Sequence record: KU726251.1
DNA: 64,000 bases
Strand: one strand, 5' to 3'
Numbering within the stretch: the first letter of the stretch is position 1; each line of letters begins with the position of its first letter. This document shows, in pieces, positions 1-64,000 of the stretch. The position numbers and the translations under genes were made by a program. The notes under the pieces are model-generated. The model had not been told where the DNA came from, made no database searches, and saw only the letters and a list, made by a program, of their open reading frames with translations.

Positions 1-269
1 ACCTTGCGGACTGGCTGAACTATCTGGAGAACCCGACGCTGATTTACCGGGAAGTCCCTATCGAAGGGTTGCGTCAGTTCAATGTGCTGGCTTCGAAACT
101 GTTTCCTGTGGCTAACCGCTACGGGTATTTCAAGAAACCCACGGCAACGATGGCGGACTGTGTTCAGTCGTTATTTGGGCAGGTCCGCCTGGAGTCTAAA
201 CTCCACCGTTTTAATGATACGATTATGAAACGTATTGAGTACGCTTATAGAGCCCGAGGAGGTCGCTAA
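1..269 (+). CDS. Virion structural protein, C-terminal part (5' truncated by window)
   Basis: Frame 3 is open from the window edge (LADWLNYLENPTLIYREVPIEG...) to TAA 267-269; the stop overlaps the next ATG (TAATG). Confidence 0.6.
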   Translation, partial: LADWLNYLENPTLIYREVPIEGLRQFNVLASKLFPVANRYGYFKKPTATMADCVQSLFGQVRLESKLHRFNDTIMKRIEYAYRARGGR

Positions 270-1582
270 TGTCGTTTGGTCGGTTACAACAGATGGCGAA
301 CGGTCACATCGCTAATGCTCGGGGGTTACCGGCTATCGACTACGGGATATTCCTCACGGTACACGGTGCCCCAGTGACGGTGTTGAAGATGCTGTCTATC
401 ATTCACACCGGTCACTTTACGCGTGATATCTGTTTATTGACACATCTCACCTTGGCTATACCCTACAGCCACATGCGAATGATCACGTCGTCCGCAGAAG
501 GGGATTTGAAGGTAAAGCTGTTATTGCGTCGTGGACAGAAAATCGCGGGGGTCTTTAACTACCGCGGCATCGTGATAAATAACCGCGACCACAACGCGGA
601 AACACCGACGATGTTCTTGAGTCAGTCTGATGAGAAATCTATCGCTTTGGTAACATTGGAGCTGATGGATGAGTCGATGTGGTTCCTGCGTAATCGTCAA
701 GTGGGCGGCATCTACCACGAAACAGATGGGTTAACAGTGGCACGCTCGATACTGGCGGATACGTTGCCGGAAGGGGTGGCTGCAGAGGGGCAGTTGAAAG
801 GGATTGAATACGATGAAGAAGAACAGCAGGCATATCGGGACATCGTTATACCAGACTCCGAAGACTTCTTAAGCGTGTTTGATTATCTGCAGAACCATTA
901 CGGTGTTTACAGCAAAGGTATTGGGGTCTTCCAATACCTACAACGATGGTATCTGTATCGACCTTGGGACTCGTTGAAGTTTAATAACACAACGAAGCCT
1001 AAACTGGTCATCTATAATCTGCCTCGTGAACAGGCTGCTCACATTGACCGCACCACTGATATCGCGGGTAATGTTATCTATCTGATTTGTGGCGGCGACA
1101 CCAGTAGTTTGGAATACCGTGACCAGGCCGCGCTTAACCACGGTACGGGTTACCGGGTAGGGTCTGTACGTGTGTTGGATGGGCGTAGTAGTTCATTTAC
1201 GCCTGGCGACATCAGTATGACCACACCTGATAAGTTTGTGGCGCAGGCCGACCCTGCTGCGTATCCAGGCGGCGTGGTTAACGCACCAATCGATCCTGAT
1301 AAACACTTTAGTGATACCGATAAACCGCAGCGGTCTAAACTGGAGATGGGTCTGGGTACGATTGTGCAAACAACCTGGAACCGTTCAACGCACGGCATCC
1401 TATATCCTGGTATGCCAGTAAAATACGTTTTTGCCAACGAGTATGGGGTCTATACCCGCTACGGCACGTTGGTGGGTGAAGTGTTCCAGTCTGCTGTCGA
1501 CGGTCAAACGATGGCATCAGGACGTTATAACACCCAATCACAACTGAGTCTTTGGCTCAAAGATGAAAAATTTACAGCTTAG
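269..1582 (+). CDS. Putative baseplate hub-like virion protein (437 aa)
   Basis: Long coupled ORF; segments FDYLQNHYGVYSKGIG and ILYPGMPVKY resemble conserved phiKZ-group tail/baseplate proteins (recollection). Confidence 0.5.
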   Translation: MSFGRLQQMANGHIANARGLPAIDYGIFLTVHGAPVTVLKMLSIIHTGHFTRDICLLTHLTLAIPYSHMRMITSSAEGDLKVKLLLRRGQKIAGVFNYRGIVINNRDHNAETPTMFLSQSDEKSIALVTLELMDESMWFLRNRQVGGIYHETDGLTVARSILADTLPEGVAAEGQLKGIEYDEEEQQAYRDIVIPDSEDFLSVFDYLQNHYGVYSKGIGVFQYLQRWYLYRPWDSLKFNNTTKPKLVIYNLPREQAAHIDRTTDIAGNVIYLICGGDTSSLEYRDQAALNHGTGYRVGSVRVLDGRSSSFTPGDISMTTPDKFVAQADPAAYPGGVVNAPIDPDKHFSDTDKPQRSKLEMGLGTIVQTTWNRSTHGILYPGMPVKYVFANEYGVYTRYGTLVGEVFQSAVDGQTMASGRYNTQSQLSLWLKDEKFTA

Positions 1583-1594
1583 TCATCTAGTATG
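1571..1594 (+). promoter_or_regulatory. Bipartite phage promoter motif TTTAC-N15-TATG
   Basis: AAAATTTAC 1567-1575, 15-nt spacer, TATG 1591-1594, directly upstream of ORF 1626. Confidence 0.6.
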
Positions 1595-1625
1595 ACCCGT
1601 AAGTAACCTTAAGGAAAATATTGCA

Positions 1626-2423
1626 ATGAAAGCGATTCACACCTTTCGCATGACCGGCCAAACTGTTCTCGACATTGATGCGTACGAAGCCGCTAACTTC
1701 ACCAAACCGACCAAGCTCTGGGATCGCCTGGTTAAGGTACTACCGCAGAGCGGTGAGGTGCAGTTGGATTTTGTCATGGCATCGACGTTGGATAAGACAG
1801 TGGCAGTTATTTATACTGCTGACGGTGTGCAGAGTAAGAAGGACCTGGCAATCGAAGATAAAGGCGGGCTGGGTTATCACTTGTTCCTGCACTGCGTAAC
1901 CACTGCACCGATTTCAGCTGCGCTGGCGGGTCAGTACGGTTTCGCGAATGCGTATTTCCTGGCACAGAAACTCGCCGTGAATGTTATTCCGGGTGACGTG
2001 ACCACTTACCCTGAATACGTACAGCGTATCCTGCCAGAACACTTCGCTGCAGACGACTACGATTTCAATGTGTTCCGTTTCGCACTGATCGGCGAATCGC
2101 GCGATCCGGAGTACACCGTTGGCCTGCGTGCCTGTCTGCGTCACTCCGTTATCTCTTCGGATGAAGGGATGTCGAATAACGTGAACGAAGTGTTCCCGAT
2201 GATGCAAGTCGGTCCGTATATCACTTTCAACTCGTACATTCCGTTCCCGGCACAGATTCTGCCGCCGCAGAACGATAACAGTGTACTGCCAATCGCCGAC
2301 AAGTATTCACTGCGTGCGAGCGAAGCAGTTGAAGTGATTAACGATCGTCGCTTTACATTGTCAGTGACCAGCGGCATCAGTGAACCGGAAGTTGCGGTCT
2401 CACAGAGCCTGGATTTGATGTAA
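1626..2423 (+). CDS. Putative virion structural protein (265 aa)
   Basis: RBS AAGGA, host-like codon usage, followed by a terminator; lies in a structural block. Confidence 0.55.
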   Translation: MKAIHTFRMTGQTVLDIDAYEAANFTKPTKLWDRLVKVLPQSGEVQLDFVMASTLDKTVAVIYTADGVQSKKDLAIEDKGGLGYHLFLHCVTTAPISAALAGQYGFANAYFLAQKLAVNVIPGDVTTYPEYVQRILPEHFAADDYDFNVFRFALIGESRDPEYTVGLRACLRHSVISSDEGMSNNVNEVFPMMQVGPYITFNSYIPFPAQILPPQNDNSVLPIADKYSLRASEAVEVINDRRFTLSVTSGISEPEVAVSQSLDLM

Positions 2424-2430
2424 ATGTGTG

Positions 2431-2465
2431 CCTGGTCTCCTTGTGAGACCAGGTCTCTTTATTTT
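2431..2465 (+). terminator. Intrinsic terminator
   Basis: CCTGGTCTC-cttgt-GAGACCAGG plus T-rich tail. Confidence 0.8.
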
Positions 2466-2516
2466 AGCCCTCTAAACGCACTCACAACCTTCTAAAGCCA
2501 CTCTAACGGTAGAACG

Positions 2517-2570
2517 ACCCTCTATAGTGATAAAAGCTCTCAAAACGCGTTTGAGAGCGTTATAGAGGGT
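2517..2570. repeat. Long interrupted inverted repeat
   Basis: ACCCTCTATAG...GCTCTCAAA-acgcg-TTTGAGAGC...TTATAGAGGGT. Confidence 0.8.
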
Positions 2571-2589
2571 GTACTCTGAATAAAAATAA

Positions 2590-2662
2590 TTTCAGATATA
2601 TATTACCTAGGTGATAGAAGACAATCTATCAACTCAATCGACTATTAATCTAAAGGAGTATT
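2590..2662 (+). promoter_or_regulatory. Early promoter E1 with leader hairpin and conserved RBS leader
   Basis: TTTCAGATATATATTAC (contains the phiKZ early-promoter core TATATTAC), stem TGATAGA/TCTATCA, then AATCGACTATTAATCTAAAGGAGT. Confidence 0.8.
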
Positions 2663-2665
2663 GCC

Positions 2666-2809
2666 ATGTTAACTCGTAACCATAAACGTGCCATCTTTGC
2701 CATCGTTGCTGTTGTTGCTTTCGCGGTACTGTCTATCACTGTAACTCAAGATTACAATAAGTGTATCGATAACGGTAACTCTGTTGCCATGTGTACAGGT
2801 CGCGGCTAA
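2666..2809 (+). CDS. Small single-pass membrane protein (47 aa; not in ORF track)
   Basis: Strong RBS AAAGGAG; MLTRNHKRAIFAIVAVVAFAVLSITVTQDYNKCIDNGNSVAMCTGRG; the stop overlaps the next ATG. Confidence 0.8.
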   Translation: MLTRNHKRAIFAIVAVVAFAVLSITVTQDYNKCIDNGNSVAMCTGRG

Positions 2810-2991
2810 TGGACTTTTCTGATGCGCAGTTTGCCGAGTTCTTATCTCACCCGCGTGTTAAACGTGAGTGGGATAATCTCACTAACAGTGTTCGTCGTCA
2901 GGACGAAGAAGAAATCGTTCACGTTACCGCACAAGTCTTACTCGTCTCACCGACAGGTAATGTGTTTCCAATGCAGCAGGAGATTTACTAA
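2809..2991 (+). CDS. Hypothetical protein (60 aa)
   Basis: TAATG coupling at both ends. Confidence 0.7.
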   Translation: MDFSDAQFAEFLSHPRVKREWDNLTNSVRRQDEEEIVHVTAQVLLVSPTGNVFPMQQEIY

Positions 2992-3179
2992 TGGGTGTTT
3001 TAGTTAATTACGATGGTAAAAACGGAATCGTGCTTCGTGAAGTGGAAGATAACGAAACAGTAGAGGTGAATCCGCAAACCTCAGAACGCACATTTATCGT
3101 GGGGCCGAAAAGCGCACTACCGAAGCCGGACTGGAAAGAAGAGCTGGCGAAGTTCCGTGGGGAACTCGAGAAGAAGTAG
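2991..3179 (+). CDS. Hypothetical protein (62 aa)
   Basis: TAATG coupling; followed by a terminator. Confidence 0.7.
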   Translation: MGVLVNYDGKNGIVLREVEDNETVEVNPQTSERTFIVGPKSALPKPDWKEELAKFRGELEKK

Positions 3180-3190
3180 TATAGATAATT

Positions 3191-3220
3191 TAATACCACC
3201 TACGGGTGGTATTATTTTTT
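3191..3220 (+). terminator. Intrinsic terminator
   Basis: TAATACCACC-tacg-GGTGGTATTA plus T tract. Confidence 0.8.
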
Positions 3221-3231
3221 GCCTAAGGAAC

Positions 3232-3654
3232 ATGAAAATGATTAATGAGAAGCTCCAAAAGTATTTAAAGAATGACACCGACTGGATGGTTCTTGACCAG
3301 TACGGACGATTTGTTCCGCTATCCAAGGATTCCCCTATACCCCGTGACAAGGCGATTTATATTCCTGACGGTAAGGGCGGTTATCGTTTCTGGGAAGGCC
3401 AGGAAGTAAAAGAGGAAATGTTCTACATGGAGCCGAAGTTCCGTGCAGCGTTCCCATCGAAAAATATCAACGGCTATGTTTACAACGCAATTCCGCCGAT
3501 TACGCATCCTAACTTTGAGGTTGTGAACTACCCCGCAACTGTTCTGGATTGGCAACGTGCCATTAGTGAACACTACACGATTCCGCTTGAAGGTGTTTAC
3601 TTCCCATTCCGTGATATTAGTTTAGATGACTTTATTAACTCTCTTAAGGACTAA
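3232..3654 (+). CDS. Hypothetical protein (140 aa)
   Basis: RBS AAGGA before ATG 3232, in frame with track ORF 3157. Confidence 0.7.
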   Translation: MKMINEKLQKYLKNDTDWMVLDQYGRFVPLSKDSPIPRDKAIYIPDGKGGYRFWEGQEVKEEMFYMEPKFRAAFPSKNINGYVYNAIPPITHPNFEVVNYPATVLDWQRAISEHYTIPLEGVYFPFRDISLDDFINSLKD

Positions 3655-3658
3655 AAAA

Positions 3659-4519
3659 ATGTACAGCATTACTGATTTTATCAAAAGTTCAGATTTCCCC
3701 CTACCTCCCGACCACGAAGTATTGGCTAGCGATCCGTTAACCGATGCGGCCATTGTCCAGCTGGACCGCGACAAACGTCGTACTTACGTCGTGTTGGTCG
3801 AAGGGCAGAGCTACGGCCTGTCTTCTTACGACCTGGAGCAGCAAGAGCGTTTCCTCGATGAAAACCGCAAAACGTCAATGTATAGCGCTATCTCGCGCGC
3901 GTTGTGCAAGGTAATGGCAACCATTACAGACAGCAAAAAGCGTATCGCTGTGCTGCAGGGTATCAATGCGCTAACGACCAAAATCCAGCAACTTGAAGGT
4001 TTCCATTGCCCACGATTGGAAGCCGCACAGAAGGATGCTAAGGGCGATGAGGCCATGGCGCTGTTTGAAGGCAATACTGTCTTTGCAACAGCTGAAGCTT
4101 GTTATCTCACCTATCCAACTTTTAACTATACGCCAATCAGCGACACCGTAGACGGGATTAAAGTAGAGAACGTTGTGCAGTGGGGTCGCGCAAATCTCAA
4201 GTTTGTGATGTCCCATGAAGAAGAAAATCAAGACGGCCTTGGCCAGAAGATTCAACGTTGGTTCACGGCGCGTTTGGACGCCGACTGGGAAGCGCATGTT
4301 AACGCAGAGCTTCGTAAGTTTCACGCGGTAGTCGCATTGTTAAAAGAAGACGCTCCCGCCCCGAAACAATCGAAGGCACCAGTGGTTGGCTGGACGTGTT
4401 CCGGCTGTAACCGCAACCATGTCGCTACCGTACCGAGAACCCATCGCTACACTTCGCAGACAATGAACATTGCTTGTCCGGCTTGCGGTAAGATCAACGA
4501 AGTTGATTATAAACCGTAG
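3659..4519 (+). CDS. Hypothetical protein with C-terminal Zn ribbon (286 aa)
   Basis: RBS TAAGGA; CSGC...CPACG at the C-terminus. Confidence 0.7.
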   Translation: MYSITDFIKSSDFPLPPDHEVLASDPLTDAAIVQLDRDKRRTYVVLVEGQSYGLSSYDLEQQERFLDENRKTSMYSAISRALCKVMATITDSKKRIAVLQGINALTTKIQQLEGFHCPRLEAAQKDAKGDEAMALFEGNTVFATAEACYLTYPTFNYTPISDTVDGIKVENVVQWGRANLKFVMSHEEENQDGLGQKIQRWFTARLDADWEAHVNAELRKFHAVVALLKEDAPAPKQSKAPVVGWTCSGCNRNHVATVPRTHRYTSQTMNIACPACGKINEVDYKP

Positions 4520-4525
4520 TAGTAC

Positions 4526-4564
4526 CCCTCTTACCTTCGGGTAAGAGGGATTTGTATTTATTTT
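4526..4564 (+). terminator. Intrinsic terminator (28 bp identical to 31679-31706)
   Basis: CCCTCTTACC-ttcg-GGTAAGAGGG plus T-rich tail. Confidence 0.85.
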
Positions 4565-4567
4565 CCG

Positions 4568-4606
4568 AAAAGAAAATAAAAGGCGCTCTCTCCCGAAGGA
4601 GAGAGC
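4568..4606 (-). terminator. Minus-strand intrinsic terminator
   Basis: GCTCTCTCC-cgaa-GGAGAGAGC (UUCG loop on minus) preceded by an A tract. Confidence 0.7.
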
Positions 4607-4632
4607 TTATTCACATCCACTTAGAGGTTAAC

Positions 4633-4779
4633 ATGAATACCTTTATGCAACAACTGCGTCAGCAACAGCTGAAACAAGTCGCTTTTCAACAACGTCTGCA
4701 AGAGGTTACCCGCCAACCGCAGACTTCCACCCGTACCATTAAAGGACTAGGAGGTGAGATAATACTCAACAAGAGATAA
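4633..4779 (+). CDS. Gln-rich microprotein (48 aa)
   Basis: RBS GAGG; MNTFMQQLRQQQLKQVAFQQRLQEVTRQPQ...; host-optimised codons. Confidence 0.6.
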   Translation: MNTFMQQLRQQQLKQVAFQQRLQEVTRQPQTSTRTIKGLGGEIILNKR

Positions 4780-4922
4780 CAGGAATATTTGCCTGGAATA
4801 ATTATACCCGAGTGCTAGAACACTCGGGTAATTCCACGCATATAAATAGTTCGTCGTATTTTTTTTGATCTCGGCAGGACGCATAAACTGCCCGTAGGGG
4901 AGCCTAAGCTCCCCAGTGTTCG

Positions 4923-6485
4923 TTAGAACAAATCATCACCCATTCCACCGGTGAAGAAGTTGATAGACGACGCTGTTACGGTTTCTTCTTTATCACAATC
5001 CCAAGGCAGGATGCCTACATCCTGGAAAGGTATCACTGTGTAGTGATAAGATTCTTTAGTATCGATAATGGTGCGGTGTTTACCGCGTTGAACTTCTAAG
5101 AAGCTATGGCCGTTGACCACACGCTTGTTAAAATACATTTCACCATCGGCCTCGTTATCAAGGCTCGAACAACTATCGTAAAGACCACGACCAGGTAAGT
5201 TCTTACAGAAGCCTACCGGGTCTAACGCTTTTAAGCGCTTACCTTCTGGGGAAATCTGGTGTGGGGCAATTAAGAACCCACGGTTGCGTACCACTTGAAT
5301 GTTACGAGCAATACGATAAATTTCTTTGATATCACTCCCGGCAATACCGTTGCCGTGTCCTGCTTTGCTGATTGTGCCTAAGTAGTCTGCGCGAATGCCA
5401 ACAACATGATAACCGCGACGACGTAAGTCGAGAATAAGGTCGTTGATGTAGTGCACTTTAAAATCGGAGTTGGTGTGCTTTTGGAAAACGTAGTCCCAAC
5501 CGTTTGCGCGAATCTTACCACAGAGGTAATCAGACATTGCTGTTGTGTGTGCTAACTTCTCTTCAGCGGTCGCATCTTGTGAAATGGTCATCTGTGGAAC
5601 TTGTCCTTCAAAATGACCGTACAGAGCTTGATAGCCGTAAGCTAAGTTAACGTCGAGTTCGTTTTCTAAACTCAAGTCAAGAATAATTGGTTGCAGTGTG
5701 CCCTTCACATCCGCCATTACTTTCTCAGGCGTGTTGAAGATAGGAATCGATAGGCTCAGCAAGAGACTGAACAAAGACTTACAGTTAAAAGGTAACGCTG
5801 GCATTAGCCACAGTTCTTCGGTAATCCCTTTGTTACAACCGAGCATTTGGTTAATGGCTTTCCAGCCCGTCTGCAAACCATTACCTGCAGCTTTCTTGTT
5901 AATCGAGTCGAACACTTTAACAAACGGAGCACGATTATCTGTAACCAGCTCACCGACCAATGATGGAATCTTATTATGAGAGCGTTCACCGAACGTAGAT
6001 AACGCCTCTTTGAGTTCGAGCACTGCGGTGTTCAGATCAACACGTGTCTCAGTTCCATTCAATGCTCCGAACGCGCGACCCATTTTTGTTTTGAGTTCGA
6101 CGCTCTGTAAACATTGACGTAATTGGAAATAATATTGAGACAGTTGTCGATTAAGATGCTCGGTACGTTTGTCTTCTTCCTCGGGCAAATCGTCTTCGAG
6201 GAATTTGGTAATCGTATCGTATAGAGGACGTACTTGAGTGGTGGCCAGCTTCAAGCGCTTCATAACGCTCGCGTGGTCGTATTCCATGCCGCCGTCTATG
6301 ATAGATGTGATAATGTCCTTGATCTCGATGAGTGCAAAGCGCTCTTCGCCATCTTCCGCATATTCCGGAAGCTTGATCTGCATCAGAACTTTTCTTATGA
6401 CATCATGATCCTTGCTAGGGTCCGTCAGCATAGATTCTGTATACAGTGCGGCTAAGGCGGTTATCAACATCATTTTACTATTCAT
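4923..6485 (-). CDS. dnaB: SF4 (DnaB-like) replicative helicase, phiKZ gp118-type
   Basis: TGWKAINQM (H1 region), degenerate Walker A PALPFNCKS, SLENE, Walker B IRADYL, PHQIS, QRGKHR; divergent upstream of the capsid gene as in the phiKZ group. Confidence 0.85.
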   Translation of the reverse strand: MNSKMMLITALAALYTESMLTDPSKDHDVIRKVLMQIKLPEYAEDGEERFALIEIKDIITSIIDGGMEYDHASVMKRLKLATTQVRPLYDTITKFLEDDLPEEEDKRTEHLNRQLSQYYFQLRQCLQSVELKTKMGRAFGALNGTETRVDLNTAVLELKEALSTFGERSHNKIPSLVGELVTDNRAPFVKVFDSINKKAAGNGLQTGWKAINQMLGCNKGITEELWLMPALPFNCKSLFSLLLSLSIPIFNTPEKVMADVKGTLQPIILDLSLENELDVNLAYGYQALYGHFEGQVPQMTISQDATAEEKLAHTTAMSDYLCGKIRANGWDYVFQKHTNSDFKVHYINDLILDLRRRGYHVVGIRADYLGTISKAGHGNGIAGSDIKEIYRIARNIQVVRNRGFLIAPHQISPEGKRLKALDPVGFCKNLPGRGLYDSCSSLDNEADGEMYFNKRVVNGHSFLEVQRGKHRTIIDTKESYHYTVIPFQDVGILPWDCDKEETVTASSINFFTGGMGDDLF

Positions 6486-6499
6486 GGAGCATCCTTAAA

Positions 6500-7024
6500 A
6501 TGCAAATTCGTTTTAGTCCACCGTGGGAAGTTCAATCTAACATAGATAAAGGGGCTGGCGTTAAAAAGTTGGAGGAACTCCAAGCAAGCTTCTTTAACTG
6601 GTTATATGACTGCTCGTCGGGCTTTAGTTCCATCATACTGCCAGTGAGTGACCCTATTTCGATTTATAAATCGATTATGGCACCACCTGCACTTCCGACT
6701 CTTTATTATGACCAGGTCTTAAACCTGGTTGAGAAAGGTACGAATGAAACCCTTGCTGATTTATATGGGGAATCATTCGACGGTCGTTTACGTTGGGTGT
6801 TCTCACAACGTGGCGATGTTGTTGTGGCGTCTTTTGCAGAAGCTAAATCCGGACCGGGTTTTTCTTTAAGTGAAGACCACGCTGCGAAAAAGATGTTCTG
6901 CGCAGAACTTTTTAAATATATGCGTCCCAAGACTCGTGTCGTGGATGATACGTTCAGTACGTCGACGCAGTTTGCTGCGCACGAAGTGCTGACGCAGTTG
7001 TACGCATGTCATTTATCTAAATAA
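6500..7024 (+). CDS. Conserved hypothetical protein upstream of major capsid (174 aa)
   Basis: ATG 6500 in frame with track ORF 6446; syntenic position. Confidence 0.65.
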   Translation: MQIRFSPPWEVQSNIDKGAGVKKLEELQASFFNWLYDCSSGFSSIILPVSDPISIYKSIMAPPALPTLYYDQVLNLVEKGTNETLADLYGESFDGRLRWVFSQRGDVVVASFAEAKSGPGFSLSEDHAAKKMFCAELFKYMRPKTRVVDDTFSTSTQFAAHEVLTQLYACHLSK

Positions 7025-7036
7025 GGTAAACTTGAA

Positions 7037-9337
7037 ATGAAAGATACCCGTATCGCTAGTCTGGACCAGCTGGTTCAGCAGGGCAATGCTCTGGTCGCTG
7101 CTGCCAAGGCAGGCTCTTCCGCTAATGACGTATGGCAAACCGTAGCCGTTGGCGAATCTGTACGTAAAAATGCTGCCGGCTTCACCAACCTGCGTGACAC
7201 TGCTCAGCAGCACTACGAAGCTGTAAACCCTGGCAAAACCATGAGCCACGCTGCTCAGGTTGCTTCTGCGATGATTCTGGCTGCTGCCGGTCACGAAGAT
7301 GACTTCATGACCCGTGTTGCTGCTGAGAGCGCGAAGCCGGAATACGCCAGCTATATGCCGATCGCTATTTCTGGTGCAGCATCCCTGGCTGCTGACTACG
7401 GTAAAACTCCGCTGGTCGCAACCGAATACTACACCAACAAAGACCTGGACAAAAACCTGGGTCTGACCTGGACGCTGAACGTGCGTGCTCTGGAAACTCA
7501 ATCCAAGTTTGCAGAAACCCTGTTCCCGACCATCACTGTGGACACCAACGACGTCGGCATCACCGTTCGTACCAAAGTTACTACTGTAACTCGTGGTATC
7601 CTGAACGCCCTGCTGACCAAAGACGTGGTTGAAGACAACCGTCAGCCGCTGCATAACGCGCTGTCTAACCACAAAGTCCTGCAGGACGATGCTATCCGTA
7701 TCGTACCTTACGTGATGGAAACCGGTGAGAACGCGAAGTTCTTCGTATCCGAAGACATCATCGAAAACGAAAACGTTCAGCTGGGTCGTGTGCCGGCGTA
7801 TCCGACCAACTACCTGAGCTTCTCTGAGCGTCGTCTGAACCTGTTCCAGCTGTCTGCCCATCCGGGTATCGTGCAGGAAGGTTACGATGAAACCGACGAA
7901 ATCGCACCGGGTGCAGCGCTGGGTAGCCTGCTGCTGTCTGTGCGTAAGCCGACCGAAGAAGCGAAAGATGGTGCGCTGATCAAACTGAACGTACGCGACA
8001 TGCAGTTCGCTACCTTCCAGCGTCCTCCTGAAGGTGATGGCCGTGAGCTGGTCCTGCAGTTCCGTCGCACTGTGTTCTCCCTGAACGCCAAGTCTCTGGA
8101 CTGGAAAGGTGCTGAAATCCCGGCACTGGCCGCTCTGGCACAGAACGATTACACCATTCGTTATTCCATGAACATCAGCATGTCTCTGTTCACCAACGGT
8201 CAGTTCTCTGGTCGTGTTGACGTGACTGCACCGTCTCTGGAAATCGAAGGTCTGTACGACGCAACTGGTACTGCTGTTGATATCGAAAGCGGCACCGGCA
8301 AAGTCATCATCGACAACCTGAAACTGGAGCTGCTGGGCTGGCGCTTCGACGGTACTCGTACCAACGAGAACCGGAGAACCCAGGGCCTTCTGCTCGACCC
8401 GATTTGGGAACAAGAGAACTACAAACTGCAGTACGGTTCTCCGATCATGACCAAATCTCCGGTTGGCGTTGAATACGACGACACCGAACGTCTGGACGAC
8501 CTCGTTTCTGCGGTTAACATCCGTAACGAAATGCTGGCTATCACTCAGACTCTGTCTTACACCGAAGCGGTTAAGAACGCAGCTGCGTCCATGATCACTC
8601 CGTGGGACAAACCTGCTATCCGCGGCCTGGGCCGTCACTGGGTTGCTCCGTGGTACAGCGAAAGCGACTACGAAGTGGACAAAGTGATCCAGTCTCTGGA
8701 TACCAAAGATGCGCTCATCAACGCCCGTCAGGGTCTGGTACAGCGTATCGGTGACCAGGTAACTCGTGCTATCCAGGACTCTCGCTTCATGCCGGCTCTG
8801 CGCCTGCTGACTGCGGACCCGAACGCACTGCCGAAAGTTGTTATCGCAACTGACGAACCGACTGCTGCAATGCTGCTGCTGGTTCAGGGTGACCAGCGTC
8901 TGCTGGGCGATCGCTACGAGTACGAAGTTATCACCACCAACGATGACCGCTGGCGTGTGAAGAACGAAGCTGACGGCAGCTGGACTCGCCGCCTGCAGTG
9001 GGTTCTGAAAGTTCCAACCGCTGATGATGGTTCTTACTGTGTTCTGAACTGGGGTAACCACTTCTGGTCTCCGATCATGGTAACCAACATCAACATCCAG
9101 CGTAACGGCGCTACCAGCAAAGAGCTGGCAGTACAGCCTCGTAACGCGCACATCTGCCACTGCCCGATCACTGGTCTGATCTGGATTAAAGGTATCACCA
9201 AGTTCGTGGAAGAGAAACTGGCGTTCAACGTCACTACTACTTCCAACGGTACCGGCGGTACTGACGGTGGTAATGCTGGTGATGTTGGCGGCGGTGCTAC
9301 CCAGCCAGGTACTGGCGGTGAAGGCGCTGGCGGCTAA
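7037..9337 (+). CDS. Major capsid protein precursor (766 aa)
   Basis: Extreme codon bias, size, phiKZ-group synteny, A-T-E at residue 130 (prohead protease site), strong terminator after. Confidence 0.9.
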   Translation: MKDTRIASLDQLVQQGNALVAAAKAGSSANDVWQTVAVGESVRKNAAGFTNLRDTAQQHYEAVNPGKTMSHAAQVASAMILAAAGHEDDFMTRVAAESAKPEYASYMPIAISGAASLAADYGKTPLVATEYYTNKDLDKNLGLTWTLNVRALETQSKFAETLFPTITVDTNDVGITVRTKVTTVTRGILNALLTKDVVEDNRQPLHNALSNHKVLQDDAIRIVPYVMETGENAKFFVSEDIIENENVQLGRVPAYPTNYLSFSERRLNLFQLSAHPGIVQEGYDETDEIAPGAALGSLLLSVRKPTEEAKDGALIKLNVRDMQFATFQRPPEGDGRELVLQFRRTVFSLNAKSLDWKGAEIPALAALAQNDYTIRYSMNISMSLFTNGQFSGRVDVTAPSLEIEGLYDATGTAVDIESGTGKVIIDNLKLELLGWRFDGTRTNENRRTQGLLLDPIWEQENYKLQYGSPIMTKSPVGVEYDDTERLDDLVSAVNIRNEMLAITQTLSYTEAVKNAAASMITPWDKPAIRGLGRHWVAPWYSESDYEVDKVIQSLDTKDALINARQGLVQRIGDQVTRAIQDSRFMPALRLLTADPNALPKVVIATDEPTAAMLLLVQGDQRLLGDRYEYEVITTNDDRWRVKNEADGSWTRRLQWVLKVPTADDGSYCVLNWGNHFWSPIMVTNINIQRNGATSKELAVQPRNAHICHCPITGLIWIKGITKFVEEKLAFNVTTTSNGTGGTDGGNAGDVGGGATQPGTGGEGAGG

Positions 9338-9367
9338 TAATCCGTAAGGATTACGTTGCCTAAGATT

Positions 9368-9407
9368 AGCTTACTCCCTTCGGGGAGTAAGCTTTTTCTT
9401 TTTTTCT
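9368..9407 (+). terminator. Intrinsic terminator
   Basis: AGCTTACTCCC-ttcg-GGGAGTAAGCT plus T tract. Confidence 0.9.
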
Positions 9408-9412
9408 AAAAA

Positions 9413-9438
9413 TTTATAGATAGATATTATCTTAGGGA
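9413..9438 (+). promoter_or_regulatory. Early-type promoter E2
   Basis: AGATAGATATTAT-ctta-GGGA fits the 8-copy consensus. Confidence 0.65.
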
Positions 9439-9472
9439 GAGAGTCGTTCGGTTTTAACTTAAGGAGACAGTA

Positions 9473-10171
9473 ATGGTAATCAATTTAGAAAAATCAAGAT
9501 TAGTTGCGCCTATGTTCGACGGCAGAGGATTTATGGCAGCCGGCTTTTTTGTATCGGAATGCTCTGTTCCCTTCCGTGAAAATCCTGAAGAACCTACTAA
9601 TTTTTATCTCAGTCACGATGCGGTAAGCGCGATATTGCAGTGGGTAAGGATGTGGGAACTTCATTTACAAGGTGATGACAGTTTGCGGATGGATTATCCG
9701 CAGTTAAATATAAACGGTGTTGTGTTCACTCTGTATTCCATCGCCGACTACGACTACAATGAGCTGAAAAATATACACCCTAGCCAGGCAACGCAAATAT
9801 TCGACACCATACGTCAGAACTTCGCGACTGGGTTTACTGAACGGAAAGATTTGTGGGAAAAAGCCAATCACCCATTTGGTAGTTATTCTGCGGAGTCGTT
9901 TAACGTTCTCGGCAGAAGGATGGAGTTTGACTACGATAACGCCGCAGTGCGTTATAATTACCAAATCGTGAATCAGCCGATCCCCGCCCCGTATGCGTCT
10001 ATCGAGTTAACGATGGTAAAGATAACCGATGCACTCCTCTCAGTAGCAAACACGAACACGTATCCGCAAGCTGGGTACGAGCTGGGTCTGAAGTTGGGCT
10101 TCGGCGACCAGAAGTTGGCTGATTTAACCCGCGACCAACTCCGCGAAATAGCCCAACGCCTAATACCCTAA
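9473..10171 (+). CDS. Hypothetical early protein (232 aa)
   Basis: RBS TAAGGAG; downstream of E2. Confidence 0.8.
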   Translation: MVINLEKSRLVAPMFDGRGFMAAGFFVSECSVPFRENPEEPTNFYLSHDAVSAILQWVRMWELHLQGDDSLRMDYPQLNINGVVFTLYSIADYDYNELKNIHPSQATQIFDTIRQNFATGFTERKDLWEKANHPFGSYSAESFNVLGRRMEFDYDNAAVRYNYQIVNQPIPAPYASIELTMVKITDALLSVANTNTYPQAGYELGLKLGFGDQKLADLTRDQLREIAQRLIP

Positions 10172-10176
10172 AGTTT

Positions 10177-10200
10177 TTTACGTTACGGGCACTGGGTATG
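10177..10200 (+). promoter_or_regulatory. Bipartite motif TTTAC-N15-TATG
   Basis: TTTAC 10177-81, TATG 10197-200. Confidence 0.6.
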
Positions 10201-10219
10201 AACCCGTGCCCAAAGTAAT

Positions 10220-10243
10220 CTGAGATAGATATTATCTACGTGA
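10220..10243 (+). promoter_or_regulatory. Early-type promoter E3
   Basis: AGATAGATATTAT-ctac-GTGA. Confidence 0.65.
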
Positions 10244-10276
10244 ATAATTCTTTTGGTATTATTACTGGGATGCTCA

Positions 10277-11281
10277 ATGAACCGTTATGATTTAGACGTT
10301 CAGCCAACGCTAACCCAGCGGCCCATGCACCGTGGTGCCGTGTCGAAGACTATCACGTACGAAAATAATACCGGGTTTCCCATTTACGTCACTGAACTCA
10401 GTGGCGGGCATTTTGTTTTAGCCCCGTCGTCCACCACAGCGGCGGAATTTGGGATTGTGATTTACGTGACCTATACGGTGTTTGCGAACGGTGCTAACCT
10501 ATCTGGTTTGCGCGACGCACATTCGCCAAAGCAGTATGCGCAGATATGTAAGGAATTAACTACGAACGGCGAAACAACGCTGATGTATGTAGTTGATGAT
10601 ATCGGTGCGTTAATGCGAGGCGACTTGGTGGTGTTGAAGAAGCTAGGAATGGCTTTCTCTACTCAACCGGTAAAACTCGATTCTGAGGTTATTGGTAAGC
10701 CAGGAGGGGATCGTAAAGAATTTGCCTTGGGCGTGGTAGTTGTGCAGAAGTACGAAGACCCAGCACCTTTAAAGTGGCTGAGGTTCTATACAACGATGTT
10801 GGAAGTCGAACCGATTCGATCGAAGTATTACGACGAGGGTATTTACATGGTAATCGGTGGTGCGGAGTGTGTCGAAGGGGGTAAGATGATAATGTACGCT
10901 TTCGATGACCCGATGTCCCCGTTCCGGGCGTTTGCATCTGAAGATGAAGCGAGGCGTTATCGGTGGCTCGATAACATTCCAGAGTTACGAGATGTTCGTG
11001 CGAAGCTGGAAGCCACGTATCAGGCCAAGTTGCAAGATCTCGATGAGAAAAAGAATCGGCAAGACCTCGATTATCGTACACAACTTAATAATCTGGCGCT
11101 GGAGAAGGAGAGGATTAACACCCTTAACGCAATCCAGACGAATGAGCTTAAGTTGCGTTCCGATGTTCGTAAAGACCAATACGAGTCCCGAGCTTATCAG
11201 CGAAAAGATAGCTCGGAGTTCTTGAAATCCATTCCCGCGTATTTGGCTGCAGGGGTAGCACTCGTTGGGATGATTCTCTGA
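10277..11281 (+). CDS. Conserved hypothetical protein with C-terminal coiled coil and hydrophobic tail
   Basis: ORF between capsid and RNAP genes; ends IPAYLAAGVALVGMIL. Confidence 0.75.
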   Translation: MNRYDLDVQPTLTQRPMHRGAVSKTITYENNTGFPIYVTELSGGHFVLAPSSTTAAEFGIVIYVTYTVFANGANLSGLRDAHSPKQYAQICKELTTNGETTLMYVVDDIGALMRGDLVVLKKLGMAFSTQPVKLDSEVIGKPGGDRKEFALGVVVVQKYEDPAPLKWLRFYTTMLEVEPIRSKYYDEGIYMVIGGAECVEGGKMIMYAFDDPMSPFRAFASEDEARRYRWLDNIPELRDVRAKLEATYQAKLQDLDEKKNRQDLDYRTQLNNLALEKERINTLNAIQTNELKLRSDVRKDQYESRAYQRKDSSEFLKSIPAYLAAGVALVGMIL

Positions 11282-11292
11282 GGGAGGCCGGT

Positions 11293-13071
11293 GTGTTTAA
11301 AGATGCGATTAGGAAGATTAAAGAGGCAGGCGAAATAGTGCCTTTTAATCGTGCAATTGCAGAAGGAGTTGGGTACACACAAGCTAAAGATGGGATACAT
11401 GATCGTGTGGCAACCATTCTACGTCGTGAGTTGACGTATGATGAAATCGATAACCCGAAATTACCAGAAGGGTTAACGGTATTAGGTTGTCGCCAAATGT
11501 CGCCGTTTGAAGCTTTTATCTTTAAGTTATCGAAGTCGGATAACAATTCACGAAATAATCGTGGCCGGTCAATTATTAACATCTCATCCACTGACACGTA
11601 TATGGTAATGGCCTCGTTCCGAGTTCCAGGCGATCCTCGCCCGGTGCAACGACCAATGAGCCTGCCGTTTATTCGTCGTGGCGGCTTAATGAACTACTAT
11701 GGTACAACGTACCACGTAGCACCTGTAATCCATCAACCTGGTATATGTCGTGAGCACGGCGGTATCTTTATTAACTTTGACTTCACTCGCAAGGTGTCTA
11801 TCAAGTTCTGTAAGAAACCAACGAAGATTCTGGTGAATGGTCGCCCTGAGCAGCTGTTCTTGCCAGGTACATCGAATCTGTTTGTCTCCACTGGACAGAT
11901 TGGACACGACACCGATGAGAAGCCGCTGATGTATTGGCTCTTTGGGCGTTATGGCTTTAAACAAGCTGTGAAGCGTTATGCGGGCGTTGATGTGGCGATT
12001 TGGCCAGCGATTAAAGTACGTGATGTGGACTTAACGAAGTATGTGGTGATTCAATCCGGTGAGCCACAACTCGCGAAGACCATCCAGTACGTGCTGTTGG
12101 TTAAACGTGAAGATATGCCTAACACCGATGCAGGGCGTTGGGATCAAAACGAACATCTGTTGCTGGTAGCGACTGCCGCATTCTTCAAAGCAGCGCACTA
12201 CTACGCAGGTAAACAGAACAGTAAGAACGGTCGTGCGCCAACATTACCGGGGCTGTTTACACAGATTAATGAAATGGCAATGGACGAAGATATTGCAAAC
12301 CTCAACTCTGCAGCGTCTTGGCGTGAAGTGTTGGGCCGTAGTATTCGCGGACTGAAGCCTTCGGATATCGAACTGAGTCGCAGTATGGACAGCCACTTCC
12401 AGGAATGTGAACGCTATGTCAACAGCACCTTCCGTGGTGAGCTGATGGCAAACGATCCGTCCATCCCTGATGATTTGGATATGTTTGATTTCCTCTGGTA
12501 TACCACGCAGCTGATGGTACGCACTCGACTTACCAAGCAAGATGATATTCCGTCTATGTACGGAAAACGTCTCACGGTAACCGATTACCTACTGTTGGGT
12601 CAACGTGGCTTTACCACAACGATCTCGAAAATACGTTGGAAGCTGGGGCAGTTGGAACATCGGACTCCAGAGACAGCGGCGAAGTCTATTCGAGACGCAC
12701 TGAACAAACAGATCGTGCTCAATCTGGTGATGCGCACCATTACGAGCAACGGCGGTATCAGTTTCTTCAATGCCTCTACAGAATCAATGGTATTGGCAGT
12801 GTCTACGCACGCCATCGGTCAAACCGAAACCGATGCTAAGCGTTCGAAGAAAGGAGGCAAGACCGTTAACTTGAACGACCGTACTAAGCACGCATCCGCG
12901 TCGCATCTGGAATGTGGTAACGTCTACTACATTCCTAAGTCGGCACCGTTTAAGGCGAACATCCTCAACCCGTACATGAAGACCAACCCAAGTTTGGTAA
13001 TGATGCGGAATCCTAAACTGGACCCGTACATCAGACCGACCGAAGAAGACATTGCTAAAATCGGCCGCTAA
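11293..13071 (+). CDS. Non-virion RNA polymerase beta subunit, N-terminal split fragment (phiKZ gp123-type)
   Basis: SLPFIRRGGLMNYYGTTYHVAPVI aligns by eye with the RpoB LPxMTxxGTFIINGxERVxVSQL segment; syntenic two genes after the capsid gene. Confidence 0.75.
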   Translation: MFKDAIRKIKEAGEIVPFNRAIAEGVGYTQAKDGIHDRVATILRRELTYDEIDNPKLPEGLTVLGCRQMSPFEAFIFKLSKSDNNSRNNRGRSIINISSTDTYMVMASFRVPGDPRPVQRPMSLPFIRRGGLMNYYGTTYHVAPVIHQPGICREHGGIFINFDFTRKVSIKFCKKPTKILVNGRPEQLFLPGTSNLFVSTGQIGHDTDEKPLMYWLFGRYGFKQAVKRYAGVDVAIWPAIKVRDVDLTKYVVIQSGEPQLAKTIQYVLLVKREDMPNTDAGRWDQNEHLLLVATAAFFKAAHYYAGKQNSKNGRAPTLPGLFTQINEMAMDEDIANLNSAASWREVLGRSIRGLKPSDIELSRSMDSHFQECERYVNSTFRGELMANDPSIPDDLDMFDFLWYTTQLMVRTRLTKQDDIPSMYGKRLTVTDYLLLGQRGFTTTISKIRWKLGQLEHRTPETAAKSIRDALNKQIVLNLVMRTITSNGGISFFNASTESMVLAVSTHAIGQTETDAKRSKKGGKTVNLNDRTKHASASHLECGNVYYIPKSAPFKANILNPYMKTNPSLVMMRNPKLDPYIRPTEEDIAKIGR

Positions 13072-13102
13072 TTATTACATCTCTTAAGGAGTATTATTTA
13101 CA

Positions 13103-14779
13103 ATGAGCATTACTGTTGAACAAATCAAAAACGTCATCGTTAAACACCTCGATCAGGACGCGGTACTGTCGCAGTTGAATAACGTGATGCGTAGTCGTAG
13201 TATTCCGCCAGATCAGGCGTTAAAGATTGCGACGTATGTTGCGGCATGGGCAGCATCCAAGGGGGGTAGTGAAGCACAGGTTATCGCATATGCGGTCGAC
13301 GCGTATAAAGCTGCTGCCTATCAGCAGGTGCATAACGCAGGCGACGCGTATAACGACGATCGTCACACCAAACTGGTTAATGCTTGGGAACAAGTCGGTA
13401 AGATTCTTGCCGAAATTCGTTCTCAGCAGTCCGGCGGTTTGGGTGGCAGTGGTGGTTTAGGTGGTGGTAGCAACGCAGGTGGGTTACTGGGCGGTAACAG
13501 TTCTGGCGGTGTCCGTGTTACTGATGGCCTGACCATGTCTTCCGCGCCATCCGGTGGTGTTAAGATTGGTAACACAGATGCGGCACTAACCGTGATTGCT
13601 GGCGGTGCAGGTCTTAACCTGGTTAGTGATCCTATCCTGAACCCACAACCGGCGCAAGTAGTCCCAGCCACAGCACAACAGCCCCAGCCTGAACCAGCAA
13701 CGGTGCCTGTGCAACCGATGCCGGTGTCTAATGCTACAGTTAATAACCCAGTGCTTTCCCCACTCGGCGCAACAGAAGAAACCGAGAAGGACACTACCAA
13801 TAGCCCAATTAACAACATTCTGCAGGAGATTGATTTGATGGAAGACTACGCACTTCACGAGCTGAAAACCCCCGAGCTTAAAATGTCGATTCCAGCGAAG
13901 GAAGCTAACAGTCGCATTAAGCAATCTGTTTACGCGGAAACGCGTGATTGGGCTACACCGTTGCAAGATATCTTTAACGGTAATGAAGAGGTTGTTTTCT
14001 ACGACGGAGCTGACCTGATTGTGCGTGCACGGGATAGTTATCGCGCGTATTTGGTCGGTGTTAACACTGATATGTGCGAGCGTATGAAACAATTTGTTGC
14101 TAAGCACGACGCACTGAAATCCGATCTCGACAACTTGGCGTTGGTAGAAGATGTTGAAACTATCATGGCTAAGGTGAAACGCACGATCGATGAACTGCGT
14201 AAGAACACGAAAGAACTGCACGAATATGCGATTGCGAACAGCAGCGAAGCAGAAGTGGTTATCAGTGAAATTTCTCGCTTTGCTAATGCGTATCTGGCGA
14301 ATATCACTTTCCTGGTACACAACGCGCTGTCGCTGGGCACTAAGCGTGGTAAAGATGTGCCGAAGTTCAAAGCTATCGATTTCGAACGGAAAATCAGCGA
14401 TATTGATTTCTTCGTAAAAGATCTGTTCACAGCAACCGCTGGCGACAACGGCGTAAGTGAATATGAAGACTGGTTCCGTGACCTGTTCCTGATGGTAGCA
14501 AACTCTCTGCGCAAACTGACTATCAAGCTGAGCGATTCTGGCAAGGTGGTTAATCTGATTCAGAGCCAGTTCACCATCGTGATTCCAGGCATGTACCATT
14601 CTGTTGATAAACACGACGTAGTTACGGTAGCGTCTCTGGGCAATACCGCAGACCCGGTTGTGTCTATCTACGAAGCAGTACAGGAAAACGTGCCACATGC
14701 AATTGTATTGATGCAGCTGCCGCAGCACACTTACTTGCTTCTGAGCAATGGTGAGAAAACTGCACCAGTGTTGTACTAA
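13103..14779 (+). CDS. Hypothetical protein with Gly-rich and Pro/Gln-rich linker (558 aa)
   Basis: RBS TAAGGAG; helical N-domain, GGLGGSGGLGGG linker, C-domain. Confidence 0.8.
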   Translation: MSITVEQIKNVIVKHLDQDAVLSQLNNVMRSRSIPPDQALKIATYVAAWAASKGGSEAQVIAYAVDAYKAAAYQQVHNAGDAYNDDRHTKLVNAWEQVGKILAEIRSQQSGGLGGSGGLGGGSNAGGLLGGNSSGGVRVTDGLTMSSAPSGGVKIGNTDAALTVIAGGAGLNLVSDPILNPQPAQVVPATAQQPQPEPATVPVQPMPVSNATVNNPVLSPLGATEETEKDTTNSPINNILQEIDLMEDYALHELKTPELKMSIPAKEANSRIKQSVYAETRDWATPLQDIFNGNEEVVFYDGADLIVRARDSYRAYLVGVNTDMCERMKQFVAKHDALKSDLDNLALVEDVETIMAKVKRTIDELRKNTKELHEYAIANSSEAEVVISEISRFANAYLANITFLVHNALSLGTKRGKDVPKFKAIDFERKISDIDFFVKDLFTATAGDNGVSEYEDWFRDLFLMVANSLRKLTIKLSDSGKVVNLIQSQFTIVIPGMYHSVDKHDVVTVASLGNTADPVVSIYEAVQENVPHAIVLMQLPQHTYLLLSNGEKTAPVLY

Positions 14780-14786
14780 GTAATAC

Positions 14787-14820
14787 GGAGACCTTCGGGT
14801 CTCCTATTATTATTTTTTAT
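14787..14820 (+). terminator. Intrinsic terminator
   Basis: GGAGACC-ttcg-GGTCTCC plus T-rich tail. Confidence 0.8.
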
Positions 14821-14844
14821 TTTATCATGAAAAGGAGTATTAAA

Positions 14845-15111
14845 ATGTCTAGTGTTGAAGCAGTAATCTATTTTGAAAACGATGGGGTCGCAGGGTGCGG
14901 CTTCCCGAAGACAGCTGGGGTTAAATCTCTGTTGGCAAAGTATAAAGAAGAGCTTAAGAAAACGGCAGGGCAGAACCCTGGCGTGCCACTGCGTAGTATT
15001 TTTCCTGAGATGGAGAAGGCCGCAAAAACTGATCCGGTGCTAGATATGTTCTGCGGGATGATCAAAGAGCGATTCCCTGACATTGATAAGTACCACATTA
15101 CGCTGGCGTAA
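14845..15111 (+). CDS. Hypothetical protein (88 aa)
   Basis: RBS AAGGAG before ATG 14845. Confidence 0.7.
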   Translation: MSSVEAVIYFENDGVAGCGFPKTAGVKSLLAKYKEELKKTAGQNPGVPLRSIFPEMEKAAKTDPVLDMFCGMIKERFPDIDKYHITLA

Positions 15112-15145
15112 TTATTATAGAGTAGCTCTATAATGAGGTTCGAGC

Positions 15146-15448
15146 ATGGTAAAGTTCATTGTTGTCAACATGGATTTTGAGCGTAGTGTGCGTTTTCGCT
15201 TTGAGTTACCTGAAAACAAAGCGACTGAAGCTTTCTTAGCCGACTTCCACAAAGCCAAAACCGCGATCAGTCATGGGCGTCGCTGGCAAATCTTCTATAA
15301 CGCCCGTAAAGGCCTCCTGAAGGCGTTAAAAGCAGCAAAGGATACAAAGGTATTGGAAAAGCTAGAACCTTTCCAGAACGACCCTCTGGCGATTGGTATC
15401 ATGCTCGACGAACTGGTTAATAAACCTAAAGCTGCTACAGAAGATTAA
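15146..15448 (+). CDS. Hypothetical protein (100 aa)
   Basis: RBS GAGG; ends at a bidirectional terminator. Confidence 0.7.
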   Translation: MVKFIVVNMDFERSVRFRFELPENKATEAFLADFHKAKTAISHGRRWQIFYNARKGLLKALKAAKDTKVLEKLEPFQNDPLAIGIMLDELVNKPKAATED

Positions 15449-15509
15449 AAAAGAAAAGGTACCTCTCCCCGAAGGGAGAGGTAAACCTTATTTCTTTTTC
15501 TTTTTTTTT
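15449..15509. terminator. Bidirectional terminator between convergent genes
   Basis: A tract, ACCTCTCCC-cgaa-GGGAGAGGT, T tract. Confidence 0.85.
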
Positions 15510-15511
15510 GT

Positions 15512-18252
15512 TTAGAGGACGTTGTCTGGGTTGTCGTCGGTAGTCCCTTCGTCTTCTGTGCCTTCCGTTCCCTCGGTGGTTGTATCCGTGGTTTCGGTCG
15601 ACTCAGTCGTTTCCCCTGTACTATCCCCGTCGGTTCCGTCATCCGTATCGAGATCGAGGTCTAAATCATCGTCACCCCCACCACCGAGATCTCCTTCACC
15701 GCCACCGGTGTCACCGCCCGCATCAAAACCACCACTGAATCCGCCAGCAGATTCGTTAGGGTCAAGGTCAGCATTTTTCGCTAACGTTTCCAGTCGACCT
15801 GTAAAACGTTTCGCCAGTTGAATCAGCGTCTTCGAAGCAGCCATCGCTTCATCAGTCATCATGGTGATGTTGTCTTGACGAGATTTATCGTCGTAAACCA
15901 GATCGAAGAAGTCGGTTTCAATGCCTTGTTTACGCAGCCAGTTGCGCGTATAGAAGGATTTGATCATCGTCTTCAGATCGTTCGGGTCCATCGAGATGCC
16001 TTCCTGCTGAAGTTGCGCAGCAATGTCATCCGTTACAACCAGATCAGCCAGCTTCTCAAAGAACTCAGTACGTTTATCGAACAACTCCATCTGCGAAGCT
16101 GCTGCTGAGGTGTCTGGTGGTGGTAAGGTTACTTTCATACCGTTGATGAAGGCAGCCAGATACTCAGAGACCTTTTTCGTAACCTGGTCAGTAGTCATCC
16201 CATTGCCGTTAGCATTGATATACTCTGCAATGATTTTAATCATCGCTGATTGTAACGACGGGGAGGCCAACATCCCATTGACTACATAACGCGTCAGTGG
16301 CTTAGAGAGAATCTCTTGCTTCTTAACAACCTGCTGGGTGACCAGCAACGATTTAGAGAAAATCTGTGAAGCGAATTCGATGTTCTCCGGGGTCATTACC
16401 AGGTCAGGGTCAACACCAGCGATATGGCAAGTACGGCGTAACAGACCTTCGTCGAAATCCTTATCCGGATATTTATAATCCGGCGTGGTATCCGACACAG
16501 ACACTTTGGTACTACCGTAGTAGTCGTTACCGATAACGTTGAACGCAATACCTGCGTTTGTCGTCATTGCCCAGGTGTCGTTCATGTCCCCCCACATCGG
16601 TTGACGACGGTTATAGGAGTTCATGATGTCTGTTTTCAACTGGTCAATTGTTTTCTGACCGTTCATGTCATCTGGTGCCAACTCAATGTCGTACTGCATG
16701 TGACGCGCAGAGTTTAACACCGCAGAGTTCATGGTAGCGAACAACAGTGCCATACGGACAGTAGAGATAACGAACGAACGTTCGGTAATAGATACACCGA
16801 TGCCATCTTCATCAAAGTCCGTGGCGAAGTAGCAAAGGTTTTCCGCAGGAATATAAATAACCTGCGTATGGCGTTTTGCCAGATGGCGCGCCAGCATGAT
16901 ACGGCTGAACGTTTCGGTTACCGTCATGCTAATCTCAGCACCACCCAACGCCTCACCCAACGCTTTTGTCAGCTGATCTTCAGCAATCTCACCATAACGC
17001 GCTGTTAAGCGGTTAGCAATGTCTGGTGTGATTCGGGTTGTGTTGCCCATCCCCAGATTTGCACGGTTGATTGTTGAATCCACCATACCGTCGTTGTTCA
17101 GGTAGTTCATGAAGTTCGCATCACCGTAAAGTGTGGAGCGCGAGTTAATGAAGTTACCCATTTCGTCAACGATGGCCAGATAACCTATGGGGTTACGAAC
17201 ATCGTCGCCGATAACGAGCGGGAGTGTGGACTCTGCTGGCAGTAATCGTTCCGTGTATTCGATTTTGTTAGCATCGGAGAAACTCATCTTCGGTACTTCG
17301 CCGTAGAGCTTCTGCTCAGGCGTTTTCTGGTACGCTTCGTTGAGGTCGCCAATGTTGATTAAACCGAGTTTTGCCTTCTCTTGTTCGCTGTCAGTGAACT
17401 GGTCAGCGTTATACGCTGACGCACCTGTCGGTGTAGAAGGTTGTTCATATGCGTACTGCTCTAACTGCCCGAACAGGCCGGTACGAGCATTCTCCTGTGC
17501 CACACGGCGATAAGCCTCTGGTAACAGGGTAATACGCGGGTTGTCGGTGATAACGATATCCAGGGAAGCTAACATACCGTCTGCTTTAAACGGACTGTTA
17601 GGGGCTGATGCAAAGTTAAGTTTAATGGTTTGTGGCTTGGTGGGCTTGTCAGCGCCACGTGCACGGCCCAGAATACTTTCTACACCAACCTTCGGTTTGT
17701 TCTCACCGCCAATCTTGCCTAGAATACCCAACTGACGTTCAAAGAAGTCAGATTGGCTCCGGCGCAGTGATTCGGTTGCAACAGACGCTTTAAGCCGAAG
17801 AGTTCATCGAATCCGGTATCTGAAATCAGCAACACCGGGCTCGCGCCTTTGGATTTCAGTGCATCGTAAATCCACTGATACAGTTTGTTGGGCAACTGGC
17901 GCGTGTGGTCATGGAATTCACGCACGGGTTCTAACAACTGTTGACGCAGGTCGATCGGGATATCCGCCACGTTGTCGTAAATCAGCGTGGTGTTAATCAA
18001 ATCTTTTGTGGACAGGAGCGAGGAGGTCGCGATGGTAACAATGACCTCTAACTCAGGGAGCGCATCAAAGATACGTTCGGCATTTTTAACGGTGCGAATG
18101 CGGCTACTCGCGATACCTGTGAGTTCTGTACGGGTTGGTGTAACACCGCCATCTTCACGCTTACCGCGTTGCTGCTGAGCCGACGGGCTCGTGGACTTAC
18201 GCAGTATGGCAGCTACCGCGGGGTCGCCCGTTAATTTACTAATATCTTCCAT
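15512..18252 (-). CDS. Portal protein (about 913 aa), split into 177 aa and 739 aa ORFs by one apparent missing base near 17790
   Basis: Rejoining gives ...FGLK-ASVATES...QLGILGK; A-T-E falls at 161 and A-Q-E at 254, the processing sites I recall for SPN3US portal; phiKZ-type synteny; acidic C-terminal tail. Confidence 0.8.
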
Positions 18253-18263
18253 TGGGGTCTCCG

Positions 18264-20447
18264 ATGCAGAGATTTAACATTTTTCGTGACCAGGCTATCC
18301 AGTTAGCGAAATCCCTGATTGTCAAATCAGAGAGCATCGCACAACAGATGAACCTGGCAATAACCAAAAACGGCGGTTTCGTTTCCGAGAACCGTGAGAC
18401 GTGGCGGTATTACCTACACTTAGCAGGTAAACGACATGCAATCGACAAGCCGATATACATTACGTCACTCGACACGCAAGAGCAGATAGAGTTAACGACG
18501 CAGAACCTCTCCCGTCATAAAAAGACCTCAAACGTATATCGTTCTAACCCGGAGTATATCGATGACTTAATCGCCGAGTATCCGGACTACGCAGTATACA
18601 TTCGCGGCACTTTCAATCCGATTGATATTGCATACGCGATACGTGTCGATGACTGCTCAATTTTGTATTACGATCCTGCTTTAGTTGAACCGCAGGAGAC
18701 GTCGTTAATTACACATATTGAGAACTTTATTCGTGCGGCACATGTACGTTTCATGGCCGATGGCTGGAAAGTTCACAACGACTGTTTCGTACTGGCCTTT
18801 TACATGCAGCAGTACCCGGTGTGGCCGGGGCTTATCATGTACATCCGCAAACGATTACAGTTTACGACCGAAACGCACTCCTACTACGTGACCGAGTTCT
18901 TGGCATCGCACCAAGAACTGCACGAGTTCATGCCGTACCTGACCCTCAAGCAGAAATTCACACTGTATCGCAATATCCGTTACTGGGAACGTAACTCTGG
19001 TAAGGAAGAAATCTTTACTTGGATGATTGACACCCTGCTGACAGGTTGGGGTATGCCTGCTGTTGGATATAAGGTCGCCCAGCAGATTCACGACCCGACG
19101 ACGGGCAGCGACGATGACCTGACACCACTCCCGATCGGCTACCAGTCGTCGCTTAACTATACTGAACGTGACTCGGGTCGTGACCTGGACATTGTTAGCA
19201 CAACTGACATTATCCAGAAAGAAATCAATCTGGCGTACAATAACCCAGTGCACGAACCCGACTATCAGGAAGACCTCGATCGGCGTTTGAGCTTGACGCA
19301 GTATCCGAACCTGCCAACGAAGTTAGTTGAGGTAACGGCGATTGACCCAGAGGCCATCGAACGTTGGGAATTTATGCATGGCTTGTTCAACGAGTGGATG
19401 CATATCGTGGCACGTGGACAGTACAACATTTACCACGAAATTCTTAACCCAACGAACGGGGACACGCTAAAGCTCACTTCAAAAGAGCTGCTGGCACTGT
19501 TCTTGTATGCGAGCTTCAAAGGTTATTCTGGCGTAGCACTGGATAAAATCCCGGTGTGGAATGTGTTTGGTGTGCTAATCAAACGCTGGGTTGGTTTTGA
19601 TGAGATGGAACAGCATCTGCCAAGTTCATGGCCCGGCCGTTTTAATGCGTTGATTAACTATTACACGGACACGCATCATGAAGTTATCGGTAATTTGATG
19701 TCTGCAGATGAGTTGTACGATGAAATTAGCGAAATCATGGTGCAGAAGCGTCGTCGTTACCGTTACTCGTATAATCGACACAAGCTAGCCGACCGTGCTG
19801 CCGGCACAATGCTGTTTACCTACCACTATCGTGACTATAAGTGCGATCTTGACCTACCTTACCGCGATTACGACGAGTTCTTTAAAACGTTTGGTTTTGA
19901 TTACGAGTTAGTCTCCGCGGAAACCTGGCAGGACATCGCCACCGACGCTCTAAACGTGGCCACTAATCTGGAAACACGTGCGTCTGTCTCACAAGCTGAA
20001 ATACAACGCGCGATGGTGCGGTTAATGACGAAACTCTCGTCGTATACTGTCCATTTTGCCGCACGTATGGGTTCTGACACCTACGATGTCACCGACCCAG
20101 TCATCCCGATTCTGGATGATATTCTCACAGAGGCTGCCGATACAACAAATATCATTTACCCTCTGACAGACGTGCAGCGTGTGAGCCGTAGTTCATTCAT
20201 GACGACGGATAAGCCCATCCCTGTCGCTCCCGTGATAAAGGAAATGGCAATCCCGCAACGTATTAAGTTGCGGATGAATGTCTACCCTGGTATCCGTGTG
20301 AAGGTCGAGCAGGATGTTGTGGTCGATATGGTACAGCCGCCTATCGACGTTGTCCGTGTGCGGACGTCATTTGAGGAGTGGACGCTTGCCGAGCGCGTGG
20401 CCGACCGTGACATGGATGGCTTCCGGCTAGACCAATTACCAAAGTGA
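18264..20447 (+). CDS. Virion structural (baseplate-type) protein (727 aa)
   Basis: Large ORF divergent from the portal as in the phiKZ group; YLHLAG and FLASH segments. Confidence 0.65.
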   Translation: MQRFNIFRDQAIQLAKSLIVKSESIAQQMNLAITKNGGFVSENRETWRYYLHLAGKRHAIDKPIYITSLDTQEQIELTTQNLSRHKKTSNVYRSNPEYIDDLIAEYPDYAVYIRGTFNPIDIAYAIRVDDCSILYYDPALVEPQETSLITHIENFIRAAHVRFMADGWKVHNDCFVLAFYMQQYPVWPGLIMYIRKRLQFTTETHSYYVTEFLASHQELHEFMPYLTLKQKFTLYRNIRYWERNSGKEEIFTWMIDTLLTGWGMPAVGYKVAQQIHDPTTGSDDDLTPLPIGYQSSLNYTERDSGRDLDIVSTTDIIQKEINLAYNNPVHEPDYQEDLDRRLSLTQYPNLPTKLVEVTAIDPEAIERWEFMHGLFNEWMHIVARGQYNIYHEILNPTNGDTLKLTSKELLALFLYASFKGYSGVALDKIPVWNVFGVLIKRWVGFDEMEQHLPSSWPGRFNALINYYTDTHHEVIGNLMSADELYDEISEIMVQKRRRYRYSYNRHKLADRAAGTMLFTYHYRDYKCDLDLPYRDYDEFFKTFGFDYELVSAETWQDIATDALNVATNLETRASVSQAEIQRAMVRLMTKLSSYTVHFAARMGSDTYDVTDPVIPILDDILTEAADTTNIIYPLTDVQRVSRSSFMTTDKPIPVAPVIKEMAIPQRIKLRMNVYPGIRVKVEQDVVVDMVQPPIDVVRVRTSFEEWTLAERVADRDMDGFRLDQLPK

Positions 20448-20454
20448 GAGACTT

Positions 20455-20982
20455 ATGGGATACCGTATAGATTTATCAAAAACCCCGAAACAGATTCTGG
20501 TTGAGAGAATCAATTACGTTTTTAAGTTATCGTATAGTGAAAATAACTACGAGTTTAACCCACGTGGGGTGTGGCCGCTGACCCAAGCAGAGCGACGCGC
20601 TAAAGGCGTGGAGTCTAAAGTTGCGGCGCGCTTTGTAAATGGGGTACACGGCACCCAAGAGTTTTACCTGACTCGTGCGGACTTAAACAAGTTACTTAAA
20701 GACGTAACGGTTGAAGTCCCGAAAGGTGCGGTGGAATGGAGCCATGAATTAGTTCCGTATATTGTCGATGAGCTGGGTCTCCAGCTCGACACCTACGATA
20801 TCATGGTTGAACCGATTACCCCAGAAATGGAATCGTATGAGGCGCGCTTAATCCCGCACCATCTATCTTTCAAAGGCACGATTGCGATTACTTTTGTTGA
20901 CCCAACTCCCCGTAAGCTGGCGCAGCTGGTAACTAAACGGGCACTCGACGGGTTTCGCCCAGGAGAATTTTTAAATGGCTAA
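20455..20982 (+). CDS. Tail/baseplate paralogue family A protein (175 aa)
   Basis: KQILVERIN...TRADL...LGLQLDTYDI...ALDGF pattern shared with the 52-63 kb array. Confidence 0.65.
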   Translation: MGYRIDLSKTPKQILVERINYVFKLSYSENNYEFNPRGVWPLTQAERRAKGVESKVAARFVNGVHGTQEFYLTRADLNKLLKDVTVEVPKGAVEWSHELVPYIVDELGLQLDTYDIMVEPITPEMESYEARLIPHHLSFKGTIAITFVDPTPRKLAQLVTKRALDGFRPGEFLNG

Positions 20983-21860
20983 CACCAAAGTTTACGATGG
21001 TAAACTGTCAACAGTGACTCTTAACGCGATGCGACTTACGACCGCGTTATTGACAGGCGCTGACGTGCAGTACCCACAGAAATCCACGATGAACGAGTTT
21101 TATAAACTCATGACCTCGAAAGTGCCCGATGGCGCTACACGCCCGCATTTAGGATACATGTGCGTAGGCAATCGCGGACACATTGTTGATCAGTCTGATG
21201 TTGTGGCAGACGTTGTTCCTGTCGCGAAATCCCCGATTACGTCAGGGATGTTCTCGCGCGTTCCATTGGTACTGCGTACATTGGATAATGACTTATCTGA
21301 TGAGCAACGTAAACAGTAGCTTTCCGTACTCGTGAAACTATCGGCGCGCGGGATTACTGGGCGTACTATCTGAAACGTATCGATATGCGCGCAGTGAAGA
21401 CCACTGACCTGGATATCACTCGCGAAAACGGTGTTGAAACCGTCAAAGATTTCGTCTATACCGATGCGGAACTGAACCCGGTACCGAAAGAACTCCCAGA
21501 CTACGATTACGACGATGACGGCACTGTAGAGATCCCCGACGGTCGTTATGTTGAATCGGGCGCAGACTGGTGATTCCATGGACTGAGTTTGATGTTCAGG
21601 AATACATGAACGTGACAGCGATTCTACGTGGCACACCACGTAGTTCGATTATCTCTGAAATTGCGCTGTGCTCTGGCGTTGATACCCCTGAAACGGGTGA
21701 GTCGGCTACCGGTTCGCAGTTCAGCTACGACGAAGCTATCGGTGTGCAAGCGTTGTACTACATCTCTCTGTTCACTAACCTGGCACAGACCAACGATCGT
21801 CTGTCACTGACCATCCGTATCGGCCAGCCAGCACCGTGGTTCTTAGGGACAGCTAACTGA
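20975..21860 (+). CDS. Virion structural protein (about 295 aa), split by two apparent missing bases
   Basis: CAG TA[C] GCT TTC CGT at about 21317 and GAC [x]TG GTG ATT at about 21569 join three fragments into one continuous protein-like frame. Confidence 0.7.
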
Positions 21861-22510
21861 TGCTGATTCCTGAGCCGAGGTTACCCGACAGTATGGTGAG
21901 GATTGCGGCTGTTGACCCCGGTACCGCCCATCTTGGGATGGCGGTTATCGACTGGGAATTTGGCCAACCTCAAGGTGAAGTTGTCTGGGCGGGAACGGCT
22001 CATGTTGCGGACCCTACGCACAATAGCGCCTTTGGCGAGTGCGTAGGGAAACGTGATGCGCGTTTGGTGGAATTAGAAGAACGCTTTCGCGAGTTTTTAA
22101 AACTGGCAAGGCCGACTTTTGTCGCTACCGAAACTCCATTCATGCGAAGAGCTAAGCTCTCAGCGTACGAGTCTGGGGTGGAGTTGCAACTGATGTTGCG
22201 GCGAACGCTTTGGGACGTGTTTCCCGAAAAATATCTCCATGGGTTTAATCCTATTATTGTGAAGTCGTACGTTGGTGTGGAAGCAAAGGGTACAGATAAA
22301 TCGCATATGCAGCAAGCGGTTACCAAGCTCTACGCTAACCATACCCGGTGCGACTTATCGGTATTGGATGAACACAGTATCGATGCCGTGGCGGTGGGTA
22401 ATATCTTCGTCAGGGTCAACTTATTAAACCTAAATAGTCTCCTTCCGCCCAAGGTTAAAGTTCCTAAAGCTAAGGCCGGTAAGCGGAAAGGAAGACGCCG
22501 GAGGAAATAG
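21860..22510 (+). CDS. ruvC: RuvC-like Holliday junction resolvase
   Basis: RIAAVDPGT (Asp), ATETPF (Glu), HSIDAVAV (Asp) catalytic pattern. Confidence 0.8.
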   Translation: MLIPEPRLPDSMVRIAAVDPGTAHLGMAVIDWEFGQPQGEVVWAGTAHVADPTHNSAFGECVGKRDARLVELEERFREFLKLARPTFVATETPFMRRAKLSAYESGVELQLMLRRTLWDVFPEKYLHGFNPIIVKSYVGVEAKGTDKSHMQQAVTKLYANHTRCDLSVLDEHSIDAVAVGNIFVRVNLLNLNSLLPPKVKVPKAKAGKRKGRRRRK

Positions 22511-22512
22511 CG

Positions 22513-23085
22513 ATGTCGCAGTCTTTGCAAGAAGCCTCGACGGATGTGTTGGATGTTCTTATCCAGGCGGGCACCAATAAATTAAGCCTGGAAGAGAGTA
22601 AACGACTAAAAACAGCCGCCCAGACCGCTTTGGGAAGTGATGTTGAAATTGATGTCACTAAACCTGCTAACGTGATTCTTACTTCTTTACGCCCCCTCAT
22701 CCTTGAGCAGGTGGGGAACATGGCGAAAACGTTTGAATCGCAAGCAAATGCCGCAGTAGAAAGCATGGATGAAAAGCTCGCCAAAGAAACGTTATTGACT
22801 CTGTGGCCAAATTTGAAAGGTCCGCAGAAAGTCCTTATCGTTTTGTTGGTGCTGACCACTGTGGTGATCACTGGCGCGATGGCCTGGGACACACACCTGC
22901 ATTATCCACAAGAGTTAACGGATGTGCTGATTGTGGCGCTCTTACCTTTGTTTGCTCAGGCCGTGTTCTTTACATGGCCGATTAAGACGCTTGCTTATAA
23001 CTCGATGGCCATTGGTGCCAAAGTTGTTGAATACAAGCTGAATAAGAGCAACGCGAAGCAACAGACTACCGCACCTAAAGTGTAA
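22513..23085 (+). CDS. Two-TM membrane protein (190 aa)
   Basis: Hydrophobic segments VLIVLLVLTTVVITGAMAW and VLIVALLPLFAQAVFFTW. Confidence 0.7.
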   Translation: MSQSLQEASTDVLDVLIQAGTNKLSLEESKRLKTAAQTALGSDVEIDVTKPANVILTSLRPLILEQVGNMAKTFESQANAAVESMDEKLAKETLLTLWPNLKGPQKVLIVLLVLTTVVITGAMAWDTHLHYPQELTDVLIVALLPLFAQAVFFTWPIKTLAYNSMAIGAKVVEYKLNKSNAKQQTTAPKV

Positions 23086-23088
23086 TTA

Positions 23089-23130
23089 AGCCCTCTTCTC
23101 CTCCGGGGGAAGAGGCTTCTTATTTTTTTA
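23089..23130 (+). terminator. Intrinsic terminator
   Basis: GC-rich hairpin plus T tract. Confidence 0.75.
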
Positions 23131-23153
23131 TTACGTCTACGTAAATTACTGTG
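23130..23153 (+). promoter_or_regulatory. Bipartite motif ATTAC-N15-TGTG
   Basis: Immediately after the terminator, upstream of ORF 23182. Confidence 0.55.
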
Positions 23154-23181
23154 TAAGCACGACCCAAAAGGAATATAAAAA

Positions 23182-23820
23182 ATGCAATTACAATTTCGTC
23201 AACGGTCTGTACTACTACCGTTTAGCGCTATATTAGGTTCGTTTACCAAAATGCTGTCTGTGGATTTTACTGCAGCTGAGAAAGAAGCGCTGTTATTGGC
23301 GGCAGTCGAAGAAGTATTGTGGGAGGCATTTTACGTAGTGCCGTTTCGTAGCTGCTTAAACGCCCCGTATGTTGAAGGGCAGTTTGTCAGCGCGCTTTCC
23401 GCCGCGATTACCAAACGTAAACTAAATGCCATGGCGCATGTCAAAGAGATCACCGCGCAACGAGGACGGATATTCGCTGCCGTCAGAAATGTGTTAATTA
23501 AAGAAGGGTTTCTTGCAGACTCGTTAGGTCCCGAAGTTCCTTGGGAACCAGGTCATCCACCGCGTCAGTTCGACCACGGGTACAAGTTAAGTATAATTAT
23601 GCCACGCGGTAAGCGTGACGTCTCATTGGGGAAATGGTTACAGATAAGCTGGGTTCGTCCTACTATCGATTGGCAAGAAATGTCGGTCAATCGCTATCTG
23701 GAACACCTGGCAAAAACACCGGCACAGTTTCACCGTTCAACAATCCTGCCGCTACACATGCTGTTAAAACCGTCCCTGTCATTGGCAGAAGCCATATACC
23801 TGCTTAGTGGAGAGAAGTGA
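23182..23820 (+). CDS. Hypothetical protein (212 aa)
   Basis: RBS AAGGA; coupled to the next gene. Confidence 0.75.
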   Translation: MQLQFRQRSVLLPFSAILGSFTKMLSVDFTAAEKEALLLAAVEEVLWEAFYVVPFRSCLNAPYVEGQFVSALSAAITKRKLNAMAHVKEITAQRGRIFAAVRNVLIKEGFLADSLGPEVPWEPGHPPRQFDHGYKLSIIMPRGKRDVSLGKWLQISWVRPTIDWQEMSVNRYLEHLAKTPAQFHRSTILPLHMLLKPSLSLAEAIYLLSGEK

Positions 23821-24302
23821 TGCTTGTTATTAATGTGGTCGAGGATAAGATTCCTGCGAACGTTTATCCTGAACTGGTTGAATGGGTACGCGACTTAAAC
23901 AGTATTCGTGAGGAGCCTATTAAACTCACGATGTTTGTTGAGGATGATATCGTGCGGGGAATCATGGCATGGGAACCTGGCCATTTGGTCTATATGGTTG
24001 TGCCCGAGGAATCGCGACGCGGCGGCGTCGGTAGATTTATGCTTAAGTATCTTCAGCAGAACTCCGATCGTAAACACGTCAGCTGTCGTGTTCACCCGAC
24101 CAACATTCCCGCGCTGGGATTCTTTCACCAACAAGGCTTCCAGATTGACCGATGGTATATTGCTGCTGACGGCCAACGGTATTTTCGTATGACGAACTAC
24201 AATGTTATTTCGTCACACACGCCACCGGAGGAAAAGCTTTTAACTCATTACGCTGAAAGCGTTCCCATTTTTCTTTCGATGGCAGAAGGTCAATTCGTCT
24301 AA
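23817..24302 (+). CDS. GNAT acetyltransferase
   Basis: VVPEESRRGGVGRFML (acetyl-CoA motif A); NIPALGFFHQQGF. Confidence 0.85.
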   Translation: MMLVINVVEDKIPANVYPELVEWVRDLNSIREEPIKLTMFVEDDIVRGIMAWEPGHLVYMVVPEESRRGGVGRFMLKYLQQNSDRKHVSCRVHPTNIPALGFFHQQGFQIDRWYIAADGQRYFRMTNYNVISSHTPPEEKLLTHYAESVPIFLSMAEGQFV

Positions 24303-24319
24303 ACGAGCGAGAGTGTATA

Positions 24320-24796
24320 ATGATACGTGTTGCTTACGAAACACGAGATACGGATGGAACCCGTATAAACGTCATCCGCCGTGTGGAGCTTGTTCCTCAG
24401 CATGAACTGAATATTGCAGACAGTTCGCTTAGGGGTACTCCTGTTAAGATTCTGAATCTTACGAGACGTTCTTTTCATCACAGTAAGACTTCACCAGCAA
24501 TACGGTCCAGTAAAAGAAAAAGTTATGCCGATTTAAAACATCGGTTGTCCCGGCATTTTCGTCGGAGTGCCTGGAAGGCTTTAGTTGTGGTTTTGGTTGA
24601 CGAACACCTTATCCAGAAGTTGGAATGGGAAGAGGTTCTCAAGGAAGCGGGCTATCCAACCAAACCTTTCTCTTATCACTGGCATCACTTCAAAAAACAG
24701 TTCCACGATGCCTTACAGGTATCGCCAAACACTCGCAACATGATTCACCGTTTGGAGAAAATGGACTGGCTTCTACCCTATCTGGAAGAGGACTAG
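24320..24796 (+). CDS. Hypothetical protein (158 aa)
   Basis: In-operon ORF. Confidence 0.7.
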   Translation: MIRVAYETRDTDGTRINVIRRVELVPQHELNIADSSLRGTPVKILNLTRRSFHHSKTSPAIRSSKRKSYADLKHRLSRHFRRSAWKALVVVLVDEHLIQKLEWEEVLKEAGYPTKPFSYHWHHFKKQFHDALQVSPNTRNMIHRLEKMDWLLPYLEED

Positions 24797-24798
24797 AT

Positions 24799-25188
24799 AT
24801 GATGCGTGCTGTATTAGCTGTGTTTATAATTTGCGTTACTACGTCAGTATACGCGTTTACTGTTCAGGACTTCCCGCAATACAAACCAATGTGGGAAACT
24901 GACGCACCTGTGAAATTCAGCGACAAAGATGAACCAGTCGTGACGGTGGAAAATGGTGAGTTTGCCGTGGTTAACTACGGACGTTCTGAACTGTGTCCAG
25001 GTGGTGGCTTTTATCTCGTTAACACAAAGCGCAAGACGTACCAGCCAATAGATGCGGGTACGTGTTCGTCGAAAGTTAAAGCGACAATTGCCCCGTCAGT
25101 ACGAACACACTGCAGAGTTAATAACCTACGGTTAACTTTTTGGGTAGGTAAAGAAATTTCCGCGCGGTATCCTTTGTACGATTACTAA
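24799..25188 (+). CDS. Secreted/periplasmic protein with signal peptide (129 aa)
   Basis: MMRAVLAVFIICVTTSVYA-F signal peptide, RBS GAGG, three Cys in the mature part. Confidence 0.7.
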   Translation: MMRAVLAVFIICVTTSVYAFTVQDFPQYKPMWETDAPVKFSDKDEPVVTVENGEFAVVNYGRSELCPGGGFYLVNTKRKTYQPIDAGTCSSKVKATIAPSVRTHCRVNNLRLTFWVGKEISARYPLYDY

Positions 25189-25190
25189 AC

Positions 25191-25230
25191 ACAGCGTATA
25201 GGGCTTCGGCCCCTATACTGTTTATTATTT
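25191..25230 (+). terminator. Intrinsic terminator
   Basis: GTATAGGGC-ttcg-GCCCCTATAC plus T tail. Confidence 0.75.
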
Positions 25231-25278
25231 TCCTGTGAAGTATTATGACCCCCCTTAATCAAATACCAGGAGCGAGGC

Positions 25279-25896
25279 ATGTCTTTTGTTATTGACTTTA
25301 ACCACCATCACAGTCAAACCTTGCTCGATTTAGTCAATGCTTTTAATGCTGAAACCGTTTATACGCCCCTGACCACAGAACGTATCCGTGTGGAGAGTTA
25401 TGGTCCGCCGGAACCAGACGGTCGTGTAAGTGCTTTGCTGACTAATAAGAGTAAGCCGGACGACTATGTGGTTGTGCGTTACCGCAAATTGAGCCTCAAT
25501 GATATAATCACGTTGAAGCCTGAACATCTCACATGGTTTGATTTGTCGAAAGGTAAACCGGCCGATTTGCGCGTATGGTCTGAACCTGCAATGGCTAGTT
25601 TTGAATCGGCGTGTGCAGAACGCGGCATCGTTGTAAGTAAGGCGTGGGAAAACCCCGCGCAATGCCACGTGGAGTATGACATCCCGACCGATCGATACGT
25701 CCTCGTCTATGAATGCGAATCATTTGTTTACGAATCACGCACACGCATTACGCTACCGTACCATATCGGCCAAGACTTAACCAAGACAACGCTGCCTGGT
25801 CTGGAATACGACCTGGCTGGTTTCTGGGGGCGTAAGCTGTTAGAAGAAGTGACTATCTCGAAGCTTAACGGTTTTCGTTATCGTGAGTTTGTTTAA
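25279..25896 (+). CDS. Tail/baseplate paralogue family A protein (205 aa), isolated copy
   Basis: SQTLLDLVNAFN...VVRYRKLSL; LPGLEY and KLNGFRY motifs; flanked by terminators. Confidence 0.6.
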   Translation: MSFVIDFNHHHSQTLLDLVNAFNAETVYTPLTTERIRVESYGPPEPDGRVSALLTNKSKPDDYVVVRYRKLSLNDIITLKPEHLTWFDLSKGKPADLRVWSEPAMASFESACAERGIVVSKAWENPAQCHVEYDIPTDRYVLVYECESFVYESRTRITLPYHIGQDLTKTTLPGLEYDLAGFWGRKLLEEVTISKLNGFRYREFV

Positions 25897-25900
25897 GACA

Positions 25901-25941
25901 CTACCCTCGCCCGTTTAGCGAGGGTAGGTATTTATTTTTTT
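25901..25941 (+). terminator. Intrinsic terminator
   Basis: CTACCCTCGC/GCGAGGGTAG plus T tract. Confidence 0.8.
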
Positions 25942-25977
25942 CTTACGAATCGTCCACTCCGTATAGGAGGTAAGTCC

Positions 25978-26577
25978 ATGAAAAAGATTTATAAAATTGC
26001 GGTAATCGGTTCTCGGAAGACTGATGAAGATACCATGTCTGAAATGTACATGCGATTGTTACGTGGGTTTAATGCGCTGCACGCCAAAGGCTACACGATT
26101 CATTTTTCTTCTGGCGGCTGCTGGTGTGGCCCAGACCAATTGCAATTCCGATTTGCCCGACAGTGGGCGAATACAATAGACCAGAACACTGGCAAGAAAG
26201 TGGTGTGGGGTGACGAGTTCATCTGCTATTTACCCGATGAGAAAAAGCTTTGGCTCAAGAAACAGAACCCCAACGTAGAGTTCCGTGTAATCCCTCAGGA
26301 CGACCGCTATCGTGAGATAGTAGGTAAGCTTCATCCCGCGCCAGAAAAGCTCCAGGAGTTCGCCTGGGCGCTTCACGGGCGTAATCTGAATATAATTATG
26401 GGCGATGATTTAGCAACGCCTGTAGACGCAGTCTATTACTCTGCGCCTTTAGATAAACAAGGTAATCCGACCGGCGGTACTGCAATGGGCGTAAAATACG
26501 CTAAGCAGTGTGGTATTCCTTGTTACCACCATGCGCTTGAAGGACATCTGTGGCTTGAGAGCTTGTGCTTATTATGA
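25978..26577 (+). CDS. SLOG superfamily (DprA/YspA-like) nucleotide-binding protein
   Basis: IAVIGSR, SSGGCWCGPD, GGTAMGVKYAKQCGIP motifs. Confidence 0.75.
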   Translation: MKKIYKIAVIGSRKTDEDTMSEMYMRLLRGFNALHAKGYTIHFSSGGCWCGPDQLQFRFARQWANTIDQNTGKKVVWGDEFICYLPDEKKLWLKKQNPNVEFRVIPQDDRYREIVGKLHPAPEKLQEFAWALHGRNLNIIMGDDLATPVDAVYYSAPLDKQGNPTGGTAMGVKYAKQCGIPCYHHALEGHLWLESLCLL

Positions 26578-26607
26578 CCACGTTGTCTTTAATCAGAGGT
26601 CGCTGTT

Positions 26608-26880
26608 ATGCAAACAACCGGTTTAGCTCGTCGTTTGTGGGAAGCCTTCTTCCCCACGCCATCAAAACCCATTAAGAAGGTGACTAGCCTTCGCTTGTTC
26701 CCAGGCACCGAGGATGAGTTCTTCGATTACCTGGAACGGCATGGTTTTGATTCGAAAGTTGCACCGCAGGAAAATGACCCAATTCAGACGGTCTACACTA
26801 CACCGGATACGGGTGAAATATTTGCTTTGTGTGTTCGCTGGCCACATCGTAATTATTACTACACTTTGACGCAGATATAA
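26608..26880 (+). CDS. Hypothetical protein (90 aa)
   Basis: RBS GAGG. Confidence 0.7.
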   Translation: MQTTGLARRLWEAFFPTPSKPIKKVTSLRLFPGTEDEFFDYLERHGFDSKVAPQENDPIQTVYTTPDTGEIFALCVRWPHRNYYYTLTQI

Positions 26881-26890
26881 GGAGCAGGGG

Positions 26891-28024
26891 ATGTCGACGC
26901 TCGATTTAGATTTAGAAGTCCTGACTGACGACTACGATCGCCTGGTCGCACTCGAAGGTCTGGGAGTTAAGCCCGACTTCCCTGCGGTTTGCGCGATTCG
27001 TCAGCGTTGGTGCTTAACCGACGACGGTGAAGATATGTTGGTTGCTCGTGAATCGCGTGAAGCGATGGAGCGTGCTCAGTTTATGACTGATACCGACCCG
27101 CGGGCTGGCATCCATCGCGCAGCAGGGCGCATTACTGCGAAAGCTGTTAAAGGCGCTGGAAAGTTGGTGGGTGCTGGACTAGGTGCAACCGCAAAGGGCG
27201 CGGGTAAACTTTCGAAAAAGCTCGCATTACGCTTTTACGATTTCGCGGAAGCGCTAGCGAAAGAACAAGCCGACCGTTTGAAAGAAATAACTTCGAAAGC
27301 TGCTTTCATGGAACGTAAGCTCAATAAGCTTAAAACGCGAATGTCGCTGCTAGATGACCACAAAACACTCGCTGCAGTTGACGTTCACACGAGCAGCTGG
27401 ACGTCTAAAATTTGTTTTGAAGATCGACCCGATTTTGAAGCGTGTGTTCAGTTTTCTAAACAAACAAATGCGTACGAAGGCGTCGTGCAAAAGTACACGG
27501 TTTACACACGCACTGCTCTGAAGAAAAGCAAAGCATTCGAAGGGCCGGGCTTAAAACAAATCAGCAAGTCCACAAACTGGGCAGTTAAGCGTGCCGCTGG
27601 ACTGCTTGGCATCATCGATCCCTTTAAAAAGGTGGAAGCTTTTCCTGTTCCTGGAAATATCGTTGTGGTTGAGCACCATAGTGGTAAGATCAGTTGGGCA
27701 ATTGCGCGTGACGGCGATTATGGTGAAACCATTAAATCGCTGGATATGCATCAGTGTGGGAAAGCAATAGAGGCTGTGGAAGCACTTATCAAATCTATTG
27801 CTGCGCGCGGAACAAAGAACCGTGTTGTAGGCTACACTGGTATCTACGAAGAAGTGGAAGCGATGAAGTCCGAGCTTAAGAACCTGGAAGGGGATGAGCT
27901 GAAAGAAGCCACTTTGCGCTACCGCAATGCAATGGCGATGGAAGACGCTTTTACCACGGCATTGGTACGTGTGGCGGAGGGTCTAATGGAATGGACAAAA
28001 CAGTCGTTGGCTGAGGTGAAATGA
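26891..28024 (+). CDS. Putative internal head protein precursor (377 aa)
   Basis: Acidic N-terminal propeptide with ALE-G and ARE-S motifs, then a basic helical body, typical of phiKZ-group head protein paralogues. Confidence 0.6.
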   Translation: MSTLDLDLEVLTDDYDRLVALEGLGVKPDFPAVCAIRQRWCLTDDGEDMLVARESREAMERAQFMTDTDPRAGIHRAAGRITAKAVKGAGKLVGAGLGATAKGAGKLSKKLALRFYDFAEALAKEQADRLKEITSKAAFMERKLNKLKTRMSLLDDHKTLAAVDVHTSSWTSKICFEDRPDFEACVQFSKQTNAYEGVVQKYTVYTRTALKKSKAFEGPGLKQISKSTNWAVKRAAGLLGIIDPFKKVEAFPVPGNIVVVEHHSGKISWAIARDGDYGETIKSLDMHQCGKAIEAVEALIKSIAARGTKNRVVGYTGIYEEVEAMKSELKNLEGDELKEATLRYRNAMAMEDAFTTALVRVAEGLMEWTKQSLAEVK

Positions 28025-28487
28025 TGAAAATTGTTTTTGTCACCAAGCCCAACTCTCCGTATGGAAAGAAATACTACGCGGACTTGTTAGGACTACACAA
28101 CAAGTTATACGACGATCAGAAAATAAAACTTGCCGACTTAAACGGTCGTGAAGGGTTTAATCAAATCTCAAAACTGGAGGAGGTTTGGGGTGAAGGTACG
28201 CTGTGCGCTTGCGCCGTTGATGACCGTGGTGTGGCTGTTGGTTTCATCACCTTTGGCTACACCAAAAAGGGACAACGTTTCCTCTGGGTATATAACTTCT
28301 TTGTAGACGAATCGGTTCGCTCTCAAGCGTCGGTCATGAGTTAATTGAAGCCGTAGAAAATTACGGCAAATCAAAAGGCTGCGCATGGATGCAGCTTAAC
28401 GTGCTCGGTAATAACGACCGTGCTATTGCGTTTTATGAACGTTTCGGTTTTCGAACTGAATACCAGGATATGGTAAAGGAGCTTTAA
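28021..28487 (+). CDS. GNAT acetyltransferase (about 155 aa), one apparent missing G at about 28327
   Basis: Adding one G restores VDESVRSQGVGHELI...LNVLGNNDRAIAFYERFGF. Confidence 0.85.
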
Positions 28488-28488
28488 C

Positions 28489-29097
28489 ATGGTAGCTGTC
28501 CGCAGCGTGCCGCATCAGACTGGCTCGCGATATACTTTTTGTGTAAAGCGTTTTGGGGCAAGAAATCGCCCTGGTTGGAAGGTGGTACGTGCGATGGGAC
28601 AGTTCTGGCAAATACCACCCGGCACGTTAAAATATTTTTCAGTAGACAGAATAATCCGGTTCTTAAACGCGGCTGACCCAAGTCAACGCTCCAGTTTTAT
28701 GGCAGGGATTGTTTGTCGTCCCGATGGGAAAACACGCGATGCTACCACTCGTGGAATCTACTGGACAGGACAGAACGCGTTTCAGGTTGGCTTACCTTGC
28801 CTGAAGTGTGAAGTGACACCGTTTAATGGTCCCTACGCCGATGCGCACTTCACCGGTATCTTTGTGTCGTTCCCAGACGACCCGTCTTTAAACTACTTTT
28901 TATCAGTGGACAAAGACGTCAGTATTGATACCTTTTACAAATACTTGTTGTTTTACAGCCGGTATATCCGCGTGACTCCTGTGCATGAAGATTGGTATTA
29001 TAAAAATCCCTTGAACTATGGGAGGGACAGGAGACTAGAAGGATGTTCTATCGAGAGCTTCAACTCTGTACCGCAGCGCTCCATGGCGCTAATGTGA
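28489..29097 (+). CDS. Hypothetical protein (202 aa)
   Basis: RBS AAGGAG. Confidence 0.7.
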   Translation: MVAVRSVPHQTGSRYTFCVKRFGARNRPGWKVVRAMGQFWQIPPGTLKYFSVDRIIRFLNAADPSQRSSFMAGIVCRPDGKTRDATTRGIYWTGQNAFQVGLPCLKCEVTPFNGPYADAHFTGIFVSFPDDPSLNYFLSVDKDVSIDTFYKYLLFYSRYIRVTPVHEDWYYKNPLNYGRDRRLEGCSIESFNSVPQRSMALM

Positions 29098-29414
29098 GCA
29101 AGAACGGGGACCTGGAAGACGTCGCGCAAGCCTTACGGGCTGTGTCGGAGGTTGACCAAGTCGACATCGACGCTAAGTATTTAGGCGGCGGTGTAAAGCG
29201 TATTCAGTTGACCGTGCGAGCCAAACATGGCAGCTGCTCGTTACATTTTCGAGTCAGTGCGGATTATTTCCTGGTACTGCGCTCCACATTCAGTCACGAT
29301 GGTCGGACTCACCGGGTTCGGTGGATGCACGACATTACTAAATTTGGCTACCCGCTTGCAGAACAACGTAAAGTCGTACATGACTTTATGGCTGCAGTCG
29401 TTGCGGGGTTTTAA
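29094..29414 (+). CDS. Hypothetical protein (106 aa)
   Basis: GTG start overlaps the previous TGA (GTGA). Confidence 0.65.
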   Translation: MSKNGDLEDVAQALRAVSEVDQVDIDAKYLGGGVKRIQLTVRAKHGSCSLHFRVSADYFLVLRSTFSHDGRTHRVRWMHDITKFGYPLAEQRKVVHDFMAAVVAGF

Positions 29415-29423
29415 GGGGAGACT

Positions 29424-30023
29424 GTGATGTCTGAGATGATTCTCGATTCGCTGTTTTTGATTACGGTTGCAAACATCAATAAAAACGGCAATCTTCCAGA
29501 ATACGTAGACATAAGTCGTCATGGCTTTAAGCGTCGTTATCAAATCGGTAAGGTACTAGAGATTGCCTGCTTAGTAACGAACATGCGTAGACCGGTGGAA
29601 GGCTGTAGCGTTAAACATGCACAGATGATACTCGGACGTGCTATTTCAGAAGTACGTCGTAAGCGTCGTCGTGCACCGTATCGCTTTTATCCTAACTCCA
29701 CCAAACAGGTGGTGGGTGAAGGTGAAGGTGTGGTTGATTTGCGTGAGGCCAGTTGTAATGTAGGTGGTATTGCGCGTGACTGGTTAATGAGCATTATCAG
29801 TAAGCATCCACGCACACCTACGCCGCAAGAAGGACAGGCGGTACTCGCACTTATGCGTAAGACCCATTTGGTGATCACCGATACACCGAATCAGGCAGCA
29901 CGAATGCAGCACTATTTGGCGTGTCGTGGCTTTACCACACTCGCAGTGCCATCAGAATACGCAACTGATATTAAACTTCCGCCAGTCCCCGAGTGGTCTG
30001 AACCGAAAGTTGATCATCAGTGA
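29424..30023 (+). CDS. Hypothetical basic protein (199 aa)
   Basis: RBS AAGGGGAG; ends before a terminator. Confidence 0.7.
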   Translation: MMSEMILDSLFLITVANINKNGNLPEYVDISRHGFKRRYQIGKVLEIACLVTNMRRPVEGCSVKHAQMILGRAISEVRRKRRRAPYRFYPNSTKQVVGEGEGVVDLREASCNVGGIARDWLMSIISKHPRTPTPQEGQAVLALMRKTHLVITDTPNQAARMQHYLACRGFTTLAVPSEYATDIKLPPVPEWSEPKVDHQ

Positions 30024-30028
30024 GTTAT

Positions 30029-30066
30029 ACCCACTCCTTCGGGAGTGGGTCGACTCTATTGTTTTT
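30029..30066 (+). terminator. Intrinsic terminator
   Basis: ACCCACTCC-ttcg-GGAGTGGGT. Confidence 0.7.
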
Positions 30067-30088
30067 CGGATAGATATTATTTTAGGGA
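30064..30088 (+). promoter_or_regulatory. Early-type promoter E4
   Basis: TTTCGGATAGATATTAT-ttta-GGGA. Confidence 0.65.
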
Positions 30089-30180
30089 GACGTACAAAAT
30101 TTACGTTTCATCCTTAGCATATGCTAGAAGCCGTTGTGAGTCGGTTAAAACTCACCAACTTAAACTAAGAGAGAAATACC

Positions 30181-30939
30181 ATGACTGTTAATACTACGAA
30201 GAAAGAGTTCCTGTCCGTCCCCACTGCCTGTGGCGAATATCGTTATGTATTTTTGTATAACGAAGAGATGATCGGTAAGGGCGGGATGCCGATTATGATA
30301 GAGCATAAGCTCATCAGCGCTAAAACAGGCGGTACCGTTGTACATGGCACGACTGAGTTCTTCGCAACTAACGCAACGCGGGAAGATGTTATTCGCGGGT
30401 TGCTGAAAGCACTGCGTGAAGTCTCAGCCAGGATGTTCTTTAAACACATCGCCCGTAAGCCTGAACTCATCCCCGCGTGGAAAGAGTTCGACTTAGAAGC
30501 ACTGCGTGAAGCTGCACCACGCTATGTCTTCATTGAAGAATGCATCAATGCGTATTTTAAAGACGTGATGCAAACCGAGCGATTGGTAAATAAAGCATCC
30601 GAAACAGGAAATCGTTTCTTCCGCAGTGTCAAATTTAAAGAAGACCTCCGGGCTAACTTCAACGATATTGAACTGCGTGTCACCCGCCGCATGACACTGC
30701 TGCGTCCTGAATCAGATACACCGCAGGCCATGTTGTCTTATTCCTTGGCCCCTTCTGCGTTGTTTAACAAACGCGAAGGCTTCAGTGTAATGTCGCTCAA
30801 TTTCACTAACAAGTACGCATTAGGGGAATGGCCGTCATTAAATGCATTCTTCAAAAGTCCGGGCATCAGGCCGGTCATCGAAGCATGGATTGAGCACACC
30901 TGGACACCAGAAATGAAGAACCGCAAGGCTATCGAGTAA
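30181..30939 (+). CDS. Hypothetical early protein (252 aa)
   Basis: Single-gene unit between E4 and a terminator. Confidence 0.8.
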   Translation: MTVNTTKKEFLSVPTACGEYRYVFLYNEEMIGKGGMPIMIEHKLISAKTGGTVVHGTTEFFATNATREDVIRGLLKALREVSARMFFKHIARKPELIPAWKEFDLEALREAAPRYVFIEECINAYFKDVMQTERLVNKASETGNRFFRSVKFKEDLRANFNDIELRVTRRMTLLRPESDTPQAMLSYSLAPSALFNKREGFSVMSLNFTNKYALGEWPSLNAFFKSPGIRPVIEAWIEHTWTPEMKNRKAIE

Positions 30940-30952
30940 TAACATCTAATAT

Positions 30953-30990
30953 CAGGCATCCTTCGGGGTGCCTGTTTTATTTTTTTTTCT
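30953..30990 (+). terminator. Intrinsic terminator
   Basis: CAGGCATCC-ttcg-GGGTGCCTG plus T tract. Confidence 0.85.
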
Positions 30991-31013
30991 TTACGTTTGG
31001 TCGCTATATTGTG
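30990..31013 (+). promoter_or_regulatory. Bipartite motif TTTAC-N15-TGTG
   Basis: Upstream of the dTMP kinase gene. Confidence 0.55.
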
Positions 31014-31676
31014 ACACCACTACAATTAATTAAACTTTTGGGGAAGAATAAAATGTTAAACTCAGTGGCGCTGGATGGTCCGGACTTTTCTGGCAAATCA
31101 ACACTCGCGAAAATGATTCAAGCGATGTTGCGCTCCGCTGGCGTTAATGTCATCATCGTCAATCACCCGACGAATACCACTGAAGCCGGTATTAGTGCAC
31201 GTTCTCTGGTTATCCAGCACGCTTCTAACGAACGCATTGCTAAAGCGATGTGTCTGGATTTCCAATACACGATGGATTTCGTTGTACCAGAGCACGATGT
31301 CGTTATTTTTGACCGTTTTTGTCAATCGACTATTGTCTACCAGGGCGTCGATGGTAAAGGGGAAGTTTTCCGTTCACGGGTATTAGACCACATTAACGCA
31401 CCGAAACTTTACGTGGCAACCGATGTATCCTACGAAACCGCCACAGAACGCTTTAAGAAGCGCGCAGAGGCCCAGGGCAAGAACTGGGATGATGAGGTAC
31501 TGACAGCGAAGTATCTGCGCTCACAGACTGATTGGGACGCGTTACGCGACCACTACCGTTTTGCTTTCCACATCACCACAGATGGCGGCGATAAGTTCCC
31601 GCTGATGCGCGTTACGGCTGACGACGATATAGCGTTACAAGCCGCACGTATCGTTGAACGTATTCTGGCAGGTTAG
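31011..31676 (+). CDS. tmk: Thymidylate (dTMP) kinase
   Basis: P-loop LDGPDFSGKST, FDRF motif, IVYQG; the true start may be the ATG of MLNSVAL. Confidence 0.85.
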   Translation: MTPLQLIKLLGKNKMLNSVALDGPDFSGKSTLAKMIQAMLRSAGVNVIIVNHPTNTTEAGISARSLVIQHASNERIAKAMCLDFQYTMDFVVPEHDVVIFDRFCQSTIVYQGVDGKGEVFRSRVLDHINAPKLYVATDVSYETATERFKKRAEAQGKNWDDEVLTAKYLRSQTDWDALRDHYRFAFHITTDGGDKFPLMRVTADDDIALQAARIVERILAG

Positions 31677-31682
31677 TTGTAC

Positions 31683-31720
31683 CCCTCTTACCTTCGGGTA
31701 AGAGGGTATTGTCTTTTTTA
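31683..31720 (+). terminator. Intrinsic terminator (duplicate of 4526)
   Basis: CCCTCTTACC-ttcg-GGTAAGAGGG. Confidence 0.85.
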
Positions 31721-31740
31721 CAGATCAGAACAGTCCTATG
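31717..31740 (+). promoter_or_regulatory. Bipartite motif TTTAC-N15-TATG
   Basis: TTTAC 31717-21, TATG 31737-40. Confidence 0.6.
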
Positions 31741-31763
31741 CTTTTTGCTTCCAGTCCACTAAA

Positions 31764-31835
31764 TTTCAGATATATATTACTTAGGTGAGAGTTACTACTA
31801 AACTCTCTAATCGACTATTAATCTAAAGGAGTATT
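31764..31835 (+). promoter_or_regulatory. Early promoter E5 with leader hairpin and conserved leader
   Basis: TTTCAGATATATATTAC; stem GAGAGTT/AACTCTC; 27 bp leader identical to E1. Confidence 0.8.
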
Positions 31836-31838
31836 CTA

Positions 31839-32204
31839 ATGCGTTTTAAACATCAAACCGTTGTGTTGGCAAAGAAAGCGTTTTTGGTTCGTCTTTCTTA
31901 CATTATTACTCGTGTCACTGCGAAGGACGTTACGCAGAAAGACATTGCGTTATTAGTAGGCTGCTCACCGTCACAAATATCTGCGATTAAAAATGAACGT
32001 GAGAAGGCCGTGACTATCGAAACATTGATGCGGGTTGCTGATACACTGCGCCTGAATTACGAAATCGTCTACCGTTCTATCAACGGTAAATGTCGTCATA
32101 GCTTTAAAATTGAATCCTGCATCGATTACATGAACAACTGTCCTATCCGGGTACGAGAAACAGGACTTAAAGTCATGGCACGTAAACCTTCTGCAGTAAT
32201 GTAG
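31839..32204 (+). CDS. XRE/Cro-family helix-turn-helix protein (121 aa)
   Basis: TQKDIALLVGCSPSQISAIKNE...VTIETLMRVADTL. Confidence 0.85.
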   Translation: MRFKHQTVVLAKKAFLVRLSYIITRVTAKDVTQKDIALLVGCSPSQISAIKNEREKAVTIETLMRVADTLRLNYEIVYRSINGKCRHSFKIESCIDYMNNCPIRVRETGLKVMARKPSAVM

Positions 32205-32215
32205 GGAGCAAACGT

Positions 32216-32602
32216 ATGAATTGGTTTGTAAATGGTATCACCCGTCGCGTGATGACGGAAGAGGATGATCGATGTAAACATCTTAAAGTGGGCTCTATAG
32301 CCCCGCGCTATACGGCAGAGTGCGACCCATGGGGCCGCGAAACGTATTACATGTGCGAAGACTGCTGGGAAAAACTGCAGGCTGCAATTGCGGCGGAAGA
32401 AGTGGTCTGCGACGACTGCAAAGGTACCTTCCCGAAACGAGATACCGTTGAATGGAAATGGTACGACTTTGACCCCAGACAAGGGGATAAAGAACTTTGT
32501 ATCTGTAATAACTGCGTGTCTTTACCGACACATTTAAACCGTGTAGAGAATGACCGTCGGGCATTTGAACACGACTTTCCAGAAGCAACTTTCTGGGATT
32601 AA
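32216..32602 (+). CDS. Cys-rich Zn-finger protein (128 aa)
   Basis: CKH, ECD, CEDC, CDDC, CNNC. Confidence 0.7.
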   Translation: MNWFVNGITRRVMTEEDDRCKHLKVGSIAPRYTAECDPWGRETYYMCEDCWEKLQAAIAAEEVVCDDCKGTFPKRDTVEWKWYDFDPRQGDKELCICNNCVSLPTHLNRVENDRRAFEHDFPEATFWD

Positions 32603-32628
32603 CTAGTGTAAACCTTAAGGAGTATATC

Positions 32629-33285
32629 ATGGCGAAGGCCCCTAAAACTGTAGCAAAAGATTCAACGGCAAGCAGCGCGGTTAAATCCACAAAGTCGCGT
32701 ACCACTGAATCCACGCGTACATCTAGCATTCCGAAGCCGGATGTGATTGTACCGATCAGCGAGCGCCTGAAAACGATTCACATCGAACGTGAATTTCCGA
32801 TTGACCTTGGTCAGGAAATCGTTGCGGTTAATCTTGGTAGTGATGTCCGCTTTACTATCTATAAAGGCGCGCATCTGAACAACATGGTGCTAACCCGCGG
32901 TGATGAAGTTATCGGTCTGTCTCGTTACGACACGCAAATCGAAAACATCTATCCGGTGTTTGCAGTAGCGATGTTGCGTTTGTTCATGCAGGATAAAGCC
33001 GACCTTTGTGGCCAGCTTGCGGGAATGGCTGATCGTGTTGGCCATATTCTGCCGACGCTGGTGAAACTGTACCCGGTTACGATTGATGTGGCGTTCACTA
33101 CGGTAGACAACAACCACGGCTATATCGTGCTGACCAAAGACGGTAAAGTTATCGCTGGTAATCTGACTGATAACGAAGTGCAGAAGCATATGGACAAATT
33201 TGCGTTCATGGTGAATCGCCTAGTGCACGTCAGTGTCAAACATTCCGAAACTTGGACGGCGCTTGTCTCCAAACCGGAACTGTAA
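32629..33285 (+). CDS. Hypothetical protein with S/T/K-rich N-terminus (218 aa)
   Basis: RBS TAAGGAG. Confidence 0.8.
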   Translation: MAKAPKTVAKDSTASSAVKSTKSRTTESTRTSSIPKPDVIVPISERLKTIHIEREFPIDLGQEIVAVNLGSDVRFTIYKGAHLNNMVLTRGDEVIGLSRYDTQIENIYPVFAVAMLRLFMQDKADLCGQLAGMADRVGHILPTLVKLYPVTIDVAFTTVDNNHGYIVLTKDGKVIAGNLTDNEVQKHMDKFAFMVNRLVHVSVKHSETWTALVSKPEL

Positions 33286-33287
33286 TC

Positions 33288-33318
33288 ATTAAGGGGTCTT
33301 CGGACCCCTTAATTTTTT
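33288..33318 (+). terminator. Intrinsic terminator
   Basis: ATTAAGGGGTC-ttcg-GACCCCTTAAT plus T tract. Confidence 0.85.
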
Positions 33319-33323
33319 GTCTT

Positions 33324-33347
33324 TTTACGCATTATCCTCATGTTGTG
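33324..33347 (+). promoter_or_regulatory. Bipartite motif TTTAC-N15-TGTG heading the GNAT-dam operon
   Basis: TTTAC 33324-28, TGTG 33344-47. Confidence 0.55.
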
Positions 33348-33374
33348 ACAGCAATACCTTTTGAGGGCATTACA

Positions 33375-34372
33375 ATGAAAACTGTGGCTAAATTGTTTCG
33401 CACCAGCATCCGCACTGCCGAGTTCCGAAATAACGTCGGTACCGATACTGTACGAGCACGCCGCCTAAAAGAGTTTCTAAAGGACGAGACTTATTCTGTT
33501 TACGTGGTGAAGAATAAAGAAACCTGGGAGGGTTATTTAGTGGCCACCTATCGACACGGTGACCCTACACTAACCTGTCACTATTTTGAGGAGTTTGTAC
33601 CTGGGGCGTTCGATAAAGTTGGTTTGGCCCTTGTGCTCGACCATACCGGATTCGAATATATGTCGTGTCCAGCACCTACTGACGATGTTGAACAAAAACT
33701 GGTCGAAAAAGGGTTTGTTCTTTCAGATATCGTTTGGGCATGTCATTCTAAACTGTTTGACAAAGTAATCACCGCATCGGAAATCAAGATTATTTCTGGT
33801 GATGCATACGCAGAACTTACCAAGGAAGATAAAGACGTTATCCTGAATTTGATTAGCGGTGCAATTTGCGAAGAGCTAGAATACGATGTGCGTGGCTATT
33901 ATACGCACATTGGTCCGTTAGCAGAAACAGTAATAGCAAGAATTCAGCACGCTAATGTGGAGACTGCAATTTGGCGAGACGGTCATGATATCGTCGGTAT
34001 TGCCAGATGCGCTTGGTTACACCAGGCGTCGTTGAACTTTCTGGTTTAACCGTTGCACCCACGCACCGTAAACGTGGCATTGGTCGCCGGCTAATGGGCG
34101 CGCTATTCGATTTCGCACAACGTCATTCCGACCAAGTCTATATTGAAACAGCTGCTGATAATAATCCAGCAAATCACCTGTATGGCAACATCTTACGTTG
34201 CAAGCAGGTACTGCGTACACTAACGTTGAAACGCGATCCTGAACTTATTAGCTGGAAACGGGTGAATGGAAACCGCGCCGATCGTGTGCTGAAAGAAGAA
34301 CCTAGCTTTCCGGTGGAGACTACAACCAGGCTGACTATTAGTGATATGTTTCAATCTGGCATGAGAGGGTGA
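33375..34372 (+). CDS. Tandem (double) GNAT acetyltransferase (about 332 aa), one apparent missing base at about 34011
   Basis: Degenerate N-domain ending LVEKGF; C-domain GIARC-(A)LVTPGVVELSGLTVAPTHRKRGIGRRL...NNPANHLY after the frame repair. Confidence 0.8.
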
Positions 34373-34378
34373 TAACGG

Positions 34379-35197
34379 GTGATAAGACCAATTTTAAAAT
34401 GGATGGGTGGTAAGAGTCGCGTACTTCCCGAGCTGCTACAGGTGCTTCCAGATGCTGAGTATTTCGTTGAACCGTTTGTGGGTGCAGGGTCAGTGTTTTT
34501 AAACACTAAATACCCGAACTATATTCTCGGCGACACGAACCCAGACTTAATCGAGTTACTGACCATGGCGCGCGATCGTCCGGAAGCGCTGATTCTGGAA
34601 GCAAAGGCGCTCTTTGCAAATGGGACGGACCGCGGTCTGTACATGAAACGACGCGAGGAATTTAACAGCGAAGCAACCACGGGGAAACCTAATCTCCAGC
34701 GCGCCGCGATGTTCCTGTATCTTACACGTCATGGTTACAATGGTTTGTGCAGATACAATCAGTCGGGTGGGTTTAACGTGCCTTATGGTCAACACCCGAA
34801 CGGTGTCTATTTCCCTGAAGAGGAAATTCTGGCGTGGGCAAAACGTTGTTCGGAAACCAACGTCGAGCTGCTCTGCGCGGACTTCCGCGATATCCTAAAT
34901 AAATGCCCATCTAACGCTGTGATATACGCTGACCCGCCCTATATCCCTCTTTCGGATACGGCTAAACACGCGCAGTATCACAGCAAAGAATTTTCACAAG
35001 CTGACCACCGCGAGTTAGCGAAACTTTTAAAACAACAAGCTGCCGATGGCAATAAGGTCGTTCTGTCAAACGCAGATACGTTACTCACACGCGATATTTA
35101 TTACGGCTTTACTTGGCGCGAAGTTCAGGTAGGTCGATATATGTCTGCGGATGCGAATAAGCGTAAAGCGGTGACGGAGCTAATCGGCACCTTATAA
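34379..35197 (+). CDS. dam: Dam-like N6-adenine DNA methyltransferase
   Basis: LKWMGGKSR, EPFVGAGSV, RHGYNGLCRYN..G.FNVPYG, YADPPY; closely EcoDam-like. Confidence 0.92.
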   Translation: MIRPILKWMGGKSRVLPELLQVLPDAEYFVEPFVGAGSVFLNTKYPNYILGDTNPDLIELLTMARDRPEALILEAKALFANGTDRGLYMKRREEFNSEATTGKPNLQRAAMFLYLTRHGYNGLCRYNQSGGFNVPYGQHPNGVYFPEEEILAWAKRCSETNVELLCADFRDILNKCPSNAVIYADPPYIPLSDTAKHAQYHSKEFSQADHRELAKLLKQQAADGNKVVLSNADTLLTRDIYYGFTWREVQVGRYMSADANKRKAVTELIGTL

Positions 35198-35206
35198 GGT
35201 ACCAAC

Positions 35207-36010
35207 ATGCAACTATTTAATCTATACGGTATGGACAAAAACGACCTGACCGTAGAGTTTAGTGGTCGACTGACCACCTTGGGGCAACTCCGTGAACGGA
35301 TTCAAGATTTGCGACCCGTCGCAGACCAAGAAGACGATCATTGGTTAGTGTTGAGTAATAGCGGTCGTGCGCAAATGTATTTTCGTGGATGTCGTTCAGG
35401 TATTGTTTACTACATCTACGAGCTGCACGTGCTCTCCGAGCCCCTGTTCCACGAGTGGAAGCGTTTGACGCGACTCCTGGAAGTGCAGATGCTTGATATT
35501 ACCTGTTTCCCGCACGACACCGAACACGCAGCATTATACCAGCGTCTGGGGTTCGAAGCTGTAACGAAACGTGTGGAGATTACTGTTAGTCCGAAATACG
35601 GCTTTACGTCAGACCCATCAGTTGTCCCGTTGGAGACATTGTCATTAGAACAAACCCAAGATGTTTGCTATCTGATGCGACCTACGCTAAAAGACGCAGG
35701 AACGCGAGAGATGTTGGGCGAGTTAGCAAATGGTTTTGTTTCCGCGTTTGTAGGGTTACACGGCCAGAAGCCGTTTTCGTTAATGCTTTATAAGGAGTTC
35801 CCGAAGAGCATCGTTACTGAGCAATTCTGCTGCCAAACTTTTGACCCGGTTGCTTACTCGGTAGAGTTTCTAAAACACTACCACGCCATTTTGCATTTGG
35901 CGGGACAGAAAGGTAAGAAGGTCAACATGGGTGTTGCGATAGAGCACGAGTTTCCTTCTATCGAAGGGTTAGAGTATCGTGTAATCACGCACCACTACAC
36001 CCTTGCGTAA
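35207..36010 (+). CDS. Degenerate double-GNAT-like protein (267 aa)
   Basis: AALYQRLGFEAV ends the first half; the second half has matching length and spacing; no canonical R/QxxGxG. Confidence 0.5.
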   Translation: MQLFNLYGMDKNDLTVEFSGRLTTLGQLRERIQDLRPVADQEDDHWLVLSNSGRAQMYFRGCRSGIVYYIYELHVLSEPLFHEWKRLTRLLEVQMLDITCFPHDTEHAALYQRLGFEAVTKRVEITVSPKYGFTSDPSVVPLETLSLEQTQDVCYLMRPTLKDAGTREMLGELANGFVSAFVGLHGQKPFSLMLYKEFPKSIVTEQFCCQTFDPVAYSVEFLKHYHAILHLAGQKGKKVNMGVAIEHEFPSIEGLEYRVITHHYTLA

Positions 36011-36019
36011 GGAGAGAAT

Positions 36020-36832
36020 ATGCTGAGAGTTATCGAACGCACGGAGAGGATTCTGGACCGAACGTGGTTGGAAGACCGTAAGGCGTTATCGTTGTTAAAT
36101 GATATCGATCCTTCCACGTTACAAGATGAACGTCGTCTTTACTACCGAATCTTTGAAGTATTCAGTCGGGACACAGTTGCGCCTGACGCGATCGTGCTCT
36201 GTCTGGACCACGGATACATGTTAGAAGTTATCAATATGGTTCGTGCTTTAGACGCCCAGTTAACCTCGCTTGCGGATGCTTTACTCCGCTCAGCGGGGTG
36301 TAACTACGCGATGCATTTTACTCGTTCTGAAGGGGACGAATATGCTCGCATGGGCTTTTGTTGCGAAACGATAAACTACCGCAAAATTAATACATTGGTG
36401 CCTAGCCACGATGAGGATTTCTGTGGGGATGTCAGTTCGTTGTTCGATAGTAAGAAAGCGTTCTTGGATTGGGTTAGAATGCTTTACGGTAAAAGCTCTA
36501 TCTACTCAACGCTCGTTACGGGCGGGAGGATGATGTCGTGGCGGAACAGCGATAGTTACAAACTGACAGTGCTCACACATCGTGGACAACGCTGGGTTAT
36601 TGGTGGGTGGTTTACCGCAGAAGGGGTGGTTACTCTAGCTCGGGAGGAGTTCGGACTGTTGATGCACTGTGTCCAGTCCGAATTACCGGTGGGGGATGAA
36701 CTGATTTACACCTACCACCAATATACTGGGGGGCCTGCCGCAATGTGGTTATTAGAAAATGGTTGGCTGCCCGAAAGTTATGTGTACGGACGTACTCTGA
36801 AAACTAGTAATGGAGAAGATAATGCAAATTAA
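36020..36832 (+). CDS. Degenerate double-GNAT-like protein (270 aa)
   Basis: EYARMGFCCET and WLLENGWLPES at the ends of the two halves resemble GNAT C-terminal motifs. Confidence 0.45.
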   Translation: MLRVIERTERILDRTWLEDRKALSLLNDIDPSTLQDERRLYYRIFEVFSRDTVAPDAIVLCLDHGYMLEVINMVRALDAQLTSLADALLRSAGCNYAMHFTRSEGDEYARMGFCCETINYRKINTLVPSHDEDFCGDVSSLFDSKKAFLDWVRMLYGKSSIYSTLVTGGRMMSWRNSDSYKLTVLTHRGQRWVIGGWFTAEGVVTLAREEFGLLMHCVQSELPVGDELIYTYHQYTGGPAAMWLLENGWLPESYVYGRTLKTSNGEDNAN

Positions 36833-37100
36833 TCGTACAGTGTCGAAGTCTAAAGAAGTCGTTTACAACGTTGAAGACGGTGATGTAATGCAGTTTCGTG
36901 CCGTCATTGACGAACAGCACGTACTCCAAGTCGTTTATTCGAAAGAAGAAATGACTCGCGCACATAGCCGCGTGTTAGAAAAACTCGTTGCGAAAGCCAA
37001 ACAGCGCGACGGTATTAAATCCTACAACGTCATGTACGGTTATCAGCTACGTGAAGTGGAAGGGGAGTTGCTAATCACCCCTGTTCCGGTAACGGCGTAA
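36822..37100 (+). CDS. Hypothetical protein (92 aa)
   Basis: RBS GGAG before ATG 36822. Confidence 0.7.
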   Translation: MQINRTVSKSKEVVYNVEDGDVMQFRAVIDEQHVLQVVYSKEEMTRAHSRVLEKLVAKAKQRDGIKSYNVMYGYQLREVEGELLITPVPVTA

Positions 37101-37140
37101 TTCGCCATTGTATGACCCTTAAATACCGTTGAGGTTAACT

Positions 37141-37623
37141 ATGGATATGATCGAATTAGGTCAGCTCCCTCAGCACGATTTTGATTTAGGCGTGCGTCAT
37201 GAGGAAGGGGCCGACGCGAACACACTTATGGCCCGCTACTACGAGCTACTGACCGGTCAACCGTTGGACGATGAGTATATCAACCGTTTTGAAAAACTGT
37301 TGGCACAACTCATCACCTCTAACGCAGAACGCATTGGCATGTTAAACGAAATGAACTTTGCTGATGTGGAACCGTCTGACGCTCAGAAGATTCTTATCGA
37401 TGGTCCTGTGCCAAGCGATGAGGTACAAGACCTTCTGGCAGGTATCCGTGCAGGCTTCGATGAAGCTGCTGAGAAATACGCGGAAGAGCTGGCAGATGTC
37501 GATTTGGCTGCGCCGGTTGACCCGAATCCATCTGCAGAGGAGACTGCAGCTGCGAAATTGAAACTCGCACGCTTTATCTGTGCTGCTGTCTTGACAGACG
37601 ACCGTGAAGAAAACCAACTGTAA
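37141..37623 (+). CDS. Acidic hypothetical protein (160 aa)
   Basis: RBS GAGG; about 35 D/E vs 12 K/R by hand count. Confidence 0.75.
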   Translation: MDMIELGQLPQHDFDLGVRHEEGADANTLMARYYELLTGQPLDDEYINRFEKLLAQLITSNAERIGMLNEMNFADVEPSDAQKILIDGPVPSDEVQDLLAGIRAGFDEAAEKYAEELADVDLAAPVDPNPSAEETAAAKLKLARFICAAVLTDDREENQL

Positions 37624-37629
37624 GGCCCG

Positions 37630-37666
37630 CCTCCTTGCCCACGGGTGAGGAGGTCCCTTTTTATTT
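37630..37666 (+). terminator. Intrinsic terminator
   Basis: CCTCCTTGCCC/GGTGAGGAGG imperfect stem plus T-rich tail. Confidence 0.65.
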
Positions 37667-37687
37667 ACATCAGTCCACTAACTTATG
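37664..37687 (+). promoter_or_regulatory. Bipartite motif TTTAC-N15-TATG
   Basis: TTTAC 37664-68, TATG 37684-87. Confidence 0.6.
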
Positions 37688-37719
37688 TGAAACAACCCAC
37701 GTAATGAGGAATTAAGAGA

Positions 37720-38037
37720 ATGTGGTTAAGTGCTATTCATCGTGACCTGCCAAAACGTGAAGTGACTCTTTCTGTCGATGCGGAACCGATTACCGTTGGT
37801 GTCGCAAACTTCGACCGTATGGAAGAAGGACAGTATGTCGTGGTGGACAACGATGAAAACGAATTCATGTTATTCCATCCCGAAGTTGATGCGTCTGAAA
37901 TCCGCGAGGGTTCTATCTTGTTTTCTTGGCAAGACAAAGAAACTAAACAGTGGATGTGGTGCGTTGCTAACACAACCAATGAAAAAGGTACCGCGTATGC
38001 CCCAGGACAGCTTCATGTCGAACCTAAACCCCATTGA
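37720..38037 (+). CDS. Hypothetical protein (105 aa)
   Basis: RBS GAGGA. Confidence 0.7.
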   Translation: MWLSAIHRDLPKREVTLSVDAEPITVGVANFDRMEEGQYVVVDNDENEFMLFHPEVDASEIREGSILFSWQDKETKQWMWCVANTTNEKGTAYAPGQLHVEPKPH

Positions 38038-38329
38038 GCCCGCACTGACGCACCAGGAACTGCACGTCCGTTTTATTCGGGCGTTCACACCCCCGTTAGG
38101 TGGTGAGGTACACGATCGTTCCGTGGTTGCAGAAGTTAAAGGTATCGGCGAAGAACTAATGACACTGTCTAATATTGTGACGGGTGTTGAGTTCACGTTA
38201 CCGTTAAACGTATTTCGGTTTATTCCGCGCGTAAACGAAACGCTGCTCATCGACCGTGTACATCATCGGATTATGGCGCAGGTACATCCTAGCCGTAAAG
38301 AGTATGTGCGCTTAGAGATGATGGTCTAA
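38015..38329 (+). CDS. Hypothetical protein (104 aa)
   Basis: ATG 38015 in the frame of track ORF 37778. Confidence 0.6.
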   Translation: MSNLNPIEPALTHQELHVRFIRAFTPPLGGEVHDRSVVAEVKGIGEELMTLSNIVTGVEFTLPLNVFRFIPRVNETLLIDRVHHRIMAQVHPSRKEYVRLEMMV

Positions 38330-38338
38330 CGCACGACT

Positions 38339-38363
38339 TTTCAGATAGATGTTATTTTACTGA
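38339..38363 (+). promoter_or_regulatory. Early-type promoter E6
   Basis: TTTCAGATAGATGTTAT-ttta-CTGA. Confidence 0.65.
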
Positions 38364-38391
38364 ACCTAACTGTAAAGAAAGGAAAAAGTAG

Positions 38392-38697
38392 ATGGCTAAA
38401 CAATACACAATTGTTAAACGCGCAGGTACGACTCTGCTGTACGTGGAGAAAGGTTGTGAGAACACTGCAACCGCCAAGAAACTGAACCTGCAAGGGTTTC
38501 TGTATCAAGGTCTCCGCGCGGGTTTGACCATCACTTTCAAAGGCTTACCACAGGCGAAGAATCTGCGCGTCGTACGTGCAGACGGTGTAGAACGTGCCTT
38601 GGTAGCCGACACCCCGGTTGATACTATCCCTGCCAGTAAGAAGGCAGCGAAAGCAACCAAGAAAGTCGTCGATAAACGCAAACGCGCTGTCGCTTAA
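38392..38697 (+). CDS. Basic small protein with Lys/Ala-rich tail (101 aa)
   Basis: Single-gene unit from E6 to a terminator; ends KKAAKATKKVVDKRKRAVA. Confidence 0.8.
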   Translation: MAKQYTIVKRAGTTLLYVEKGCENTATAKKLNLQGFLYQGLRAGLTITFKGLPQAKNLRVVRADGVERALVADTPVDTIPASKKAAKATKKVVDKRKRAVA

Positions 38698-38703
38698 GTA
38701 GTC

Positions 38704-38743
38704 CCCTACCTAACTTCGGTTAGGTAGGGCTCTTTTTATTTTT
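38704..38743 (+). terminator. Intrinsic terminator
   Basis: CCCTACCTAAC-ttcg-GTTAGGTAGGG plus T tract. Confidence 0.85.
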
Positions 38744-38763
38744 AACCCTCTGGGGGATATACC

Positions 38764-39216
38764 ATGTTTCAATGTTCAGTCGTCAATGATGCGGAATTGG
38801 CCGTGTACAAGCAGCGCACAATCCGGGCGCTGGATGCTGAAAAACCAGTCGATGTTAAAACGCGTGCAATCATTAGGGCATTTAGCGAATGGCCGAATAT
38901 CGCAACCGTTTGGGCATTCACGGGAGAAGTTCGCAAAGACGGAGACAAGCTTCGTACACGTAGACACCACAGCTTAACATTTGTGGCAACCGAGGCGGGT
39001 CTTAAAGACATTAATCATTTATTAGAAGGATGGCAGCCGCACGAATACGGGAAACGTTTTCAGTTAAACTTTACTTGGCTGCGTCAAGAAGGCAACGCGA
39101 ATCTCTGTTATCCAAGCTGGACGTTTAGACTCAACTATCGACCTGACCCAGATGTGATGGAAAGAGTGATGGAGCACTGGCTCGCACTCGCAATTTTTAC
39201 AGAACATAACCATTAA
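38764..39216 (+). CDS. Hypothetical protein (150 aa), paralogue of the next gene
   Basis: WPNIATVWAFTG aligns with YPGATTMWSCHG. Confidence 0.7.
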   Translation: MFQCSVVNDAELAVYKQRTIRALDAEKPVDVKTRAIIRAFSEWPNIATVWAFTGEVRKDGDKLRTRRHHSLTFVATEAGLKDINHLLEGWQPHEYGKRFQLNFTWLRQEGNANLCYPSWTFRLNYRPDPDVMERVMEHWLALAIFTEHNH

Positions 39217-39244
39217 ATGAAGACACCCTTAAGGAGAATTAAAG

Positions 39245-39715
39245 ATGCCAGTTTTATACGGTGGCGTGGATCTGAAAGTTTTGGATCGGTTTAAACTACG
39301 GGCATCCGAAGCGCTCGTAAACGGTTGGGTCGAGCGTGGGGTACGGGATGCGTGTGAAGTTATTTGCCGTTACCCCGGCGCGACGACAATGTGGTCATGT
39401 CATGGACACGGACCATATTCTAAAAAGAACTCGCCAGGGGAGTTCCATGTAGTGTTTGTTCTTGGTGTTGGCTTTGAGCACAAAGCGCATGAGCTAGTTG
39501 CTGAGTTAATGAAAGCGGATATTCCACCATTGTGGGATTTATCCATGGCGAGACTCATGTACCCTGATGATGATTTCGTTTATGACCTCAGCGAAATCAC
39601 CCTGAAAAACACGTATAACGCGTGGAAGATAACGTATCGTTATCTGCACACCGAACAATCCCTTCGTGAAATTCGTAAAGTATTCCACACAGTTTGCAAA
39701 AAGGTTTTTAACTAA
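39245..39715 (+). CDS. Hypothetical protein (156 aa) with T-x-W-S-C-x-G-H motif
   Basis: RBS TAAGGAG; motif resembles TYW3-like phage proteins. Confidence 0.65.
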   Translation: MPVLYGGVDLKVLDRFKLRASEALVNGWVERGVRDACEVICRYPGATTMWSCHGHGPYSKKNSPGEFHVVFVLGVGFEHKAHELVAELMKADIPPLWDLSMARLMYPDDDFVYDLSEITLKNTYNAWKITYRYLHTEQSLREIRKVFHTVCKKVFN

Positions 39716-40413
39716 TGGCTAAGCAAAAGAAACCCCGTAACAAAAAGTATAACCCGAAAGTTGCCACAGAACGTACGGCACACACCGTCGCTGAAAACGC
39801 TCTGAATCGTATCACGTTTATCGGCAGTTCGATTCGTCGCCTCGGGCCGTACGCGGGCCGTGGTTTTCACTTTACGGCAAGTCCTCGTATTCGTGCCATC
39901 GCCACAGATATGTTAGTCGGTGGGCTGTTCGACCAACCGCGACCATGGCATCTTTGGGTGATGCACCTCACTGAACTCGACACCGGTGAAATTGTAACAG
40001 AAACCGCAGTTGCCACACTTGACGATTATACTTTGGCGGACTTCTGTGAACACGCTGAGGAGTTAGTTAAATCGTTACGTCCTGAACAGGAAGAGGGGAA
40101 GTATTTCGGTTATGCGTTTGTGGCTGCACCGAACGAGCGGTACGACTTCAAAGCGGAAGAAGACCAGCTCATTGAAAACTTCATGCATTCTGGACTACTT
40201 GATACGTCGTTACATCTGTCGGAAGAACAACAGTTCGTTAGTCGTGCAGATATGGCAAAGTTACTTGTTGGTTATACTCGGAAGTTTGACGTGACCGTTG
40301 AACATGTCAAAGAAGTACCAGAGATTGTGAGCAAGAAAGACGAGGTGGTGCTTCCGGTTGACGAGGTCGTCGGTAAAGTAGCGACTGCGATAGGGGCAAC
40401 AGGGGATTACTGA
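39715..40413 (+). CDS. Hypothetical protein (232 aa), basic N-terminus
   Basis: TAATG coupling; MAKQKKPRNKKYNPK. Confidence 0.75.
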   Translation: MAKQKKPRNKKYNPKVATERTAHTVAENALNRITFIGSSIRRLGPYAGRGFHFTASPRIRAIATDMLVGGLFDQPRPWHLWVMHLTELDTGEIVTETAVATLDDYTLADFCEHAEELVKSLRPEQEEGKYFGYAFVAAPNERYDFKAEEDQLIENFMHSGLLDTSLHLSEEQQFVSRADMAKLLVGYTRKFDVTVEHVKEVPEIVSKKDEVVLPVDEVVGKVATAIGATGDY

Positions 40414-40622
40414 TGAATCTACGTTGGCCGATCGCAGCTGCTGTGTTGTTCTGTATTTATATCGCCGTCAGTACCAGTACCCGCACTGCAGAACGTCGAG
40501 AGACCGCAACCAGCACGTTCAGAATGTGTATTGATCGAGTAGACCCGAACAATAGCACTTATCCTGACGCTGTGAACGCGTGTCGCAAAGCGGTTGCTGA
40601 GATATTGAAAGAGGAAAAATAA
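40413..40622 (+). CDS. Small membrane-anchored protein (69 aa)
   Basis: N-terminal hydrophobic helix, C-terminal Cys pair. Confidence 0.7.
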   Translation: MNLRWPIAAAVLFCIYIAVSTSTRTAERRETATSTFRMCIDRVDPNNSTYPDAVNACRKAVAEILKEEK

Positions 40623-40712
40623 TGGAAAACCTCACGCCGATTGAGATAGTGGCGCTATTAACCCTAGGTTACATGGATTTGATTTTAACCCCATTAATTA
40701 TCGAGTGAATAA

Positions 40713-41198
40713 ATGAAACTACAAACCGAGGTTAAGGAAATACCCGCACAAACCGTGGCATCCGCGAGTGGACTGATACTGTCTATACCGTGCGACGAAT
40801 TTAAAGACTCGGCCCGTCCCGACGAAACGATATCGTTAGCATTACGTCGCGGACACGTTTTCTGTGAATTCGACGCGCCTGTGATTAAACCGTGTCAGTC
40901 GTTCGGGGAAGTAAAGGCCGCCATTGATCGGATACGTTGTATTGAACTCGTACGCGTTTGCGGTTATGTATCGAACGTCTGCTATGGCGTTGTCGATGGT
41001 TACTTTCAACTCCGCGGTGAATTCACACCACACGGCCCACTCAAAGCGTTAGCGATTGAAGTGATGCGTGCAGGCACCATCACGATTTCTCCACGTATAG
41101 AACTCGATGGATATGGGAAGATTGTTTGCATCCCATCTTTCGATGTTGTGGCAGAAGAAACCCCACGTTATCAATTTCTACATACGGTGAAACAATGA
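40713..41198 (+). CDS. Degenerate prohead-protease-like (T4 gp21/S80-type) protein (161 aa)
   Basis: GHVFCEFDAP...RIRCIELVRVCG...GEFTPHGP...ISPR parallels GELxHP...IxxxRVSH...GxxxPxGP...SSR. Confidence 0.45.
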   Translation: MKLQTEVKEIPAQTVASASGLILSIPCDEFKDSARPDETISLALRRGHVFCEFDAPVIKPCQSFGEVKAAIDRIRCIELVRVCGYVSNVCYGVVDGYFQLRGEFTPHGPLKALAIEVMRAGTITISPRIELDGYGKIVCIPSFDVVAEETPRYQFLHTVKQ

Positions 41199-42203
41199 CA
41201 AAGCTTGTTTCGTTTTCAGCAGGGTTGGATTCCACCTGGATAATGTATCAGCTGTTGTGCAAAGCACCGGCCAATGAAGCGCGACATGATCGCCTGACGA
41301 GATTGTGACATGTGGAATGGAGGTAACGCGAACTTCATGGAAATTCTTTGTAGTGTGGCCATTGTTGAACGGTTAATGGACAGATACCACGCACAAACCG
41401 ATCGTGTTACATGGGCGGTGCTCGGGGAAGAGAACTTTCCGCCTGTCGTTAGCGCCGGCTACGCTAACGGCTGGTCGCCTCTGGTTCAGCAAGGCAATGT
41501 TGTTAACGGTCTCGCTAAACTGATGTGCGACATTACACGCAAACAGCACCACGCCTATGCAGTTGTTGGCTGGAATAAGCTAGATGCGTTGGAGAATAGT
41601 CTAGAGCTGGGAGATTGGACATTAGACGAGTACGCTCGCTTAAAGAACCTTTATAGCGAACTAATGTATTTCCAAGATCATGCCGGCCGCGTTCCACCGC
41701 TTCTAACACCTGCGTGGGATAAAGAGAAACTGGAAATGTGGCAGGAGTTGCCGGAAGACATTCGTAGATTGGTGCAGGTCAGTAACTACAACAACTACGA
41801 ATTCGCGATAGACCGTGAGAATAACATGCTCATCGTTTATGCCCATCCGTCGGCAAAGTCGCAGAATTATCGTAGTCTTGGTATTACACCGTCTGTGGGA
41901 TGGGAGATTAAAATCAACGATGCTTACAGACGGGTATGGTGCTCTGCTCTTGGTGGTGCTATTTCTGCTATGGGTTTGGACGTACCGACTTTTGCTAACT
42001 TTAAGGACCCGAAAAGAAATCACACAACCTTTACGGTAACTGAAGATACTGAAAGACTATTTATCACGTCATTTACAGCAGAAGAGTGGTGCGAATATGC
42101 ACCGCATTTTAAAGCGCTTCAGGAGAAAGAAAAAGAGAGAGCGAAAAATGCCAAAGCAAGTAAAGCTGTGGACGCTCCAACTGGCGAAGTGGCGGATAGC
42201 TGA
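41195..42203 (+). CDS. PP-loop (QueC-like) adenylating enzyme, frame broken at about 41290-41310
   Basis: N-terminal LVSFSAGLDST (SGGxDS-type PP loop); downstream ORF has VGWNKLD and LLTPAWDKEKLEM, like QueC-family TPL..K.E. Confidence 0.6.
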
Positions 42204-42531
42204 AAAACGGAATTTGCCAAAGCTGGATATAACAGTTAAGTCGGGGCTGAAATATTTGGCACCCGACTGGGACTTTCTGATGGACTACAAGAAGTCTGAC
42301 AAAGGCCCCGACGCAGAAGCTGCGTATACCAAACGCTACCTGCAGAAACTTAGTCGGTTGTTTGATGAAGACACTGATAAGTTGATAGAGATTCTCCGCC
42401 AGGGCGAGGTCGTACTAATGTGCTATTGCCCACCGGGGAAATTCTGTCATCGCCACTTGCTAGTTTCTTACCTTATTGAAATCGGTGAGTGGTTCGGTTA
42501 TGAAGTAATTTACATGGGCGAGTTATCGTAA
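42148..42531 (+). CDS. DUF488/YeaO-like protein (127 aa)
   Basis: LAPDW...YTKRY...VVLMCYCPPGKFCHRHLL. Confidence 0.7.
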   Translation: MPKQVKLWTLQLAKWRIAEKRNLPKLDITVKSGLKYLAPDWDFLMDYKKSDKGPDAEAAYTKRYLQKLSRLFDEDTDKLIEILRQGEVVLMCYCPPGKFCHRHLLVSYLIEIGEWFGYEVIYMGELS

Positions 42532-42542
42532 GGAGAGTCATC

Positions 42543-42938
42543 GTGAAATTGATTATGCCTAAAACCGTTCCCAATCAGGATATGGTTACGACTACACTGT
42601 TTTCTGAATCATTACGTAACTCTGTACGTCAGACCGCTTCACGTCTAGACGTGGCAGTTGAAGAACTCGACCCAGAAGTCTTCATGAAGTATGCGTTTAT
42701 TGCAGAAGGTTACGCGATCGCCCTGAGTTATGCGCGGTATGTCGATGACGTGACAGAAGCTAAACGTTATTTAGAAGGCTGTTGTCAAGTTTTCCGTGAA
42801 GAAATCACCGAGATGGAGATGGTTGACCGTGGCTTACCTGAATTTGTAAAGGTGGGTTACGATAAGCTGTTGCAATCCATCGCGGATGAGATCAAACGTC
42901 GCGGGTTAACTGTGGTGCACAGCGCTACACTACACTAA
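42543..42938 (+). CDS. Hypothetical helical protein (131 aa)
   Basis: RBS TAAGGAG. Confidence 0.7.
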   Translation: MKLIMPKTVPNQDMVTTTLFSESLRNSVRQTASRLDVAVEELDPEVFMKYAFIAEGYAIALSYARYVDDVTEAKRYLEGCCQVFREEITEMEMVDRGLPEFVKVGYDKLLQSIADEIKRRGLTVVHSATLH

Positions 42939-42952
42939 CGGCGTACGAGTAG

Positions 42953-42991
42953 GCTACCACACGATCATATGTGTGGTAGCTTATTTTTTTT
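42953..42991 (+). terminator. Intrinsic terminator
   Basis: GCTACCACAC/GTGTGGTAGC plus T tract. Confidence 0.8.
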
Positions 42992-43007
42992 GTTTCTGGA
43001 GGCGTTA

Positions 43008-43541
43008 ATGGCAGACCGCTATCAGCCCGACCTAACACTCTCGTCGAAAGCGCTTGTCGTGGCGTTGATTAATCACGATAACGGCTTGTCATTATCGCCT
43101 GACGAGATTGTGATAAGCGGAGTAGGGCCAATCGACTTAGGTGTTGAAAGTGCCCGTACCTCGCAAGCGTACATTGCGAAAGCACGTAAACCTAACGGCA
43201 AGAAGGTTACCGTCTATTACGACCGTCTAGTCGCTAATAAGATTATCGACCCGCAAGGACCGATACTGGTTACTGTAGCTCCCGGCGACACCTATGCTGA
43301 TTTAGCGACAGTTGTAAACCAGTTATGCGGTTTAAACTTGTCACGTGAAGACATCTCGACAGGGGTTATTACACCAACAAACGAGCCGTTGATTGCAGCG
43401 ATGAGTGACGATTCACCGGCTTGGACGGCTACCTTTACATTCACGGCGTTTAATGAAAAAGAAGCTGTGGCAAGTCTGGATGAAGAAACTGTTTTATGCA
43501 TCGGTGATGATGCAGTGTTAACCTACGGAGACGATGCATAA
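43008..43541 (+). CDS. Tail/baseplate paralogue family A adaptor (177 aa)
   Basis: SSKALVVALINHDN...VTVYYDRL...CGLNLSREDI. Confidence 0.7.
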   Translation: MADRYQPDLTLSSKALVVALINHDNGLSLSPDEIVISGVGPIDLGVESARTSQAYIAKARKPNGKKVTVYYDRLVANKIIDPQGPILVTVAPGDTYADLATVVNQLCGLNLSREDISTGVITPTNEPLIAAMSDDSPAWTATFTFTAFNEKEAVASLDEETVLCIGDDAVLTYGDDA

Positions 43542-44011
43542 TGGCAACTGTAGTCAAAAAGAAACGTTTGCATGAACTCGATTCTTACGACGGTGATAAG
43601 TCGAGCGCAGTAGCGCTTATTAGCGTTGATGAAAAGGAGTACAAACTTCCTCTCAGTGAAATCGGCGGCGGGGCAGATGCAAACCCTATCCAAAACTTAT
43701 CCGGTGCTGACGGTATCGTTGAAATAGATCCCAATATTGCGGACGACTTCATTATCCGTTTAGGTGACCCCACCACTGCGCTTTCTATCACACCTATTAC
43801 CGACCCGGTTCCGGGTACGCGATATGAATTATTACTGACGCTACGTCAGGGTACCGGTGCAAACAAAATCACCTGGCCGGCTTCGGTTAAATGGCCTAAC
43901 GGTGCAGAACCTCCGTTATCGTACACGCTAGACGCCGAGGATGTGTTGTCGTTGTCATCTACGGATGGCGGTACAACCTGGAAAGGGGCCATTTGCGGAA
44001 CAGGATACTAA
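43541..44011 (+). CDS. Small tail-fibre-associated protein (156 aa)
   Basis: LTLRQGTGANKITWPASVKWPNG...STDGGTTW, a common phage tail C-terminal domain. Confidence 0.7.
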   Translation: MATVVKKKRLHELDSYDGDKSSAVALISVDEKEYKLPLSEIGGGADANPIQNLSGADGIVEIDPNIADDFIIRLGDPTTALSITPITDPVPGTRYELLLTLRQGTGANKITWPASVKWPNGAEPPLSYTLDAEDVLSLSSTDGGTTWKGAICGTGY

Positions 44012-44014
44012 GCC

Positions 44015-47000
44015 ATGCGCAAATTTAAAATCTCTGCTAAACGACATGCGTTGAACTATGCGATGTCGCTGGCTTACGGACATCAGGACTTTGTTCGCCG
44101 CAATACCGGTCTCACAAACGACGCCACAAAGACCATTATCTGATTAACCCAGAAGGGGTGCTATCTAATAACCGGCATTTCATTGCTGACTCCATGGCTG
44201 TGTATCAACCTAACGGTGACGCCACCACAGAAGGCCAATCGTTGCTGATTATTGGCTACTGTCACATGTACATTGCTACCAAAAACCAGATGTGGTTAGA
44301 TGCGGCGATTCGTGCATGGGAAGCGTACGCTACCTACTATTACGCAGGTCAGGCCATTCCTGAGTCACCGCAACGTTGGATTTGTAACTGGCTAGTTAAC
44401 GGTAAAGAACCGGTGCTGTCAGACTATCCGGTGCATCCGACCGAGCCAACCCACGGTGGTTACAAGTGTGTACCGGTAACGTTTACGAACGGGCGTTGTC
44501 AGATACCCCAAGGCGCACCGTTCTTTGGTGAATATCTGAACAATTTCTTTTCTGCGCATCGTGGCCATCCTACCTGGGGCGCGGTTAATGCTGACGTACA
44601 GAAAATTAAGGAATCGGAAGACGGGTTAATTGACTGGTCTAAAGTCCCTGATTACTTAATCACCAATCCAGAGAAACCTTACGATGTAAAAGCGTGGGTG
44701 GACTGGAACAGGATGTTAAACGACCCAACCGGATATACCCCAATATGGGGTGGTTCTACCTCGAAAGGTCCGCGGTACGAACCTGACTGGTTTGTTGTGT
44801 GGACGGGTGAGAAGGTTCAAGACGGCGAAGTCATCGAATCCGGTTTACCTGATGCCCAGAAAGGAACCGTACAATTAAAGGACACCAGTATTAACGGTGT
44901 ATATTTGATTAACTACGCATCCCAGGTACCTGTAGAGCACGGCGGATATTTGTTTGACCGCAATGAGCCGTGGCACAACCGTCCGGTTCATACCCCGTTA
45001 AAAGGGTCTGTTAACCAGATGGGTAACGCGGCAGATGCGGAAGTGTGGTTTATTGATGCCTGTTATCTGCTCTGGCGTATCACAGGTGAACCGCGCTATA
45101 AAGCCGCACTAGACTCTGTGTTCTATACAGCGCATGAATACACGTATATCGATGCGAAGGACAAGTTTTTCCGACGTTCTAAGCTAGCCGAAACACCATT
45201 TACAGATGGTATCTCGTACGACTATAAATACCCCAGCACTGTTGAGGTCGCTTACAGTCGTGATGAAAATGGTGATATTGTGTTCCGTTCTGAGAAAGCT
45301 GTGCAGAACTTTATGGAACAGCAAGCCGTGCGTTTCAGGATAAACAGTCAATCGAAGTTACGTGTGACGTATGGCGGTGTTTGCGACAACGGTGATGCGC
45401 TTGCGTGTAAAGTGATGGTGGATATCAACCCCGTTAAAGCGGATACTGAAGAAGTAAACTGGTACGGCTGTACGCTTCCAGGATCAACATCGATGGAAGT
45501 AAAACAGCATGACATCGGTTTAGGGCATCTGGCCAGAATGACTAATCCGGCCAACGGTGAAGATTACATCATTGCCGATGCGCGAGCATGTTCAGATTAC
45601 GGTGGGTGTACGTGGCAGGAGAAGTTTGAGAGCAACATCTACGATGGTCGTTCAGGCACAATCGTAGAAGCGTTATTCCCGAACGACGATGCGGGCTTCA
45701 TTATCGGTTTCTGGTTAACCGATGCTGGAGTTGCGCCCCCACAGTCAATTGTCTATCGTGCTGATGCCGATTTCAACTTCCGTTTCGAAGATACCAACAA
45801 GTGGCGTTGGTGGTGGATGTTGCCCGCGACTAACGGGGAATGGAAACAGGTTATTATTCGCCCTGAAGACGCAACACTCTCGGGCTATCAACCTGACCAC
45901 GATACCGATGCCGAAACAAAACCGTCTGCGCCAAACTACACAACTATCGATCAGGTAACCATACTGCCCGATTCGGCTGTGGAGAATGCGCACTTTAGCT
46001 GGTATTGCGTAAACGATGTTCCGCCACTGTTTAATGCAGATGATGGCTGGACATTAACGTTTCGCATCGCAATTCGGGGAGGTTCTGCATTTACGGGTAA
46101 AGTGGGCGATTGTACGATAAAAGATTACCGTCTTGACTCGCTCGCGTATTGTCCAGGAACGATACCGTTCTCGAACATTTATTCGGAAGGAACGTATCAG
46201 CTAGGTGCATGGCACGGGATGCCGTATCCTGGCTATCAGTATCCGTTTATGTACACCATACACACCGATGATCGCTACAAAGTCTGGCTCTTAAATCAGA
46301 TTCGGTTTATGCACGATTCACAAACCAACTACCAGGCGCAGTTAGGTGAGTTGGGTCCAGGTTGTGCGGCGTATATTTGGAACCGTTGGGATAACTACAC
46401 TTACGGACCGGCAGATACGTGGACAACGTTCCATTGGGGAGATGGACATCCGTGGGCAGGTTATCAGCCACGCGCGTATAACGCCGCTGCGCGTTGTTGG
46501 TACGAATTAGTTGTGCGTGGTAAAGAGGTTCCACCAGAGCTAGTAGAGTACGTTGAAAATTGGGCTAAGTGGCTCGTAGGGTTCTTAGACCGCTTTGACA
46601 ACCACACTCCGAATGAATTCCCTACGGCACCAAATAAACCGGTATGGGTAGAGAATGATTTCACAGCACATATGTGTGCGCTCTGGATAGCAGGCAGCGC
46701 TTATGCGGCAATGGCTGGCTGTACAGTGGAAGGGTTGAGCCGTATTATGGATATGGGGATGAAGGAGATGGGTGACAACTTCACCGTCACCGACATTCCA
46801 GGAAAAGCCATTAACGGTGCCTGGTCTCCGTGGGCAAACCCTACTACGGATAACGGTCAGGCTTTTGGGTTTTATACTGGAGAAGCGATGCGTGCAATCG
46901 GGTTGTATCTCCTCTATAAAGAACACGGCCCAGGACATGATATTTATCGTGACTTGGCAATCCCCGACCACACAACAGCTTCACTCGATATAACGTTTAC

Positions 47001-47031
47001 TATCCCAGACGATCCGCTCGAAACTAATTAA
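44015..47031 (+). CDS. GH8-like glycoside hydrolase / tail-associated enzyme (about 1005 aa), one apparent missing A at about 44129
   Basis: TTEGQSLL and NAADAEVWFIDACYLLWRITGEPRY match BcsZ-type SEGQ and SASDGDVW...WKEQRY motifs; jelly-roll-like insert; the N-terminal 38 codons rejoin after adding one A. Confidence 0.6.
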
Positions 47032-47036
47032 GTGTA

Positions 47037-47079
47037 TACCAGCTATCCTTCGGGGTGGCTGGTACGCTTTATTTTATTT
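47037..47079 (+). terminator. Intrinsic terminator
   Basis: TACCAGCTATCC-ttcg-GGGTGGCTGGTA plus T-rich tail. Confidence 0.8.
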
Positions 47080-47101
47080 CAGATAGATGTTATCTCAGTG
47101 A
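47077..47101 (+). promoter_or_regulatory. Early-type promoter E7
   Basis: TTTCAGATAGATGTTAT-ctca-GTGA. Confidence 0.7.
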
Positions 47102-47158
47102 ACCTCTGAAATTTACGTTTCAATCAGAGCTTATGTCATGTATTAAGGAGCAATTAAA

Positions 47159-47491
47159 ATGTCCAAAGTCTATCACATTGCGGTATTGCGTCAGGCAACT
47201 GACCTTGAAGGCGACGGTGAACTTCGAATGCAGGAAGCCATTCTGAGCACCGTTAAAGAACTTAACCAAGCAAACAATTTCGATGCACGCTTCGAGGCGC
47301 TGCCTGTAAGCCGTAACGCTTTCTACGGCAGTCAAATCCTGGCAACCCAGTTTGCGATGGCTTTAAGTGACTTGCGCAATAATCCTAGTCCTGAAACCGC
47401 GACGAAGATGAACAAACTGTCGTTATGGATGAATAACCTGGATGCCCCCGCAACATCCATTGTAAATGGTTTGGGGGTGGTTAATGGGTAG
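47159..47491 (+). CDS. Hypothetical early protein (110 aa)
   Basis: RBS TAAGGAG. Confidence 0.75.
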   Translation: MSKVYHIAVLRQATDLEGDGELRMQEAILSTVKELNQANNFDARFEALPVSRNAFYGSQILATQFAMALSDLRNNPSPETATKMNKLSLWMNNLDAPATSIVNGLGVVNG

Positions 47492-47819
47492 AGTAATCCG
47501 TGTTGCCAGACCAATGCGTCTCAATAGGACGCCGATGATAAATCGCGATATCAGTGAAGCTGTAAAACTGTTGTCGAATATCGACGGTTACACCTTTAAA
47601 GTGATAACACTGTACGACTACCCAGAAGGCAAAGTTCCGCAAGAGGCGCTGGATAAATTCGTTAATGTATTAGACGATTGCCTTAAGAGCCCAACGGACG
47701 TAAATCTTATCAAACTAAACACCATGTCCCATGAGCTGTACCGCCTGCGTAAAATGGGCATTCACGCTCGCATCGGTAAAGGTGACCAAACGTTGGCCGA
47801 ATACTGGGCTAAACAATAA
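47484..47819 (+). CDS. Hypothetical protein (111 aa)
   Basis: Overlap-coupled to the previous gene. Confidence 0.7.
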   Translation: MGRVIRVARPMRLNRTPMINRDISEAVKLLSNIDGYTFKVITLYDYPEGKVPQEALDKFVNVLDDCLKSPTDVNLIKLNTMSHELYRLRKMGIHARIGKGDQTLAEYWAKQ

Positions 47820-47846
47820 GCTATTTTAAATCCTAAGGAGCATTAA

Positions 47847-48365
47847 GTGAATATTACCATGAACCTGTACACCAAACGGGAACGTAACGTTTTAGAATCT
47901 GGCGTTGCCCCAGAAGTATTGGCTGCGGGGGATATTAGTATCGACCCACTGAAAGTGAAAGTCGCGGAACTGTTCCCTCGTGATGAATGGGACATCTGGT
48001 ATTTCCGTTGTTCGTCGGTATTGAATGCAATCAAACAACTGTCTGATTATCAGCCTGGCCCGTACATCGGTACCTGGCACTGGTACGTCCCTCGCACCCC
48101 GAACTTCCTCTACTTACACGATGACGATAAACGTACTCATATTCGCACTGTAGCGACGCCTGAGCGTTTGGAGCGTTATCTGGGGTTAATCCACGACCGT
48201 CCTCGTAACGAGCTGCAAAGCATCGTAGAAGTGCTCAGACAGGTACCTTTAGATGGTATCCTGGAACTGGACATGAAAATTGCTGATCGGCCTCGCCACT
48301 ACTGGGAATTTTCCTGGGTAGATGCGAAATACGAAAACCATAACGTTATCTATCTGAAGCGTTAA
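47847..48365 (+). CDS. Trp-rich hypothetical protein (172 aa)
   Basis: RBS TAAGGAG. Confidence 0.75.
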   Translation: MNITMNLYTKRERNVLESGVAPEVLAAGDISIDPLKVKVAELFPRDEWDIWYFRCSSVLNAIKQLSDYQPGPYIGTWHWYVPRTPNFLYLHDDDKRTHIRTVATPERLERYLGLIHDRPRNELQSIVEVLRQVPLDGILELDMKIADRPRHYWEFSWVDAKYENHNVIYLKR

Positions 48366-48375
48366 GGGGGACAGG

Positions 48376-48696
48376 ATGTTGAACTGGTTACTTGCGCTGA
48401 TTAACAAGCGACAAAAACAACTGTACGAAGAAAACCGAGAATTGGCTGCCGCTAACCGTCGTGTACAGGCCGATAACTTGCAGTTAAGACACGACCTCGC
48501 GAAACTGGGTGTTAACGCGAGTAGGCTTTGTACGCACATTAGCCGGTGCCACGATATCATCGAACGTATTGGACACTACCATCTTACGTCTCCTGCGCGT
48601 CGCGTCTATGACGCGGCCGTCCAGGGATTGAAAGATACCAGGAATGTGTACGACGAGATGTTAGAAGAGTTTAGCAAACGTGAGGATAAATACTAA
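48376..48696 (+). CDS. Coiled-coil hypothetical protein (106 aa)
   Basis: RBS AAGGGG. Confidence 0.7.
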   Translation: MLNWLLALINKRQKQLYEENRELAAANRRVQADNLQLRHDLAKLGVNASRLCTHISRCHDIIERIGHYHLTSPARRVYDAAVQGLKDTRNVYDEMLEEFSKREDKY

Positions 48697-49078
48697 TGGA
48701 AATGCCAACGAACACCGACTTAGCACTGGCAATCGAACACATGAAAAACCATCAGCTGACGTTACTGAATGCAAGCACAGAAGGGCAACGTCAAGGGTAT
48801 GCGCTCGTTGCAAAAGCAGCGTTAGAACTTAACAAGATTCTACTCGCTAAACTTTACGGGCTGGAAAACAGCGTGCTCCATGCGTCGCACCTGGCGAAGC
48901 CAGCGAGTTAGTTACGAATGTGCGGCTGTATGCAAGTCGTGAAATGGAACGTTTAACCAACGAATGGAATGTCCAGTGTAACGGCGAGCGTGCTGATAAA
49001 GATCCGCGTAAAGTCGCACTGACGCCGGGCGTGTACATCAAAGACGGCACCATTGACGAATACAGCGGATTTAACTGA
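48696..49078 (+). CDS. Hypothetical protein, either 71 aa or about 127 aa if a -1 shift near 48860-48905 is repaired
   Basis: The -1 frame is open 48851-49078 with protein-like sequence and no RBS of its own. Confidence 0.5.
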
Positions 49079-49101
49079 TCGGCGGATAAGGGTGATTGTG
49101 A

Positions 49102-49527
49102 ATGGTAACCATAGACGTAGCTATCTCTATCGAGCTTCAACGCATCGGTGTAGGTACACTAAAACTTCGTTATCGTGATTTACCGCATTACAACAAGATG
49201 TTTGATGTTGGGGTGATAAAGTTTTATAACCGGTACGGGCCAAGAGAACTATGTCTATGGTTTGTCGAGTTAGCGATAACTTATGGCGAGTTTTATCATC
49301 CTAATGTACCGCATGTCGAACATGTGTCAAGAGGGCACCTGGAAACTTCCAGAGAGTTCTATCAGCGATTGTATGGCGCGATGGAGGAGTCCGCACCCAT
49401 CGACTACGACGTACCACCTGAACTGTTATTAATCGACCATGAAGGAGAAGCCGGTGTCTATTTCATTACAGGGACTGACTATTCACGAGATTCAGAAATA
49501 TTTACTCGAGGGCGGGAAACTGACTGA
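49102..49527 (+). CDS. Hypothetical protein (141 aa)
   Basis: In-operon ORF. Confidence 0.6.
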   Translation: MVTIDVAISIELQRIGVGTLKLRYRDLPHYNKMFDVGVIKFYNRYGPRELCLWFVELAITYGEFYHPNVPHVEHVSRGHLETSREFYQRLYGAMEESAPIDYDVPPELLLIDHEGEAGVYFITGTDYSRDSEIFTRGRETD

Positions 49528-49759
49528 CGACTATCAAACCGCAGATATGTTGCTACAGTCATTTGTACCGTTACGTGCTGAGTATTACGAAATCGCGTTC
49601 CTGGGCGATGAATATTGTGTCCGCACGCAAGGGCGCGAATACGAAGCAGTTCGCGTACCGCGCACACTCGGCGGGGTGATGATACTTATCGCTAATATCG
49701 AAGCACTCAATGCGAAATGTGCGTTATACATCGCACAGGGAGGTCGCAATGGATTTTAA
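49439..49759 (+). CDS. Hypothetical protein (106 aa)
   Basis: Protein-like; overlaps the previous ORF by 89 bp, so the start is uncertain. Confidence 0.6.
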   Translation: MKEKPVSISLQGLTIHEIQKYLLEGGKLTDDYQTADMLLQSFVPLRAEYYEIAFLGDEYCVRTQGREYEAVRVPRTLGGVMILIANIEALNAKCALYIAQGGRNGF

Positions 49760-49824
49760 GTGGGAACCATTATCGTTAGCAGAAGTTCGTAACAGAATCG
49801 ATAGAGCTATTGCAAGGAGAAAAC

Positions 49825-50226
49825 ATGTTCGGCCTGTTTCAGGAGAAAAAACAATTGCGTCGCCAATTAGAAATACTGGAATTGGAACTCAGCCTCTCAA
49901 AGACTGAGTTGGAAATTTCGAAAGAAGCGTGGAAGAGAAATCTCGATGAATCTTTCGAAGAACGCCGTAAGCTTACACGATTACTTTCTGAGGAACAGTC
50001 TAAGAACCGGAAACTCGAAGACGAGCTACGAGATGCCCGACGAGATGCGGATCTGCGTGATAAGATGTTGGGATGGAACCTGGGTGCCCTAATCTATTTC
50101 ATAGAGCAGCGTTGGGAACCAAAGACACTCCTTGAGTTACTCTATGAAAAACTCTCCTGCGTAGGTAAACGTTCTGCGGCCATCGAGTATTTTCGTAGTC
50201 ACGGTTTCGAGGTAAAAGATGAGTAA
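49825..50226 (+). CDS. Coiled-coil hypothetical protein (133 aa)
   Basis: Strong RBS AAGGAG before ATG 49825. Confidence 0.7.
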   Translation: MFGLFQEKKQLRRQLEILELELSLSKTELEISKEAWKRNLDESFEERRKLTRLLSEEQSKNRKLEDELRDARRDADLRDKMLGWNLGALIYFIEQRWEPKTLLELLYEKLSCVGKRSAAIEYFRSHGFEVKDE

Positions 50227-50269
50227 AAATAACAGTTTGTTTTCCCTTTAACCATGGAAACCACAAGCA

Positions 50270-50602
50270 ATGAAAACGAAACGAACGTCAGTCGTGTTCC
50301 AGCAGGGACGTGCGCGACTCTATAAAGGTAAGAAACTCATTGGTACATTCGAGTATCAAGAGAACCAGCTAATCGTCGATGTTATCATTCTCGGTTTAGC
50401 AGCGAAGTGGTCACCTTTAAAAAGGACATTAGCCAAACGTGCGATGGAGAAGCTCCGCCGCGACCAGATAAAAGCATTTAACAAACCTTTTCCACTTGAG
50501 GCGTACCGAGTACAGCCTCGTTGCGCACACATCACGACGTCACCCATGATTGCTAAGCTCGATGTGACCGATCTGAGAGAAATGTTAACTGTACGGCCGT
50601 AG
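50270..50602 (+). CDS. Basic hypothetical protein (110 aa)
   Basis: In-operon ORF. Confidence 0.65.
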   Translation: MKTKRTSVVFQQGRARLYKGKKLIGTFEYQENQLIVDVIILGLAAKWSPLKRTLAKRAMEKLRRDQIKAFNKPFPLEAYRVQPRCAHITTSPMIAKLDVTDLREMLTVRP

Positions 50603-50629
50603 TGTCATAGCCCCTTAAGGAGTATTTAA

Positions 50630-51070
50630 ATGTTAAAGCCACGCAAACAGAAAAGATTACAGTTTGTCAAAATAGTACATCCGGAGTCCCGTCGTGTTAC
50701 AGGTGGACGTCTCTACGTGGGTAAACACCGTAGTCGTCTTATCAGCTGGTCGGCAATGGCCAACGTAGCCACCCAACTCCAGGCAATGGTTGAAGACCGT
50801 TGTCAGTTAAAAGGGGACTTCTTTCAAGAGAAGAAACCCTACCGTGATATCTTCCGTACACTGAAAGCGTGCTGGGTACTCAGTTGGGTGCCTGGCCGCG
50901 AACAACTTTATTTTCTGCGTAAGTTCCCACGCCCTATGCCGAAAGAAAACATTAGCGTTTTCTTAGACAAACTAAAACGTTTTAATGGCATCGGCATTAA
51001 CGCTAATAAAGAGCAAGTTTCTGCTACAGTAGCAGCCCGGAAACTCTTACGCGATTACGTGGCCGATTGA
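50630..51070 (+). CDS. Basic hypothetical protein (146 aa)
   Basis: RBS TAAGGAG. Confidence 0.7.
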   Translation: MLKPRKQKRLQFVKIVHPESRRVTGGRLYVGKHRSRLISWSAMANVATQLQAMVEDRCQLKGDFFQEKKPYRDIFRTLKACWVLSWVPGREQLYFLRKFPRPMPKENISVFLDKLKRFNGIGINANKEQVSATVAARKLLRDYVAD

Positions 51071-51110
51071 CTTGAGAGGCACTTATCCCAAAAGCGGTCA
51101 ATAAAGCAGC

Positions 51111-51148
51111 ACCCTACTCCTTCGGGAGTAGGGTTTCTTCTTTTTTTG
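51111..51148 (+). terminator. Intrinsic terminator
   Basis: ACCCTACTCC-ttcg-GGAGTAGGGT plus T tract. Confidence 0.85.
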
Positions 51149-51168
51149 TCTAGTCCGATTACAATTAT

Positions 51169-51242
51169 TTTCAGATATATATTACTTAGGTGAGAGTTAA
51201 CCATTAACTCTTATCTAATCGACCATTATCTTAAGGAGTTTT
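51169..51242 (+). promoter_or_regulatory. Early promoter E8 with leader hairpin and conserved leader
   Basis: TTTCAGATATATATTAC; stem AGAGTTAA/TTAACTCT; AATCGACCATTATCTTAAGGAGT. Confidence 0.8.
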
Positions 51243-51245
51243 AAC

Positions 51246-51692
51246 ATGTACATTCTGAATAACGAACTTACTAAGTACGCTAGCAAAAACCCGATTATGA
51301 TTTCTTTCCTAATCGTGATGGCGGCCAACAAACAAGACCCTAGCGAATTCACTACTGAGGACTTCGAAGAGATTATCGCCAACGCCAAAGAAGCCACGTT
51401 CCAGACCACAGAACCTACTCGCGACGAGTTCCCTCTAGGTGAAGCCGGCGATGTAATGTTTAACGACATGATTGCTTCGTACTACATCAATAAACGTGGT
51501 ATGGAAATCGAATACGACGAACTTCCTACTAGCAGCTTTGCTGAAATGATTCGTGATTATCGTCGTCAAGTTGTCTCTGACGATGTCGTAAAGAAATACA
51601 TGGCACAAATCAGCCCATTCAGTCTTGAATTCGAAAACCGCGCGGTTGCCTTAGCAACACATCGCCTGCGTTTAGAAAAAGAAGTACACTAA
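51246..51692 (+). CDS. Acidic early hypothetical protein (148 aa)
   Basis: First gene after E8; host-like codons. Confidence 0.8.
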   Translation: MYILNNELTKYASKNPIMISFLIVMAANKQDPSEFTTEDFEEIIANAKEATFQTTEPTRDEFPLGEAGDVMFNDMIASYYINKRGMEIEYDELPTSSFAEMIRDYRRQVVSDDVVKKYMAQISPFSLEFENRAVALATHRLRLEKEVH

Positions 51693-51753
51693 TAATAACC
51701 CGGCGGGCAAAGTCCCGCCAATTCACCTACAATCTACAAAAAAGGAATATCCC

Positions 51754-51972
51754 ATGCGCAACCTGTTCTCCAAATCTGAAATCAAACCTGTTGTTGAAAC
51801 CGCAGCCAAACGTAAGCCAGACATGATTGACCTGCTGCTGAAAATGTCTGCAGCAGAAGCCAAAGCTTTCATGAAGACAATGAAAGACGGCGAGAAAACG
51901 ATTGATAATGTTGAAGTAACCTACGGTGTTAAAGACCGCCCAAAGAATAACGACCTTGTGTGGGTCTGTTAA
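51754..51972 (+). CDS. Hypothetical protein (72 aa)
   Basis: RBS AAGGA; host-like codons; preceded by hairpin GGCGGG/CCCGCC. Confidence 0.75.
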   Translation: MRNLFSKSEIKPVVETAAKRKPDMIDLLLKMSAAEAKAFMKTMKDGEKTIDNVEVTYGVKDRPKNNDLVWVC

Positions 51973-52000
51973 TCGGCGATTGAGGATAAAGTCGTGAAGA

Positions 52001-52030
52001 AAAGGGAGCTTCGGCTCCCCTTCTTTTTTT
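52001..52030 (+). terminator. Intrinsic terminator
   Basis: GGGAGC-ttcg-GCTCCC plus T tract. Confidence 0.85.
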
Positions 52031-52149
52031 GTTTCCTTTTCTTTTTGTTTGCTCTTGTTCGGATTCTGGTACGCTCTACGCTTTTAATATGCTGGCAGGA
52101 GGTCTAAAAATCTTACGACCTCAATAATCCCTTAACTCGAGTTAACGCG

Positions 52150-52947
52150 ATGTCTTTTACTTCAAAACAGAATCTGCTAAAACTCATCAACGAAGAGAAT
52201 AAGATAAGCCCACCGCTTACCTTTGACGATGTTGATATCGGACTGCCGGAGGTTGTGTCAGTAGACGGTCGTGATTCGGAGGTGGTACTAACCTCGAAAA
52301 TGCGCGGTGATGAAGGTACGCAAGTGATTGTGGACTATCATCGTCGTCCATTAGAGGACTACCTTACAGGCGATGTTGCCTTTGGCGATGAAGATGTGCA
52401 TACCACGCACGACTTACTCGCGGCGATTAACGAGCGTTTTAATCTGTCTATCTTACCTGAGGATATCGAAGATAACCCCATTGATGGACAGACTCACACA
52501 GTCGTTGCTGTTGAAACTTCCCACGAGTGGCGAAGTCAAGCGGTCATCGAGCTGAAACCTGCTACACCTCTGGCAGAAGTAATAACCAATACAGAGTTGA
52601 GCGGTCTTCTGTACCCGGATCACCAGGACATCCAGTTGGGTCAGGCGTATATCTATTCGCGCGACATCGATTGTAGCCACATCTCTCGTTTCCTGAGCCT
52701 CTTAGCGGTCGGTATCGAGGTAGATGACACGGCGTTAGCAATCGAACTCAACAAATGTGTTCCTGAGATTTGGGTGGCTGAAGATACCCCATCCCCGTAT
52801 AACTTGCGTGGTGCTACTGTCGTATTCGACGGCGTACCTGCAGACTTACCGGGAGCAAATACGGCGTTCGCGAAAGTCGTGTCAGTGCAACTGACCGATA
52901 AATGTACGAACTTCCAGGGCAGCCTCAACTTACACTTTAACAACTAG
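52150..52947 (+). CDS. Tail/baseplate paralogue (A+C domains) 1, 265 aa
   Basis: SKQNLLKLINEEN...YHRRPL...RFNLSILPEDI...LSGLLYP...YSRDIDC...GSLNLHFN. Confidence 0.75.
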   Translation: MSFTSKQNLLKLINEENKISPPLTFDDVDIGLPEVVSVDGRDSEVVLTSKMRGDEGTQVIVDYHRRPLEDYLTGDVAFGDEDVHTTHDLLAAINERFNLSILPEDIEDNPIDGQTHTVVAVETSHEWRSQAVIELKPATPLAEVITNTELSGLLYPDHQDIQLGQAYIYSRDIDCSHISRFLSLLAVGIEVDDTALAIELNKCVPEIWVAEDTPSPYNLRGATVVFDGVPADLPGANTAFAKVVSVQLTDKCTNFQGSLNLHFNN

Positions 52948-52957
52948 GAGGGTATAG

Positions 52958-53800
52958 GTGTCTATTTACGATAAGCCCTCGAAAGAGATGTTGTTAGATG
53001 CTATTAACCGACAGAACGGATTAACGGCCAATCCACTCACATGGGAGCAGGTTGCAACTGGCTTCCCTGAGTCTGTCCAAACGCCTGGCGCTGACCGGAA
53101 TACACGTGTGCTCTTATACGGGTTGAACGGCAAGGGCTACAAAGGCAACGTTACGCTCGAATACGACCGTATCGAAATGGAAATTCTGTTCAGGAACGTA
53201 ATACCGGTAGTCGTTGCCGACCCGGTAAATAAACTCTCTGAGTTGTTGCCGTTTCTGAATGCGAAATACGGCTTGTCTTTAGTTGCCGATGATATCGTTG
53301 ACCAGTCAGTAAAAGATTTGGGAGAAAGCTGGTTAATCGATGTGACTATTAAGCCCGGTTGCTTGGCCTGGCAAGGTGGTTTCCGTTTACGCTTTGCGAA
53401 GTTCTTCCCGAACTTGGCGGATGTGGTGGCGGATGTTGACCTCAGCGCAATAATCGCACCGTTCGTGGTTGCTAGTAAACCACAGGCCGAGTATGTGGCG
53501 TATGGTTACGATTGGACTGAACTGCAAAAACAGTTCACTACCGATTGGGTTTACAACCGTGCAATCACTGCAGCGGATGTTGAGTTGTTGAATGAAGTGG
53601 TGCCATTAAAGTTTGCATATGTGACGGGGGCGAATGCGCAACCTGAACAAATTGCACTCCAAGGTGCACGATTTATGGGGATAACTTCAGTCACACCGAA
53701 CGATAGTTACAACCCCGATTATCAGCGTGTGGCGATTATCAAGCTAGCTGCGGACAGCAACTACGCCGGTAATCTCATCCTTCATTATCTCCCGATATAA
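52958..53800 (+). CDS. Tail/baseplate paralogue (A+C) 2, 280 aa
   Basis: Same motif series, ends GNLILHYLPI. Confidence 0.75.
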   Translation: MSIYDKPSKEMLLDAINRQNGLTANPLTWEQVATGFPESVQTPGADRNTRVLLYGLNGKGYKGNVTLEYDRIEMEILFRNVIPVVVADPVNKLSELLPFLNAKYGLSLVADDIVDQSVKDLGESWLIDVTIKPGCLAWQGGFRLRFAKFFPNLADVVADVDLSAIIAPFVVASKPQAEYVAYGYDWTELQKQFTTDWVYNRAITAADVELLNEVVPLKFAYVTGANAQPEQIALQGARFMGITSVTPNDSYNPDYQRVAIIKLAADSNYAGNLILHYLPI

Positions 53801-53810
53801 GGATTTTGAC

Positions 53811-54656
53811 ATGCCACTTTTAGCCACAGCTGAAAAGATTATTATCGCGGAAGTTAACGTCGAAAACAATCTCGATTTAAAAGTCGAGGATGTTGTTTTT
53901 GGTGTCCCTGCGATTCCAACGTCTGACGAAGACTTGGCAAAAGCTAACGGTCACAACGCGATGGTGCGCATTCAGGCATTGGCCACGGCTAATGCTATCG
54001 GTGCCACTACCGTGTATTACGATCGTGTTGACTTCGCAGACATGTTTACCGATCCGGACGGGATTCAACCTTTACGTGTTCCTGCGCGTCTCGATGCTGT
54101 TTACCAGATGCATGACGTGGTCGGGTTAATTAACCAGTATTACGGTCTCAGCCTTAAACCTGCAGATGTGTTGAATACCGAAATCGACAGGAAGACATGG
54201 CGTGTGGATCTGATTGCCACGCCCACTTCCTTAGGTTGGATAGGGCAACAACAGGTACAGCTGTTACCAGGCGATGCCTTGCTTCCTGCAAACTTCGAAC
54301 CGTTAACAGTGACACCTTACGAGTATCCGTATTTCAACATCAAGGTCGGTCAAGGTGCAGTTTATTCGTATCCCTGGCGCTTTGATAATTTCGCGGAGGA
54401 ATTTCAACGGCTAGGTGCTGCGATAACCACAGAACGTCTGGCACAGATTCTCAAAACGGTCACCGGTGATAACTGGACAACGTACCGTAACCCTATCGAC
54501 TTTAACCTTCGTGAAGCCGTCGTCGTCTATAACGGGCGTAACAAAGCGGAATTACCAACCAACCCAGCAGTCGACAACGTGCTGATTGTGGAGCTGTCGT
54601 TGTACTGTCTGAATTTTGGCGGGCGTTTGTATTTGCATTACAACGACCCTGATTAA
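53811..54656 (+). CDS. Tail/baseplate paralogue (A+C) 3, 281 aa
   Basis: Same series, ends GRLYLHYNDPD. Confidence 0.75.
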   Translation: MPLLATAEKIIIAEVNVENNLDLKVEDVVFGVPAIPTSDEDLAKANGHNAMVRIQALATANAIGATTVYYDRVDFADMFTDPDGIQPLRVPARLDAVYQMHDVVGLINQYYGLSLKPADVLNTEIDRKTWRVDLIATPTSLGWIGQQQVQLLPGDALLPANFEPLTVTPYEYPYFNIKVGQGAVYSYPWRFDNFAEEFQRLGAAITTERLAQILKTVTGDNWTTYRNPIDFNLREAVVVYNGRNKAELPTNPAVDNVLIVELSLYCLNFGGRLYLHYNDPD

Positions 54657-54677
54657 TCCTGAGTAAAGGAAGTAAGA

Positions 54678-55589
54678 ATGAAACCTTTAAACAAAACGTC
54701 CGATCAGCTGGTTCTGGATTTTATTAATGAGAAAAACCCAGACGCAGAACTGGAACTTTCTAAAATAACGCTCGGCACACCGACCCCTATTGTCGACGAA
54801 GGTGCCGATCGCAATACCAGCATGACCCTGACTGCGAAAAAGAACTCCGGGTACATCGGTACTCAGGACGTGACTTATAATCGCCTGGAAGGCGGTGCGC
54901 TGTTCCGTAATGTAACCGCATACCTCGACGTTAAACTGCCGAAAACCACCACCGACCTGCTGACGACCCTGAACACCCAATACGGATTGAAGCTGACCGA
55001 AGACGATATCGTTCCGGCGGCTATTCCGGAAAATACCAACCCGCCGCTGACTAACCCGAACGATCCGGACCCAGCACCGGTTGACCATGTCATTACCTTC
55101 AAAGAAGACTGCTACGCTTATCTGGGCAGCATCCCGGTTAAAATCGGTGCTAAGCCTCAGGTTGGTGAACGTCTGAGTCTGGTGGTAACACAAACCAAGC
55201 TCGACGGCCTGGTTTACCCAGATGGTCCAAGCGAAGCGAAGGGTCAGGGTTACATCTACTCTTACGGTGTAGACTGCACAGCAATCGCAGCATTCCTGAA
55301 AGTACAGACGAAAGGTGTTATCGCTGGCGACTCTGCATTCCCGGTTGAGCTGAATAAAGTTGTGCCGGAACTGTGGGTTGCATCTGATGAGCCTGCGGAT
55401 TATAACCTGAAAGGTGCTAACGTGTTGTACGTTGGTTCTACTGCTGACGACGGCACCGCTTCAGGCGACGATCCTAAGAAACCGGTTGAAGGTGCAAACA
55501 CTGCTTACAACCAGGTTCTGCTGCTGCAGCTGGATGACACTCTGTGCACCAACTTCCAGGGCGTCATGTACCTGCACTTTAATGCCTAA
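54678..55589 (+). CDS. Tail/baseplate paralogue (A+C) 4, 303 aa, codon-optimised
   Basis: Same series, ends GVMYLHFNA; followed by hairpin 55603-55622. Confidence 0.78.
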   Translation: MKPLNKTSDQLVLDFINEKNPDAELELSKITLGTPTPIVDEGADRNTSMTLTAKKNSGYIGTQDVTYNRLEGGALFRNVTAYLDVKLPKTTTDLLTTLNTQYGLKLTEDDIVPAAIPENTNPPLTNPNDPDPAPVDHVITFKEDCYAYLGSIPVKIGAKPQVGERLSLVVTQTKLDGLVYPDGPSEAKGQGYIYSYGVDCTAIAAFLKVQTKGVIAGDSAFPVELNKVVPELWVASDEPADYNLKGANVLYVGSTADDGTASGDDPKKPVEGANTAYNQVLLLQLDDTLCTNFQGVMYLHFNA

Positions 55590-55658
55590 TTAGGCCTCGC
55601 TGGGAGGAGGAAATCCTCCTCCTGGCTACTCCTTTCTTTTTTGGCCGAGGAGGCTATT

Positions 55659-56498
55659 ATGGCTTTATATAGTCTGTCTCAGCGACAATATCTGTACGAT
55701 GCGATTAATGCCGAAAACCCGGATGCTGTTCTACCGATGGGTTTAGACAATGCTATCATCGGTACGCCGAAAGCAATCACACCGACAGCAAGCGGTGCCA
55801 ATACTGAGATTATCATTCGTGGTCGTCAAGGTCGTGGCTATATCGGTCCTCAGACGTTCCGTTATAAGCGCTTGTCGCTGAACGACTTATTTAAGAACAT
55901 GACACCTCAGGTAACTGCACCGAATGCCTACGGTTGGTTGAACGTGGAGTCGAAACGTACTGCGTTTGCGCAGAACCTGAACGGTCGTTATGGATTAAAC
56001 CTGGTTGCAGATGATATCCCAGAACAATACGTTTATCTGAACGTAAACAACACGATGCGTATTAACGCTAGCTGTATCCAATACACTGGCAGCATCACCT
56101 TTATGTCTATCCGGGGTAAGAATAGTCTCGAAGACCTCGTGGTAAACGACATCTTGTCGGCTTTGAACCACCCTGCAGCAGCAAGCACTGGTAAGAAATA
56201 CATGGGCTTCTTGACGTACGGGGAAGACTTTACTGATGAAGTGCAGGTTATGGCCTCGTTTAAGAACGGGCGAATGGACGTAGGAAGTAACTTTGATTTG
56301 GGTTACACGTCCAATCTGATGGCCACATTGGTCGCACGTGGGGTACCGTCGTTTGATCCGACGAACTGCACAATTACCCGCTACAAAACGAGTGAGTTGG
56401 CGACCGCCAATAAAGCGTACGATAACGTATTGCTGATTACCGGCATTCAGAACGACCCGAAAGTAATCGGCGAGTGTATGTTGCACTACAACAACTAG
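55659..56498 (+). CDS. Tail/baseplate paralogue (A+C) 5, 279 aa
   Basis: Same series, ends GECMLHYNN. Confidence 0.75.
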   Translation: MALYSLSQRQYLYDAINAENPDAVLPMGLDNAIIGTPKAITPTASGANTEIIIRGRQGRGYIGPQTFRYKRLSLNDLFKNMTPQVTAPNAYGWLNVESKRTAFAQNLNGRYGLNLVADDIPEQYVYLNVNNTMRINASCIQYTGSITFMSIRGKNSLEDLVVNDILSALNHPAAASTGKKYMGFLTYGEDFTDEVQVMASFKNGRMDVGSNFDLGYTSNLMATLVARGVPSFDPTNCTITRYKTSELATANKAYDNVLLITGIQNDPKVIGECMLHYNN

Positions 56499-56508
56499 GA
56501 ATTAGCGA

Positions 56509-57396
56509 ATGGCTATTTATCAACCTTCTAAAGACGTCCTGTTGGCAGCAGTGAACGCACAGAACTCGCTTGCTGTTAAGATGACTGACATCATCTGGTC
56601 CACGCCAAAGGACATCCGTGGTACGGAGAAGGAAACGCTGACTAACCGTAACACGCAAATTAAAATTACGGCAGATGGGGTAACGGGCTCTACCTGGTCG
56701 GGTAAGAAAAATGTCTTCTACAATCGCATGAAAGTCGAAGACTTGTTAGTGTTGATTGGTGACACGTTGGCGATCGGCCCATCCAACGAAACCTTGTATG
56801 CGGCCATTCCTGGACTGAACCAACGTTACGGTTTTGTTCTGGAAGAAGCTGACCTGCAGGACGCAGATATCGAGTGGAACGGTGATAAGACTGAAGGAAC
56901 TGTGCGTGTTGTTGCACATCCTGAGTCTATCGGTTGGGTTGGACAGGCGACATTTAAAGTCGTGAAAGGCGATGAGTCGTTAGTCTCTGCAGTCACTACT
57001 AACGTCCTGACCGGTCTGAAATACCCGAACGGTCAGATGGGTTCCGAAACCGTTACTGCGGTCATTGCAGAGGTTTATTCCTACCCGTACAACTTCACTA
57101 AGTACCGAGATGCTCTGCTGGCATACAAGCCGGGTATTCTGTCTGGACAGCCGTTAACGGATATGGTTAACCTGCTGAAAGATATCACGGGTACTGCATG
57201 GGTAGCGACCACTTCCGCTTCCTACGGTTTGGCGGGCGCGGAGGTTATCAGCGTTGGTCTGAATGACCCTGTTGCAATGCCGACAAACGCGAAGTACAAG
57301 TATGCGCTGGTGTTGAAACTGCCTGTTACCTGTACCACCATCGTCGGAACGTTGTATCTCCAGTTCAACGATCTGGACGATCCAAGCGAGGTATAA
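56509..57396 (+). CDS. Tail/baseplate paralogue (A+C) 6, 295 aa
   Basis: Same series, GTLYLQFND. Confidence 0.75.
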   Translation: MAIYQPSKDVLLAAVNAQNSLAVKMTDIIWSTPKDIRGTEKETLTNRNTQIKITADGVTGSTWSGKKNVFYNRMKVEDLLVLIGDTLAIGPSNETLYAAIPGLNQRYGFVLEEADLQDADIEWNGDKTEGTVRVVAHPESIGWVGQATFKVVKGDESLVSAVTTNVLTGLKYPNGQMGSETVTAVIAEVYSYPYNFTKYRDALLAYKPGILSGQPLTDMVNLLKDITGTAWVATTSASYGLAGAEVISVGLNDPVAMPTNAKYKYALVLKLPVTCTTIVGTLYLQFNDLDDPSEV

Positions 57397-57399
57397 TTG

Positions 57400-58227
57400 A
57401 TGATCAACTATGCTAAGCCGTCAAACGAGTTGGTCTTTGACCTCATTAACCGGGATAACCCAAACCTGCCTATTAAAGCGTCGCCGGCAAACTGCTACGT
57501 GGAGAAAGTGACACAGGTTCCCGTTAATGCAGCTTCCAACAACCGCAATACGTCGGCACGCTTGCGCGGTATTCAGGGTTCTGGATTTCGAGACGCAATC
57601 ACCGTTTACTACGACCGTGTGAACTTAGCGCGGTTATTGCCGTGGGGTCCTTCTGTCCAGGCGCAGTTCGTCACGTTTGACGCGCCCAACCTCCACTCAG
57701 CCTTTTCGGTGCTCTTGGATACTTACGGAGTAAACTTCTCTGCAATCGATATCTATAACCTCCCACTGGCGGGTCCCAATACCCCAAATTACAGCAATAC
57801 ACAGAACATCGTAGCGCTATCGACATCTCCGGCTTATATCGGTTCTGCGACGTTGCGTTATAACCGTGGTTTACCGGTACTAGACACTTCGGTGAAATCG
57901 GATGTCTTGAATGCGATTCAAGAGCCTATTTCACCGTCTCTCGGTAAGAAGTGTATTGATTTGTTGACGTACGGTATTGACTTTACCGCGTATAAAAACC
58001 TACTGACAGTAGATGCTTCTGGCCTACCGCAGTGGGCTGGTTTGCGTAAGGTGTTGGATGACCTGGGTATTCCGAACTACGCGGGGCCACTGAACAGTAA
58101 CACCGTTCAGGATGTGCCGACATCCACCGCTCAGTTCGCTAACAAATCGTACGACCGCGTGGTTATCCAAACGGGTATCGATGAGGAAGGCGTGAAAGGC
58201 GTGGCGTACTACCACTATAACAGCTAA
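57400..58227 (+). CDS. Tail/baseplate paralogue (A+C) 7, 275 aa
   Basis: Same series, GVAYYHYNS. Confidence 0.75.
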   Translation: MINYAKPSNELVFDLINRDNPNLPIKASPANCYVEKVTQVPVNAASNNRNTSARLRGIQGSGFRDAITVYYDRVNLARLLPWGPSVQAQFVTFDAPNLHSAFSVLLDTYGVNFSAIDIYNLPLAGPNTPNYSNTQNIVALSTSPAYIGSATLRYNRGLPVLDTSVKSDVLNAIQEPISPSLGKKCIDLLTYGIDFTAYKNLLTVDASGLPQWAGLRKVLDDLGIPNYAGPLNSNTVQDVPTSTAQFANKSYDRVVIQTGIDEEGVKGVAYYHYNS

Positions 58228-58231
58228 GTGT

Positions 58232-58258
58232 AGGGGCTCTTCGGAGCCCCCCTCTTTT
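58232..58258 (+). terminator. Intrinsic terminator separating the two sub-arrays
   Basis: GGGGCTC-ttcg-GAGCCCC. Confidence 0.65.
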
Positions 58259-58275
58259 GGCGATGCGGAGTCCCT

Positions 58276-59688
58276 ATGCTATTTTACTCGAAGGAGTCGG
58301 CACTGCTTGTATACGACCAAGTCAATCGGGATAACCCTGATTTAGTTGTTAAGCTGACGCCGGCTATCGCTGCTTTAACCAGTGGCCCAACTTCAGTTAC
58401 GTTAAACCAACGTAACACCAAAGCTGTTTTCACCGGGTATCCAGGGACAGGTGTACAAGGTAATGTTACCGTGTACTACGACCGGATTAACCTGGCCACT
58501 TTATTTAATTTTGTGCCGACTGTGGCTATCAAAGATACAGTCTTAACGGTACGAGACGCGCTACCTGCAATAAACGACGCATTGGGGCTTACATTAGTTG
58601 CTTCTGATTTGCAGTCACCTGACGCAAGTTTACCTAAACCGAGCGTTTCGCCGCAGACGTTGAAATTAAATATCTCAGGCAATTGCCCTGCGTTTACAGG
58701 CAGCTTAACGATACGTTATACCGTCCCGAGTGGTGCAATTTACCCCGATTCTGGACCTGGCCCTAAAACGTTGCTGCAAGGTAACACTATCGCGGGTTAT
58801 TTCGGAACAACCAGAACTGCAGAGTTGTTTACACACTCTCAACTTCTTAATGCCACTATATCGGCCGGTGCGTTACCACCGGTACATTCTGGTGCCGAAG
58901 GTTGGTACAAGTTCTTTTACCAGGGTAGGGTTATTTACCTCCCGATCAGTCCTGTCGCTAGCTCCATCTCCTGGAATACGTTATATACAAACGGACTCGT
59001 TTACGGAACAGATGATAATGGTAAATACCCTGCGGCGACGCCCGTTAACCAGGGACGCATCATTAGCTTTACAGGCGCAGACAACAAAAGGTTTTACTTC
59101 CGTGTTCGTCTACCTAGTGCCGGGAAAGACCCATACGTCAGCGGCACCCCAACTGCCGCTGAGTTAGCAGGTAGTGAGTTTGAGATGTTCAACTTTCTGT
59201 ATAATGGAACGTGGGACAAACCGATTAACAGTTACTGGACGCTGTTCTGTTTATTGAAAGATACACTGAAGACCAACGTCGCCTATCATCGCATGGCGAC
59301 GTTGTCTGGAGCAAGTTGGACAAACTTAGAAAAATCATCGAGTGCGGGCAACTACTACTGGTTCCCGGTGCTGGAGTTGGTGGATAAGTCCACAGTTACC
59401 TTGGGTTTAGAAGATATCCATGGTGCGGTAGATTACAGTCTCCAACCGTGCAGCGTGTCCGCAGAAAACACATTTAGTCTCAAGCCGTTAGTGCTCGGTA
59501 ATCCGGATACTACCGATTTCGAACCGGTAGTTGTTGCTTCAGAAAACAGTTTCGCACTGCATCCGCCTGCTTTAATGCTGCCGAAGACAGTCGACTTCCA
59601 ACCTATTGCGGCTACCGCTGAAATGTATACGCCCCCTGACAAGACAACGTTAACGTCTCTTAACGGTGAACTGGACGGCTTTAAGTAG
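58276..59688 (+). CDS. Tail-fibre-like protein (A + B domain + ELDGF tail), 470 aa
   Basis: N-terminal family A, GPGP..LLQG...GYFG domain B, ends NGELDGFK. Confidence 0.7.
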   Translation: MLFYSKESALLVYDQVNRDNPDLVVKLTPAIAALTSGPTSVTLNQRNTKAVFTGYPGTGVQGNVTVYYDRINLATLFNFVPTVAIKDTVLTVRDALPAINDALGLTLVASDLQSPDASLPKPSVSPQTLKLNISGNCPAFTGSLTIRYTVPSGAIYPDSGPGPKTLLQGNTIAGYFGTTRTAELFTHSQLLNATISAGALPPVHSGAEGWYKFFYQGRVIYLPISPVASSISWNTLYTNGLVYGTDDNGKYPAATPVNQGRIISFTGADNKRFYFRVRLPSAGKDPYVSGTPTAAELAGSEFEMFNFLYNGTWDKPINSYWTLFCLLKDTLKTNVAYHRMATLSGASWTNLEKSSSAGNYYWFPVLELVDKSTVTLGLEDIHGAVDYSLQPCSVSAENTFSLKPLVLGNPDTTDFEPVVVASENSFALHPPALMLPKTVDFQPIAATAEMYTPPDKTTLTSLNGELDGFK

Positions 59689-59699
59689 AGGTATCATCC

Positions 59700-60698
59700 A
59701 TGTCTTTTACTTTGCGTTGGAAAAATCCAAACGTAATCCCTACGGTAGTAAAAATCTACCGTGATGTTAAAGATATCACACCAAGCGCTTTGCCTGAACC
59801 GATTGCAACGCTCTCAAATGGCGAGACAGAATGGCGTGATACCACCGCCACACCAGGCGCAACCTATTATTACCTTCTGACGGTATCCGCCAACGGTAAA
59901 ACAGTGGCATCGTCTAGCCAGAAATATACTGTTGAGGTAAAACGCGGGATAGGCCCAATGACTATTCTAAACGGTAACGACCGTTTAGGGTTTATGGGTG
60001 AGGTTCCTTACGACGAACAATGGCTTCCGTCGCAAATGCCACCTGCATTTTTGGCGATGTTCCCTAATCTATTAACCGATCGCGTGGCGTTGTATAAATT
60101 TACCCGAAACGGGAAGATCTATTACATGCTATCTAACACGTCGCAGTTCCCGAATACGCCTGTGGACTGGGCTTCCCTCTATCAAGCTGGTTTAGTCTAT
60201 GGTACGGGCGATGCTGGCCCAGAGAACGGCCATGGAACGCTACCAGCCACTCCACAAGACGCTAAGATAGTCCACAAAGGGGATACGTACATTATGCGTC
60301 TTCCTCGCGGCCTGACGATGTCTAGCGAGCCTCCTGCGTATCCTTTCGTAGCTGACTATAATGGGAAAACCCATGATGAAATCGCTTCTCTAACCAACCC
60401 GTGTGAGTATAACGATTTACTTTACACGATGGTTAACGAGGTGCCGTGGAAACAGCGTTGGGCTAACTGGGCAACGAACAGTTATACTTTTCTGGGGCAG
60501 GGTACTTTGGGAACCTTGGCAGCGTATTTCGGCGGTGGTGTTCTCTGTATGGAACACGACACCGCGGAAGACCGTGTGCTCCATCGTGGTATCTTTAACA
60601 ATGCCGGTGGAACACCCGTATCAGCGATTCAGCGTATAAACTATTTATCACCCACCACGAAAGGGCGTTACTACCCTATCTTTGAACTGGTCGAGTAA
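59700..60698 (+). CDS. Tail-fibre-like protein (FN3-like + B domain), 332 aa
   Basis: FTLRWKN...KIYRD...EWRDTT..PGATYYY; GIGP...GFMGEV; ends PIFELVE. Confidence 0.7.
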   Translation: MSFTLRWKNPNVIPTVVKIYRDVKDITPSALPEPIATLSNGETEWRDTTATPGATYYYLLTVSANGKTVASSSQKYTVEVKRGIGPMTILNGNDRLGFMGEVPYDEQWLPSQMPPAFLAMFPNLLTDRVALYKFTRNGKIYYMLSNTSQFPNTPVDWASLYQAGLVYGTGDAGPENGHGTLPATPQDAKIVHKGDTYIMRLPRGLTMSSEPPAYPFVADYNGKTHDEIASLTNPCEYNDLLYTMVNEVPWKQRWANWATNSYTFLGQGTLGTLAAYFGGGVLCMEHDTAEDRVLHRGIFNNAGGTPVSAIQRINYLSPTTKGRYYPIFELVE

Positions 60699-60707
60699 GG
60701 GGCAGTC

Positions 60708-61631
60708 ATGACTATACGGTTAAGCTGGCCGTCCCAAGCCAGCAAAGGTCTTACCGCGATTGAAATCTACCGCAAGGAAGGTTGGAACGCAACAATCGAC
60801 GTTTACAATCCAGGCACACCCCACGCAACTTTATCAGGCAACGCGGTAGAGTTCGTAGATAATATCGATACCCTGACGAAGAATACAACCTATCGTTATT
60901 GGGTAGCTGCTGTGAAGGACAGTGAACGACTTATCGGCAATCCGATTACGCAAGGATTCTATCCGGACACCGGGCCGGGTCCGCAAACAATCCTGCGTGG
61001 TGACTGGGCTTCAGGTTATTTCGGTACAGTACCGAATACAGAGTTCTTTAATACTGCCGAGTTAAAACTCATGTTAACTGCGCAGCAGGGAAACATGTTT
61101 GTCTACGACCCTCAGGAATGGCACAAGTTTATTTTCCGTGGGAGAATTGTCTTCTTCCCAGCGACGATGCATTCGAAAACCAACTCGGTACAAATGGCGT
61201 ATCAGTACGGTATGATGTACGGGACCGATGATGACGGAAGTATTGTTCCGCTGGGAGCCACGGCGACCAAACAAGATTGTAAGGTCACGAAGGATGGTCG
61301 TACGTACCGTATCCGATTACCTTACGCAGTCCCGTACGACGCTGTTCTCTCAGGACAGGATTACAACAACGGTGAATGGCGAAACACAATGGGCCGTTTG
61401 TATCCTGTCGGTGCACAGTTCGCAGCCCTCGGTCTTGGTGCGATTGACTCACTTGCAAGACAAGGCGCGACTGCGCAGCCGAATGAGTCAGGTGCCGCTG
61501 TATTAGCTCCTTTGTGGAGCAACAACATATTCGCTTATGCGTATGGCACCGTGCCTATGGGGATTAGTAACACCGCAGGTGTCGGGAACTCGGCCACGAT
61601 ATTCTTTGCTTTTGAATTAGTCTTACCGTAA
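60708..61631 (+). CDS. Tail-fibre-like protein (FN3-like + B domain), 307 aa
   Basis: IRLSWP...EIYR...EFVD...TYRYWV; GPGP..ILRG...GYFG. Confidence 0.7.
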   Translation: MTIRLSWPSQASKGLTAIEIYRKEGWNATIDVYNPGTPHATLSGNAVEFVDNIDTLTKNTTYRYWVAAVKDSERLIGNPITQGFYPDTGPGPQTILRGDWASGYFGTVPNTEFFNTAELKLMLTAQQGNMFVYDPQEWHKFIFRGRIVFFPATMHSKTNSVQMAYQYGMMYGTDDDGSIVPLGATATKQDCKVTKDGRTYRIRLPYAVPYDAVLSGQDYNNGEWRNTMGRLYPVGAQFAALGLGAIDSLARQGATAQPNESGAAVLAPLWSNNIFAYAYGTVPMGISNTAGVGNSATIFFAFELVLP

Positions 61632-61644
61632 TGGAGTAAATACC

Positions 61645-63141
61645 ATGGGGTTGTATACAGAACCTTCAATGGAACTGCTCTGCCAACAAATTGTGCGTGA
61701 CAATCCCGGTTTAGCAGGAAAAATCACTGCTGACTCCATTGGGGTCAGGGGTGTTCCTGTTGCGAAAAACGTTAACGGACGAAACACACAGATTACGTTG
61801 GTAGGAAAACCCGGTAAAGGATTTGCTGGGGAAATAACGGTATATTACGACCGGTTGAATCTGGCCAGTCTGTTCAAGTCTGGCCCGAATACGGTGAGTA
61901 TTCCACGTAGCGCACAAACCCATGCGGAAACGTTACCGGCGTTCAATGAATTGAACGGGTTGAACTTAACCGCGAGTGACATCACCAGTCCAAACGTTGC
62001 ATTAATGAAATACGCTACGCCGGAAACTATAACTCTGACGGCGCACGCTAACTCCTTGTGTTATACCGGGTCATGCAAGATGACCTATGTTTACGAACCG
62101 ATTGCGATGTATCCGAAGTCGGGTCCTGGGCCAAAAGGATTAATGGCTGGTAATGAGTTATACGGATTCTTTGGGCTGGTAAGCGCGGAAGAGTTATTCA
62201 CATCTGATGAAATGGTGTATGCCCTCTATAACGGCACCAACTGGCCTAACCGCTACGCTATCAAGTGGCTCAAATTCTTTCTGAATGGGGCGGTAGTGTT
62301 TGTTCCGACCCGTGCGATTTGCAACGTTACCTGGGCAGACCTGTACAACAAGGGTGCAATATTTGATTCCGGAGACGCAGGACCTCGCCCGAAGTCGACT
62401 TACACACCTGTCGATGTTGAACAGTTGAAATACATGGTAAAACGGGATGATGAAGGAACGCATTATTTCAGAATGTCTATCCCGTATTACACCGAGAACG
62501 CCGCCGCGCCTGATTGGAGTAAACCGCCGTCAATCACCTCTATCCTGTCACTGACCAGCAAATTGGGGTCGGTGAACGTATATGGGGAATGGGGAACTCT
62601 TAGCACGACTGATGCTAACTTCCTGGATTACGTGTGGTTACGACACCAGTTCGGTGCCGACCAAGCGTATTACCAGTCTATCAGTGGGAGCTATCGTTCA
62701 TACACCTACATTTACACCTCTTCTGGCTTTTGGCCAATCTTGGAGATGTTTGATGTTGCCAATGAACCTGTGCCGTTGATTGACGAAGGTGCAGAACTGA
62801 CATGGGCACCGTCCGTGGTTACTCTGACGGACATCGACCAAAATGAATCGCTTCGTGTGGTGCCTATTACGGAAACCTCCGCTGCAGCGAATCCACGTCC
62901 GTTAGTTTTCAACACCGACAACACCGAAACTGCCACCCCTGCCTGGCTGCGGGAAGCGTCATCAGACTCACCACGTCCTCTGCTTGCCGCGACGGACAAT
63001 GATGAACGTGCATATTCCGTCGCGGTAACAGGCATGGCTAGCGTTAAGATTAGACCGATTATTCTCACGACTGACCAAATCGCCCAACCTTCAAAAATTA
63101 CTCTGGGCGATACTAACGGTGAGTTGGATGGATTCCAATAA
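61645..63141 (+). CDS. Tail-fibre-like protein (A + B + ELDGF tail), 498 aa; paralogue of 58276
   Basis: Same architecture; ends NGELDGFQ. Confidence 0.7.
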   Translation: MGLYTEPSMELLCQQIVRDNPGLAGKITADSIGVRGVPVAKNVNGRNTQITLVGKPGKGFAGEITVYYDRLNLASLFKSGPNTVSIPRSAQTHAETLPAFNELNGLNLTASDITSPNVALMKYATPETITLTAHANSLCYTGSCKMTYVYEPIAMYPKSGPGPKGLMAGNELYGFFGLVSAEELFTSDEMVYALYNGTNWPNRYAIKWLKFFLNGAVVFVPTRAICNVTWADLYNKGAIFDSGDAGPRPKSTYTPVDVEQLKYMVKRDDEGTHYFRMSIPYYTENAAAPDWSKPPSITSILSLTSKLGSVNVYGEWGTLSTTDANFLDYVWLRHQFGADQAYYQSISGSYRSYTYIYTSSGFWPILEMFDVANEPVPLIDEGAELTWAPSVVTLTDIDQNESLRVVPITETSAAANPRPLVFNTDNTETATPAWLREASSDSPRPLLAATDNDERAYSVAVTGMASVKIRPIILTTDQIAQPSKITLGDTNGELDGFQ

Positions 63142-63153
63142 GAGGTAACGACA

Positions 63154-64000
63154 ATGGCTTTTACAATTCGTTGGACGAACAATAACCCTGGGGCTTCGAC
63201 CGTGAAGCTGTACCGCGACACCAAACCTCTGGTGCGTGCGGCATTACCTGAACCCCTGGCAACGTTCACTAACGGGGAAACTGAGTATACTGACCGAACA
63301 GCGATACTGGGGACAACGTATTACTACATGACCACCGTGACAGTGGGAAGTCGGACACTGTTCAGTCCGCAGAAATCAATTCTGATTCAGAACCGTCGCG
63401 GTATCGGCATCGTGGCTCCACAGTACGGTGATGACCGCTTTGCGTATTACGGGTACGTGACGTACGGTGAATTACCTAGCGCGGGTGATTATCCGCCAGG
63501 GTTTGTGGCCCTTTCTGGATACGACCCAACTGTTAAGCCGGGCTTGATGAAGTTCCAGCTAGACGGTAAAATTCTGTATCTGTTTAGTGGTCTTCGTGCG
63601 AACGGCAACACGCTGTATAGCCGTGATGCGATTTATAACGCGGGTTTGCTGTACGGTGTGGCGGGACCTGGTCCGGAAGGCGGTCATGGCGATTTACCTG
63701 ACGTTGACCAGGCTGGGGAGTTTACGTGGTTGGGTGACCGCTATCGGATGCGCCTGCTGCGCGGTTTAACACTCGACAGTGAAAGCCCGGTCATGACACT
63801 CGACGCACAGTGGAACGGTAAACTCCATGACGAGTCGCCGTATACTGCCGATAGCGAATACAACCGACTCATCTATGGGATAAGTAGCTGGTTCCCAGAA
63901 AAGAAAAAAGTGATGTCCCTGATAAAGTGGTCGAACACCAGCATATTCGGAAGTGGATCGCTGGTGGCAGGCCGTGGGGCGCATTGTCAGGAGTTTGACC
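63154..64000 (+). CDS. Tail-fibre-like protein (FN3-like + B), 3' truncated; paralogue of 59700
   Basis: RBS GAGG; MAFTIRWTNNNPG...KLYRDTK...LPEPLATFTNGETEYTD; open to the window end. Confidence 0.75.
   Translation, partial: MAFTIRWTNNNPGASTVKLYRDTKPLVRAALPEPLATFTNGETEYTDRTAILGTTYYYMTTVTVGSRTLFSPQKSILIQNRRGIGIVAPQYGDDRFAYYGYVTYGELPSAGDYPPGFVALSGYDPTVKPGLMKFQLDGKILYLFSGLRANGNTLYSRDAIYNAGLLYGVAGPGPEGGHGDLPDVDQAGEFTWLGDRYRMRLLRGLTLDSESPVMTLDAQWNGKLHDESPYTADSEYNRLIYGISSWFPEKKKVMSLIKWSNTSIFGSGSLVAGRGAHCQEFD

Follow-up and report, generated by a model that had tools for sequence, protein, structure and literature searches.

In phage phiKZ, middle promoters are marked by AAanTTACc some 22-24 bases ahead of the start of transcription (PMC4666361, PMC8244752), and in 28 promoters differential RNA-seq located a middle TAC box ~22 nt 5' of the start (PMC8244752). 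The late promoters of phiKZ consist of TATG with the start at the G (PMC4666361, PMC8244752); they lack a conserved upstream sequence, and any substitution within TATG strongly reduces transcription in vitro (PMC4666361). In the same study, the TTAC box lowered transcription by the purified polymerase, middle promoters were not used in vitro and the enzyme or factor that reads them was left as an open question (PMC4666361). One promoter, P78M, was reported to have the middle motif together with a TATG in the position it takes in late promoters, where transcription starts at its G (PMC4666361). How a four-base TATG confers specificity has been called unclear (PMC7598289). In the jumbo phage AR9, late promoters read by the non-virion polymerase consist of two parts at fixed spacing (AACA-N6-T-A/G) and start at the last base (PMC5312081, PMC7598289).

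The window studied here comprises 64,000 nt, corresponding to bases 62001-126000 of the genome of the giant Salmonella phage SEGD1 (Seoulvirus SPN3US; KU726251.1). A preliminary description of this stretch had claimed that a TTAC box and a T(A/G)TG box occur in it as one element with an invariant 15-nt spacer. In the 6801 bases of intergenic DNA of the window, TTAC-N15-T(A/G)TG was found 9 times on the plus strand, in every case the gene strand, and not once on the minus strand, whereas any other spacing between 8 and 23 gave 0-1 matches per strand. In 2000 trials of a first-order Markov null, such matches averaged 0.30 and never exceeded 4; the rough earlier estimate had been well under one chance match in the few kb of intergenic DNA. 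The whole window contains 14 matches compared with 4.7 in dinucleotide shuffles, none of 100 shuffles reaching 14, and the five matches that lie inside genes look like background. In the complete SEGD1 genome, 24 intergenic copies were obtained at N15, the other spacings between 6 and 27 giving 0-3 apiece, whereas matches in coding DNA were flat across spacings (15 at N15, 4-18 elsewhere). Also, an unbiased spaced-dyad scan of all intergenic DNA, which had been set beforehand as a test of the claim, returned TTAC-N15-T(A/G)TG as the top dyad, with 16-17 occurrences observed and 0.7-0.9 expected (p ~1e-16). The two boxes together amount to a signal of ~19 bits, an overestimate in that the copies were chosen by the pattern itself, and about enough to single out sites in a 240-kb genome. 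Clearly, the pattern is real and far beyond chance. In a literature search we found no description of this motif, and a search on promoter motifs of SPN3US and Erwinia jumbo phages and on an SPN3US transcriptome yielded nothing relevant.

For numbering, the final G of T(A/G)TG was taken as the predicted +1, so that T(A/G)TG occupies -3 to +1 and TTAC -22 to -19. Among the 24 intergenic copies the second box is TATG in 16 and TGTG in 8. At positions outside the selection pattern, an A/T-rich stretch is found at -26 to -24, a T at -23 in 20/24 copies and a G or A at -18 in all 24. The spacer shows neither conserved sequence nor conserved pairing, and the two boxes are not symmetric. Each intergenic copy with an assignable downstream gene faces that gene, and in 10 of the 17 cases measured the final G lies 24-40 nt from the start codon. 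A strong terminator hairpin is located directly 5' of about 10 of the 24 copies; strong folds occur at random intergenic positions with a frequency of 0.38, and since terminators are no commoner next to the motif than that, their adjacency is not part of it. Within the first 3.3 kb of the genome record there is a cluster of five copies, and several copies stand in tandem with another promoter-like motif of early type.

When 52 orthologous upstream regions were compared in the genomes of SPAsTU, Asesino, Wellington and EarlPhillipIV (one a second Seoulvirus, the others from three additional genera), both boxes and the 15-base gap were kept in 34, whereas the reverse strand gave 0/52 and other spacings gave 0-2. 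All 34 exact orthologues also keep their own A or G at -2, and spacer identity is only 0.37-0.51 in the three distant genera. The element is a pair of boxes with a rigid 15-base spacer, co-oriented with genes, intergenic and conserved across five genera, as the single fixed-geometry element claimed at the outset. However, a scan for TTAC-N15-T(A/G)TG in the genomes of phiKZ, Erwinia phage RAY and Klebsiella phage Eowyn gave no spacing peak. A diverged form may exist in them, the scan having used the fixed pattern.

All seven exact sites described earlier are present, with TTAC beginning one base to the right of the coordinates then given, which fall on the conserved T at -23; two more were found, and all nine are intergenic and upstream of genes, as had been stated for the seven. 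The first site (1572-1594, plus strand as are all nine) is of the TATG type and precedes gp066, with its final G 32 nt 5' of the start codon and its TTAC overlapping the last codons of gp065; it is exact in SPAsTU, Asesino and EarlPhillipIV and has a TAAC variant in Wellington. The TATG site at 10178-10200, upstream of gp077 and of gp078, which matches an Asesino gene annotated 'polymerase', is exact in all four other genomes with differing spacers, and an early-type motif follows at 10223. A TGTG site (23131-23153) lies 15 nt past a terminator hairpin (23092-23115) and before gp091 and the acetyltransferase gene gp092, and TGTG is kept in SPAsTU, Asesino and Wellington. The TATG site before gp102 (30101-30123), one of the two additional ones, has an exact copy in Asesino before the same-position gene. 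Thymidylate kinase gene gp103 is preceded by a TGTG site (30991-31013) past the terminator at 30953-30974, exact in SPAsTU and present as one-mismatch variants in Asesino, Wellington and EarlPhillipIV. Similarly, the TATG site before the HTH regulator gene gp104 (31718-31740) is found past a terminator (31683-31706) and upstream of an early-type motif at 31768, and is exact in SPAsTU. Past the terminator at 33288-33313, a TGTG site (33325-33347) precedes gp107, for which there is no annotation, and the Dam-methylase unit, with TGTG kept in SPAsTU and Asesino. The two remaining sites are of the TATG type: that before gp114 (37665-37687), past the terminator at 37629-37654, is exact in SPAsTU, Asesino and Wellington, and that before gp129 (47113-47135), the other additional one, is exact in SPAsTU and Asesino.

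The near matches listed in the preliminary description were likewise recovered, and one-mismatch matches as a group are weakly enriched (15 versus ~9 expected), none of these candidates being established individually. On the plus strand, they comprise TTAC-N15-TATA before gp096 (25943-25965), past a terminator at 25901-25927; TTAC-N15-AATG before gp118 (39197-39219), inside the end of gp117; GTAC-N15-TATG before gp141 (52069-52091), these three not being significant alone; and TTAT-N15-TATG, with one mismatch, from 25225. On the minus strand, TAAC-N15-TATG precedes the helicase gene gp072 (6541-6563), again not significant alone. In Wellington the TATA form equals the TATG form in frequency, with 10 copies compared with 2.6 expected, and the TAAC form also occurs in orthologous promoters of Wellington and EarlPhillipIV.

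The genes downstream of the motif include those for thymidylate kinase and an SMC-like protein and the units of DHFR, thymidylate synthase, nuclease/RNase H, Dam methylase and polymerase. TATG copies precede the DHFR, thymidylate synthase, SMC-like and DNA-polymerase units, and TGTG copies the thymidylate kinase, Dam-methylase and nuclease/RNase H units. The proposal that TGTG marks metabolic genes was therefore rejected, as TATG also heads the DHFR and thymidylate synthase units; the best explanation is that A and G at -2 define two subtypes that are not interchangeable. The motif is absent upstream of the capsid, terminase, sheath-side and paralogous virion genes, where some regions have TATG alone. 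On the gene strand TATG outnumbers its reverse complement about twofold, with a maximum 30-40 nt ahead of start codons, a hint of late promoters in SEGD1 that have TATG only; an upstream element was searched for among the other intergenic T(A/G)TG copies and none was found.

Like the middle promoters of phiKZ, the SEGD1 copies carry a TTAC box ~20 bases before the start, here a predicted one, and an A/T-rich tract in front of that box; A or T prevails at -26 to -23. The SMC-like gene of phiKZ and its SEGD1 homologue both have the box with equal geometry, this being the one usable gene pair. P78M reads AAAATTACc-N14-TATG before PHIKZ078, that is TTAC-N15-TATG. In contrast to phiKZ, where TATG stands at N15 in only 2 of the 34 non-ORF AAnnTTAC sites, the SPN3US clade has the start-site box as an obligatory part. 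TTAC is followed by a purine in this clade and by C or T in phiKZ, and T-rich upstream tracts outnumber A-rich ones in the clade. That the boxes are separate in phiKZ and fused here is a fair description. With the late promoters of phiKZ the motif shares a four-base start element, which in phiKZ is read by the non-virion polymerase with gp68, whose single homologue in SEGD1 is gp032. Unlike those late promoters, the SEGD1 copies have a fixed TTAC-purine box 15 bases upstream, and a third of them carry TGTG, which is kept in orthologues. The AR9 promoters are similar in being of two parts and fixed spacing; however, their boxes are different, their spacer is much shorter and their recognition needs uracil in the template strand.

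We consider it probable that the copies act as middle-class promoters in which a phiKZ-type TTAC box upstream is joined to the TATG start element of the non-virion polymerase. We infer here their activity, start site, polymerase, helper factor and timing, and the assignment to a middle temporal class is a guess from the functions of the downstream genes. An upstream box at about -26 to -18, formed by the A/T-rich tract, TTAC and a purine, would be separated by exactly 15 unconstrained bases, counted from TTAC, from T(A/G)TG at -3 to +1. Transcription would most likely start at the final G, giving leaders of ~25-40 nt, and the enzyme would most likely be the phage non-virion RNA polymerase, with gp032 as its sigma-like subunit. 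The sigma-like subunits gp032 and phiKZ gp68 share only 16% identity, which counts against this reading, and at that level an alignment around the DNA-contact loops of the phiKZ protein was uninformative. The upstream box might be read by gp032 or, more likely, by a putative helper factor; the polymerase alone may not suffice, because the phiKZ box lowers transcription by the purified enzyme and middle promoters there go unused in vitro. The TGTG copies would imply a different tolerance in this clade, since changes of TATG are so harmful in phiKZ. The class would be the counterpart of the phiKZ 'middle' promoters and switch on genes for replication and nucleotide metabolism. In phage T4, middle promoters have a MotA box at a fixed distance from the -10 element and are read with a helper factor, T4 middle transcription using the host polymerase and sigma-70; the analogy with the SEGD1 class is a functional one and implies no homology.

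Reading the copies as non-virion-polymerase promoters of a general or late form, rather than a middle one, would accommodate the fact that TATG is the late start element of phiKZ and that some copies head genes of unassigned function adjoining structural genes (gp066, gp077, gp129); it is unlikely given the absence of the motif upstream of the virion genes named above and the identifiable downstream genes, which serve replication and nucleotide metabolism. It is quite improbable that the copies are a second type of early promoter for the virion polymerase, with the start a few bases past TTAC and T(A/G)TG as a downstream element, even though TTAC or TTAT likewise forms the end of the presumed early motif, transcription from the early promoters of related phages begins ~6 nt past their consensus (PMC5312081) and five copies cluster at the beginning of the genome record. 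The early class of such phages has a long, highly conserved AT-rich element (PMC7598289), and the phiKZ TTAC box lies ~22 nt before mapped starts. No such long element near -10 is present in the motif, whose spacer is unconserved, and in SEGD1 a separate long AT-rich motif, AGATA(G/T)ATATTA(T/C)CT, precedes the polymerase genes gp032 and gp037-038 and, judged by its sequence, fits the early class better than TTAC-N15-T(A/G)TG does.

Since the promoter role is predicted here from sequence and several copies stand in tandem with the other promoter-like motif, the copies might also be sites for a phage DNA-binding protein or RNA processing signals on read-through transcripts. We regard this as very improbable, because the boxes lack the symmetry of a dimeric operator, the spacer has no conserved pairing or sequence, many copies lie just past strong terminators where little read-through RNA is expected, and the geometry is that of P78M. 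Bacterial sigma-70 promoters (TTGACA and a TATAAT-like box 16-18 apart) were searched for as well, and none of the sites of that scan coincides with a motif site; such sites were not enriched (16 found versus 22.6 expected at 22000-40000), and the motif read in sigma-70 geometry would have a 14-base spacer, with TGTG lacking the -10 adenine. A chance or compositional artefact, for which the shortness of the boxes and the 5 of 14 ordinary matches inside genes might speak, has a negligible probability and is refuted by the spacing and orthology controls, namely the null mean of 0.3 versus 9 observed, the peak at one spacing only and the conservation across five genera.

The motif is directly usable to annotate transcription units in SPN3US-like genomes and opens the recognition of promoters by the non-virion polymerase to in vitro study. 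With its rigid spacer and natural variants sorted by evolution (TATG, TGTG, TATA, TAAC), the SPN3US clade is a cleaner case for the question of promoter specificity. We tentatively suggest, at somewhat less than even confidence, that SPN3US-like nucleus-forming phages possess a promoter class predictable from sequence, in which neither the phiKZ 'middle' box nor the phiKZ 'late' start element can be dispensed with, each being half of one signal, and two functionally distinct subclasses are set by the purine at -2. If true, this would point to one recognition mechanism for the middle and the late transcription of this phage family, with a putative factor reading the TTAC box.

The window exactly matches bases 62001-126000 of Enterobacteria phage SEGD1 (KU726251.1, Seoulvirus SPN3US). 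This phage, related to phiKZ and with a genome of 239 kb, carries genes for its own RNA polymerases, and genome-wide tests were run on the whole assembled SEGD1 record with its 267 annotated genes. The analysis made no use of an alternative genetic code and encountered nothing resembling human sequence. The pattern TTAC-N15-T(A/G)TG, in which N15 is a spacer of 15 bases, is matched 14 times in the window, as compared to 4.7 times in dinucleotide shuffles. Nine of these 14 matches are intergenic, starting at 1572, 10178, 23131, 30101, 30991, 31718, 33325, 37665 and 47113 on the plus strand and in every case on the gene strand, whereas a Markov null for the 6801 intergenic bases of the window gives a mean of 0.30. 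The exact sites reported in the preliminary description are real, but their coordinates were one base too low and the copies at 30101 and 47113 had been missed. Spacings other than N15 yield only 0-1 matches per strand in these 6801 bases, and in the intergenic DNA of the whole genome 24 copies at N15 compare with 0-3 at each other spacing from 6 to 27; within genes, genome-wide match counts are flat across spacings. Downstream of 164 intergenic TTAC-purine sites, enrichment at the fixed offset is confined to two tetramers, TATG (16) and TGTG (8); adjoining offsets give at most 2. The spaced-dyad scan that had been proposed as a check, performed here without bias for every pair of 4-mers at spacings 4-25 in the intergenic DNA of the genome, ranked TACG-N14-TATG and TTAC-N15-TATG first. 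No description of TTAC-N15-T(A/G)TG was found in the searchable library consulted.

With the final G counted as +1, the 24 intergenic copies share features at positions outside the search pattern, namely a T at -23 in 20 copies, a G (20) or A (4) at -18, and A/T-rich bases from -26 to -24; the spacer and the bases downstream of the motif carry no information. Start codons are mostly found 24-40 nt downstream of the final G. A strong terminator hairpin directly precedes about 10 of the 24 copies, five of them in the window, and such adjacency is no commoner than at random intergenic positions (0.38). Sigma-70-like sites were neither enriched nor coincident with the two-box sites. As for the annotation, gp091 probably starts at 23182 and not at the annotated 23251, given its ribosome-binding site and where the promoter lies, and gp107 and gp108 (33380-34372) have been left unannotated in the SEGD1 record.

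The N15 peak recurs in other genera. Whole-genome copies amount to 35 in SEGD1, 32 in SPAsTU (another Seoulvirus), 22 in Asesino (Erskinevirus), 18 in Wellington (Wellingtonvirus) and 14 in EarlPhillipIV (Derbicusvirus), with 0-11 copies at other spacings, and the motif also exceeds a reversed-pattern control. When the protein encoded downstream of each SEGD1 copy was traced to its homologues in the four other genomes and 190 upstream bases were searched, the exact motif was present for 16 of 18, 10 of 17, 4 of 10 and 4 of 7 homologues; the reverse strand of these regions contained none, and other spacings gave 0-2. Spacer identity to SEGD1 in the three distant genera is 0.51, 0.39 and 0.37, as opposed to 0.83-1.00 for the boxes, values that are partly inflated because the best match in each region was chosen. 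The SEGD1 purine at -2 is kept in all 34 exact orthologues (A in 24, G in 10) although the spacers are near saturation, which argues that TATG and TGTG are not interchangeable. Near matches had also been proposed as sites, and they deserve some credit since TTAC-N15-TATA is in use in Wellington and TAAC replaces the first box in some orthologues; taken together, however, one-mismatch matches are barely enriched.

Among the units downstream are those for thymidylate kinase, DHFR, thymidylate synthase, an SMC-like protein, a nuclease/RNase H, a Dam methylase and an HTH regulator, as well as one containing the polymerase gene, and the motif was absent from the upstream regions of structural genes inspected. 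Two copies outside the window lie upstream of tRNA-like genes, an arrangement also described for middle promoters of 201phi2-1 (PMC11512511). Judged by gene content, this pattern fits a middle promoter class. The gene-poor start of the SEGD1 genome (1-3300, outside the window) holds five copies. Two lie about 90 nt upstream of tRNA-like Rfam matches (2731-2800 and 2803-2874), for which ARAGORN made no tRNA call, and two others have terminator-like hairpins about 100 nt downstream and may produce small RNAs. A further copy at SEGD1 143036 (minus strand, outside the window) is located 38 nt upstream of an unannotated 47-codon reading frame.

A second intergenic motif, the long, AT-rich and highly conserved AGATA(G/T)ATATTA(T/C)CT, occurs in the window at 2594, 9418, 10223, 31768 and 51173, with variants near 30070 and 47085, and elsewhere in the genome is found upstream of gp032, the single SEGD1 homologue of gp68 (the promoter-recognition subunit of phiKZ), and of the beta and beta' genes gp037-038. 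It fits early virion-polymerase promoters as described in the literature (PMC7598289) and is therefore probably the early promoter. After several copies comes a hairpin with compensating stem changes, followed by a short common sequence. Both motifs also stand in tandem ahead of the same gene, in either order (10178/10223, 31718/31768, 30070/30101 and 47085/47113), an arrangement that points to expression during more than one phase.

In phiKZ, middle promoters carry AAanTTACc centred near -24 and late promoters carry TATG with the start at G (PMC4666361); differential RNA-seq placed the TAC box of 28 promoters 22 nt upstream of the start (PMC8244752). Upstream of SEGD1 genes across the genome, the gene strand carries about twice as many copies of TATG as of its reverse complement (85 vs. 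44), and copies lacking TTAC peak 30-40 nt upstream of start codons, which hints at phiKZ-like TATG-only late promoters. The phiKZ middle promoter P78M, located at 74112 on the minus strand upstream of PHIKZ078, reads AAAATTACc-N14-TATG, exactly the TTAC-N15-TATG of SEGD1, and this geometry leads to the prediction that transcription in SEGD1 starts at the final G. A TTAC box in the same geometry is also carried by the homologue of the SMC-like gene in phiKZ.

Most likely, the non-virion polymerase would initiate transcription at the last base, G, of T(A/G)TG, and the TTAC-purine box, whose centre lies 19 bp upstream of the centre of that element, would be read by the sigma-like subunit gp032 or by a helper factor. 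The helper is preferred in view of findings on phiKZ: its purified polymerase leaves middle promoters unused, and the TTAC box inhibits this enzyme about three-fold (PMC4666361). Alternatively, the reader could be a counterpart of the second DNA-contacting loop that gp68 has downstream of the -35-like one (PMC7618050), although gp032 is only 16% identical to gp68. The view that boxes separate in phiKZ are fused here is a fair one: of 34 non-ORF AAnnTTAC sites in phiKZ, just 2 have TATG at the N15 offset. The spacing peak is absent from the phiKZ genome as a whole and from the distant relatives RAY (Erwinia phage) and Eowyn (Klebsiella phage), which makes strict coupling of the two boxes a feature of the SPN3US-like clade.

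Follow-up and report, generated by a model that had tools for sequence, protein, structure and literature searches.

What a short hairpin, constant in place and variable in sequence, might do at the head of putative early transcripts is the question raised by three cassettes in the genome of phage SEGD1 (SPN3US-like, Seoulvirus; record KU726251.1). Among nucleus-forming jumbo phages, the SPN3US-like group serves as the enterobacterial genetic model, and we know of no mapping of its transcription signals. Within the 64,000-nt stretch of this genome analyzed here (the window), a preliminary description had reported three copies of a promoter-and-leader unit at 2590, 31764 and 51169. All are confirmed on the + strand at these positions, the 25-nt pattern TTTCAGATATATATTAC-NN-AGGTGA being exact at each, against none in 100 shuffles. 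As described, all three also share the downstream block AATCGACYAT...AAGGAGT, and annotated start codons close copies 1, 2 and 3 at 2666, 31839 and 51246, respectively. The order of elements is the same throughout: after a phiKZ-type vRNAP promoter comes a hairpin of 7-9 bp, then the conserved leader box and lastly a strong ribosome site.

In copy 1, the promoter core TTTCAGATATATATTAC (2590..2606, + strand) is directly followed by the conserved CTAGGTGA (2607-2614), belongs to the phiKZ TATATTAC-N4-KTGA class and gives a predicted +1 at G2613. Its leader hairpin (2612..2631) has a 7-bp stem, 2612-2618/2625-2631, and a 6-nt loop. On the same strand come the leader box AATCGACTAT (2636-2645), a Shine-Dalgarno sequence AAGGAG (2653-2658) and the ATG of SEGD1_067 at 2666; the stretch 2636..2668 is mostly unpaired in the fold, with one weak predicted helix touching the Shine-Dalgarno. 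Copy 2, also on the + strand, lies just 3' of a terminator-like hairpin with a T-run (31683..31706, +) that closes the unit upstream. It comprises the promoter core (31764..31780, predicted +1 at G31787), a leader hairpin (31787..31807) with a 7-bp stem, 31787-31793/31801-31807, and a 7-nt loop, and a leader box (31809-31818) and Shine-Dalgarno (31826-31831) that together with the start codon span 31809..31841. No sigma-70-like promoter was found on the + strand at this copy. Its first gene, SEGD1_104 (ATG 31839), codes for an XRE/Cro-type HTH protein, and a further terminator-like hairpin (33288..33313, +) ends the transcription unit of genes 104-106. In copy 3 (+ strand), the core (51169..51185, predicted +1 at G51192) precedes a hairpin (51192..51212) with a 9-bp stem, 51192-51200/51204-51212, a closing G.U pair and a 3-nt loop, the first 38 nt having a folding z of -4.4. 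The leader box AATCGACCAT (51217-51226), the Shine-Dalgarno (51233-51238) and the ATG of SEGD1_139 at 51246 complete it. The leader 3' of the hairpin is predicted to be mostly or wholly unpaired in all three copies. Across the whole window, Rfam families gave 0 matches at gathering score, and no tRNA was found.

The promoter of these cassettes belongs to a class with the consensus GATA[TG]AT[AT]TTAC (the TTAC class), which is found at 36 sites in six related genomes, 36 forward and 0 reverse relative to the gene strand. In SEGD1 itself the counts of the 13-mer core are 15 on the + strand and 0 on the - strand, the reversed control giving 0/0. The core is thus of the phiKZ vRNAP early type, being AT-rich, over-represented and gene-strand-biased, with a T-rich part upstream. 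Its ascription to phiKZ in the preliminary description holds good: in phiKZ the same N4-KTGA tail accompanies TATATTAC at 33 forward and 9 reverse sites. The early promoters of the two phages further share the upstream T-rich/AGAT part and the strong gene-strand bias (PMC7598289, PMC8244752), and in both they precede small genes of unknown function. Motifs of this kind lie at about -10 from mapped early start sites (review PMC7598289), and the motif-to-start offset, centered near -10 with the start a few nt downstream, was taken from PMC7598289 and PMC8244752. We accordingly predict the +1 to be the G of the invariant GA, 6 nt after TTAC, with an uncertainty of about 2 nt because the start is transferred from phiKZ by motif similarity. 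The early timing of the cassettes, like their exact start site, is likewise inferred.

The hairpin is a property of this promoter class rather than of isolated copies. At TTAC-class sites it occurs at a fixed offset with a mean MFE of -7.6 and a mean z of -2.56 (z < -1 in 86%), and comparison with 3,000 random windows gives p = 3e-6, a value which, like the other p-values here, overstates independence, as the sites are orthologues and paralogues of one another. Another 19 distinct sites from IMG/VR have a mean z of -1.98, while in about 15-30% of TTAC sites the hairpin is weak or absent. In the case of Goslar, 10 promoter sites gave a mean z of -0.67, which is not significant, with too few sites to judge. 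The helix starts at offset 4-6 in 33/39 sites and its axis is nearly constant (i+j = 31-33 in 27/39). Relative to the predicted +1 at offset 6, the number of unpaired 5' nucleotides is 0 in 33 of the 39 helices, 1 in 2 and 2 in 4, and of the 35 helices extending to offset 7, 33 pair the G at offset 6. An earlier start, with the stem extending into the GT before the GA, was considered and rejected, the T 5' of the G being paired in 18/33, about what chance would give. Across sites the stems measure 5-11 bp and the loops 3-19 nt; the stem base GAGA/UCUC is conserved, the inner stem varies freely and the loop sequence is not conserved. The whole leaders of the window, each folded singly, are not significant (z -0.5 to -1.0); what makes the hairpin significant is its constant placement together with the covariation seen across many sites and genomes.

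Pairing, not sequence, is what is selected in this hairpin. The 5' arm octamers of the 36 sites come in 22 different versions, every one with a 3' arm to match; own arms fold at -7.63 kcal/mol versus -4.20 for swapped arms, and 0 of 20,000 permutations reach the observed value. A MAFFT alignment of all 44 sites was structurally inconsistent owing to variable loop lengths, and an ungapped, promoter-anchored alignment of the 12-site subset sharing the same axis was used, followed by a covariance model. In the former, 94% of cells are paired as against 75% in shuffles (0/500) and 39-55% in slid controls, with changes on both sides in 5 of 7 stem pairs. The covariance model over related genomes, a check proposed at the outset, recovered covariation in 92 sequences, with 92.9% of cells paired versus 69.7%, and 106 cells changed on both sides versus 36 in shuffles, in an alignment that is itself fitted to the structure. 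At the position syntenic to copy 1, 7/7 relatives have the site, with differing stems, and five genera keep the hairpin there. The hairpin structure is therefore well supported, and the suggestion that compensatory variation reflects selection on it gains strength from the SEGD1 copies, seven related genomes and IMG/VR contigs taken together. Inside the window the case is narrower. The segment between the shared blocks had been said to differ among copies, which is true of copy 1 and E4, but copies 2 and 3 share the arms GAGAGTT/AACTCT and differ mainly in the loop; hence independent compensatory changes within the window come from copy 1 and E4 only.

E4 has a TTAT-variant promoter (30064-30080, + strand, 25.8 bits; 30064..30109 with its hairpin) and a hairpin in the same register as the copies, 30087-30094/30102-30109, which includes a G.U pair; its structured leader of 97 nt runs to the ATG at 30181. 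The stems reported for copies 1-3 and E4 are all reproduced, and pairing at the equivalent place in E4 is real, but the TTAT class to which E4 belongs has no hairpin enrichment as a class (46 sites, mean z -0.04). TTAT promoters drive an RNAP beta/beta' operon, among others. In phiKZ, too, and unlike the SEGD1-clade consensus class with its covarying hairpin, hairpins are not enriched downstream of the motif at the 33 sites (mean z -0.19). Given that neither the TTAT class nor the phiKZ early promoters have it, the hairpin is not a general need of vRNAP transcripts.

On balance, we lean towards a self-contained early expression cassette in which a 5'-terminal stem-loop stabilizes early mRNAs. 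The injected multisubunit virion RNA polymerase would read the consensus, a T-rich stretch, AGATATATATTAC and then YTAGGT, as the SPN3US-clade version of the phiKZ early promoter. The first ~20 nt of the RNA would fold at once into a stem-loop of 6-11 bp leaving no, or almost no, 5' nucleotide unpaired; an unstructured A/U-rich leader would follow, in which the box AATCGACYAT keeps a constant spacing to a strong Shine-Dalgarno and the start codon. The buried triphosphate end could hinder RppH and 5'-end-dependent RNase E entry, and the first, most abundant phage messages might then last longer while the host RNA decay machinery is intact. The class III leaders of T7 (the phi10 5' stem-loop) start with GGGAGA, which supplies the 5' arm of a hairpin located right at the 5' end, and continue into a leader and a strong ribosome site. 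T7 phi10 thus resembles the cassette in having a phage-polymerase promoter and a GAGA-type purine-rich start (predicted for SEGD1) within the hairpin 5' arm, and differs in using a single-subunit rather than a multisubunit virion enzyme and in serving late rather than early genes; the SEGD1-clade stems, unlike that of phi10, differ from site to site. In E. coli, 5'-terminal stem-loops stabilize mRNAs such as ompA and papA (Emory 1992; Bouvet and Belasco 1992; listed in PMC3997798). These stabilizers share with the cassette a short hairpin of any sequence, no or few unpaired 5' nucleotides (in the cassette, counted from the predicted +1) and then an accessible ribosome site, yet ompA and papA are single host genes, whereas the hairpins described here are multicopy, promoter-coupled phage elements with a putative stabilizing effect. 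Of the three roles that the preliminary description had suggested, namely mRNA stabilization, a signal for exit from the early infection vesicle and vRNAP recognition, stabilization fits the anatomy best because the helix begins at the predicted +1. Against it, RNase E could still cleave the A/U-rich leader by direct entry.

An alternative, which we think unlikely, is that the hairpin acts on transcription, the folding of the nascent RNA aiding promoter escape, blocking backtracking or R-loops, or setting a promoter-proximal pause or attenuation. The fixed distance and near-constant axis relative to the promoter, the restriction of the hairpin to the TTAC class, short U tracts at several 3' arms, a true terminator following one genomic copy (record 164440) and the frequent premature 5'UTR termination in phiKZ and 201phi2-1 are all in keeping with such a role. 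However, same-type phiKZ vRNAP promoters do without the hairpin, which this family of enzymes can therefore dispense with. The stems, rich in A/U, are weak at -6 to -9 kcal/mol, no U tract follows the stem in any of the three window copies as read from the sequence, and the depth of the contigs over the genes 3' of copy 2 does not suggest strong attenuation there. For copy 2, an intrinsic terminator or attenuator was also rejected by a scan of 31500-33600, in which only the flanking terminators at 31683 and 33288 were found. Somewhat more doubtful again is a recognition tag on the earliest messages, bound by a phage or host factor for vesicle export, ribosome recruitment or translational control. 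Early transcripts, made inside the vesicle, have to get to ribosomes (PMC13282480), the hairpin is confined to the strongest early promoter class, and the GAGA/UCUC stem base is conserved; on the other hand, a free inner stem and a loop conserved in neither length nor sequence are unlike a typical protein-binding hairpin, and transcripts of the TTAT class, from the same kind of promoter, lack it. The specific form of this idea, a dedicated tag on the first vesicle transcripts by which a co-injected or host factor releases, exports or preferentially translates them, is improbable in our judgment.

At the level of DNA, the hairpin or a cruciform could be part of the promoter itself, with the true start downstream near the leader box. 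Hairpin promoters are used by the N4 virion RNA polymerase (PMC4496689), and N4 shares with the cassette a virion-carried RNA polymerase and a hairpin adjoining conserved promoter bases; the start against which the SEGD1 hairpin is placed is only predicted, and a conserved box does lie 3' of it. Yet the N4 hairpin, read by a single-subunit vRNAP, is a DNA structure upstream of the start whose stem is 5-7 bp long and whose loop has 3 nt, whereas that of SEGD1 follows a -10-like motif, related phiKZ motifs lie at about -10 of mapped start sites, and its stems and loops are far more variable. The RNAP genes annotated in SEGD1 are multisubunit beta/beta'-like, and the box AATCGACYAT is spaced constantly from the start codon rather than from the hairpin and also occurs without the promoter. 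Moreover, G.U pairs make up 38 of the 299 stem pairs, and in 49/63 sites the sense strand gives a more stable fold than the antisense (p = 3e-7), in contrast to what a symmetric DNA structure would give. Where the preliminary description had left RNA and single-stranded DNA open, a sense-strand RNA structure is thus favored over a DNA cruciform, and we regard an N4-type hairpin promoter as very improbable. Hardly credible is the remaining possibility, that there is no selected function and the palindromes of a duplicated cassette are kept perfect by quasi-palindrome (template-switch) correction. Arms are indeed common to copies 2 and 3 and several paralogues, but the 22 octamers with their own 3' arms, the retention of the hairpin with differing sequences at syntenic sites in five genera, the sister TTAT class without enrichment and the G.U pairs, unexpected from such correction, all speak against it.

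The analysis provides a sequence-readable class of the strongest early promoters, a start nucleotide predicted from where covariation stops, and a covarying 5' RNA element found across the clade but not in phiKZ. Should the hairpin shield early messages, it would counter host RNA decay in cis, where phiKZ relies on a trans-acting inhibitor of the degradosome. No homolog of this inhibitor, Dip (PHIKZ037), was detectable, which is weak evidence as such proteins evolve fast. Were the vesicle tag true instead, it would be the first cis signal known to direct RNA out of the vesicle of nucleus-forming phages. Promoter, hairpin, leader and ribosome site would together make a ready-made strong early expression module for phage engineering. 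To our search, the literature offered nothing specific on such a hairpin cassette.

The conserved leader box is coupled to the consensus promoter class in Seoulvirus and Erskinevirus. Deep RNA contigs downstream of copy 2 are seen in four RNA-seq runs from one study, which consist of contigs lacking starts, ends and strand, so that their depth cannot place a start or rank genes. Contig depth reaches ~50-170x that of the flanks across genes 104-106 (~31850 to ~33230) and falls at ~33230-33265, near the end of the copy 2 unit; the high-depth fragmentation starts only ~65 nt 3' of the predicted +1. In the same four runs, contig depth also rises 3' of E4.

The window is 100% identical to bases 62001-126000 of KU726251.1 (megablast), the genome of Enterobacteria phage SEGD1, a jumbo phage that is SPN3US-like and belongs to the genus Seoulvirus. 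The whole SEGD1 genome (239,461 bp; public record, an exact match to the window) was compared with the complete genomes of seven relatives that span five genera (SPAsTU, Stratton, Huxley, Caitlin, Kwan, CR5 and Phobos), as well as those of phiKZ and Goslar. SEGD1 carries the promoter core AGATAKATRTTAY at 15 positions on the + strand and at none on the - strand, and the reversed control pattern is absent from both. These promoter sites split into two classes: the TTAC class, GATA[TG]AT[AT]TTAC usually followed by YTAGGTGAG, with seven sites in SEGD1 and three in the window, and the TTAT class, GATAGATATTAT, to which the sites resembling E4, a variant promoter at 30064, belong. The gene strand holds all 36 TTAC and all 46 TTAT sites found in six genomes. 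Within the window, the TTAT variants (TTTCAGATAGATATTAT-like, ending in TTAT or GTTAT) lie on this strand at 9414-9430, 10219-10235, 30064-30080, 38339-38355 and 47077-47093. Outside the window, an RNAP β/β' operon begins 44 nt after one TTAT-class site (record 28771). A further TTAT-class motif sits inside gene 032 (record 25029-25040, also outside the window) at a position kept in every relative examined, and this conservation suggests an internal promoter. The reverse strand of Goslar has promoter-like TTTCACGGCTATATTAC-YTANGTGA sites with the N4-GTGA tail in common; at one of them, a small hairpin and a AATCGACTGT box come next.

The three promoter copies of the preliminary description are real: the + strand has exact matches to the 25-nt pattern TTTCAGATATATATTAC-NN-AGGTGA at 2590, 31764 and 51169, as against none in 100 shuffles, and annotated start codons close the respective copies at 2666, 31839 and 51246. 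A terminator scan places a terminator-like hairpin upstream of copy 2 (31764), and GC-rich inverted repeats are visible by eye upstream of copies 1 and 3. The genes that follow are small and match no Pfam family except for gene 104, whose product is an XRE/Cro-type helix-turn-helix protein; small genes with no Pfam match are typical of early host-takeover genes.

Folding of the 34-nt segment beginning 4 nt past TTAC revealed a strong tendency to form hairpins in the TTAC class of the six genomes (n = 36; mean z -2.56; mean minimum free energy -7.6 kcal/mol; 86% below z -1), with p = 3e-6 against 3,000 random genomic windows. Nineteen new distinct sites from IMG/VR have a mean z of -1.98, and the hairpins are weaker but kept in CR5 and Phobos. 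In contrast, the TTAT class has no hairpin enrichment as a class (n = 46; mean z -0.04), and the mean z is -0.19 for the phiKZ TATATTAC sites (n = 33) and -0.67, not significant, for those of Goslar (n = 10). Hence, a hairpin goes specifically with the consensus class of promoters in the SPN3US-like clade.

The 36 sites use 22 distinct 5' arm octamers. In an alignment-free swap test, joining each 5' arm to the downstream parts of all other sites weakened the mean energy from -7.63 to -4.20 kcal/mol; the effect is present within each genome, and none of 20,000 permutations attained the observed mean. Here and throughout, the p-values overstate independence, since the sites are orthologues and paralogues of each other. 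An ungapped alignment of 12 sites, chosen for a common helix axis and anchored on the promoter only, has 94% of its cells paired, as against 75% in shuffles (0/500) and 39-55% in slid controls, with changes on both sides at five of seven pairs. The covariance model built from it matched 93 times in 1.9 Mb of eight genomes, in promoter orientation in all but one case, where a strongly palindromic stem is matched in part on the antisense strand. The resulting alignment is fitted to the model; pairing holds in 92.9% of its cells versus 69.7% in shuffles, and 106 cells have both-side changes versus 36. The position of copy 1, between the gp066 and helicase homologues, carries one TTAC promoter in every relative, with stems that differ among them (Stratton has GAGAGA/TCTCTC, for instance, and Kwan GTGAACGA/TCGTTTAC). 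The stem covariation that selection on a 5' hairpin would leave is borne out across the relatives. Within the window, the stems of copies 1-3 are as previously described and E4 forms a stem-loop in the same register, but independent compensatory variation is confined to copy 1 (two pairs) and E4; copies 2 and 3 have common arms and differ mainly in the loop. The complete leaders folded singly reach z values of -0.5 to -1.0, individually not significant.

The helix starts 4-6 nt past TTAC in 33 of 39 sites, and its axis is nearly constant across all stem and loop lengths. Of the 35 helices that extend as far as offset 7 from TTAC, 33 pair the G of the invariant GA (offset 6); the T preceding it is paired in 18 of 33, about chance. 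This break in covariation makes the G the predicted +1, which would place transcription starts at 2613, 31787 and 51192 with an uncertainty of ~2 nt. Such a start agrees with the conserved T-G step, which would put a pyrimidine at -1 and a purine at +1, with the N4-KTGA tail common to phiKZ, and with the published placement of such motifs, centred near -10 with the T-rich part upstream of -19 (PMC7598289, PMC8244752). With +1 at this G, the hairpin would be flush with the 5' end. In the predicted fold, the leader beyond it is largely single-stranded and the Shine-Dalgarno sequence stays unpaired in copies 2 and 3 and is weakly paired in copy 1. The TTAC-to-start-codon spacing is 50-67 nt at most sites.

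One could view the hairpin as a promoter element acting at the level of DNA. However, 38 of the 299 stem pairs are G.U, with the G in the 5' arm for 36 of them, and at 49 of 63 sites the sense strand gives the better fold of the two strands (p = 3e-7), which fits a sense-strand RNA and not a cruciform. A hairpin devoid of function has to be set against the covariation, for which all controls point the same way; very likely, the early transcripts carry an RNA hairpin that is under selection.

As to what this RNA does, its anatomy leads us to favor, with moderate confidence, a 5'-terminal stabiliser stem-loop. The class III leaders of T7, such as phi10, carry a stabiliser stem-loop with a GAGA-type purine run at the start, and such a purine start is predicted for the SEGD1 leaders. 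Stem-loops of this type are also a known device of Escherichia coli, as in ompA and papA (references in PMC3997798). A homologue search for Dip, the degradosome inhibitor of phiKZ, gave none in any SPN3US-like genome, which is weakly consistent with a cis-acting solution. Alternatively, the hairpin might act in transcription itself or serve as a recognition tag. In the literature searched, which covers phiKZ, 201phi2-1, AR9 and jumbo-phage polymerases and includes a 2026 review, the promoter motif is described and a leader hairpin is not, and an Rfam search of the whole window gave no match, in line with the earlier impression that the hairpin-plus-leader cassette is undescribed.

The leader box AATCGACYAT lies at 2636-2645, 31809-31818 and 51217-51226 and recurs record-wide, with TCGACYAT at a fixed distance of 26-31 nt, in some cases 21-23 nt, before the start codon. 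It is also found at genes with neither TTAC promoter nor hairpin. Seoulvirus and Erskinevirus have the box often and Machinavirus less so, and Kwan, CR5, Phobos, phiKZ and Goslar lack it almost entirely. The box goes with the ribosome site and not with the hairpin, and the cassette is therefore modular; at a guess, the box could be a translational enhancer. The E4 leader (30087-30183, 97 nt) forms three hairpins (-20.6 kcal/mol; z -3.0), a longer structured 5'UTR compared with the short open leaders of copies 1-3. Outside the window, at record 164435-164530, a G+C-rich hairpin with a T-run stands directly after a TTAC promoter and its hairpin and ahead of the leader box and gene 184. The arrangement makes up a unit of ~55 nt that resembles an sRNA or an attenuator and is kept in SPAsTU.

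Contigs from four RNA-seq runs of one study, whose phage is 98-99% identical, were compared over 28500-34400; their depths differ widely but convey no starts, strand or true levels. Depth is ~1,300-2,500 before copy 2 and 54,000-237,000 across genes 104-106, ~50-170 times that of the flanks, dropping back near the terminator at 33288; after E4 it goes from 82-941 to several thousand. The high-depth fragmentation at copy 2 starts ~65 nt past the predicted +1. In all four runs, loose contig ends flank the terminator hairpin before copy 2 (31674-31716) on both sides, and hence that phage or sample has its sequence in a different context as well. Two stretches, 28345-29042 and 33286-34402, carry no gene annotation (there is no locus tag 107 or 108) and no tRNA or Rfam matches, and both are covered by RNA-seq contigs.

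Follow-up and report, generated by a model that had tools for sequence, protein, structure and literature searches.

Two-lobed GNAT-fold proteins and an orphan EcoDam-type methylase in one gene block of the Salmonella jumbo phage SEGD1

Gene content and borders of the block

The window, a stretch of 64,000 nucleotides from sequence record KU726251.1, belongs to Enterobacteria phage SEGD1 (100% identity), a giant (jumbo) Salmonella phage of the SPN3US type. A tightly packed unit (33314-37654) lies in it between two strong terminator-like hairpins with 11-bp stems (Table 1). On the plus strand, it comprises a GNAT gene, dam, the genes of a 267-aa, a 270-aa and a 92-aa protein, and finally a 160-aa ORF. 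The first four genes are spaced by 6, 9 and 9 nt, and these are followed by a 23/11-nt overlap at the 270-aa/92-aa gene junction. This order agrees with that given in an earlier note, which was made from the sequence alone. The note also stated that no terminator is present inside, and indeed, no credible one was found in the unit, the sole internal match being a 5-bp hairpin at 35760.

Two other statements of the note needed correction. It had assumed that one promoter-like motif drives the unit, but no sigma-70-like promoter was found upstream of the GNAT gene. Furthermore, the genes do extend to 37100 as described, but the unit does not end there, since the 160-aa ORF lies beyond this position. 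The sequence TTTTTAC was dropped as a promoter motif, because the window shows no enrichment of it (8 observed versus 14.6 expected). An Rfam scan of 30-40 kb yielded no match, and gp104 to gp108 are not mentioned in the main text of the SPN3US virion proteome paper. The flanking hairpins and the short gaps suggest that the genes are co-transcribed, and the block is probably a non-structural cassette.

Table 1. Features of the block and its borders in the SEGD1 window
Feature	Position	Strand	Remarks
Terminator-like hairpin, left border	33288..33313	+	11-bp stem, 4-nt loop, T run; closes the upstream unit
Tandem-GNAT N-acyltransferase gene, broken	33375..34372	+	Ortholog of SPN3US_0104 / YP_009153398.1 (332 aa)
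dam, EcoDam-type orphan N6-adenine DNA methyltransferase, 272 aa	34379..35197	+	GTG start; the start annotated in the record is later
267-aa tandem-GNAT-fold protein	35207..36010	+	PHROG 9941; SPN3US_0106; N lobe ~1-128, C lobe ~135-267
270-aa tandem-GNAT-fold protein	36020..36832	+	PHROG 13677; SPN3US_0107; N lobe ~1-124, C lobe ~134-260
92-aa protein, function unassigned	36822..37100	+	PHROG 7896; overlaps the 3' end of the 270-aa gene
160-aa very acidic protein	37141..37623	+	PHROG 8221; pI 4.1; final gene before the right hairpin
Terminator-like hairpin, right border	37629..37654	+	11-bp stem, T run

Folds, cofactor motifs and kinship of the three GNAT-like proteins

The length of 332 aa is that of the intact SPN3US ortholog of the first gene. 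In comparison to SPN3US, the SEGD1 gene contains 10 substitutions and one frameshift (a single-base deletion), and thus the 332-aa gene that the earlier note had counted as one ORF is split in the window. It was left unannotated in the SEGD1 record. The gene is intact in good-quality relatives. A sequencing error in the record may account for the frameshift; a programmed frameshift was rejected, because more than 30 relatives harbor a single intact ORF.

The first protein has a degenerate N lobe, and its acetyl-CoA motif is located in the C lobe, which was matched by Pfam Acetyltransf_1 in 12/12 members of the family. The motif Q/R-x-x-G-x-G/A, between beta4 and alpha3, is canonical in three of the six aligned members, while a G-R at this site is invariant in all six. 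Among the three families, the motif is conserved only in this lobe. Pfam and the alignments therefore bear out the previous claim that a canonical acetyl-CoA motif is confined to the first protein. The two-lobed layout of its family was corroborated by structure: in a Foldseek search of BFVD, the 267-aa model aligned with the Kwan ortholog of the 332-aa GNAT across both lobes (E 3e-15, TM 0.67, 278 columns). We suggest that the first protein would be an N-acyltransferase that depends on acetyl/acyl-CoA. Its substrate, either a protein (of host or phage) or a small molecule, would be gripped between the lobes, with the active site in the C lobe.

The 267-aa and 270-aa proteins were modeled with AlphaFold2 (AF2) on shallow alignments of 13-15 sequences, with pLDDT values of 90.3 and 86.3, respectively. 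The top 50 Foldseek matches of each model in the PDB were GNAT-superfamily structures with tandem GNATs leading (best E 4e-10 for the 267-aa and 1e-9 for the 270-aa model); for both models, the leading structures were VipF, the clavulanate ORF14 tandem GNAT, MAB_4324, MshD, and Eis. Moreover, the DSSP strings of both models fit the GNAT topology (alpha3-beta5-alpha4-beta6 core) twice per chain. The two-lobed, GNAT-like layout that the earlier note had read from the letters was thus confirmed, and the modeling that it had proposed as a check on the genes starting at 35207 and 36020 gave a tandem-GNAT fold for both. According to DSSP, the xxGF/GW motifs that it had placed at the end of each half correspond to the alpha4-beta6 junction in four of the six lobes.

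No acetyl-CoA motif is conserved in either lobe of the 267 family (n = 15 sequences) or the 270 family (n = 13). The two proteins matched no Pfam or NCBIfam entry and no PHROG with an assigned function, and comparison of the family profiles to PDB sequences gave chance matches only. PADLOC related none of the GNAT-fold proteins to a defence system. Both proteins are acidic (pI 5.9 and 5.2). At a similar divergence (mean column identity 44-48%), the number of invariant columns is 27 for the GNAT family, as against 3 for the 267 and 5 for the 270 family. We conclude that the GNAT fold is present in the 267-aa and 270-aa proteins, but that they are, by their sequences, not classifiable as active GNATs. 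They may have shed CoA binding and would then be non-catalytic binding proteins (pseudoenzymes), each working alone and not as an obligate partner of the first protein.

Motif loss in a sequence does not prove that catalysis is lost. Fem-type transferases, which have the GNAT fold in common with these proteins, do not use CoA. One or both of the 267-aa and 270-aa proteins could accordingly be active transferases with a donor other than acyl-CoA, e.g., aminoacyl-tRNA (Fem/FemX type). Fem-type enzymes are catalytic although they lack a CoA motif, and the significant Foldseek matches included FemX, the aminoacyl-tRNA-dependent peptide synthases Sbb17/Sba18, and the C-terminal domain of MprF; a FemAB-family phage protein was among the BFVD matches. 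However, the Fem matches ranked below the CoA-dependent tandem GNATs and had lower TM scores, the few invariant columns include very few invariant polar residues, and the profile databases mentioned above provided no functional match. We consider a Fem-type activity unlikely.

Pairwise BLASTP revealed no similarity between the GNAT, 267-aa and 270-aa proteins. Their kinship emerged from more sensitive comparisons. In addition to the Kwan ortholog, the 267-aa model matched Derbicus gp103 in BFVD (E 2.8e-13); these accessions were assigned to genes by cluster look-up, which was confirmed for the Kwan GNAT only. Profile comparisons based on the first alignments of 6-7 sequences were weak, and with deeper alignments, the signal was usable solely for the GNAT versus the 267 family (hhalign probability 69%, E 4.5e-5, 211 collinear columns across both lobes). 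Derbicus gp103 and gp104 showed no clear match to the 267 and 270 profiles, the alignments being shallow (Neff 1.4). An HMM scan of all ORFs in the window detected no additional paralogs. A borderline match of 779 aa (P0127) was discarded as spurious, since it is a repetitive Por-secretion protein. Altogether, the profiles and models relate the three proteins at the profile and fold level only, and they are probably very diverged paralogs. These results provide a fold-level annotation for two function-unassigned phage families, PHROG 9941 and PHROG 13677.

Distribution in relatives and origin of the array

The 267 and 270 families are limited to one jumbo-phage clade (SPN3US and Erwinia phages), with 12 clusters among 1.84 billion proteins. 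The content of the array varies in this clade. The GNAT gene is absent from Erskinevirus (Asesino, phiEaH2, Stratton), where the 267 and 270 genes (42-50% identity) and dam are retained. The metagenomic relative L010 is missing the 270 family and keeps GNAT and 267, while ChrisDB and L016 harbor additional 270-family copies. Downstream of the first GNAT, one to four tandem-GNAT-fold genes are present, depending on the relative, most of them without a cofactor site. Array growth and shrinkage together with cofactor-site loss is a pattern typical of host-interaction gene families.

These losses bear on the possibility that the three proteins form a hetero-oligomeric acyltransferase, in which the first protein is catalytic, the 267-aa and 270-aa pseudo-GNATs are auxiliary or substrate selecting, and Dam is a passenger. 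Such a complex would be in line with the common fold and probable paralogy, with the close spacing and co-transcription of the genes, and with the cofactor site in only one member. However, the catalytic member is the one absent from Asesino, phiEaH2 and Stratton and frameshifted in SEGD1, and in L010, 270 is gone and the other two are kept. The three thus do not co-vary like obligate subunits. Of the earlier suggestion of one catalytic subunit plus two pseudo-enzyme partners, the single cofactor site among three proteins stands, but an obligate partnership is weakened, since GNAT is dispensable where 267 and 270 are kept. We regard an obligate complex as improbable.

In line with the synteny check proposed in the earlier note, dam was found directly upstream of the 267-family gene in 12/12 lineages, with a spacing between a 4-nt overlap and a 12-nt gap; some of the junctions are start/stop overlaps. 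The lineages were gathered by a 267-family search, and in those compared, dam and the 267-family gene are the sole constant part of the block. The compared genomes are collinear from the thymidylate kinase gene to genes past the block, and synteny therefore argues neither way. In the outgroup Derbicusvirus, thymidylate kinase is followed by three adjacent genes of ~290-320 aa, two of them Pfam GNATs, without dam. The arrangement thymidylate kinase, GNAT, GNAT, and a 278-296-aa gene, again lacking dam, is common to Derbicus, Phobos and pEa_SNUABM_38. This array fits the fallback reading of the earlier note, according to which dam was simply inserted into an acyltransferase block.

The explanation that we prefer, with a probability of roughly 0.55, is that an old paralogous tandem-GNAT array received an orphan EcoDam-type methylase gene, the GNAT-fold proteins being host directed and Dam independent. 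The array of two-lobed GNAT-fold genes would predate the insertion of dam, which may have taken place in the ancestor of the clade of Seoulvirus, Machinavirus, Wellingtonvirus and Erskinevirus. The position of dam among the GNAT genes would then be historical and not mechanistic.

As a counterpoint, the constant dam-267 adjacency leaves room for a functional link. Dam and the 267-aa pseudo-GNAT could be a functional pair, the latter serving as a regulator, as a targeting or nucleus-import adaptor, or as a protein that alters the action of Dam on adenine. If true, this would be a methylase accessory protein of a kind not described before. The pair would explain why these two genes are the only constant portion of the block and so closely spaced. 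Adjacency is weak evidence, however, when the lineages were picked via the 267 family and the surroundings are collinear throughout. Furthermore, the array from which the 267 family stems was present without dam in Derbicus, no partner is known to be required by EcoDam-type enzymes, and the 267-aa protein is acidic. We therefore rate a Dam-267 pair as quite unlikely, still below the two alternatives discussed above.

The Dam methylase and comparison with known systems

The phage Dam is of the D12 class (Pfam MethyltransfD12, E 4e-54) and scored 258 bits against TIGR00571 (cut-off 115), so that its designation as a Dam methylase in the earlier note was correct. The translated sequence shows the SAM-binding FxGxG and the catalytic DPPY motif, both of which are also apparent when it is aligned with 2g1p, and the best PADLOC model was the orphan MTase. 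The phage Dam matched E. coli Dam (2g1p; E 1e-58) and DpnM (2dpm; E 2e-40) over the full length. It differs from these in being phage encoded and orphan, is under the E. coli equivalog cut-off (248 versus 441 bits), and is distant from T4 Dam (E 4e-10). From the full-length matches to the GATC enzymes E. coli Dam and DpnM, we infer GATC specificity.

The window is strongly depleted in GATC. Dam may independently methylate GATC in the phage DNA. Since SPN3US encodes a chimallin homologue (PMC9365700), SPN3US-type jumbo phages are probably nucleus forming, and host Dam may be unable to reach phage DNA within the phage nucleus. The presence of a methylase of the EcoDam type in a GATC-depleted phage that probably forms a nucleus bears on the handling of GATC-directed host functions by such phages.

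The main proposal of the earlier note was a Mom-like system, for adenine acylation in DNA or for anti-restriction, in which GNAT-fold proteins work with Dam. It draws on an analogy with Mom, a GNAT-superfamily enzyme with Dam-dependent expression (Iyer et al., PMC7824862), and GATC depletion would suggest pressure on this site, but the proposal is very improbable. Mom was not returned by searches of Pfam, PHROGs, NCBIfam and PDB sequences, nor was it among the top 50 Foldseek matches in the PDB and BFVD. The closest structures are acyltransferases of proteins and small molecules. In some members that retain dam, the sole GNAT with a cofactor site is lost or broken, and the Derbicus array lacks dam. 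Mom-family enzymes were found in group 2 jumbo phages, not in the nucleus-forming group 1 (Iyer et al., PMC7824862). Nothing observed suggests DNA binding by the proteins of the block, and those of 267 aa and 270 aa are acidic. Based on sequences and models, we see no indication of a new DNA-modification system in the block, which removes a tempting reading as unsupported.

With phage Mu Mom, an adenine-acylating enzyme, the common ground is only the superfamily and the co-occurrence with Dam activity in biology; the SEGD1 proteins are two-lobed, and their nearest relatives act on proteins or small molecules. The closer parallel is to the tandem GNATs VipF (Legionella; 6wqc, 7wx5), clavulanate-cluster ORF14 (2wpw), MAB_4324 (M. 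abscessus; 7q3a), and MshD (2c27), which likewise have two GNAT lobes in a chain of ~270-330 aa. In the mycothiol synthase MshD, as in the first phage protein, the C lobe alone bears a productive-looking cofactor motif. The 267-aa and 270-aa proteins differ from the known tandem GNATs in lacking a CoA motif in both lobes; their identity to them is 9-14%, and the TM scores of the models are only 0.4-0.5, indicating a different lobe orientation. No Rac-type enzyme was among the relatives retrieved. Phage GNATs predicted or shown to act on host proteins (e.g., phiKMV-like Rac) are, like the SEGD1 proteins, phage encoded in non-structural regions (Iyer et al., PMC7824862). A role in host takeover was predicted for jumbo-phage GNATs, and those of the nucleus-forming group 1 were predicted to modify host proteins (Iyer et al., PMC7824862).

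The transcription unit and its borders

Positions 33200 to 37200 of the window match Enterobacteria phage SEGD1 (KU726251.1, genus Seoulvirus) at 100% identity; identity to Salmonella phage SPN3US is 98.7%. Gene names follow the annotations of both phages (SPN3US_0104 for the 332-aa GNAT gene, 0105 for dam, and then 0106, 0107, 0108 and 0109). The presence of a diverged chimallin homologue in SPN3US (PMC9365700) makes it probable that this phage forms a nucleus.

Along the plus strand, successive genes are separated by 6, 9 and 9 nt, after which comes an overlap. They are flanked by two 11-bp hairpins with T runs, and the sole terminator-like match between these is a 5-bp stem at 35760; as read from the sequence, the unit thus spans about 33314 to 37654. 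The end at 37100 proposed in the earlier note is too early, since the ORF of the 160-aa protein also lies inside the hairpin-bounded unit. This last protein of the unit (pI 4.1; 35 D+E) is kept in all relatives and gave no Pfam or PDB match; in charge, it is comparable to DNA-mimic proteins.

As to the promoter-like motif suggested earlier, no sigma-70-like promoter was detected upstream of the unit. The left hairpin is followed by a T-rich stretch with TTTAC at its end, and four neighboring hairpins are likewise trailed by T-rich/TTTAC or TTTAA stretches. All five are strong, have 4-nt loops, and are trailed first by the T run and then by the TTTAC or TTTAA element just ahead of the next gene. 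They may represent a terminator-promoter arrangement for phage RNA polymerases, to which the heptamer count lends no statistical support. Since the TTTAC-type heptamer was not enriched across the window, we do not claim a promoter. An Rfam search of the 30- to 40-kb part of the window gave no match, and the minus-strand ORFs of the region are short and nested within coding regions.

Features of the unit, its surroundings and related loci
Feature	Location	Remark
Hairpin	30953-30974	
Hairpin	31683-31706	
Hairpin, 11 bp, with T run	33288-33313	left border
First GNAT gene	33375-34372 (+)	332 aa in SPN3US
dam	34379-35197 (+)	
dam start, seemingly annotated too far downstream	34379-34402	window
267-aa gene	35207-36010 (+)	PHROG 9941
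270-aa gene	36020-36832 (+)	PHROG 13677
92-aa gene	36822-37100 (+)	
160-aa gene	37141-37623 (+)	
Hairpin, 11 bp, with T run	37629-37654	right border
Hairpin	38704-38729	
dam start, seemingly annotated too far downstream	L003:4172-4258	Asesino locus
Extra 270-family paralog	L004:6598-7356	ChrisDB locus; hmmsearch 3e-12; directly past the 270-family gene
Extra 270-family paralog	L016:7604-8350	locus of a metagenomic relative; hmmsearch 4e-10; directly past the 270-family gene
Single-domain acetyltransferase gp97	L018:2744-3220	Derbicus locus; upstream of thymidylate kinase

Three tandem-GNAT proteins

The 267-aa and 270-aa proteins had no match in Pfam, NCBIfam, PADLOC or PDB sequences and belong to PHROGs of unknown function. 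Their families are very small (in a search of 1.84 billion proteins, 12 clusters at 50% identity for the 267 family; in one of 5.8 billion, 15 matches for the 270 family), and every member belongs to an SPN3US-like or Erwinia jumbo phage. AlphaFold2 models, built from alignments of 15 and 13 sequences, respectively, were confident (pLDDT 90.3 and 86.3), and in each the predicted order of strands and helices fits the GNAT topology two times. Foldseek searches of the PDB with both models returned GNAT-superfamily structures throughout the top-50 lists, headed by the tandem GNATs VipF, clavulanate ORF14, MAB_4324, MshD and Eis (E values down to 4e-10 and 1e-9, respectively). In BFVD, the first match of the 267-aa model past its own orthologs was the counterpart of the 332-aa GNAT in Kwan, identified by its accession (E 3e-15; TM 0.67; 278 columns); Derbicus gp103 came next (E 2.8e-13). 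Profile comparison aligned the GNAT and 267 families collinearly across both lobes (probability 69%; E 4.5e-5), and tied the 270 family weakly by sequence (P about 0.007-0.009). At the level of the predicted fold, the earlier description of three two-lobed GNAT-like proteins was right, and in four of the six lobes the motifs it quoted occupy the alpha4-beta6 junction.

Other Erwinia jumbo-phage proteins also resembled the 267-aa model in BFVD (E 1e-5 to 1e-10): A0A1B2IE03 (Kwan, 215 aa), A0A1B2IDM8 (Huxley, 214 aa), A0A1B2IBG0, J7KKF1 (phiEaH2, 256 aa) and A0A1B2IGE2 (278 aa, the length of Phobos gp104). More GNAT-fold paralogs may be encoded elsewhere in these genomes.

The earlier note had seen a canonical acetyl-CoA motif in the first protein alone, and this agrees with the alignments: the Q/R-x-x-G-x-G/A motif is conserved solely in the C lobe of the first-GNAT family, where Pfam Acetyltransf_1 matches in 12 of 12 members. 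The three families have diverged to a similar extent (mean column identity 44-48%); this one retains 27 invariant columns, of which many are polar, versus 3 in the 267 family and 5 in the 270 family. We infer genuine acyl-CoA-dependent transferase activity for the first protein; the 267-aa and 270-aa proteins would have ceased to bind CoA and would probably be catalytically inactive as well.

In the SEGD1 record, the first GNAT gene contains one frameshift due to a single-base deletion, either a real mutation or a sequencing error. The SPN3US gene is a single 999-nt ORF, from which the window copy differs by the missing base and 10 substitutions; the stretch carries no annotation in the SEGD1 record. 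Searched separately, each of the two pieces gives a strong match to the family profile, and Pfam GNAT models match the downstream piece only. A programmed frameshift was ruled out, because in all other good-quality relatives the gene is one uninterrupted ORF. Eleven SPN3US-like records (SPFM1, 5-10, 12, 14, 15 and 20; LR535901, LR535903-LR535908, LR535911-LR535913 and LR535917) are unfit for judging gene integrity: they look like error-rich assemblies, in which the match to the region breaks up into many short pieces (up to 40 of them) and the proteins are fragmented.

The Dam methylase

Dam matched Pfam MethyltransfD12 (4e-54), TIGR00571 (258 bits; cut-off, 115) and, over its full length, E. 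coli Dam (1e-58); the matches to DpnM and T4 Dam were 2e-40 and just 4e-10. Among PADLOC models, the protein fits an orphan methyltransferase best. Outside the clade, the closest proteins (at most about 45% identity) are from temperate enterobacterial phages. Since E. coli Dam can be aligned from residue 3 of a GTG-started 272-aa ORF onward, the true start is probably 34379 and not the annotated one. The Asesino record similarly annotates 243 aa of a 272-aa ORF. No other 4-base palindrome in the window (1-64000) is depleted as strongly as GATC, with 119 sites versus 249 expected from base composition or 300 from a trinucleotide Markov model, which is notable for a phage encoding an EcoDam-type methylase. 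Other 4-base palindromes are mostly near expectation, CTAG and AATT being mildly depleted.

Gene order, history and function of the block

Seoulvirus, Machinavirus and Wellingtonvirus share the gene order GNAT, dam, 267, 270, about 92 aa, about 160 aa. In Erskinevirus (Asesino, phiEaH2 and Stratton), no first-GNAT homolog was found genome-wide (E up to 0.1), and dam (70% identity; ORF really 272 aa) and the 267- and 270-family genes are retained. In another metagenomic relative (L010), the GNAT, dam and 267-family genes are present and the 270-family gene is missing, and ChrisDB and L016 have additional 270-family copies. The number of array genes downstream of dam varies from one to three by genome; in L016, a 214-aa gene is next in line. 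In the outgroup Derbicusvirus (Derbicus, Phobos and pEa_SNUABM_38), a thymidylate kinase gene precedes three genes, of which two are Pfam-positive GNATs and the third encodes 278-296 aa, and no dam was found in this array.

In the simplest history, tandem-GNAT genes would long have stood in a tandem array beside thymidylate kinase before a host-type dam entered behind the first copy; the downstream copies would afterwards have degenerated and changed in number. We favor, at a probability of roughly 55%, that the proteins work independently of each other: the first as an acyltransferase directed at the host (broken here), the 267-aa and 270-aa proteins as GNAT-fold binding proteins without a cofactor, and Dam as an orphan GATC methylase for phage DNA. 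Jumbo-phage GNATs are predicted to modify host proteins, and a RimI-like GNAT of SEGD1 (AMR59843.1) possibly acts on the translation apparatus (Iyer et al., PMC7824862). The SEGD1 protein and Derbicus gp97 are further acetyltransferases of these phages, each with a single domain.

The earlier proposal of one catalytic subunit with two pseudo-enzyme partners holds for the fold and the single cofactor site; an obligate complex of the GNAT-fold proteins is, however, unlikely, because its members do not co-vary. A non-CoA, Fem-like enzymatic role, which the modeled folds would also allow, is about as unlikely. Dam lies immediately upstream of the 267-family gene in 12 of 12 lineages (4-nt overlap to 12-nt gap), but this adjacency, in collinear genomes, is the sole argument for a functional Dam-267 pair, which we consider less probable still. 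The Mom-like DNA modification system proposed in the earlier note is very improbable, with no positive evidence: no search of Pfam, PHROGs, NCBIfam, PDB sequences or the top 50 Foldseek matches in PDB and BFVD returned Mom, both cofactor-less proteins (267 aa and 270 aa) are acidic, and the sole competent GNAT is dispensable. Mom-family enzymes were reported from jumbo phages of group 2 (Iyer et al., PMC7824862).

A literature search brought up no publication that treats tandem GNATs of phages, and none discussing the genes of this block. The components of the block are of known kinds; what is new is the predicted fold of two families of unknown function (267 and 270) and the proposed history of the block.

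Follow-up and report, generated by a model that had tools for sequence, protein, structure and literature searches.

The stretch of DNA analysed (64,000 nucleotides, hereafter the window) is from the jumbo Salmonella phage SEGD1 (Seoulvirus; 100% match), and the region described here matches phage SPN3US at 98.9%. Three same-strand, tightly coupled open reading frames (43008-43541; 43541-44011, with a start/stop overlap; and a large gene ending at 47031) lie between two plus-strand hairpins. The three-gene module is real, and its terminator-bounded layout, proposed in an earlier sequence-only reading, was confirmed. The features are as follows.

42947..42996, + strand: upstream terminator-like hairpin and T run; 17-bp stem, 6-nt loop (terminator scan and sequence)
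43008..43541, + strand: gene 1, SEGD1 gp125, equivalent of SPN3US gp122; 177 aa, N-terminal half of the chimallivirus DUF7941 module
43541..44011, + strand: gene 2, SEGD1 gp126, equivalent of SPN3US gp123; 156 aa, adaptor
44015..47031, + strand: gene 3, SEGD1 gp127+gp128, equivalent of SPN3US gp124; large tail protein, frameshifted here
47037..47074, + strand: downstream terminator-like hairpin and T-rich tail; 12-bp GC-rich stem, 4-nt loop (scan)

The upstream hairpin ends the preceding gene, whose stop is at 42938, and the downstream hairpin begins 6 nt past the stop of gene 3. Across the window, the terminator scan returned seven candidates against 7.6 expected from shuffled sequences, i.e., no overall enrichment; the two hairpins flanking the module, placed by the scan at 42947-42986 and 47037-47064, had by far the longest stems. 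The true start of gene 1 is the ATG at 43008, preceded by GGAGG, the mechanical ORF start (42969) being located inside the terminator loop. The module is the orthologue of SPN3US gp122-gp123-gp124 (98.9% identity over 4.2 kb, same order and same flanks), parts of which have already been published as virion tail proteins.

The frameshift in the SEGD1 large gene

Gene 3 spans 3017 nt in SEGD1, compared to 3018 nt in SPN3US, Proteus phage 7 and SPFM4. The difference is a single-base deletion, the sole indel, which splits the gene into a short 5' piece and, in another frame, a long 3' piece; they are annotated in GenBank as two CDSs, in SEGD1 only among the listed records. A protein of about 1000 aa, as first described, is found in SPN3US and two relatives as a single frame of 1005 codons, but in the window it is divided between two frames by one frameshift. 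We consider that the frameshift stems more probably from an error in the deposited record than from a true loss. The large gene was intact in all three relatives examined (97-99% identity), the body of the SEGD1 gene contained no further stops or indels, and the missing base falls in a three-base homopolymer. Moreover, comparison of SEGD1 with SPN3US over the same 16 kb revealed five small frame-changing indels in 5 of 28 CDSs beside substitutions of about 1%, which looks like record error, and SEGD1 has been deposited only, never characterised (PMC6614189). It is doubtful, although possible, that the frameshift is real and the SEGD1 copy is dead or N-terminally truncated, in a decaying module. 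The deletion is, after all, present in the deposited sequence, and inspection of the long 3' piece revealed no convincing ribosome-binding site before its possible starts. The short 5' piece encodes the whole of helix 2-29 of an intact relative (pLDDT above 90); if the frameshift were real, the body of the large protein would lack this confidently predicted N-terminal helix.

The adaptor pair, the DUF7941 piece and their location in the virion

The gene 2 product consists of a lineage-specific N-terminus of ~58 aa and a conserved C-terminal domain of ~95 aa (residues ~59-150), and it matched phrog_9017, 'tail fiber protein' (E=1.4e-61). Of 80 unrelated IMG/VR phage loci, 67 had an ORF with this C-terminal domain immediately before the large gene, and in 10 more the large protein was fused to Tail_P2_I instead. 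The N-termini of gene 2 homologues in other phages were phage_tail_N, Phage_tail_fib or Phage_T7_tail, which are known fibre-docking domains. Relatives of gene 2 carry a precomputed Pfam assignment to PF26209; gene 2 itself was related to its V18/rV5 partner homologue (hhalign 98.2%) and to the partner of the large protein in an unrelated Salmonella myovirus (BLASTP E=1e-16), and had no significant match in the PDB. The pair formed by gene 2 and the large gene follows Baseplate_J and gpI in a P2-like prophage and closes a siphovirus-like tail module in another locus. In phages Lh1B, EC001 and JN03, genes 1 and 2 (49% and 41% amino acid identity, respectively) have been replaced jointly with only the initial ~15-20 residues of gene 3, the remainder of which is 96-100% identical. 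The initial assignment of the first gene as the adaptor and the middle gene as a 'tail domain' protein has to be corrected: the adaptor conserved across phages is the middle gene, not the first.

The gene 1 product matched Pfam DUF7941 (PF25613) with 65.4 bits (cut-off 27) over profile positions 3-162 of 276, compared to 230-286 bits for the full-length paralogues elsewhere in the window. It also matched phrog_2935 (E=2.5e-44). A PDB search gave no significant match for gene 1; one of the window paralogues matched PDB chain 9xqd PHIKZ127 (E=1.9e-5). By these profile matches, gene 1 is a truncated chimallivirus DUF7941 module, namely its N-terminal half. Gene 1 was also considered as a general adaptor and ruled out, since it adjoins the large gene in four jumbo relatives only, versus the 67 of 80 loci for gene 2; we propose that it is an anchor piece.

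The tail location of the module rests on published SPN3US and rV5 proteomics. SPN3US gp124 and gp123 are both classified as 'Tail', with 530 PSMs in wild-type virions versus 20 in tailless particles and 55 versus 0, respectively (PMC10052503 Table S2). Display on the virion, which had been predicted from the letters of the DNA, was thus verified for the orthologues by mass spectrometry. In rV5, virions likewise contained gp42 and gp43. For SPN3US gp122, 22 PSMs were reported in whole virions versus 0 in tailless particles, and the authors class it as non-virion; the other SPN3US DUF7941 paralogues remain with tailless heads (same Table S2). The latter observation contradicts the sequence-only reading, which took the paralogues as the tail array, and is hard to reconcile with a DUF7941 system anchored at the baseplate only.

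A related arrangement is present in phage Goslar (gp91-gp92-gp93), which has the same large protein (36.6% identity) and flanking DUF7941 genes. According to a preprint (bioRxiv 10.64898/2026.04.21.720040), the large protein of Goslar, gp92, begins with a DUF7941 module, which was undetected by Pfam and was aligned by hhalign with E=1.8e-4 over 128 columns. A gene-2-type domain concealed in gp92 was looked for and ruled out. In Seoulvirus, in contrast, a gene of its own (177 aa) encodes the DUF7941 piece, and gene 2 stands between this gene and the large one. The Goslar fusion makes docking through the paralogue family plausible, as had been suggested, but the cross-phage adaptor is gene 2. 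According to the same preprint, DUF7941 modules form head-to-tail oligomers at the peripheral baseplate (the 'fiber cloud' model), and some of them bear carbohydrate-binding or glycoside-hydrolase domains. The phiKZ gp126/gp127 proteins are also among the closest known counterparts; of these, the DUF7941 protein gp127 has been modelled in the outer peripheral baseplate. The rV5 gp43 + gp42 and phi92-like/Phapecoctavirus ESCO13_00178 + 00179 pairs likewise consist of a protein with the gene 2 C-terminal domain followed by the large protein (26-41% identity). These phages lack a DUF7941 gene, and their cassette lies within the main tail-fibre locus, whereas the SEGD1 module stands alone in a region of small non-structural genes. 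The N-terminus of rV5 gp43 is similar to the P22 tailspike domain that binds the particle.

Fold, conservation and motifs of the large protein

The gene 3 product matched phrog_2871, 'tail protein' (E=0, 1445 bits, residues 1-945), and nothing in Pfam, NCBIfam or PDB sequence searches. Its family comprised at least 301 relatives in one search and 367 in another, and was found in 542 of 50,697 deposited phage genomes, the hosts of which were many Gammaproteobacteria. The family profile also had no match in the PDB. Our literature search found no functional study on SPN3US gp124, Seoulvirus glycosyl hydrolases or six-hairpin phage tail proteins; for the SPN3US protein it returned no function beyond 'tail protein', and for the family as a whole no biochemical data, activity or ligand.

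The structure was predicted for an intact natural relative (P0001), and the two pieces of the window gene, never joined, were searched separately. The AF2 models (pLDDT 85.2 and 88.9, pTM 0.80 and 0.84) contained 10-11 long helices interrupted by two beta-rich blocks, the barrel helices being broken by beta segments of about 200 and about 380 residues. In Foldseek searches, the helical part was nearest to six-hairpin glycosidases (GH48, probability 1.00; GH116, 0.94-0.98), with further matches to GH78 (0.97-0.98) and glucuronyl C5-epimerase (0.97), at weak E-values (2e-5 and above) and low TM-scores (at most 0.27, and 0.25 or less for the barrel), so no close solved homologue exists. A part of the beta region was nearest to CBM11 (probability 1.00, TM 0.5). 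The jelly-roll/CBM-like insert suggested earlier was thus recovered, and the quoted WWWMLPATNGEWKQVIIRP string is present; searched alone against the PDB, the insert had no match. The enzyme-like fold is real, and the predicted models support a glycosidase-like alpha/alpha-barrel core, the fold class shared by GH48 (Cel48F, CelS), GH8 (BcsZ) and GH116. Unlike these enzymes, with which it has no sequence or profile homology, the large protein has beta interruptions and is attached to the virion. The sub-threshold Pfam hints in relatives all pointed to alpha/alpha-barrel families (GH76, GH47 and C5-epim_C), and 20 distant or fused relatives yielded accessory domains in addition to sub-threshold GH76, GH47 and C5-epimerase hints only.

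Conservation of the large protein is even: it stays at 40-60% between phages whose hosts belong to different genera, and no domain is hypervariable. Such even, high conservation is unlike that of typical receptor-specific depolymerases and would also suit a structural hub. A non-catalytic scaffold or lectin, i.e., a conserved tail-periphery hub for binding a glycan or bearing other variable fibres, is consistent with this uniformity and with the position of the gene in rV5- and phi92-like phages, where it is among the conserved, not allelically variable, genes of the fibre locus (PMC8594841). The ESCO13 large gene is directly upstream of the gene at the phi92 fibre I position, and the phi92 cryo-EM paper assigns no gene to the fibre I 'arm-like scaffold' or to fibre II. 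We nevertheless consider such a non-catalytic role unlikely. Residues that never vary (acidic, aromatic, Arg and His) are concentrated where helices begin and in a single 40-residue loop, 38% of which is invariant; this pattern would be expected for an active site more than for a strut. In addition, the Foldseek neighbours of the barrel were all enzymes, and the relatives include fusions to a GDSL esterase and other enzymatic tail domains.

The sequence-only reading assigned the protein to GH8 on the basis of two hallmarks. The first, TEGQ, is present in the window protein; the second, as quoted, is absent from the window. In the family, the first motif reads TTEGQS, its E and Q being kept in all of 36-40 relatives, the most distant with 33-45% identity, and is identical to BcsZ T53-S58 (TSEGQS) at five of six positions. 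A near-invariant AADAE-W motif resembles BcsZ A114-W120, the second Asp of BcsZ being replaced by Glu. The BcsZ motifs used for this comparison (the Glu in T-S-E-G-Q-S, and A-S-D-A-D..W) are those invariant among BcsZ relatives, and the family's Glu and Asp motifs follow in the same order. In the AF2 models, the TTEGQS Glu and the AADAE-W Asp each fall in the opening turn of a helix. The best-scoring local profile matches placed family E73 on BcsZ E55 and D341/E343/W345 on D116/D118/W120 in a colinear manner, although they covered 9-10 columns only (BcsZ 52-60 and 113-122), with E=0.006-0.3 and 0.2-6% probability. GH48, the best fold match of the barrel, belongs to the same CAZy clan as GH8 (GH-M). 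Despite these similarities, it is very unlikely that the large protein is a GH8 beta-glucanase (cellulase- or chitosanase-like) attacking biofilm cellulose or another exopolysaccharide, as Pfam GH8 (PF01270) matched neither the window protein (E<=1) nor 36 relatives (E<=10), the family scored 0.6% hhalign probability against a BcsZ-based GH8 profile, the family-profile search of the PDB was empty, no GH8 structure was among the Foldseek top 50 of either model, and no C-terminal segment colinear with GH8 emerged from the local profile comparison. By the models tested, the resemblance to GH8 is confined to the two short motifs, and neither GH8 membership nor the substrate is supported. The proposed cellulose or amylovoran substrate was pure conjecture. 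Phages of many Gammaproteobacteria carry the family, with no link shown to cellulose producers, and its unusual conservation across hosts argues against a strain-specific exopolysaccharide.

A putative tail-periphery appendage

The best explanation for the data as a whole, to which we assign a probability of roughly 0.65, is a three-protein appendage of the tail periphery, in which the barrel protein would be docked through gene 2 and the DUF7941 piece. The three proteins would form a side appendage, with gene 3 as its working part: a globular protein of ~1000 aa with a six-hairpin-like alpha/alpha barrel and two beta blocks, one of them CBM11-like. The gene 3 product most likely binds, and probably cleaves, a surface glycan conserved among Gammaproteobacteria. 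The C-terminal domain of gene 2 would partner the large protein, probably via the extreme N-terminus of the latter, and the lineage-specific N-terminus of gene 2 would plug into the tail of the given phage. In Seoulvirus, gene 1 may tie the gene 2/gene 3 pair to the chimallivirus DUF7941 and peripheral-baseplate system. Of this picture, the gene structure, the family assignments, the conserved pairing, the fold class and the tail location of the SPN3US orthologues are results, and the contacts between the proteins, the catalysis and the substrate are inferred.

In phages K1-5/SP6, G7C and CBA120, a small docking adaptor bears an exchangeable carbohydrate-active spike; these spikes are trimeric beta-helices that vary with the host serotype. 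The SEGD1 module may be analogous, with a phage-specific docking N-terminus on a small protein carrying a putative carbohydrate-active protein. Unlike these spikes, the large protein of the SEGD1 type is a predicted alpha/alpha barrel and is conserved across host genera. The K1E/K1-5 adaptor arrangement is mentioned in PMC13450770.

For SEGD1 itself, the outcome is more modest: its module, the SPN3US gp122-124 orthologue whose '1000-aa protein' is frameshifted in the record, is one copy of a widespread and already known arrangement of an adaptor and a large tail protein. More speculatively, the large protein might found a new GH family, distantly GH8/GH48-like (clan GH-M-like), mounted on the tails of hundreds of gammaproteobacterial phages via the ~95-aa adaptor and directed at a conserved glycan; it could correspond to the fibre II or fibre I arm density of phi92-like phages. 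The cassette of adaptor and large barrel protein spans therapy-relevant phages of the rV5, phi92, BP63 and SPN3US types. Since the adaptor is the small middle gene, and the large protein is an enzyme-like alpha/alpha barrel and not a beta-helix spike, the pair provides a concrete candidate for unassigned tail-fibre density and for recognition of a conserved host-glycan receptor.

Gene layout and the interrupted frame of the large gene

The 4.2-kb region matched Enterobacteria phage SEGD1 (KU726251) at 100% identity and Salmonella phage SPN3US at 98.9%, both of which are phiKZ-related jumbo phages of the genus Seoulvirus. The ORF listing and the GenBank annotation placed three closely coupled genes on the + strand. 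The two longest terminator-like hairpins that a scan detected in the neighbourhood flanked these genes, each followed by a T run, which bears out the three-gene, terminator-bounded module described in the sequence-only reading. The bounds listed are those given by the ORF tool and GenBank.

42947-42986, + strand, upstream terminator-like hairpin, 17 bp stem, then a T run
43008-43541, + strand, gene 1, annotated ATG at 43008 preceded by GGAGG
43541-44011, + strand, gene 2 (ORF listing)
44015-47031, + strand, span of the large gene (ORF listing, GenBank)
47037-47064, + strand, downstream terminator-like hairpin, 12 bp stem, then a T run

The ORF-tool start of gene 1 (42969) falls within the hairpin loop. 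Only ~20 nt (42986-43008) lie between the upstream T run and the gene 1 start codon, which leaves no space for a separate promoter, so transcription of the module would have to read through the hairpin or start at a promoter overlapping or preceding it. The SPN3US counterpart (fragment 3474-3959) of a 161-aa ORF at 40713-41198 carries the RefSeq label 'head maturation protease', whereas the prohead protease of the SPN3US literature is gp245.

In SPN3US, Proteus phage 7 and SPFM4 the large gene is an uninterrupted frame with 3018 nt, coding for 1005 aa. Its span in the window is 3017 nt. The loss of a single base is its only indel and puts a short 5' piece and a long 3' piece out of frame with each other. 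The proposed product of ~1000 aa was thus recovered in the three relatives, but is split in the window, and among the listed records SEGD1 is the only one in which GenBank annotates two 'tail-associated protein' CDSs. The missing base belongs to a run of three identical bases. When 16 kb of SEGD1 (98900-115100, about 36900-53100 of the window) were compared with SPN3US, five small frame-changing indels were found, hitting 5 of the 28 SPN3US CDSs, with substitutions amounting to only ~1%; the one in the large gene is among the five. This combination is suggestive of errors in one of the two database entries and not of biology. The SEGD1 genome was submitted uncharacterised (PMC6614189). We consider a record error likelier than real decay of the gene, at odds of roughly 2:1. 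The two frames of the window gene were kept separate and each piece was searched alone; P0001, a natural intact relative (99% identical), stood in wherever the full-length protein was needed.

Predicted fold and the GH8 assignment

The large protein had no matches in Pfam, NCBIfam or PDB sequences, family profile searches included, and was matched end to end by PHROG 2871 ('tail protein'). AlphaFold2 models, built with a 36-40-sequence alignment, reached a pLDDT of 85.2 and pTM of 0.80 for the long piece of the window gene, and 88.9 and 0.84 for the intact relative. In the latter, long helices (2-29, 72-89, 92-109, 340-357, 360-375, 756-777, 817-834, 841-860, 885-901, 908-921 and 953-971) were accompanied by two beta-rich blocks, one at ~127-321 and the larger at ~401-703. 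A Foldseek search of the PDB returned no close homologue of the models (best E 2e-5, barrel TM-scores <=0.27). The helical part consistently resembled six-hairpin enzymes, namely GH48 cellulases (probability 1.00), GH116 (0.94-0.98), GH78 rhamnosidase (0.97-0.98) and glucuronyl C5-epimerase (0.97), and part of the beta region resembled CBM11 (probability 1.00, TM about 0.5), with CBM22 also matched. Based on these matches, the alpha/alpha barrel and jelly-roll/CBM insert envisaged from the sequence were upheld at the level of fold. A segment of ~160 aa holding the WWW string quoted in the sequence-only reading also stands alone in other tail proteins (phrog_23426).

The proposal that the protein is a GH8 enzyme failed at the family level. 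PF01270 did not match the window protein (E<=1) or 36 relatives (E<=10), GH8 structures were absent from the Foldseek top 50 of both models, and hhalign of the phage family profile gave 0.6% probability against a GH8 profile, which was shallow, consisting of E. coli BcsZ and 16 relatives at >=60% identity. Two of the strings quoted in the proposal, TEGQ and WWWMLPATNGEWKQVIIRP, were found in the window. Among BcsZ relatives, T53-S-E55-G-Q-S58 and A114-S-D116-A-D118-x-W120 are invariant; in the phage family, the E and Q of TTEGQS are invariant and AADAE-W is nearly so. When helical segments were compared singly, the best local matches placed family E73 on BcsZ E55 and D341/E343/W345 on D116/D118/W120, in the same order in both families, over only 9-10 columns (E 0.006-0.3), and the C-terminal helices did not map onto BcsZ. 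In both models each of the two motif residues (Glu and Asp) lay in the opening turn of a helix. At the level of these short motifs the resemblance to GH8 is real; the Glu of TSEGQS-type motifs is the GH8 general acid. GH8 and GH48 share clan GH-M (CAZy). By these tests the large protein is not a GH8 member, and its models suggest a six-hairpin, possibly clan-GH-M-like enzyme fold with putative catalysis.

Virion association, adaptor and the DUF7941 system

The module genes are orthologues of SPN3US genes whose products are already known (gp122, gp123 and gp124 for genes 1, 2 and the large gene; the latter two are classed as tail proteins), and proteomics of whole virions and tailless particles is available for that phage.

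SPN3US proteomics of whole virions versus tailless particles (Table S2, PMC10052503)
gp124; 113.7 kDa; 530 PSMs in whole virions, 20 in tailless particles; class Tail
gp123; 16.5 kDa; 55 PSMs in whole virions, 0 in tailless particles; class Tail
gp122; 18.8 kDa; 22 PSMs in whole virions, 0 in tailless particles; class Non-virion

By PSMs per unit mass, gp123 and gp124 were roughly equimolar. Among 80 IMG/VR loci encoding the large protein, 67 had a gene-2-like ORF immediately upstream of the large gene, matching over the C-terminal ~95 aa; in 10 a P2 baseplate protein I domain was fused to the large protein instead, and three were cut by contig ends. The N-terminal part of the gene-2-like ORFs varied from 12 to 460 aa and included the fibre-docking domains phage_tail_N, Phage_tail_fib and Phage_T7_tail. 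The N-terminus of rV5 gp43 (222 aa) is P22-tailspike-like. In V18, the homologue of gp43 contains the gene-2 domain (hhalign 98.2%) and the large protein comes next. In a Pseudomonas P2-like prophage, the pair of gene 2 and the large gene comes after Baseplate_J and gpI; in a marine genome it is the last element of a tail module that is siphovirus-like; and in a Salmonella myovirus it lies between the tail terminator and sheath genes. Gene 1 accompanies it only in the four jumbo relatives. The adaptor of the module is gene 2.

Gene 1 corresponds to the N-terminal half of DUF7941 (Pfam), which is also represented by a paralogue array in the window (Pfam scores 103-286 bits).

52150-52947, full-length DUF7941 paralogue (Pfam)
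53811-54656, full-length DUF7941 paralogue (Pfam)
54678-55589, full-length DUF7941 paralogue (Pfam)
61645-63141, longer DUF7941 paralogue (Pfam)

A 2026 Goslar preprint described DUF7941 as a chimallivirus-specific module assembling head to tail into filaments, proposed its anchoring at the peripheral baseplate and tied it to carbohydrate-active domains, with gp86, gp92 and gp161 adding carbohydrate-binding, glycoside-hydrolase or LRR domains. Goslar gp92 is a homologue of the window's large protein, with DUF7941 genes (gp91 and gp93) on either side, and its N-terminus aligned with a DUF7941-N profile in which gene 1 was the lead sequence (E=1.8e-4, 128 columns, 48.5% probability). The fusion in gp92 supports the suggested docking through the paralogue family. 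One window paralogue matched phiKZ gp127 (E=1.9e-5), which has been modelled in the outer baseplate, where it forms the tip of each star lobe. In SPN3US, the counterparts of the window's paralogue array (gp138-154, called family 'B' by the authors) were equally abundant in whole virions and tailless heads (PMC10052503), which does not fit the purely baseplate-anchored fibre cloud of the Goslar preprint.

The Seoulvirus phages Lh1B, EC001 and JN03 carried an alternative allele of gene 1 (49% aa identity) and gene 2 (41%) that reached into the large protein for only its first ~15-20 residues, the remainder being 96-100% identical. This joint replacement suggests that the three products contact each other, with the large protein probably taking part through its extreme N-terminus. 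The flanks of the swap (about 43050-44100 of the window; Lh1B fragment 608-1700) were 93-99% identical, and for two of the three carriers the isolation host was E. coli.

Distribution, conservation and biological role

The large gene was present in 542 phage records (tblastn), and its product had at least 301 relatives when clustered at 90%, with 367 representatives at the 50% level. Database records already name it 'glycosyl hydrolase' or 'glycosidase superfamily'.

Identity of homologues to the window protein (tblastn)
Seoulvirus, 98-100%
Erwinia 84-kb phages, 56%
BP63-type Salmonella phages, 46%
phi92-like / Phapecoctavirus, 41%
Goslar, 37%
Vibrio phages, 30%
rV5-type, 26.5%

A homologue with 70% identity (NZ_CP173450.1, 50970-53701) lies on a 221,873-bp replicon annotated as a plasmid of E. 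coli strain 98232, a human isolate; this 222-kb 'plasmid' is probably a jumbo phage genome co-assembled with its host. The gene was also carried by 23 records named as Campylobacter phages (tblastn). In one of them, C2 (MG065655.1), the identity (26.6%) was the same as in the listed E. coli rV5-type phages and the genome size (~140 kb) was similar, and the host labels of these records may deserve a check. In phi92-like phages the cassette is immediately upstream of the fibre I-position gene (Escherichia phage ESCO13, fragment 8399-11748).

Across 35 relatives, mean identity was even over the domains (48-72%), strongest in the mid helices and a 40-residue loop (38% invariant) and variable in the last ~30 residues only. 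Even conservation in a family found among phages of many Gammaproteobacteria favours a conserved glycan or a structural role; it does not point to a strain-specific capsule, nor to amylovoran, which the sequence-only reading had listed as an assay substrate.

In the literature searched, we found no account of the gene-2 adaptor cassette as a general arrangement, of paired GH8-like motifs on a fold resembling GH48, or of a link between the large protein and fibre II or the arm of fibre I in phi92. A 2026 phi92 cryo-EM paper left these two structures without an assigned protein and did not mention the large protein. It is possible that the cassette is relevant to them.
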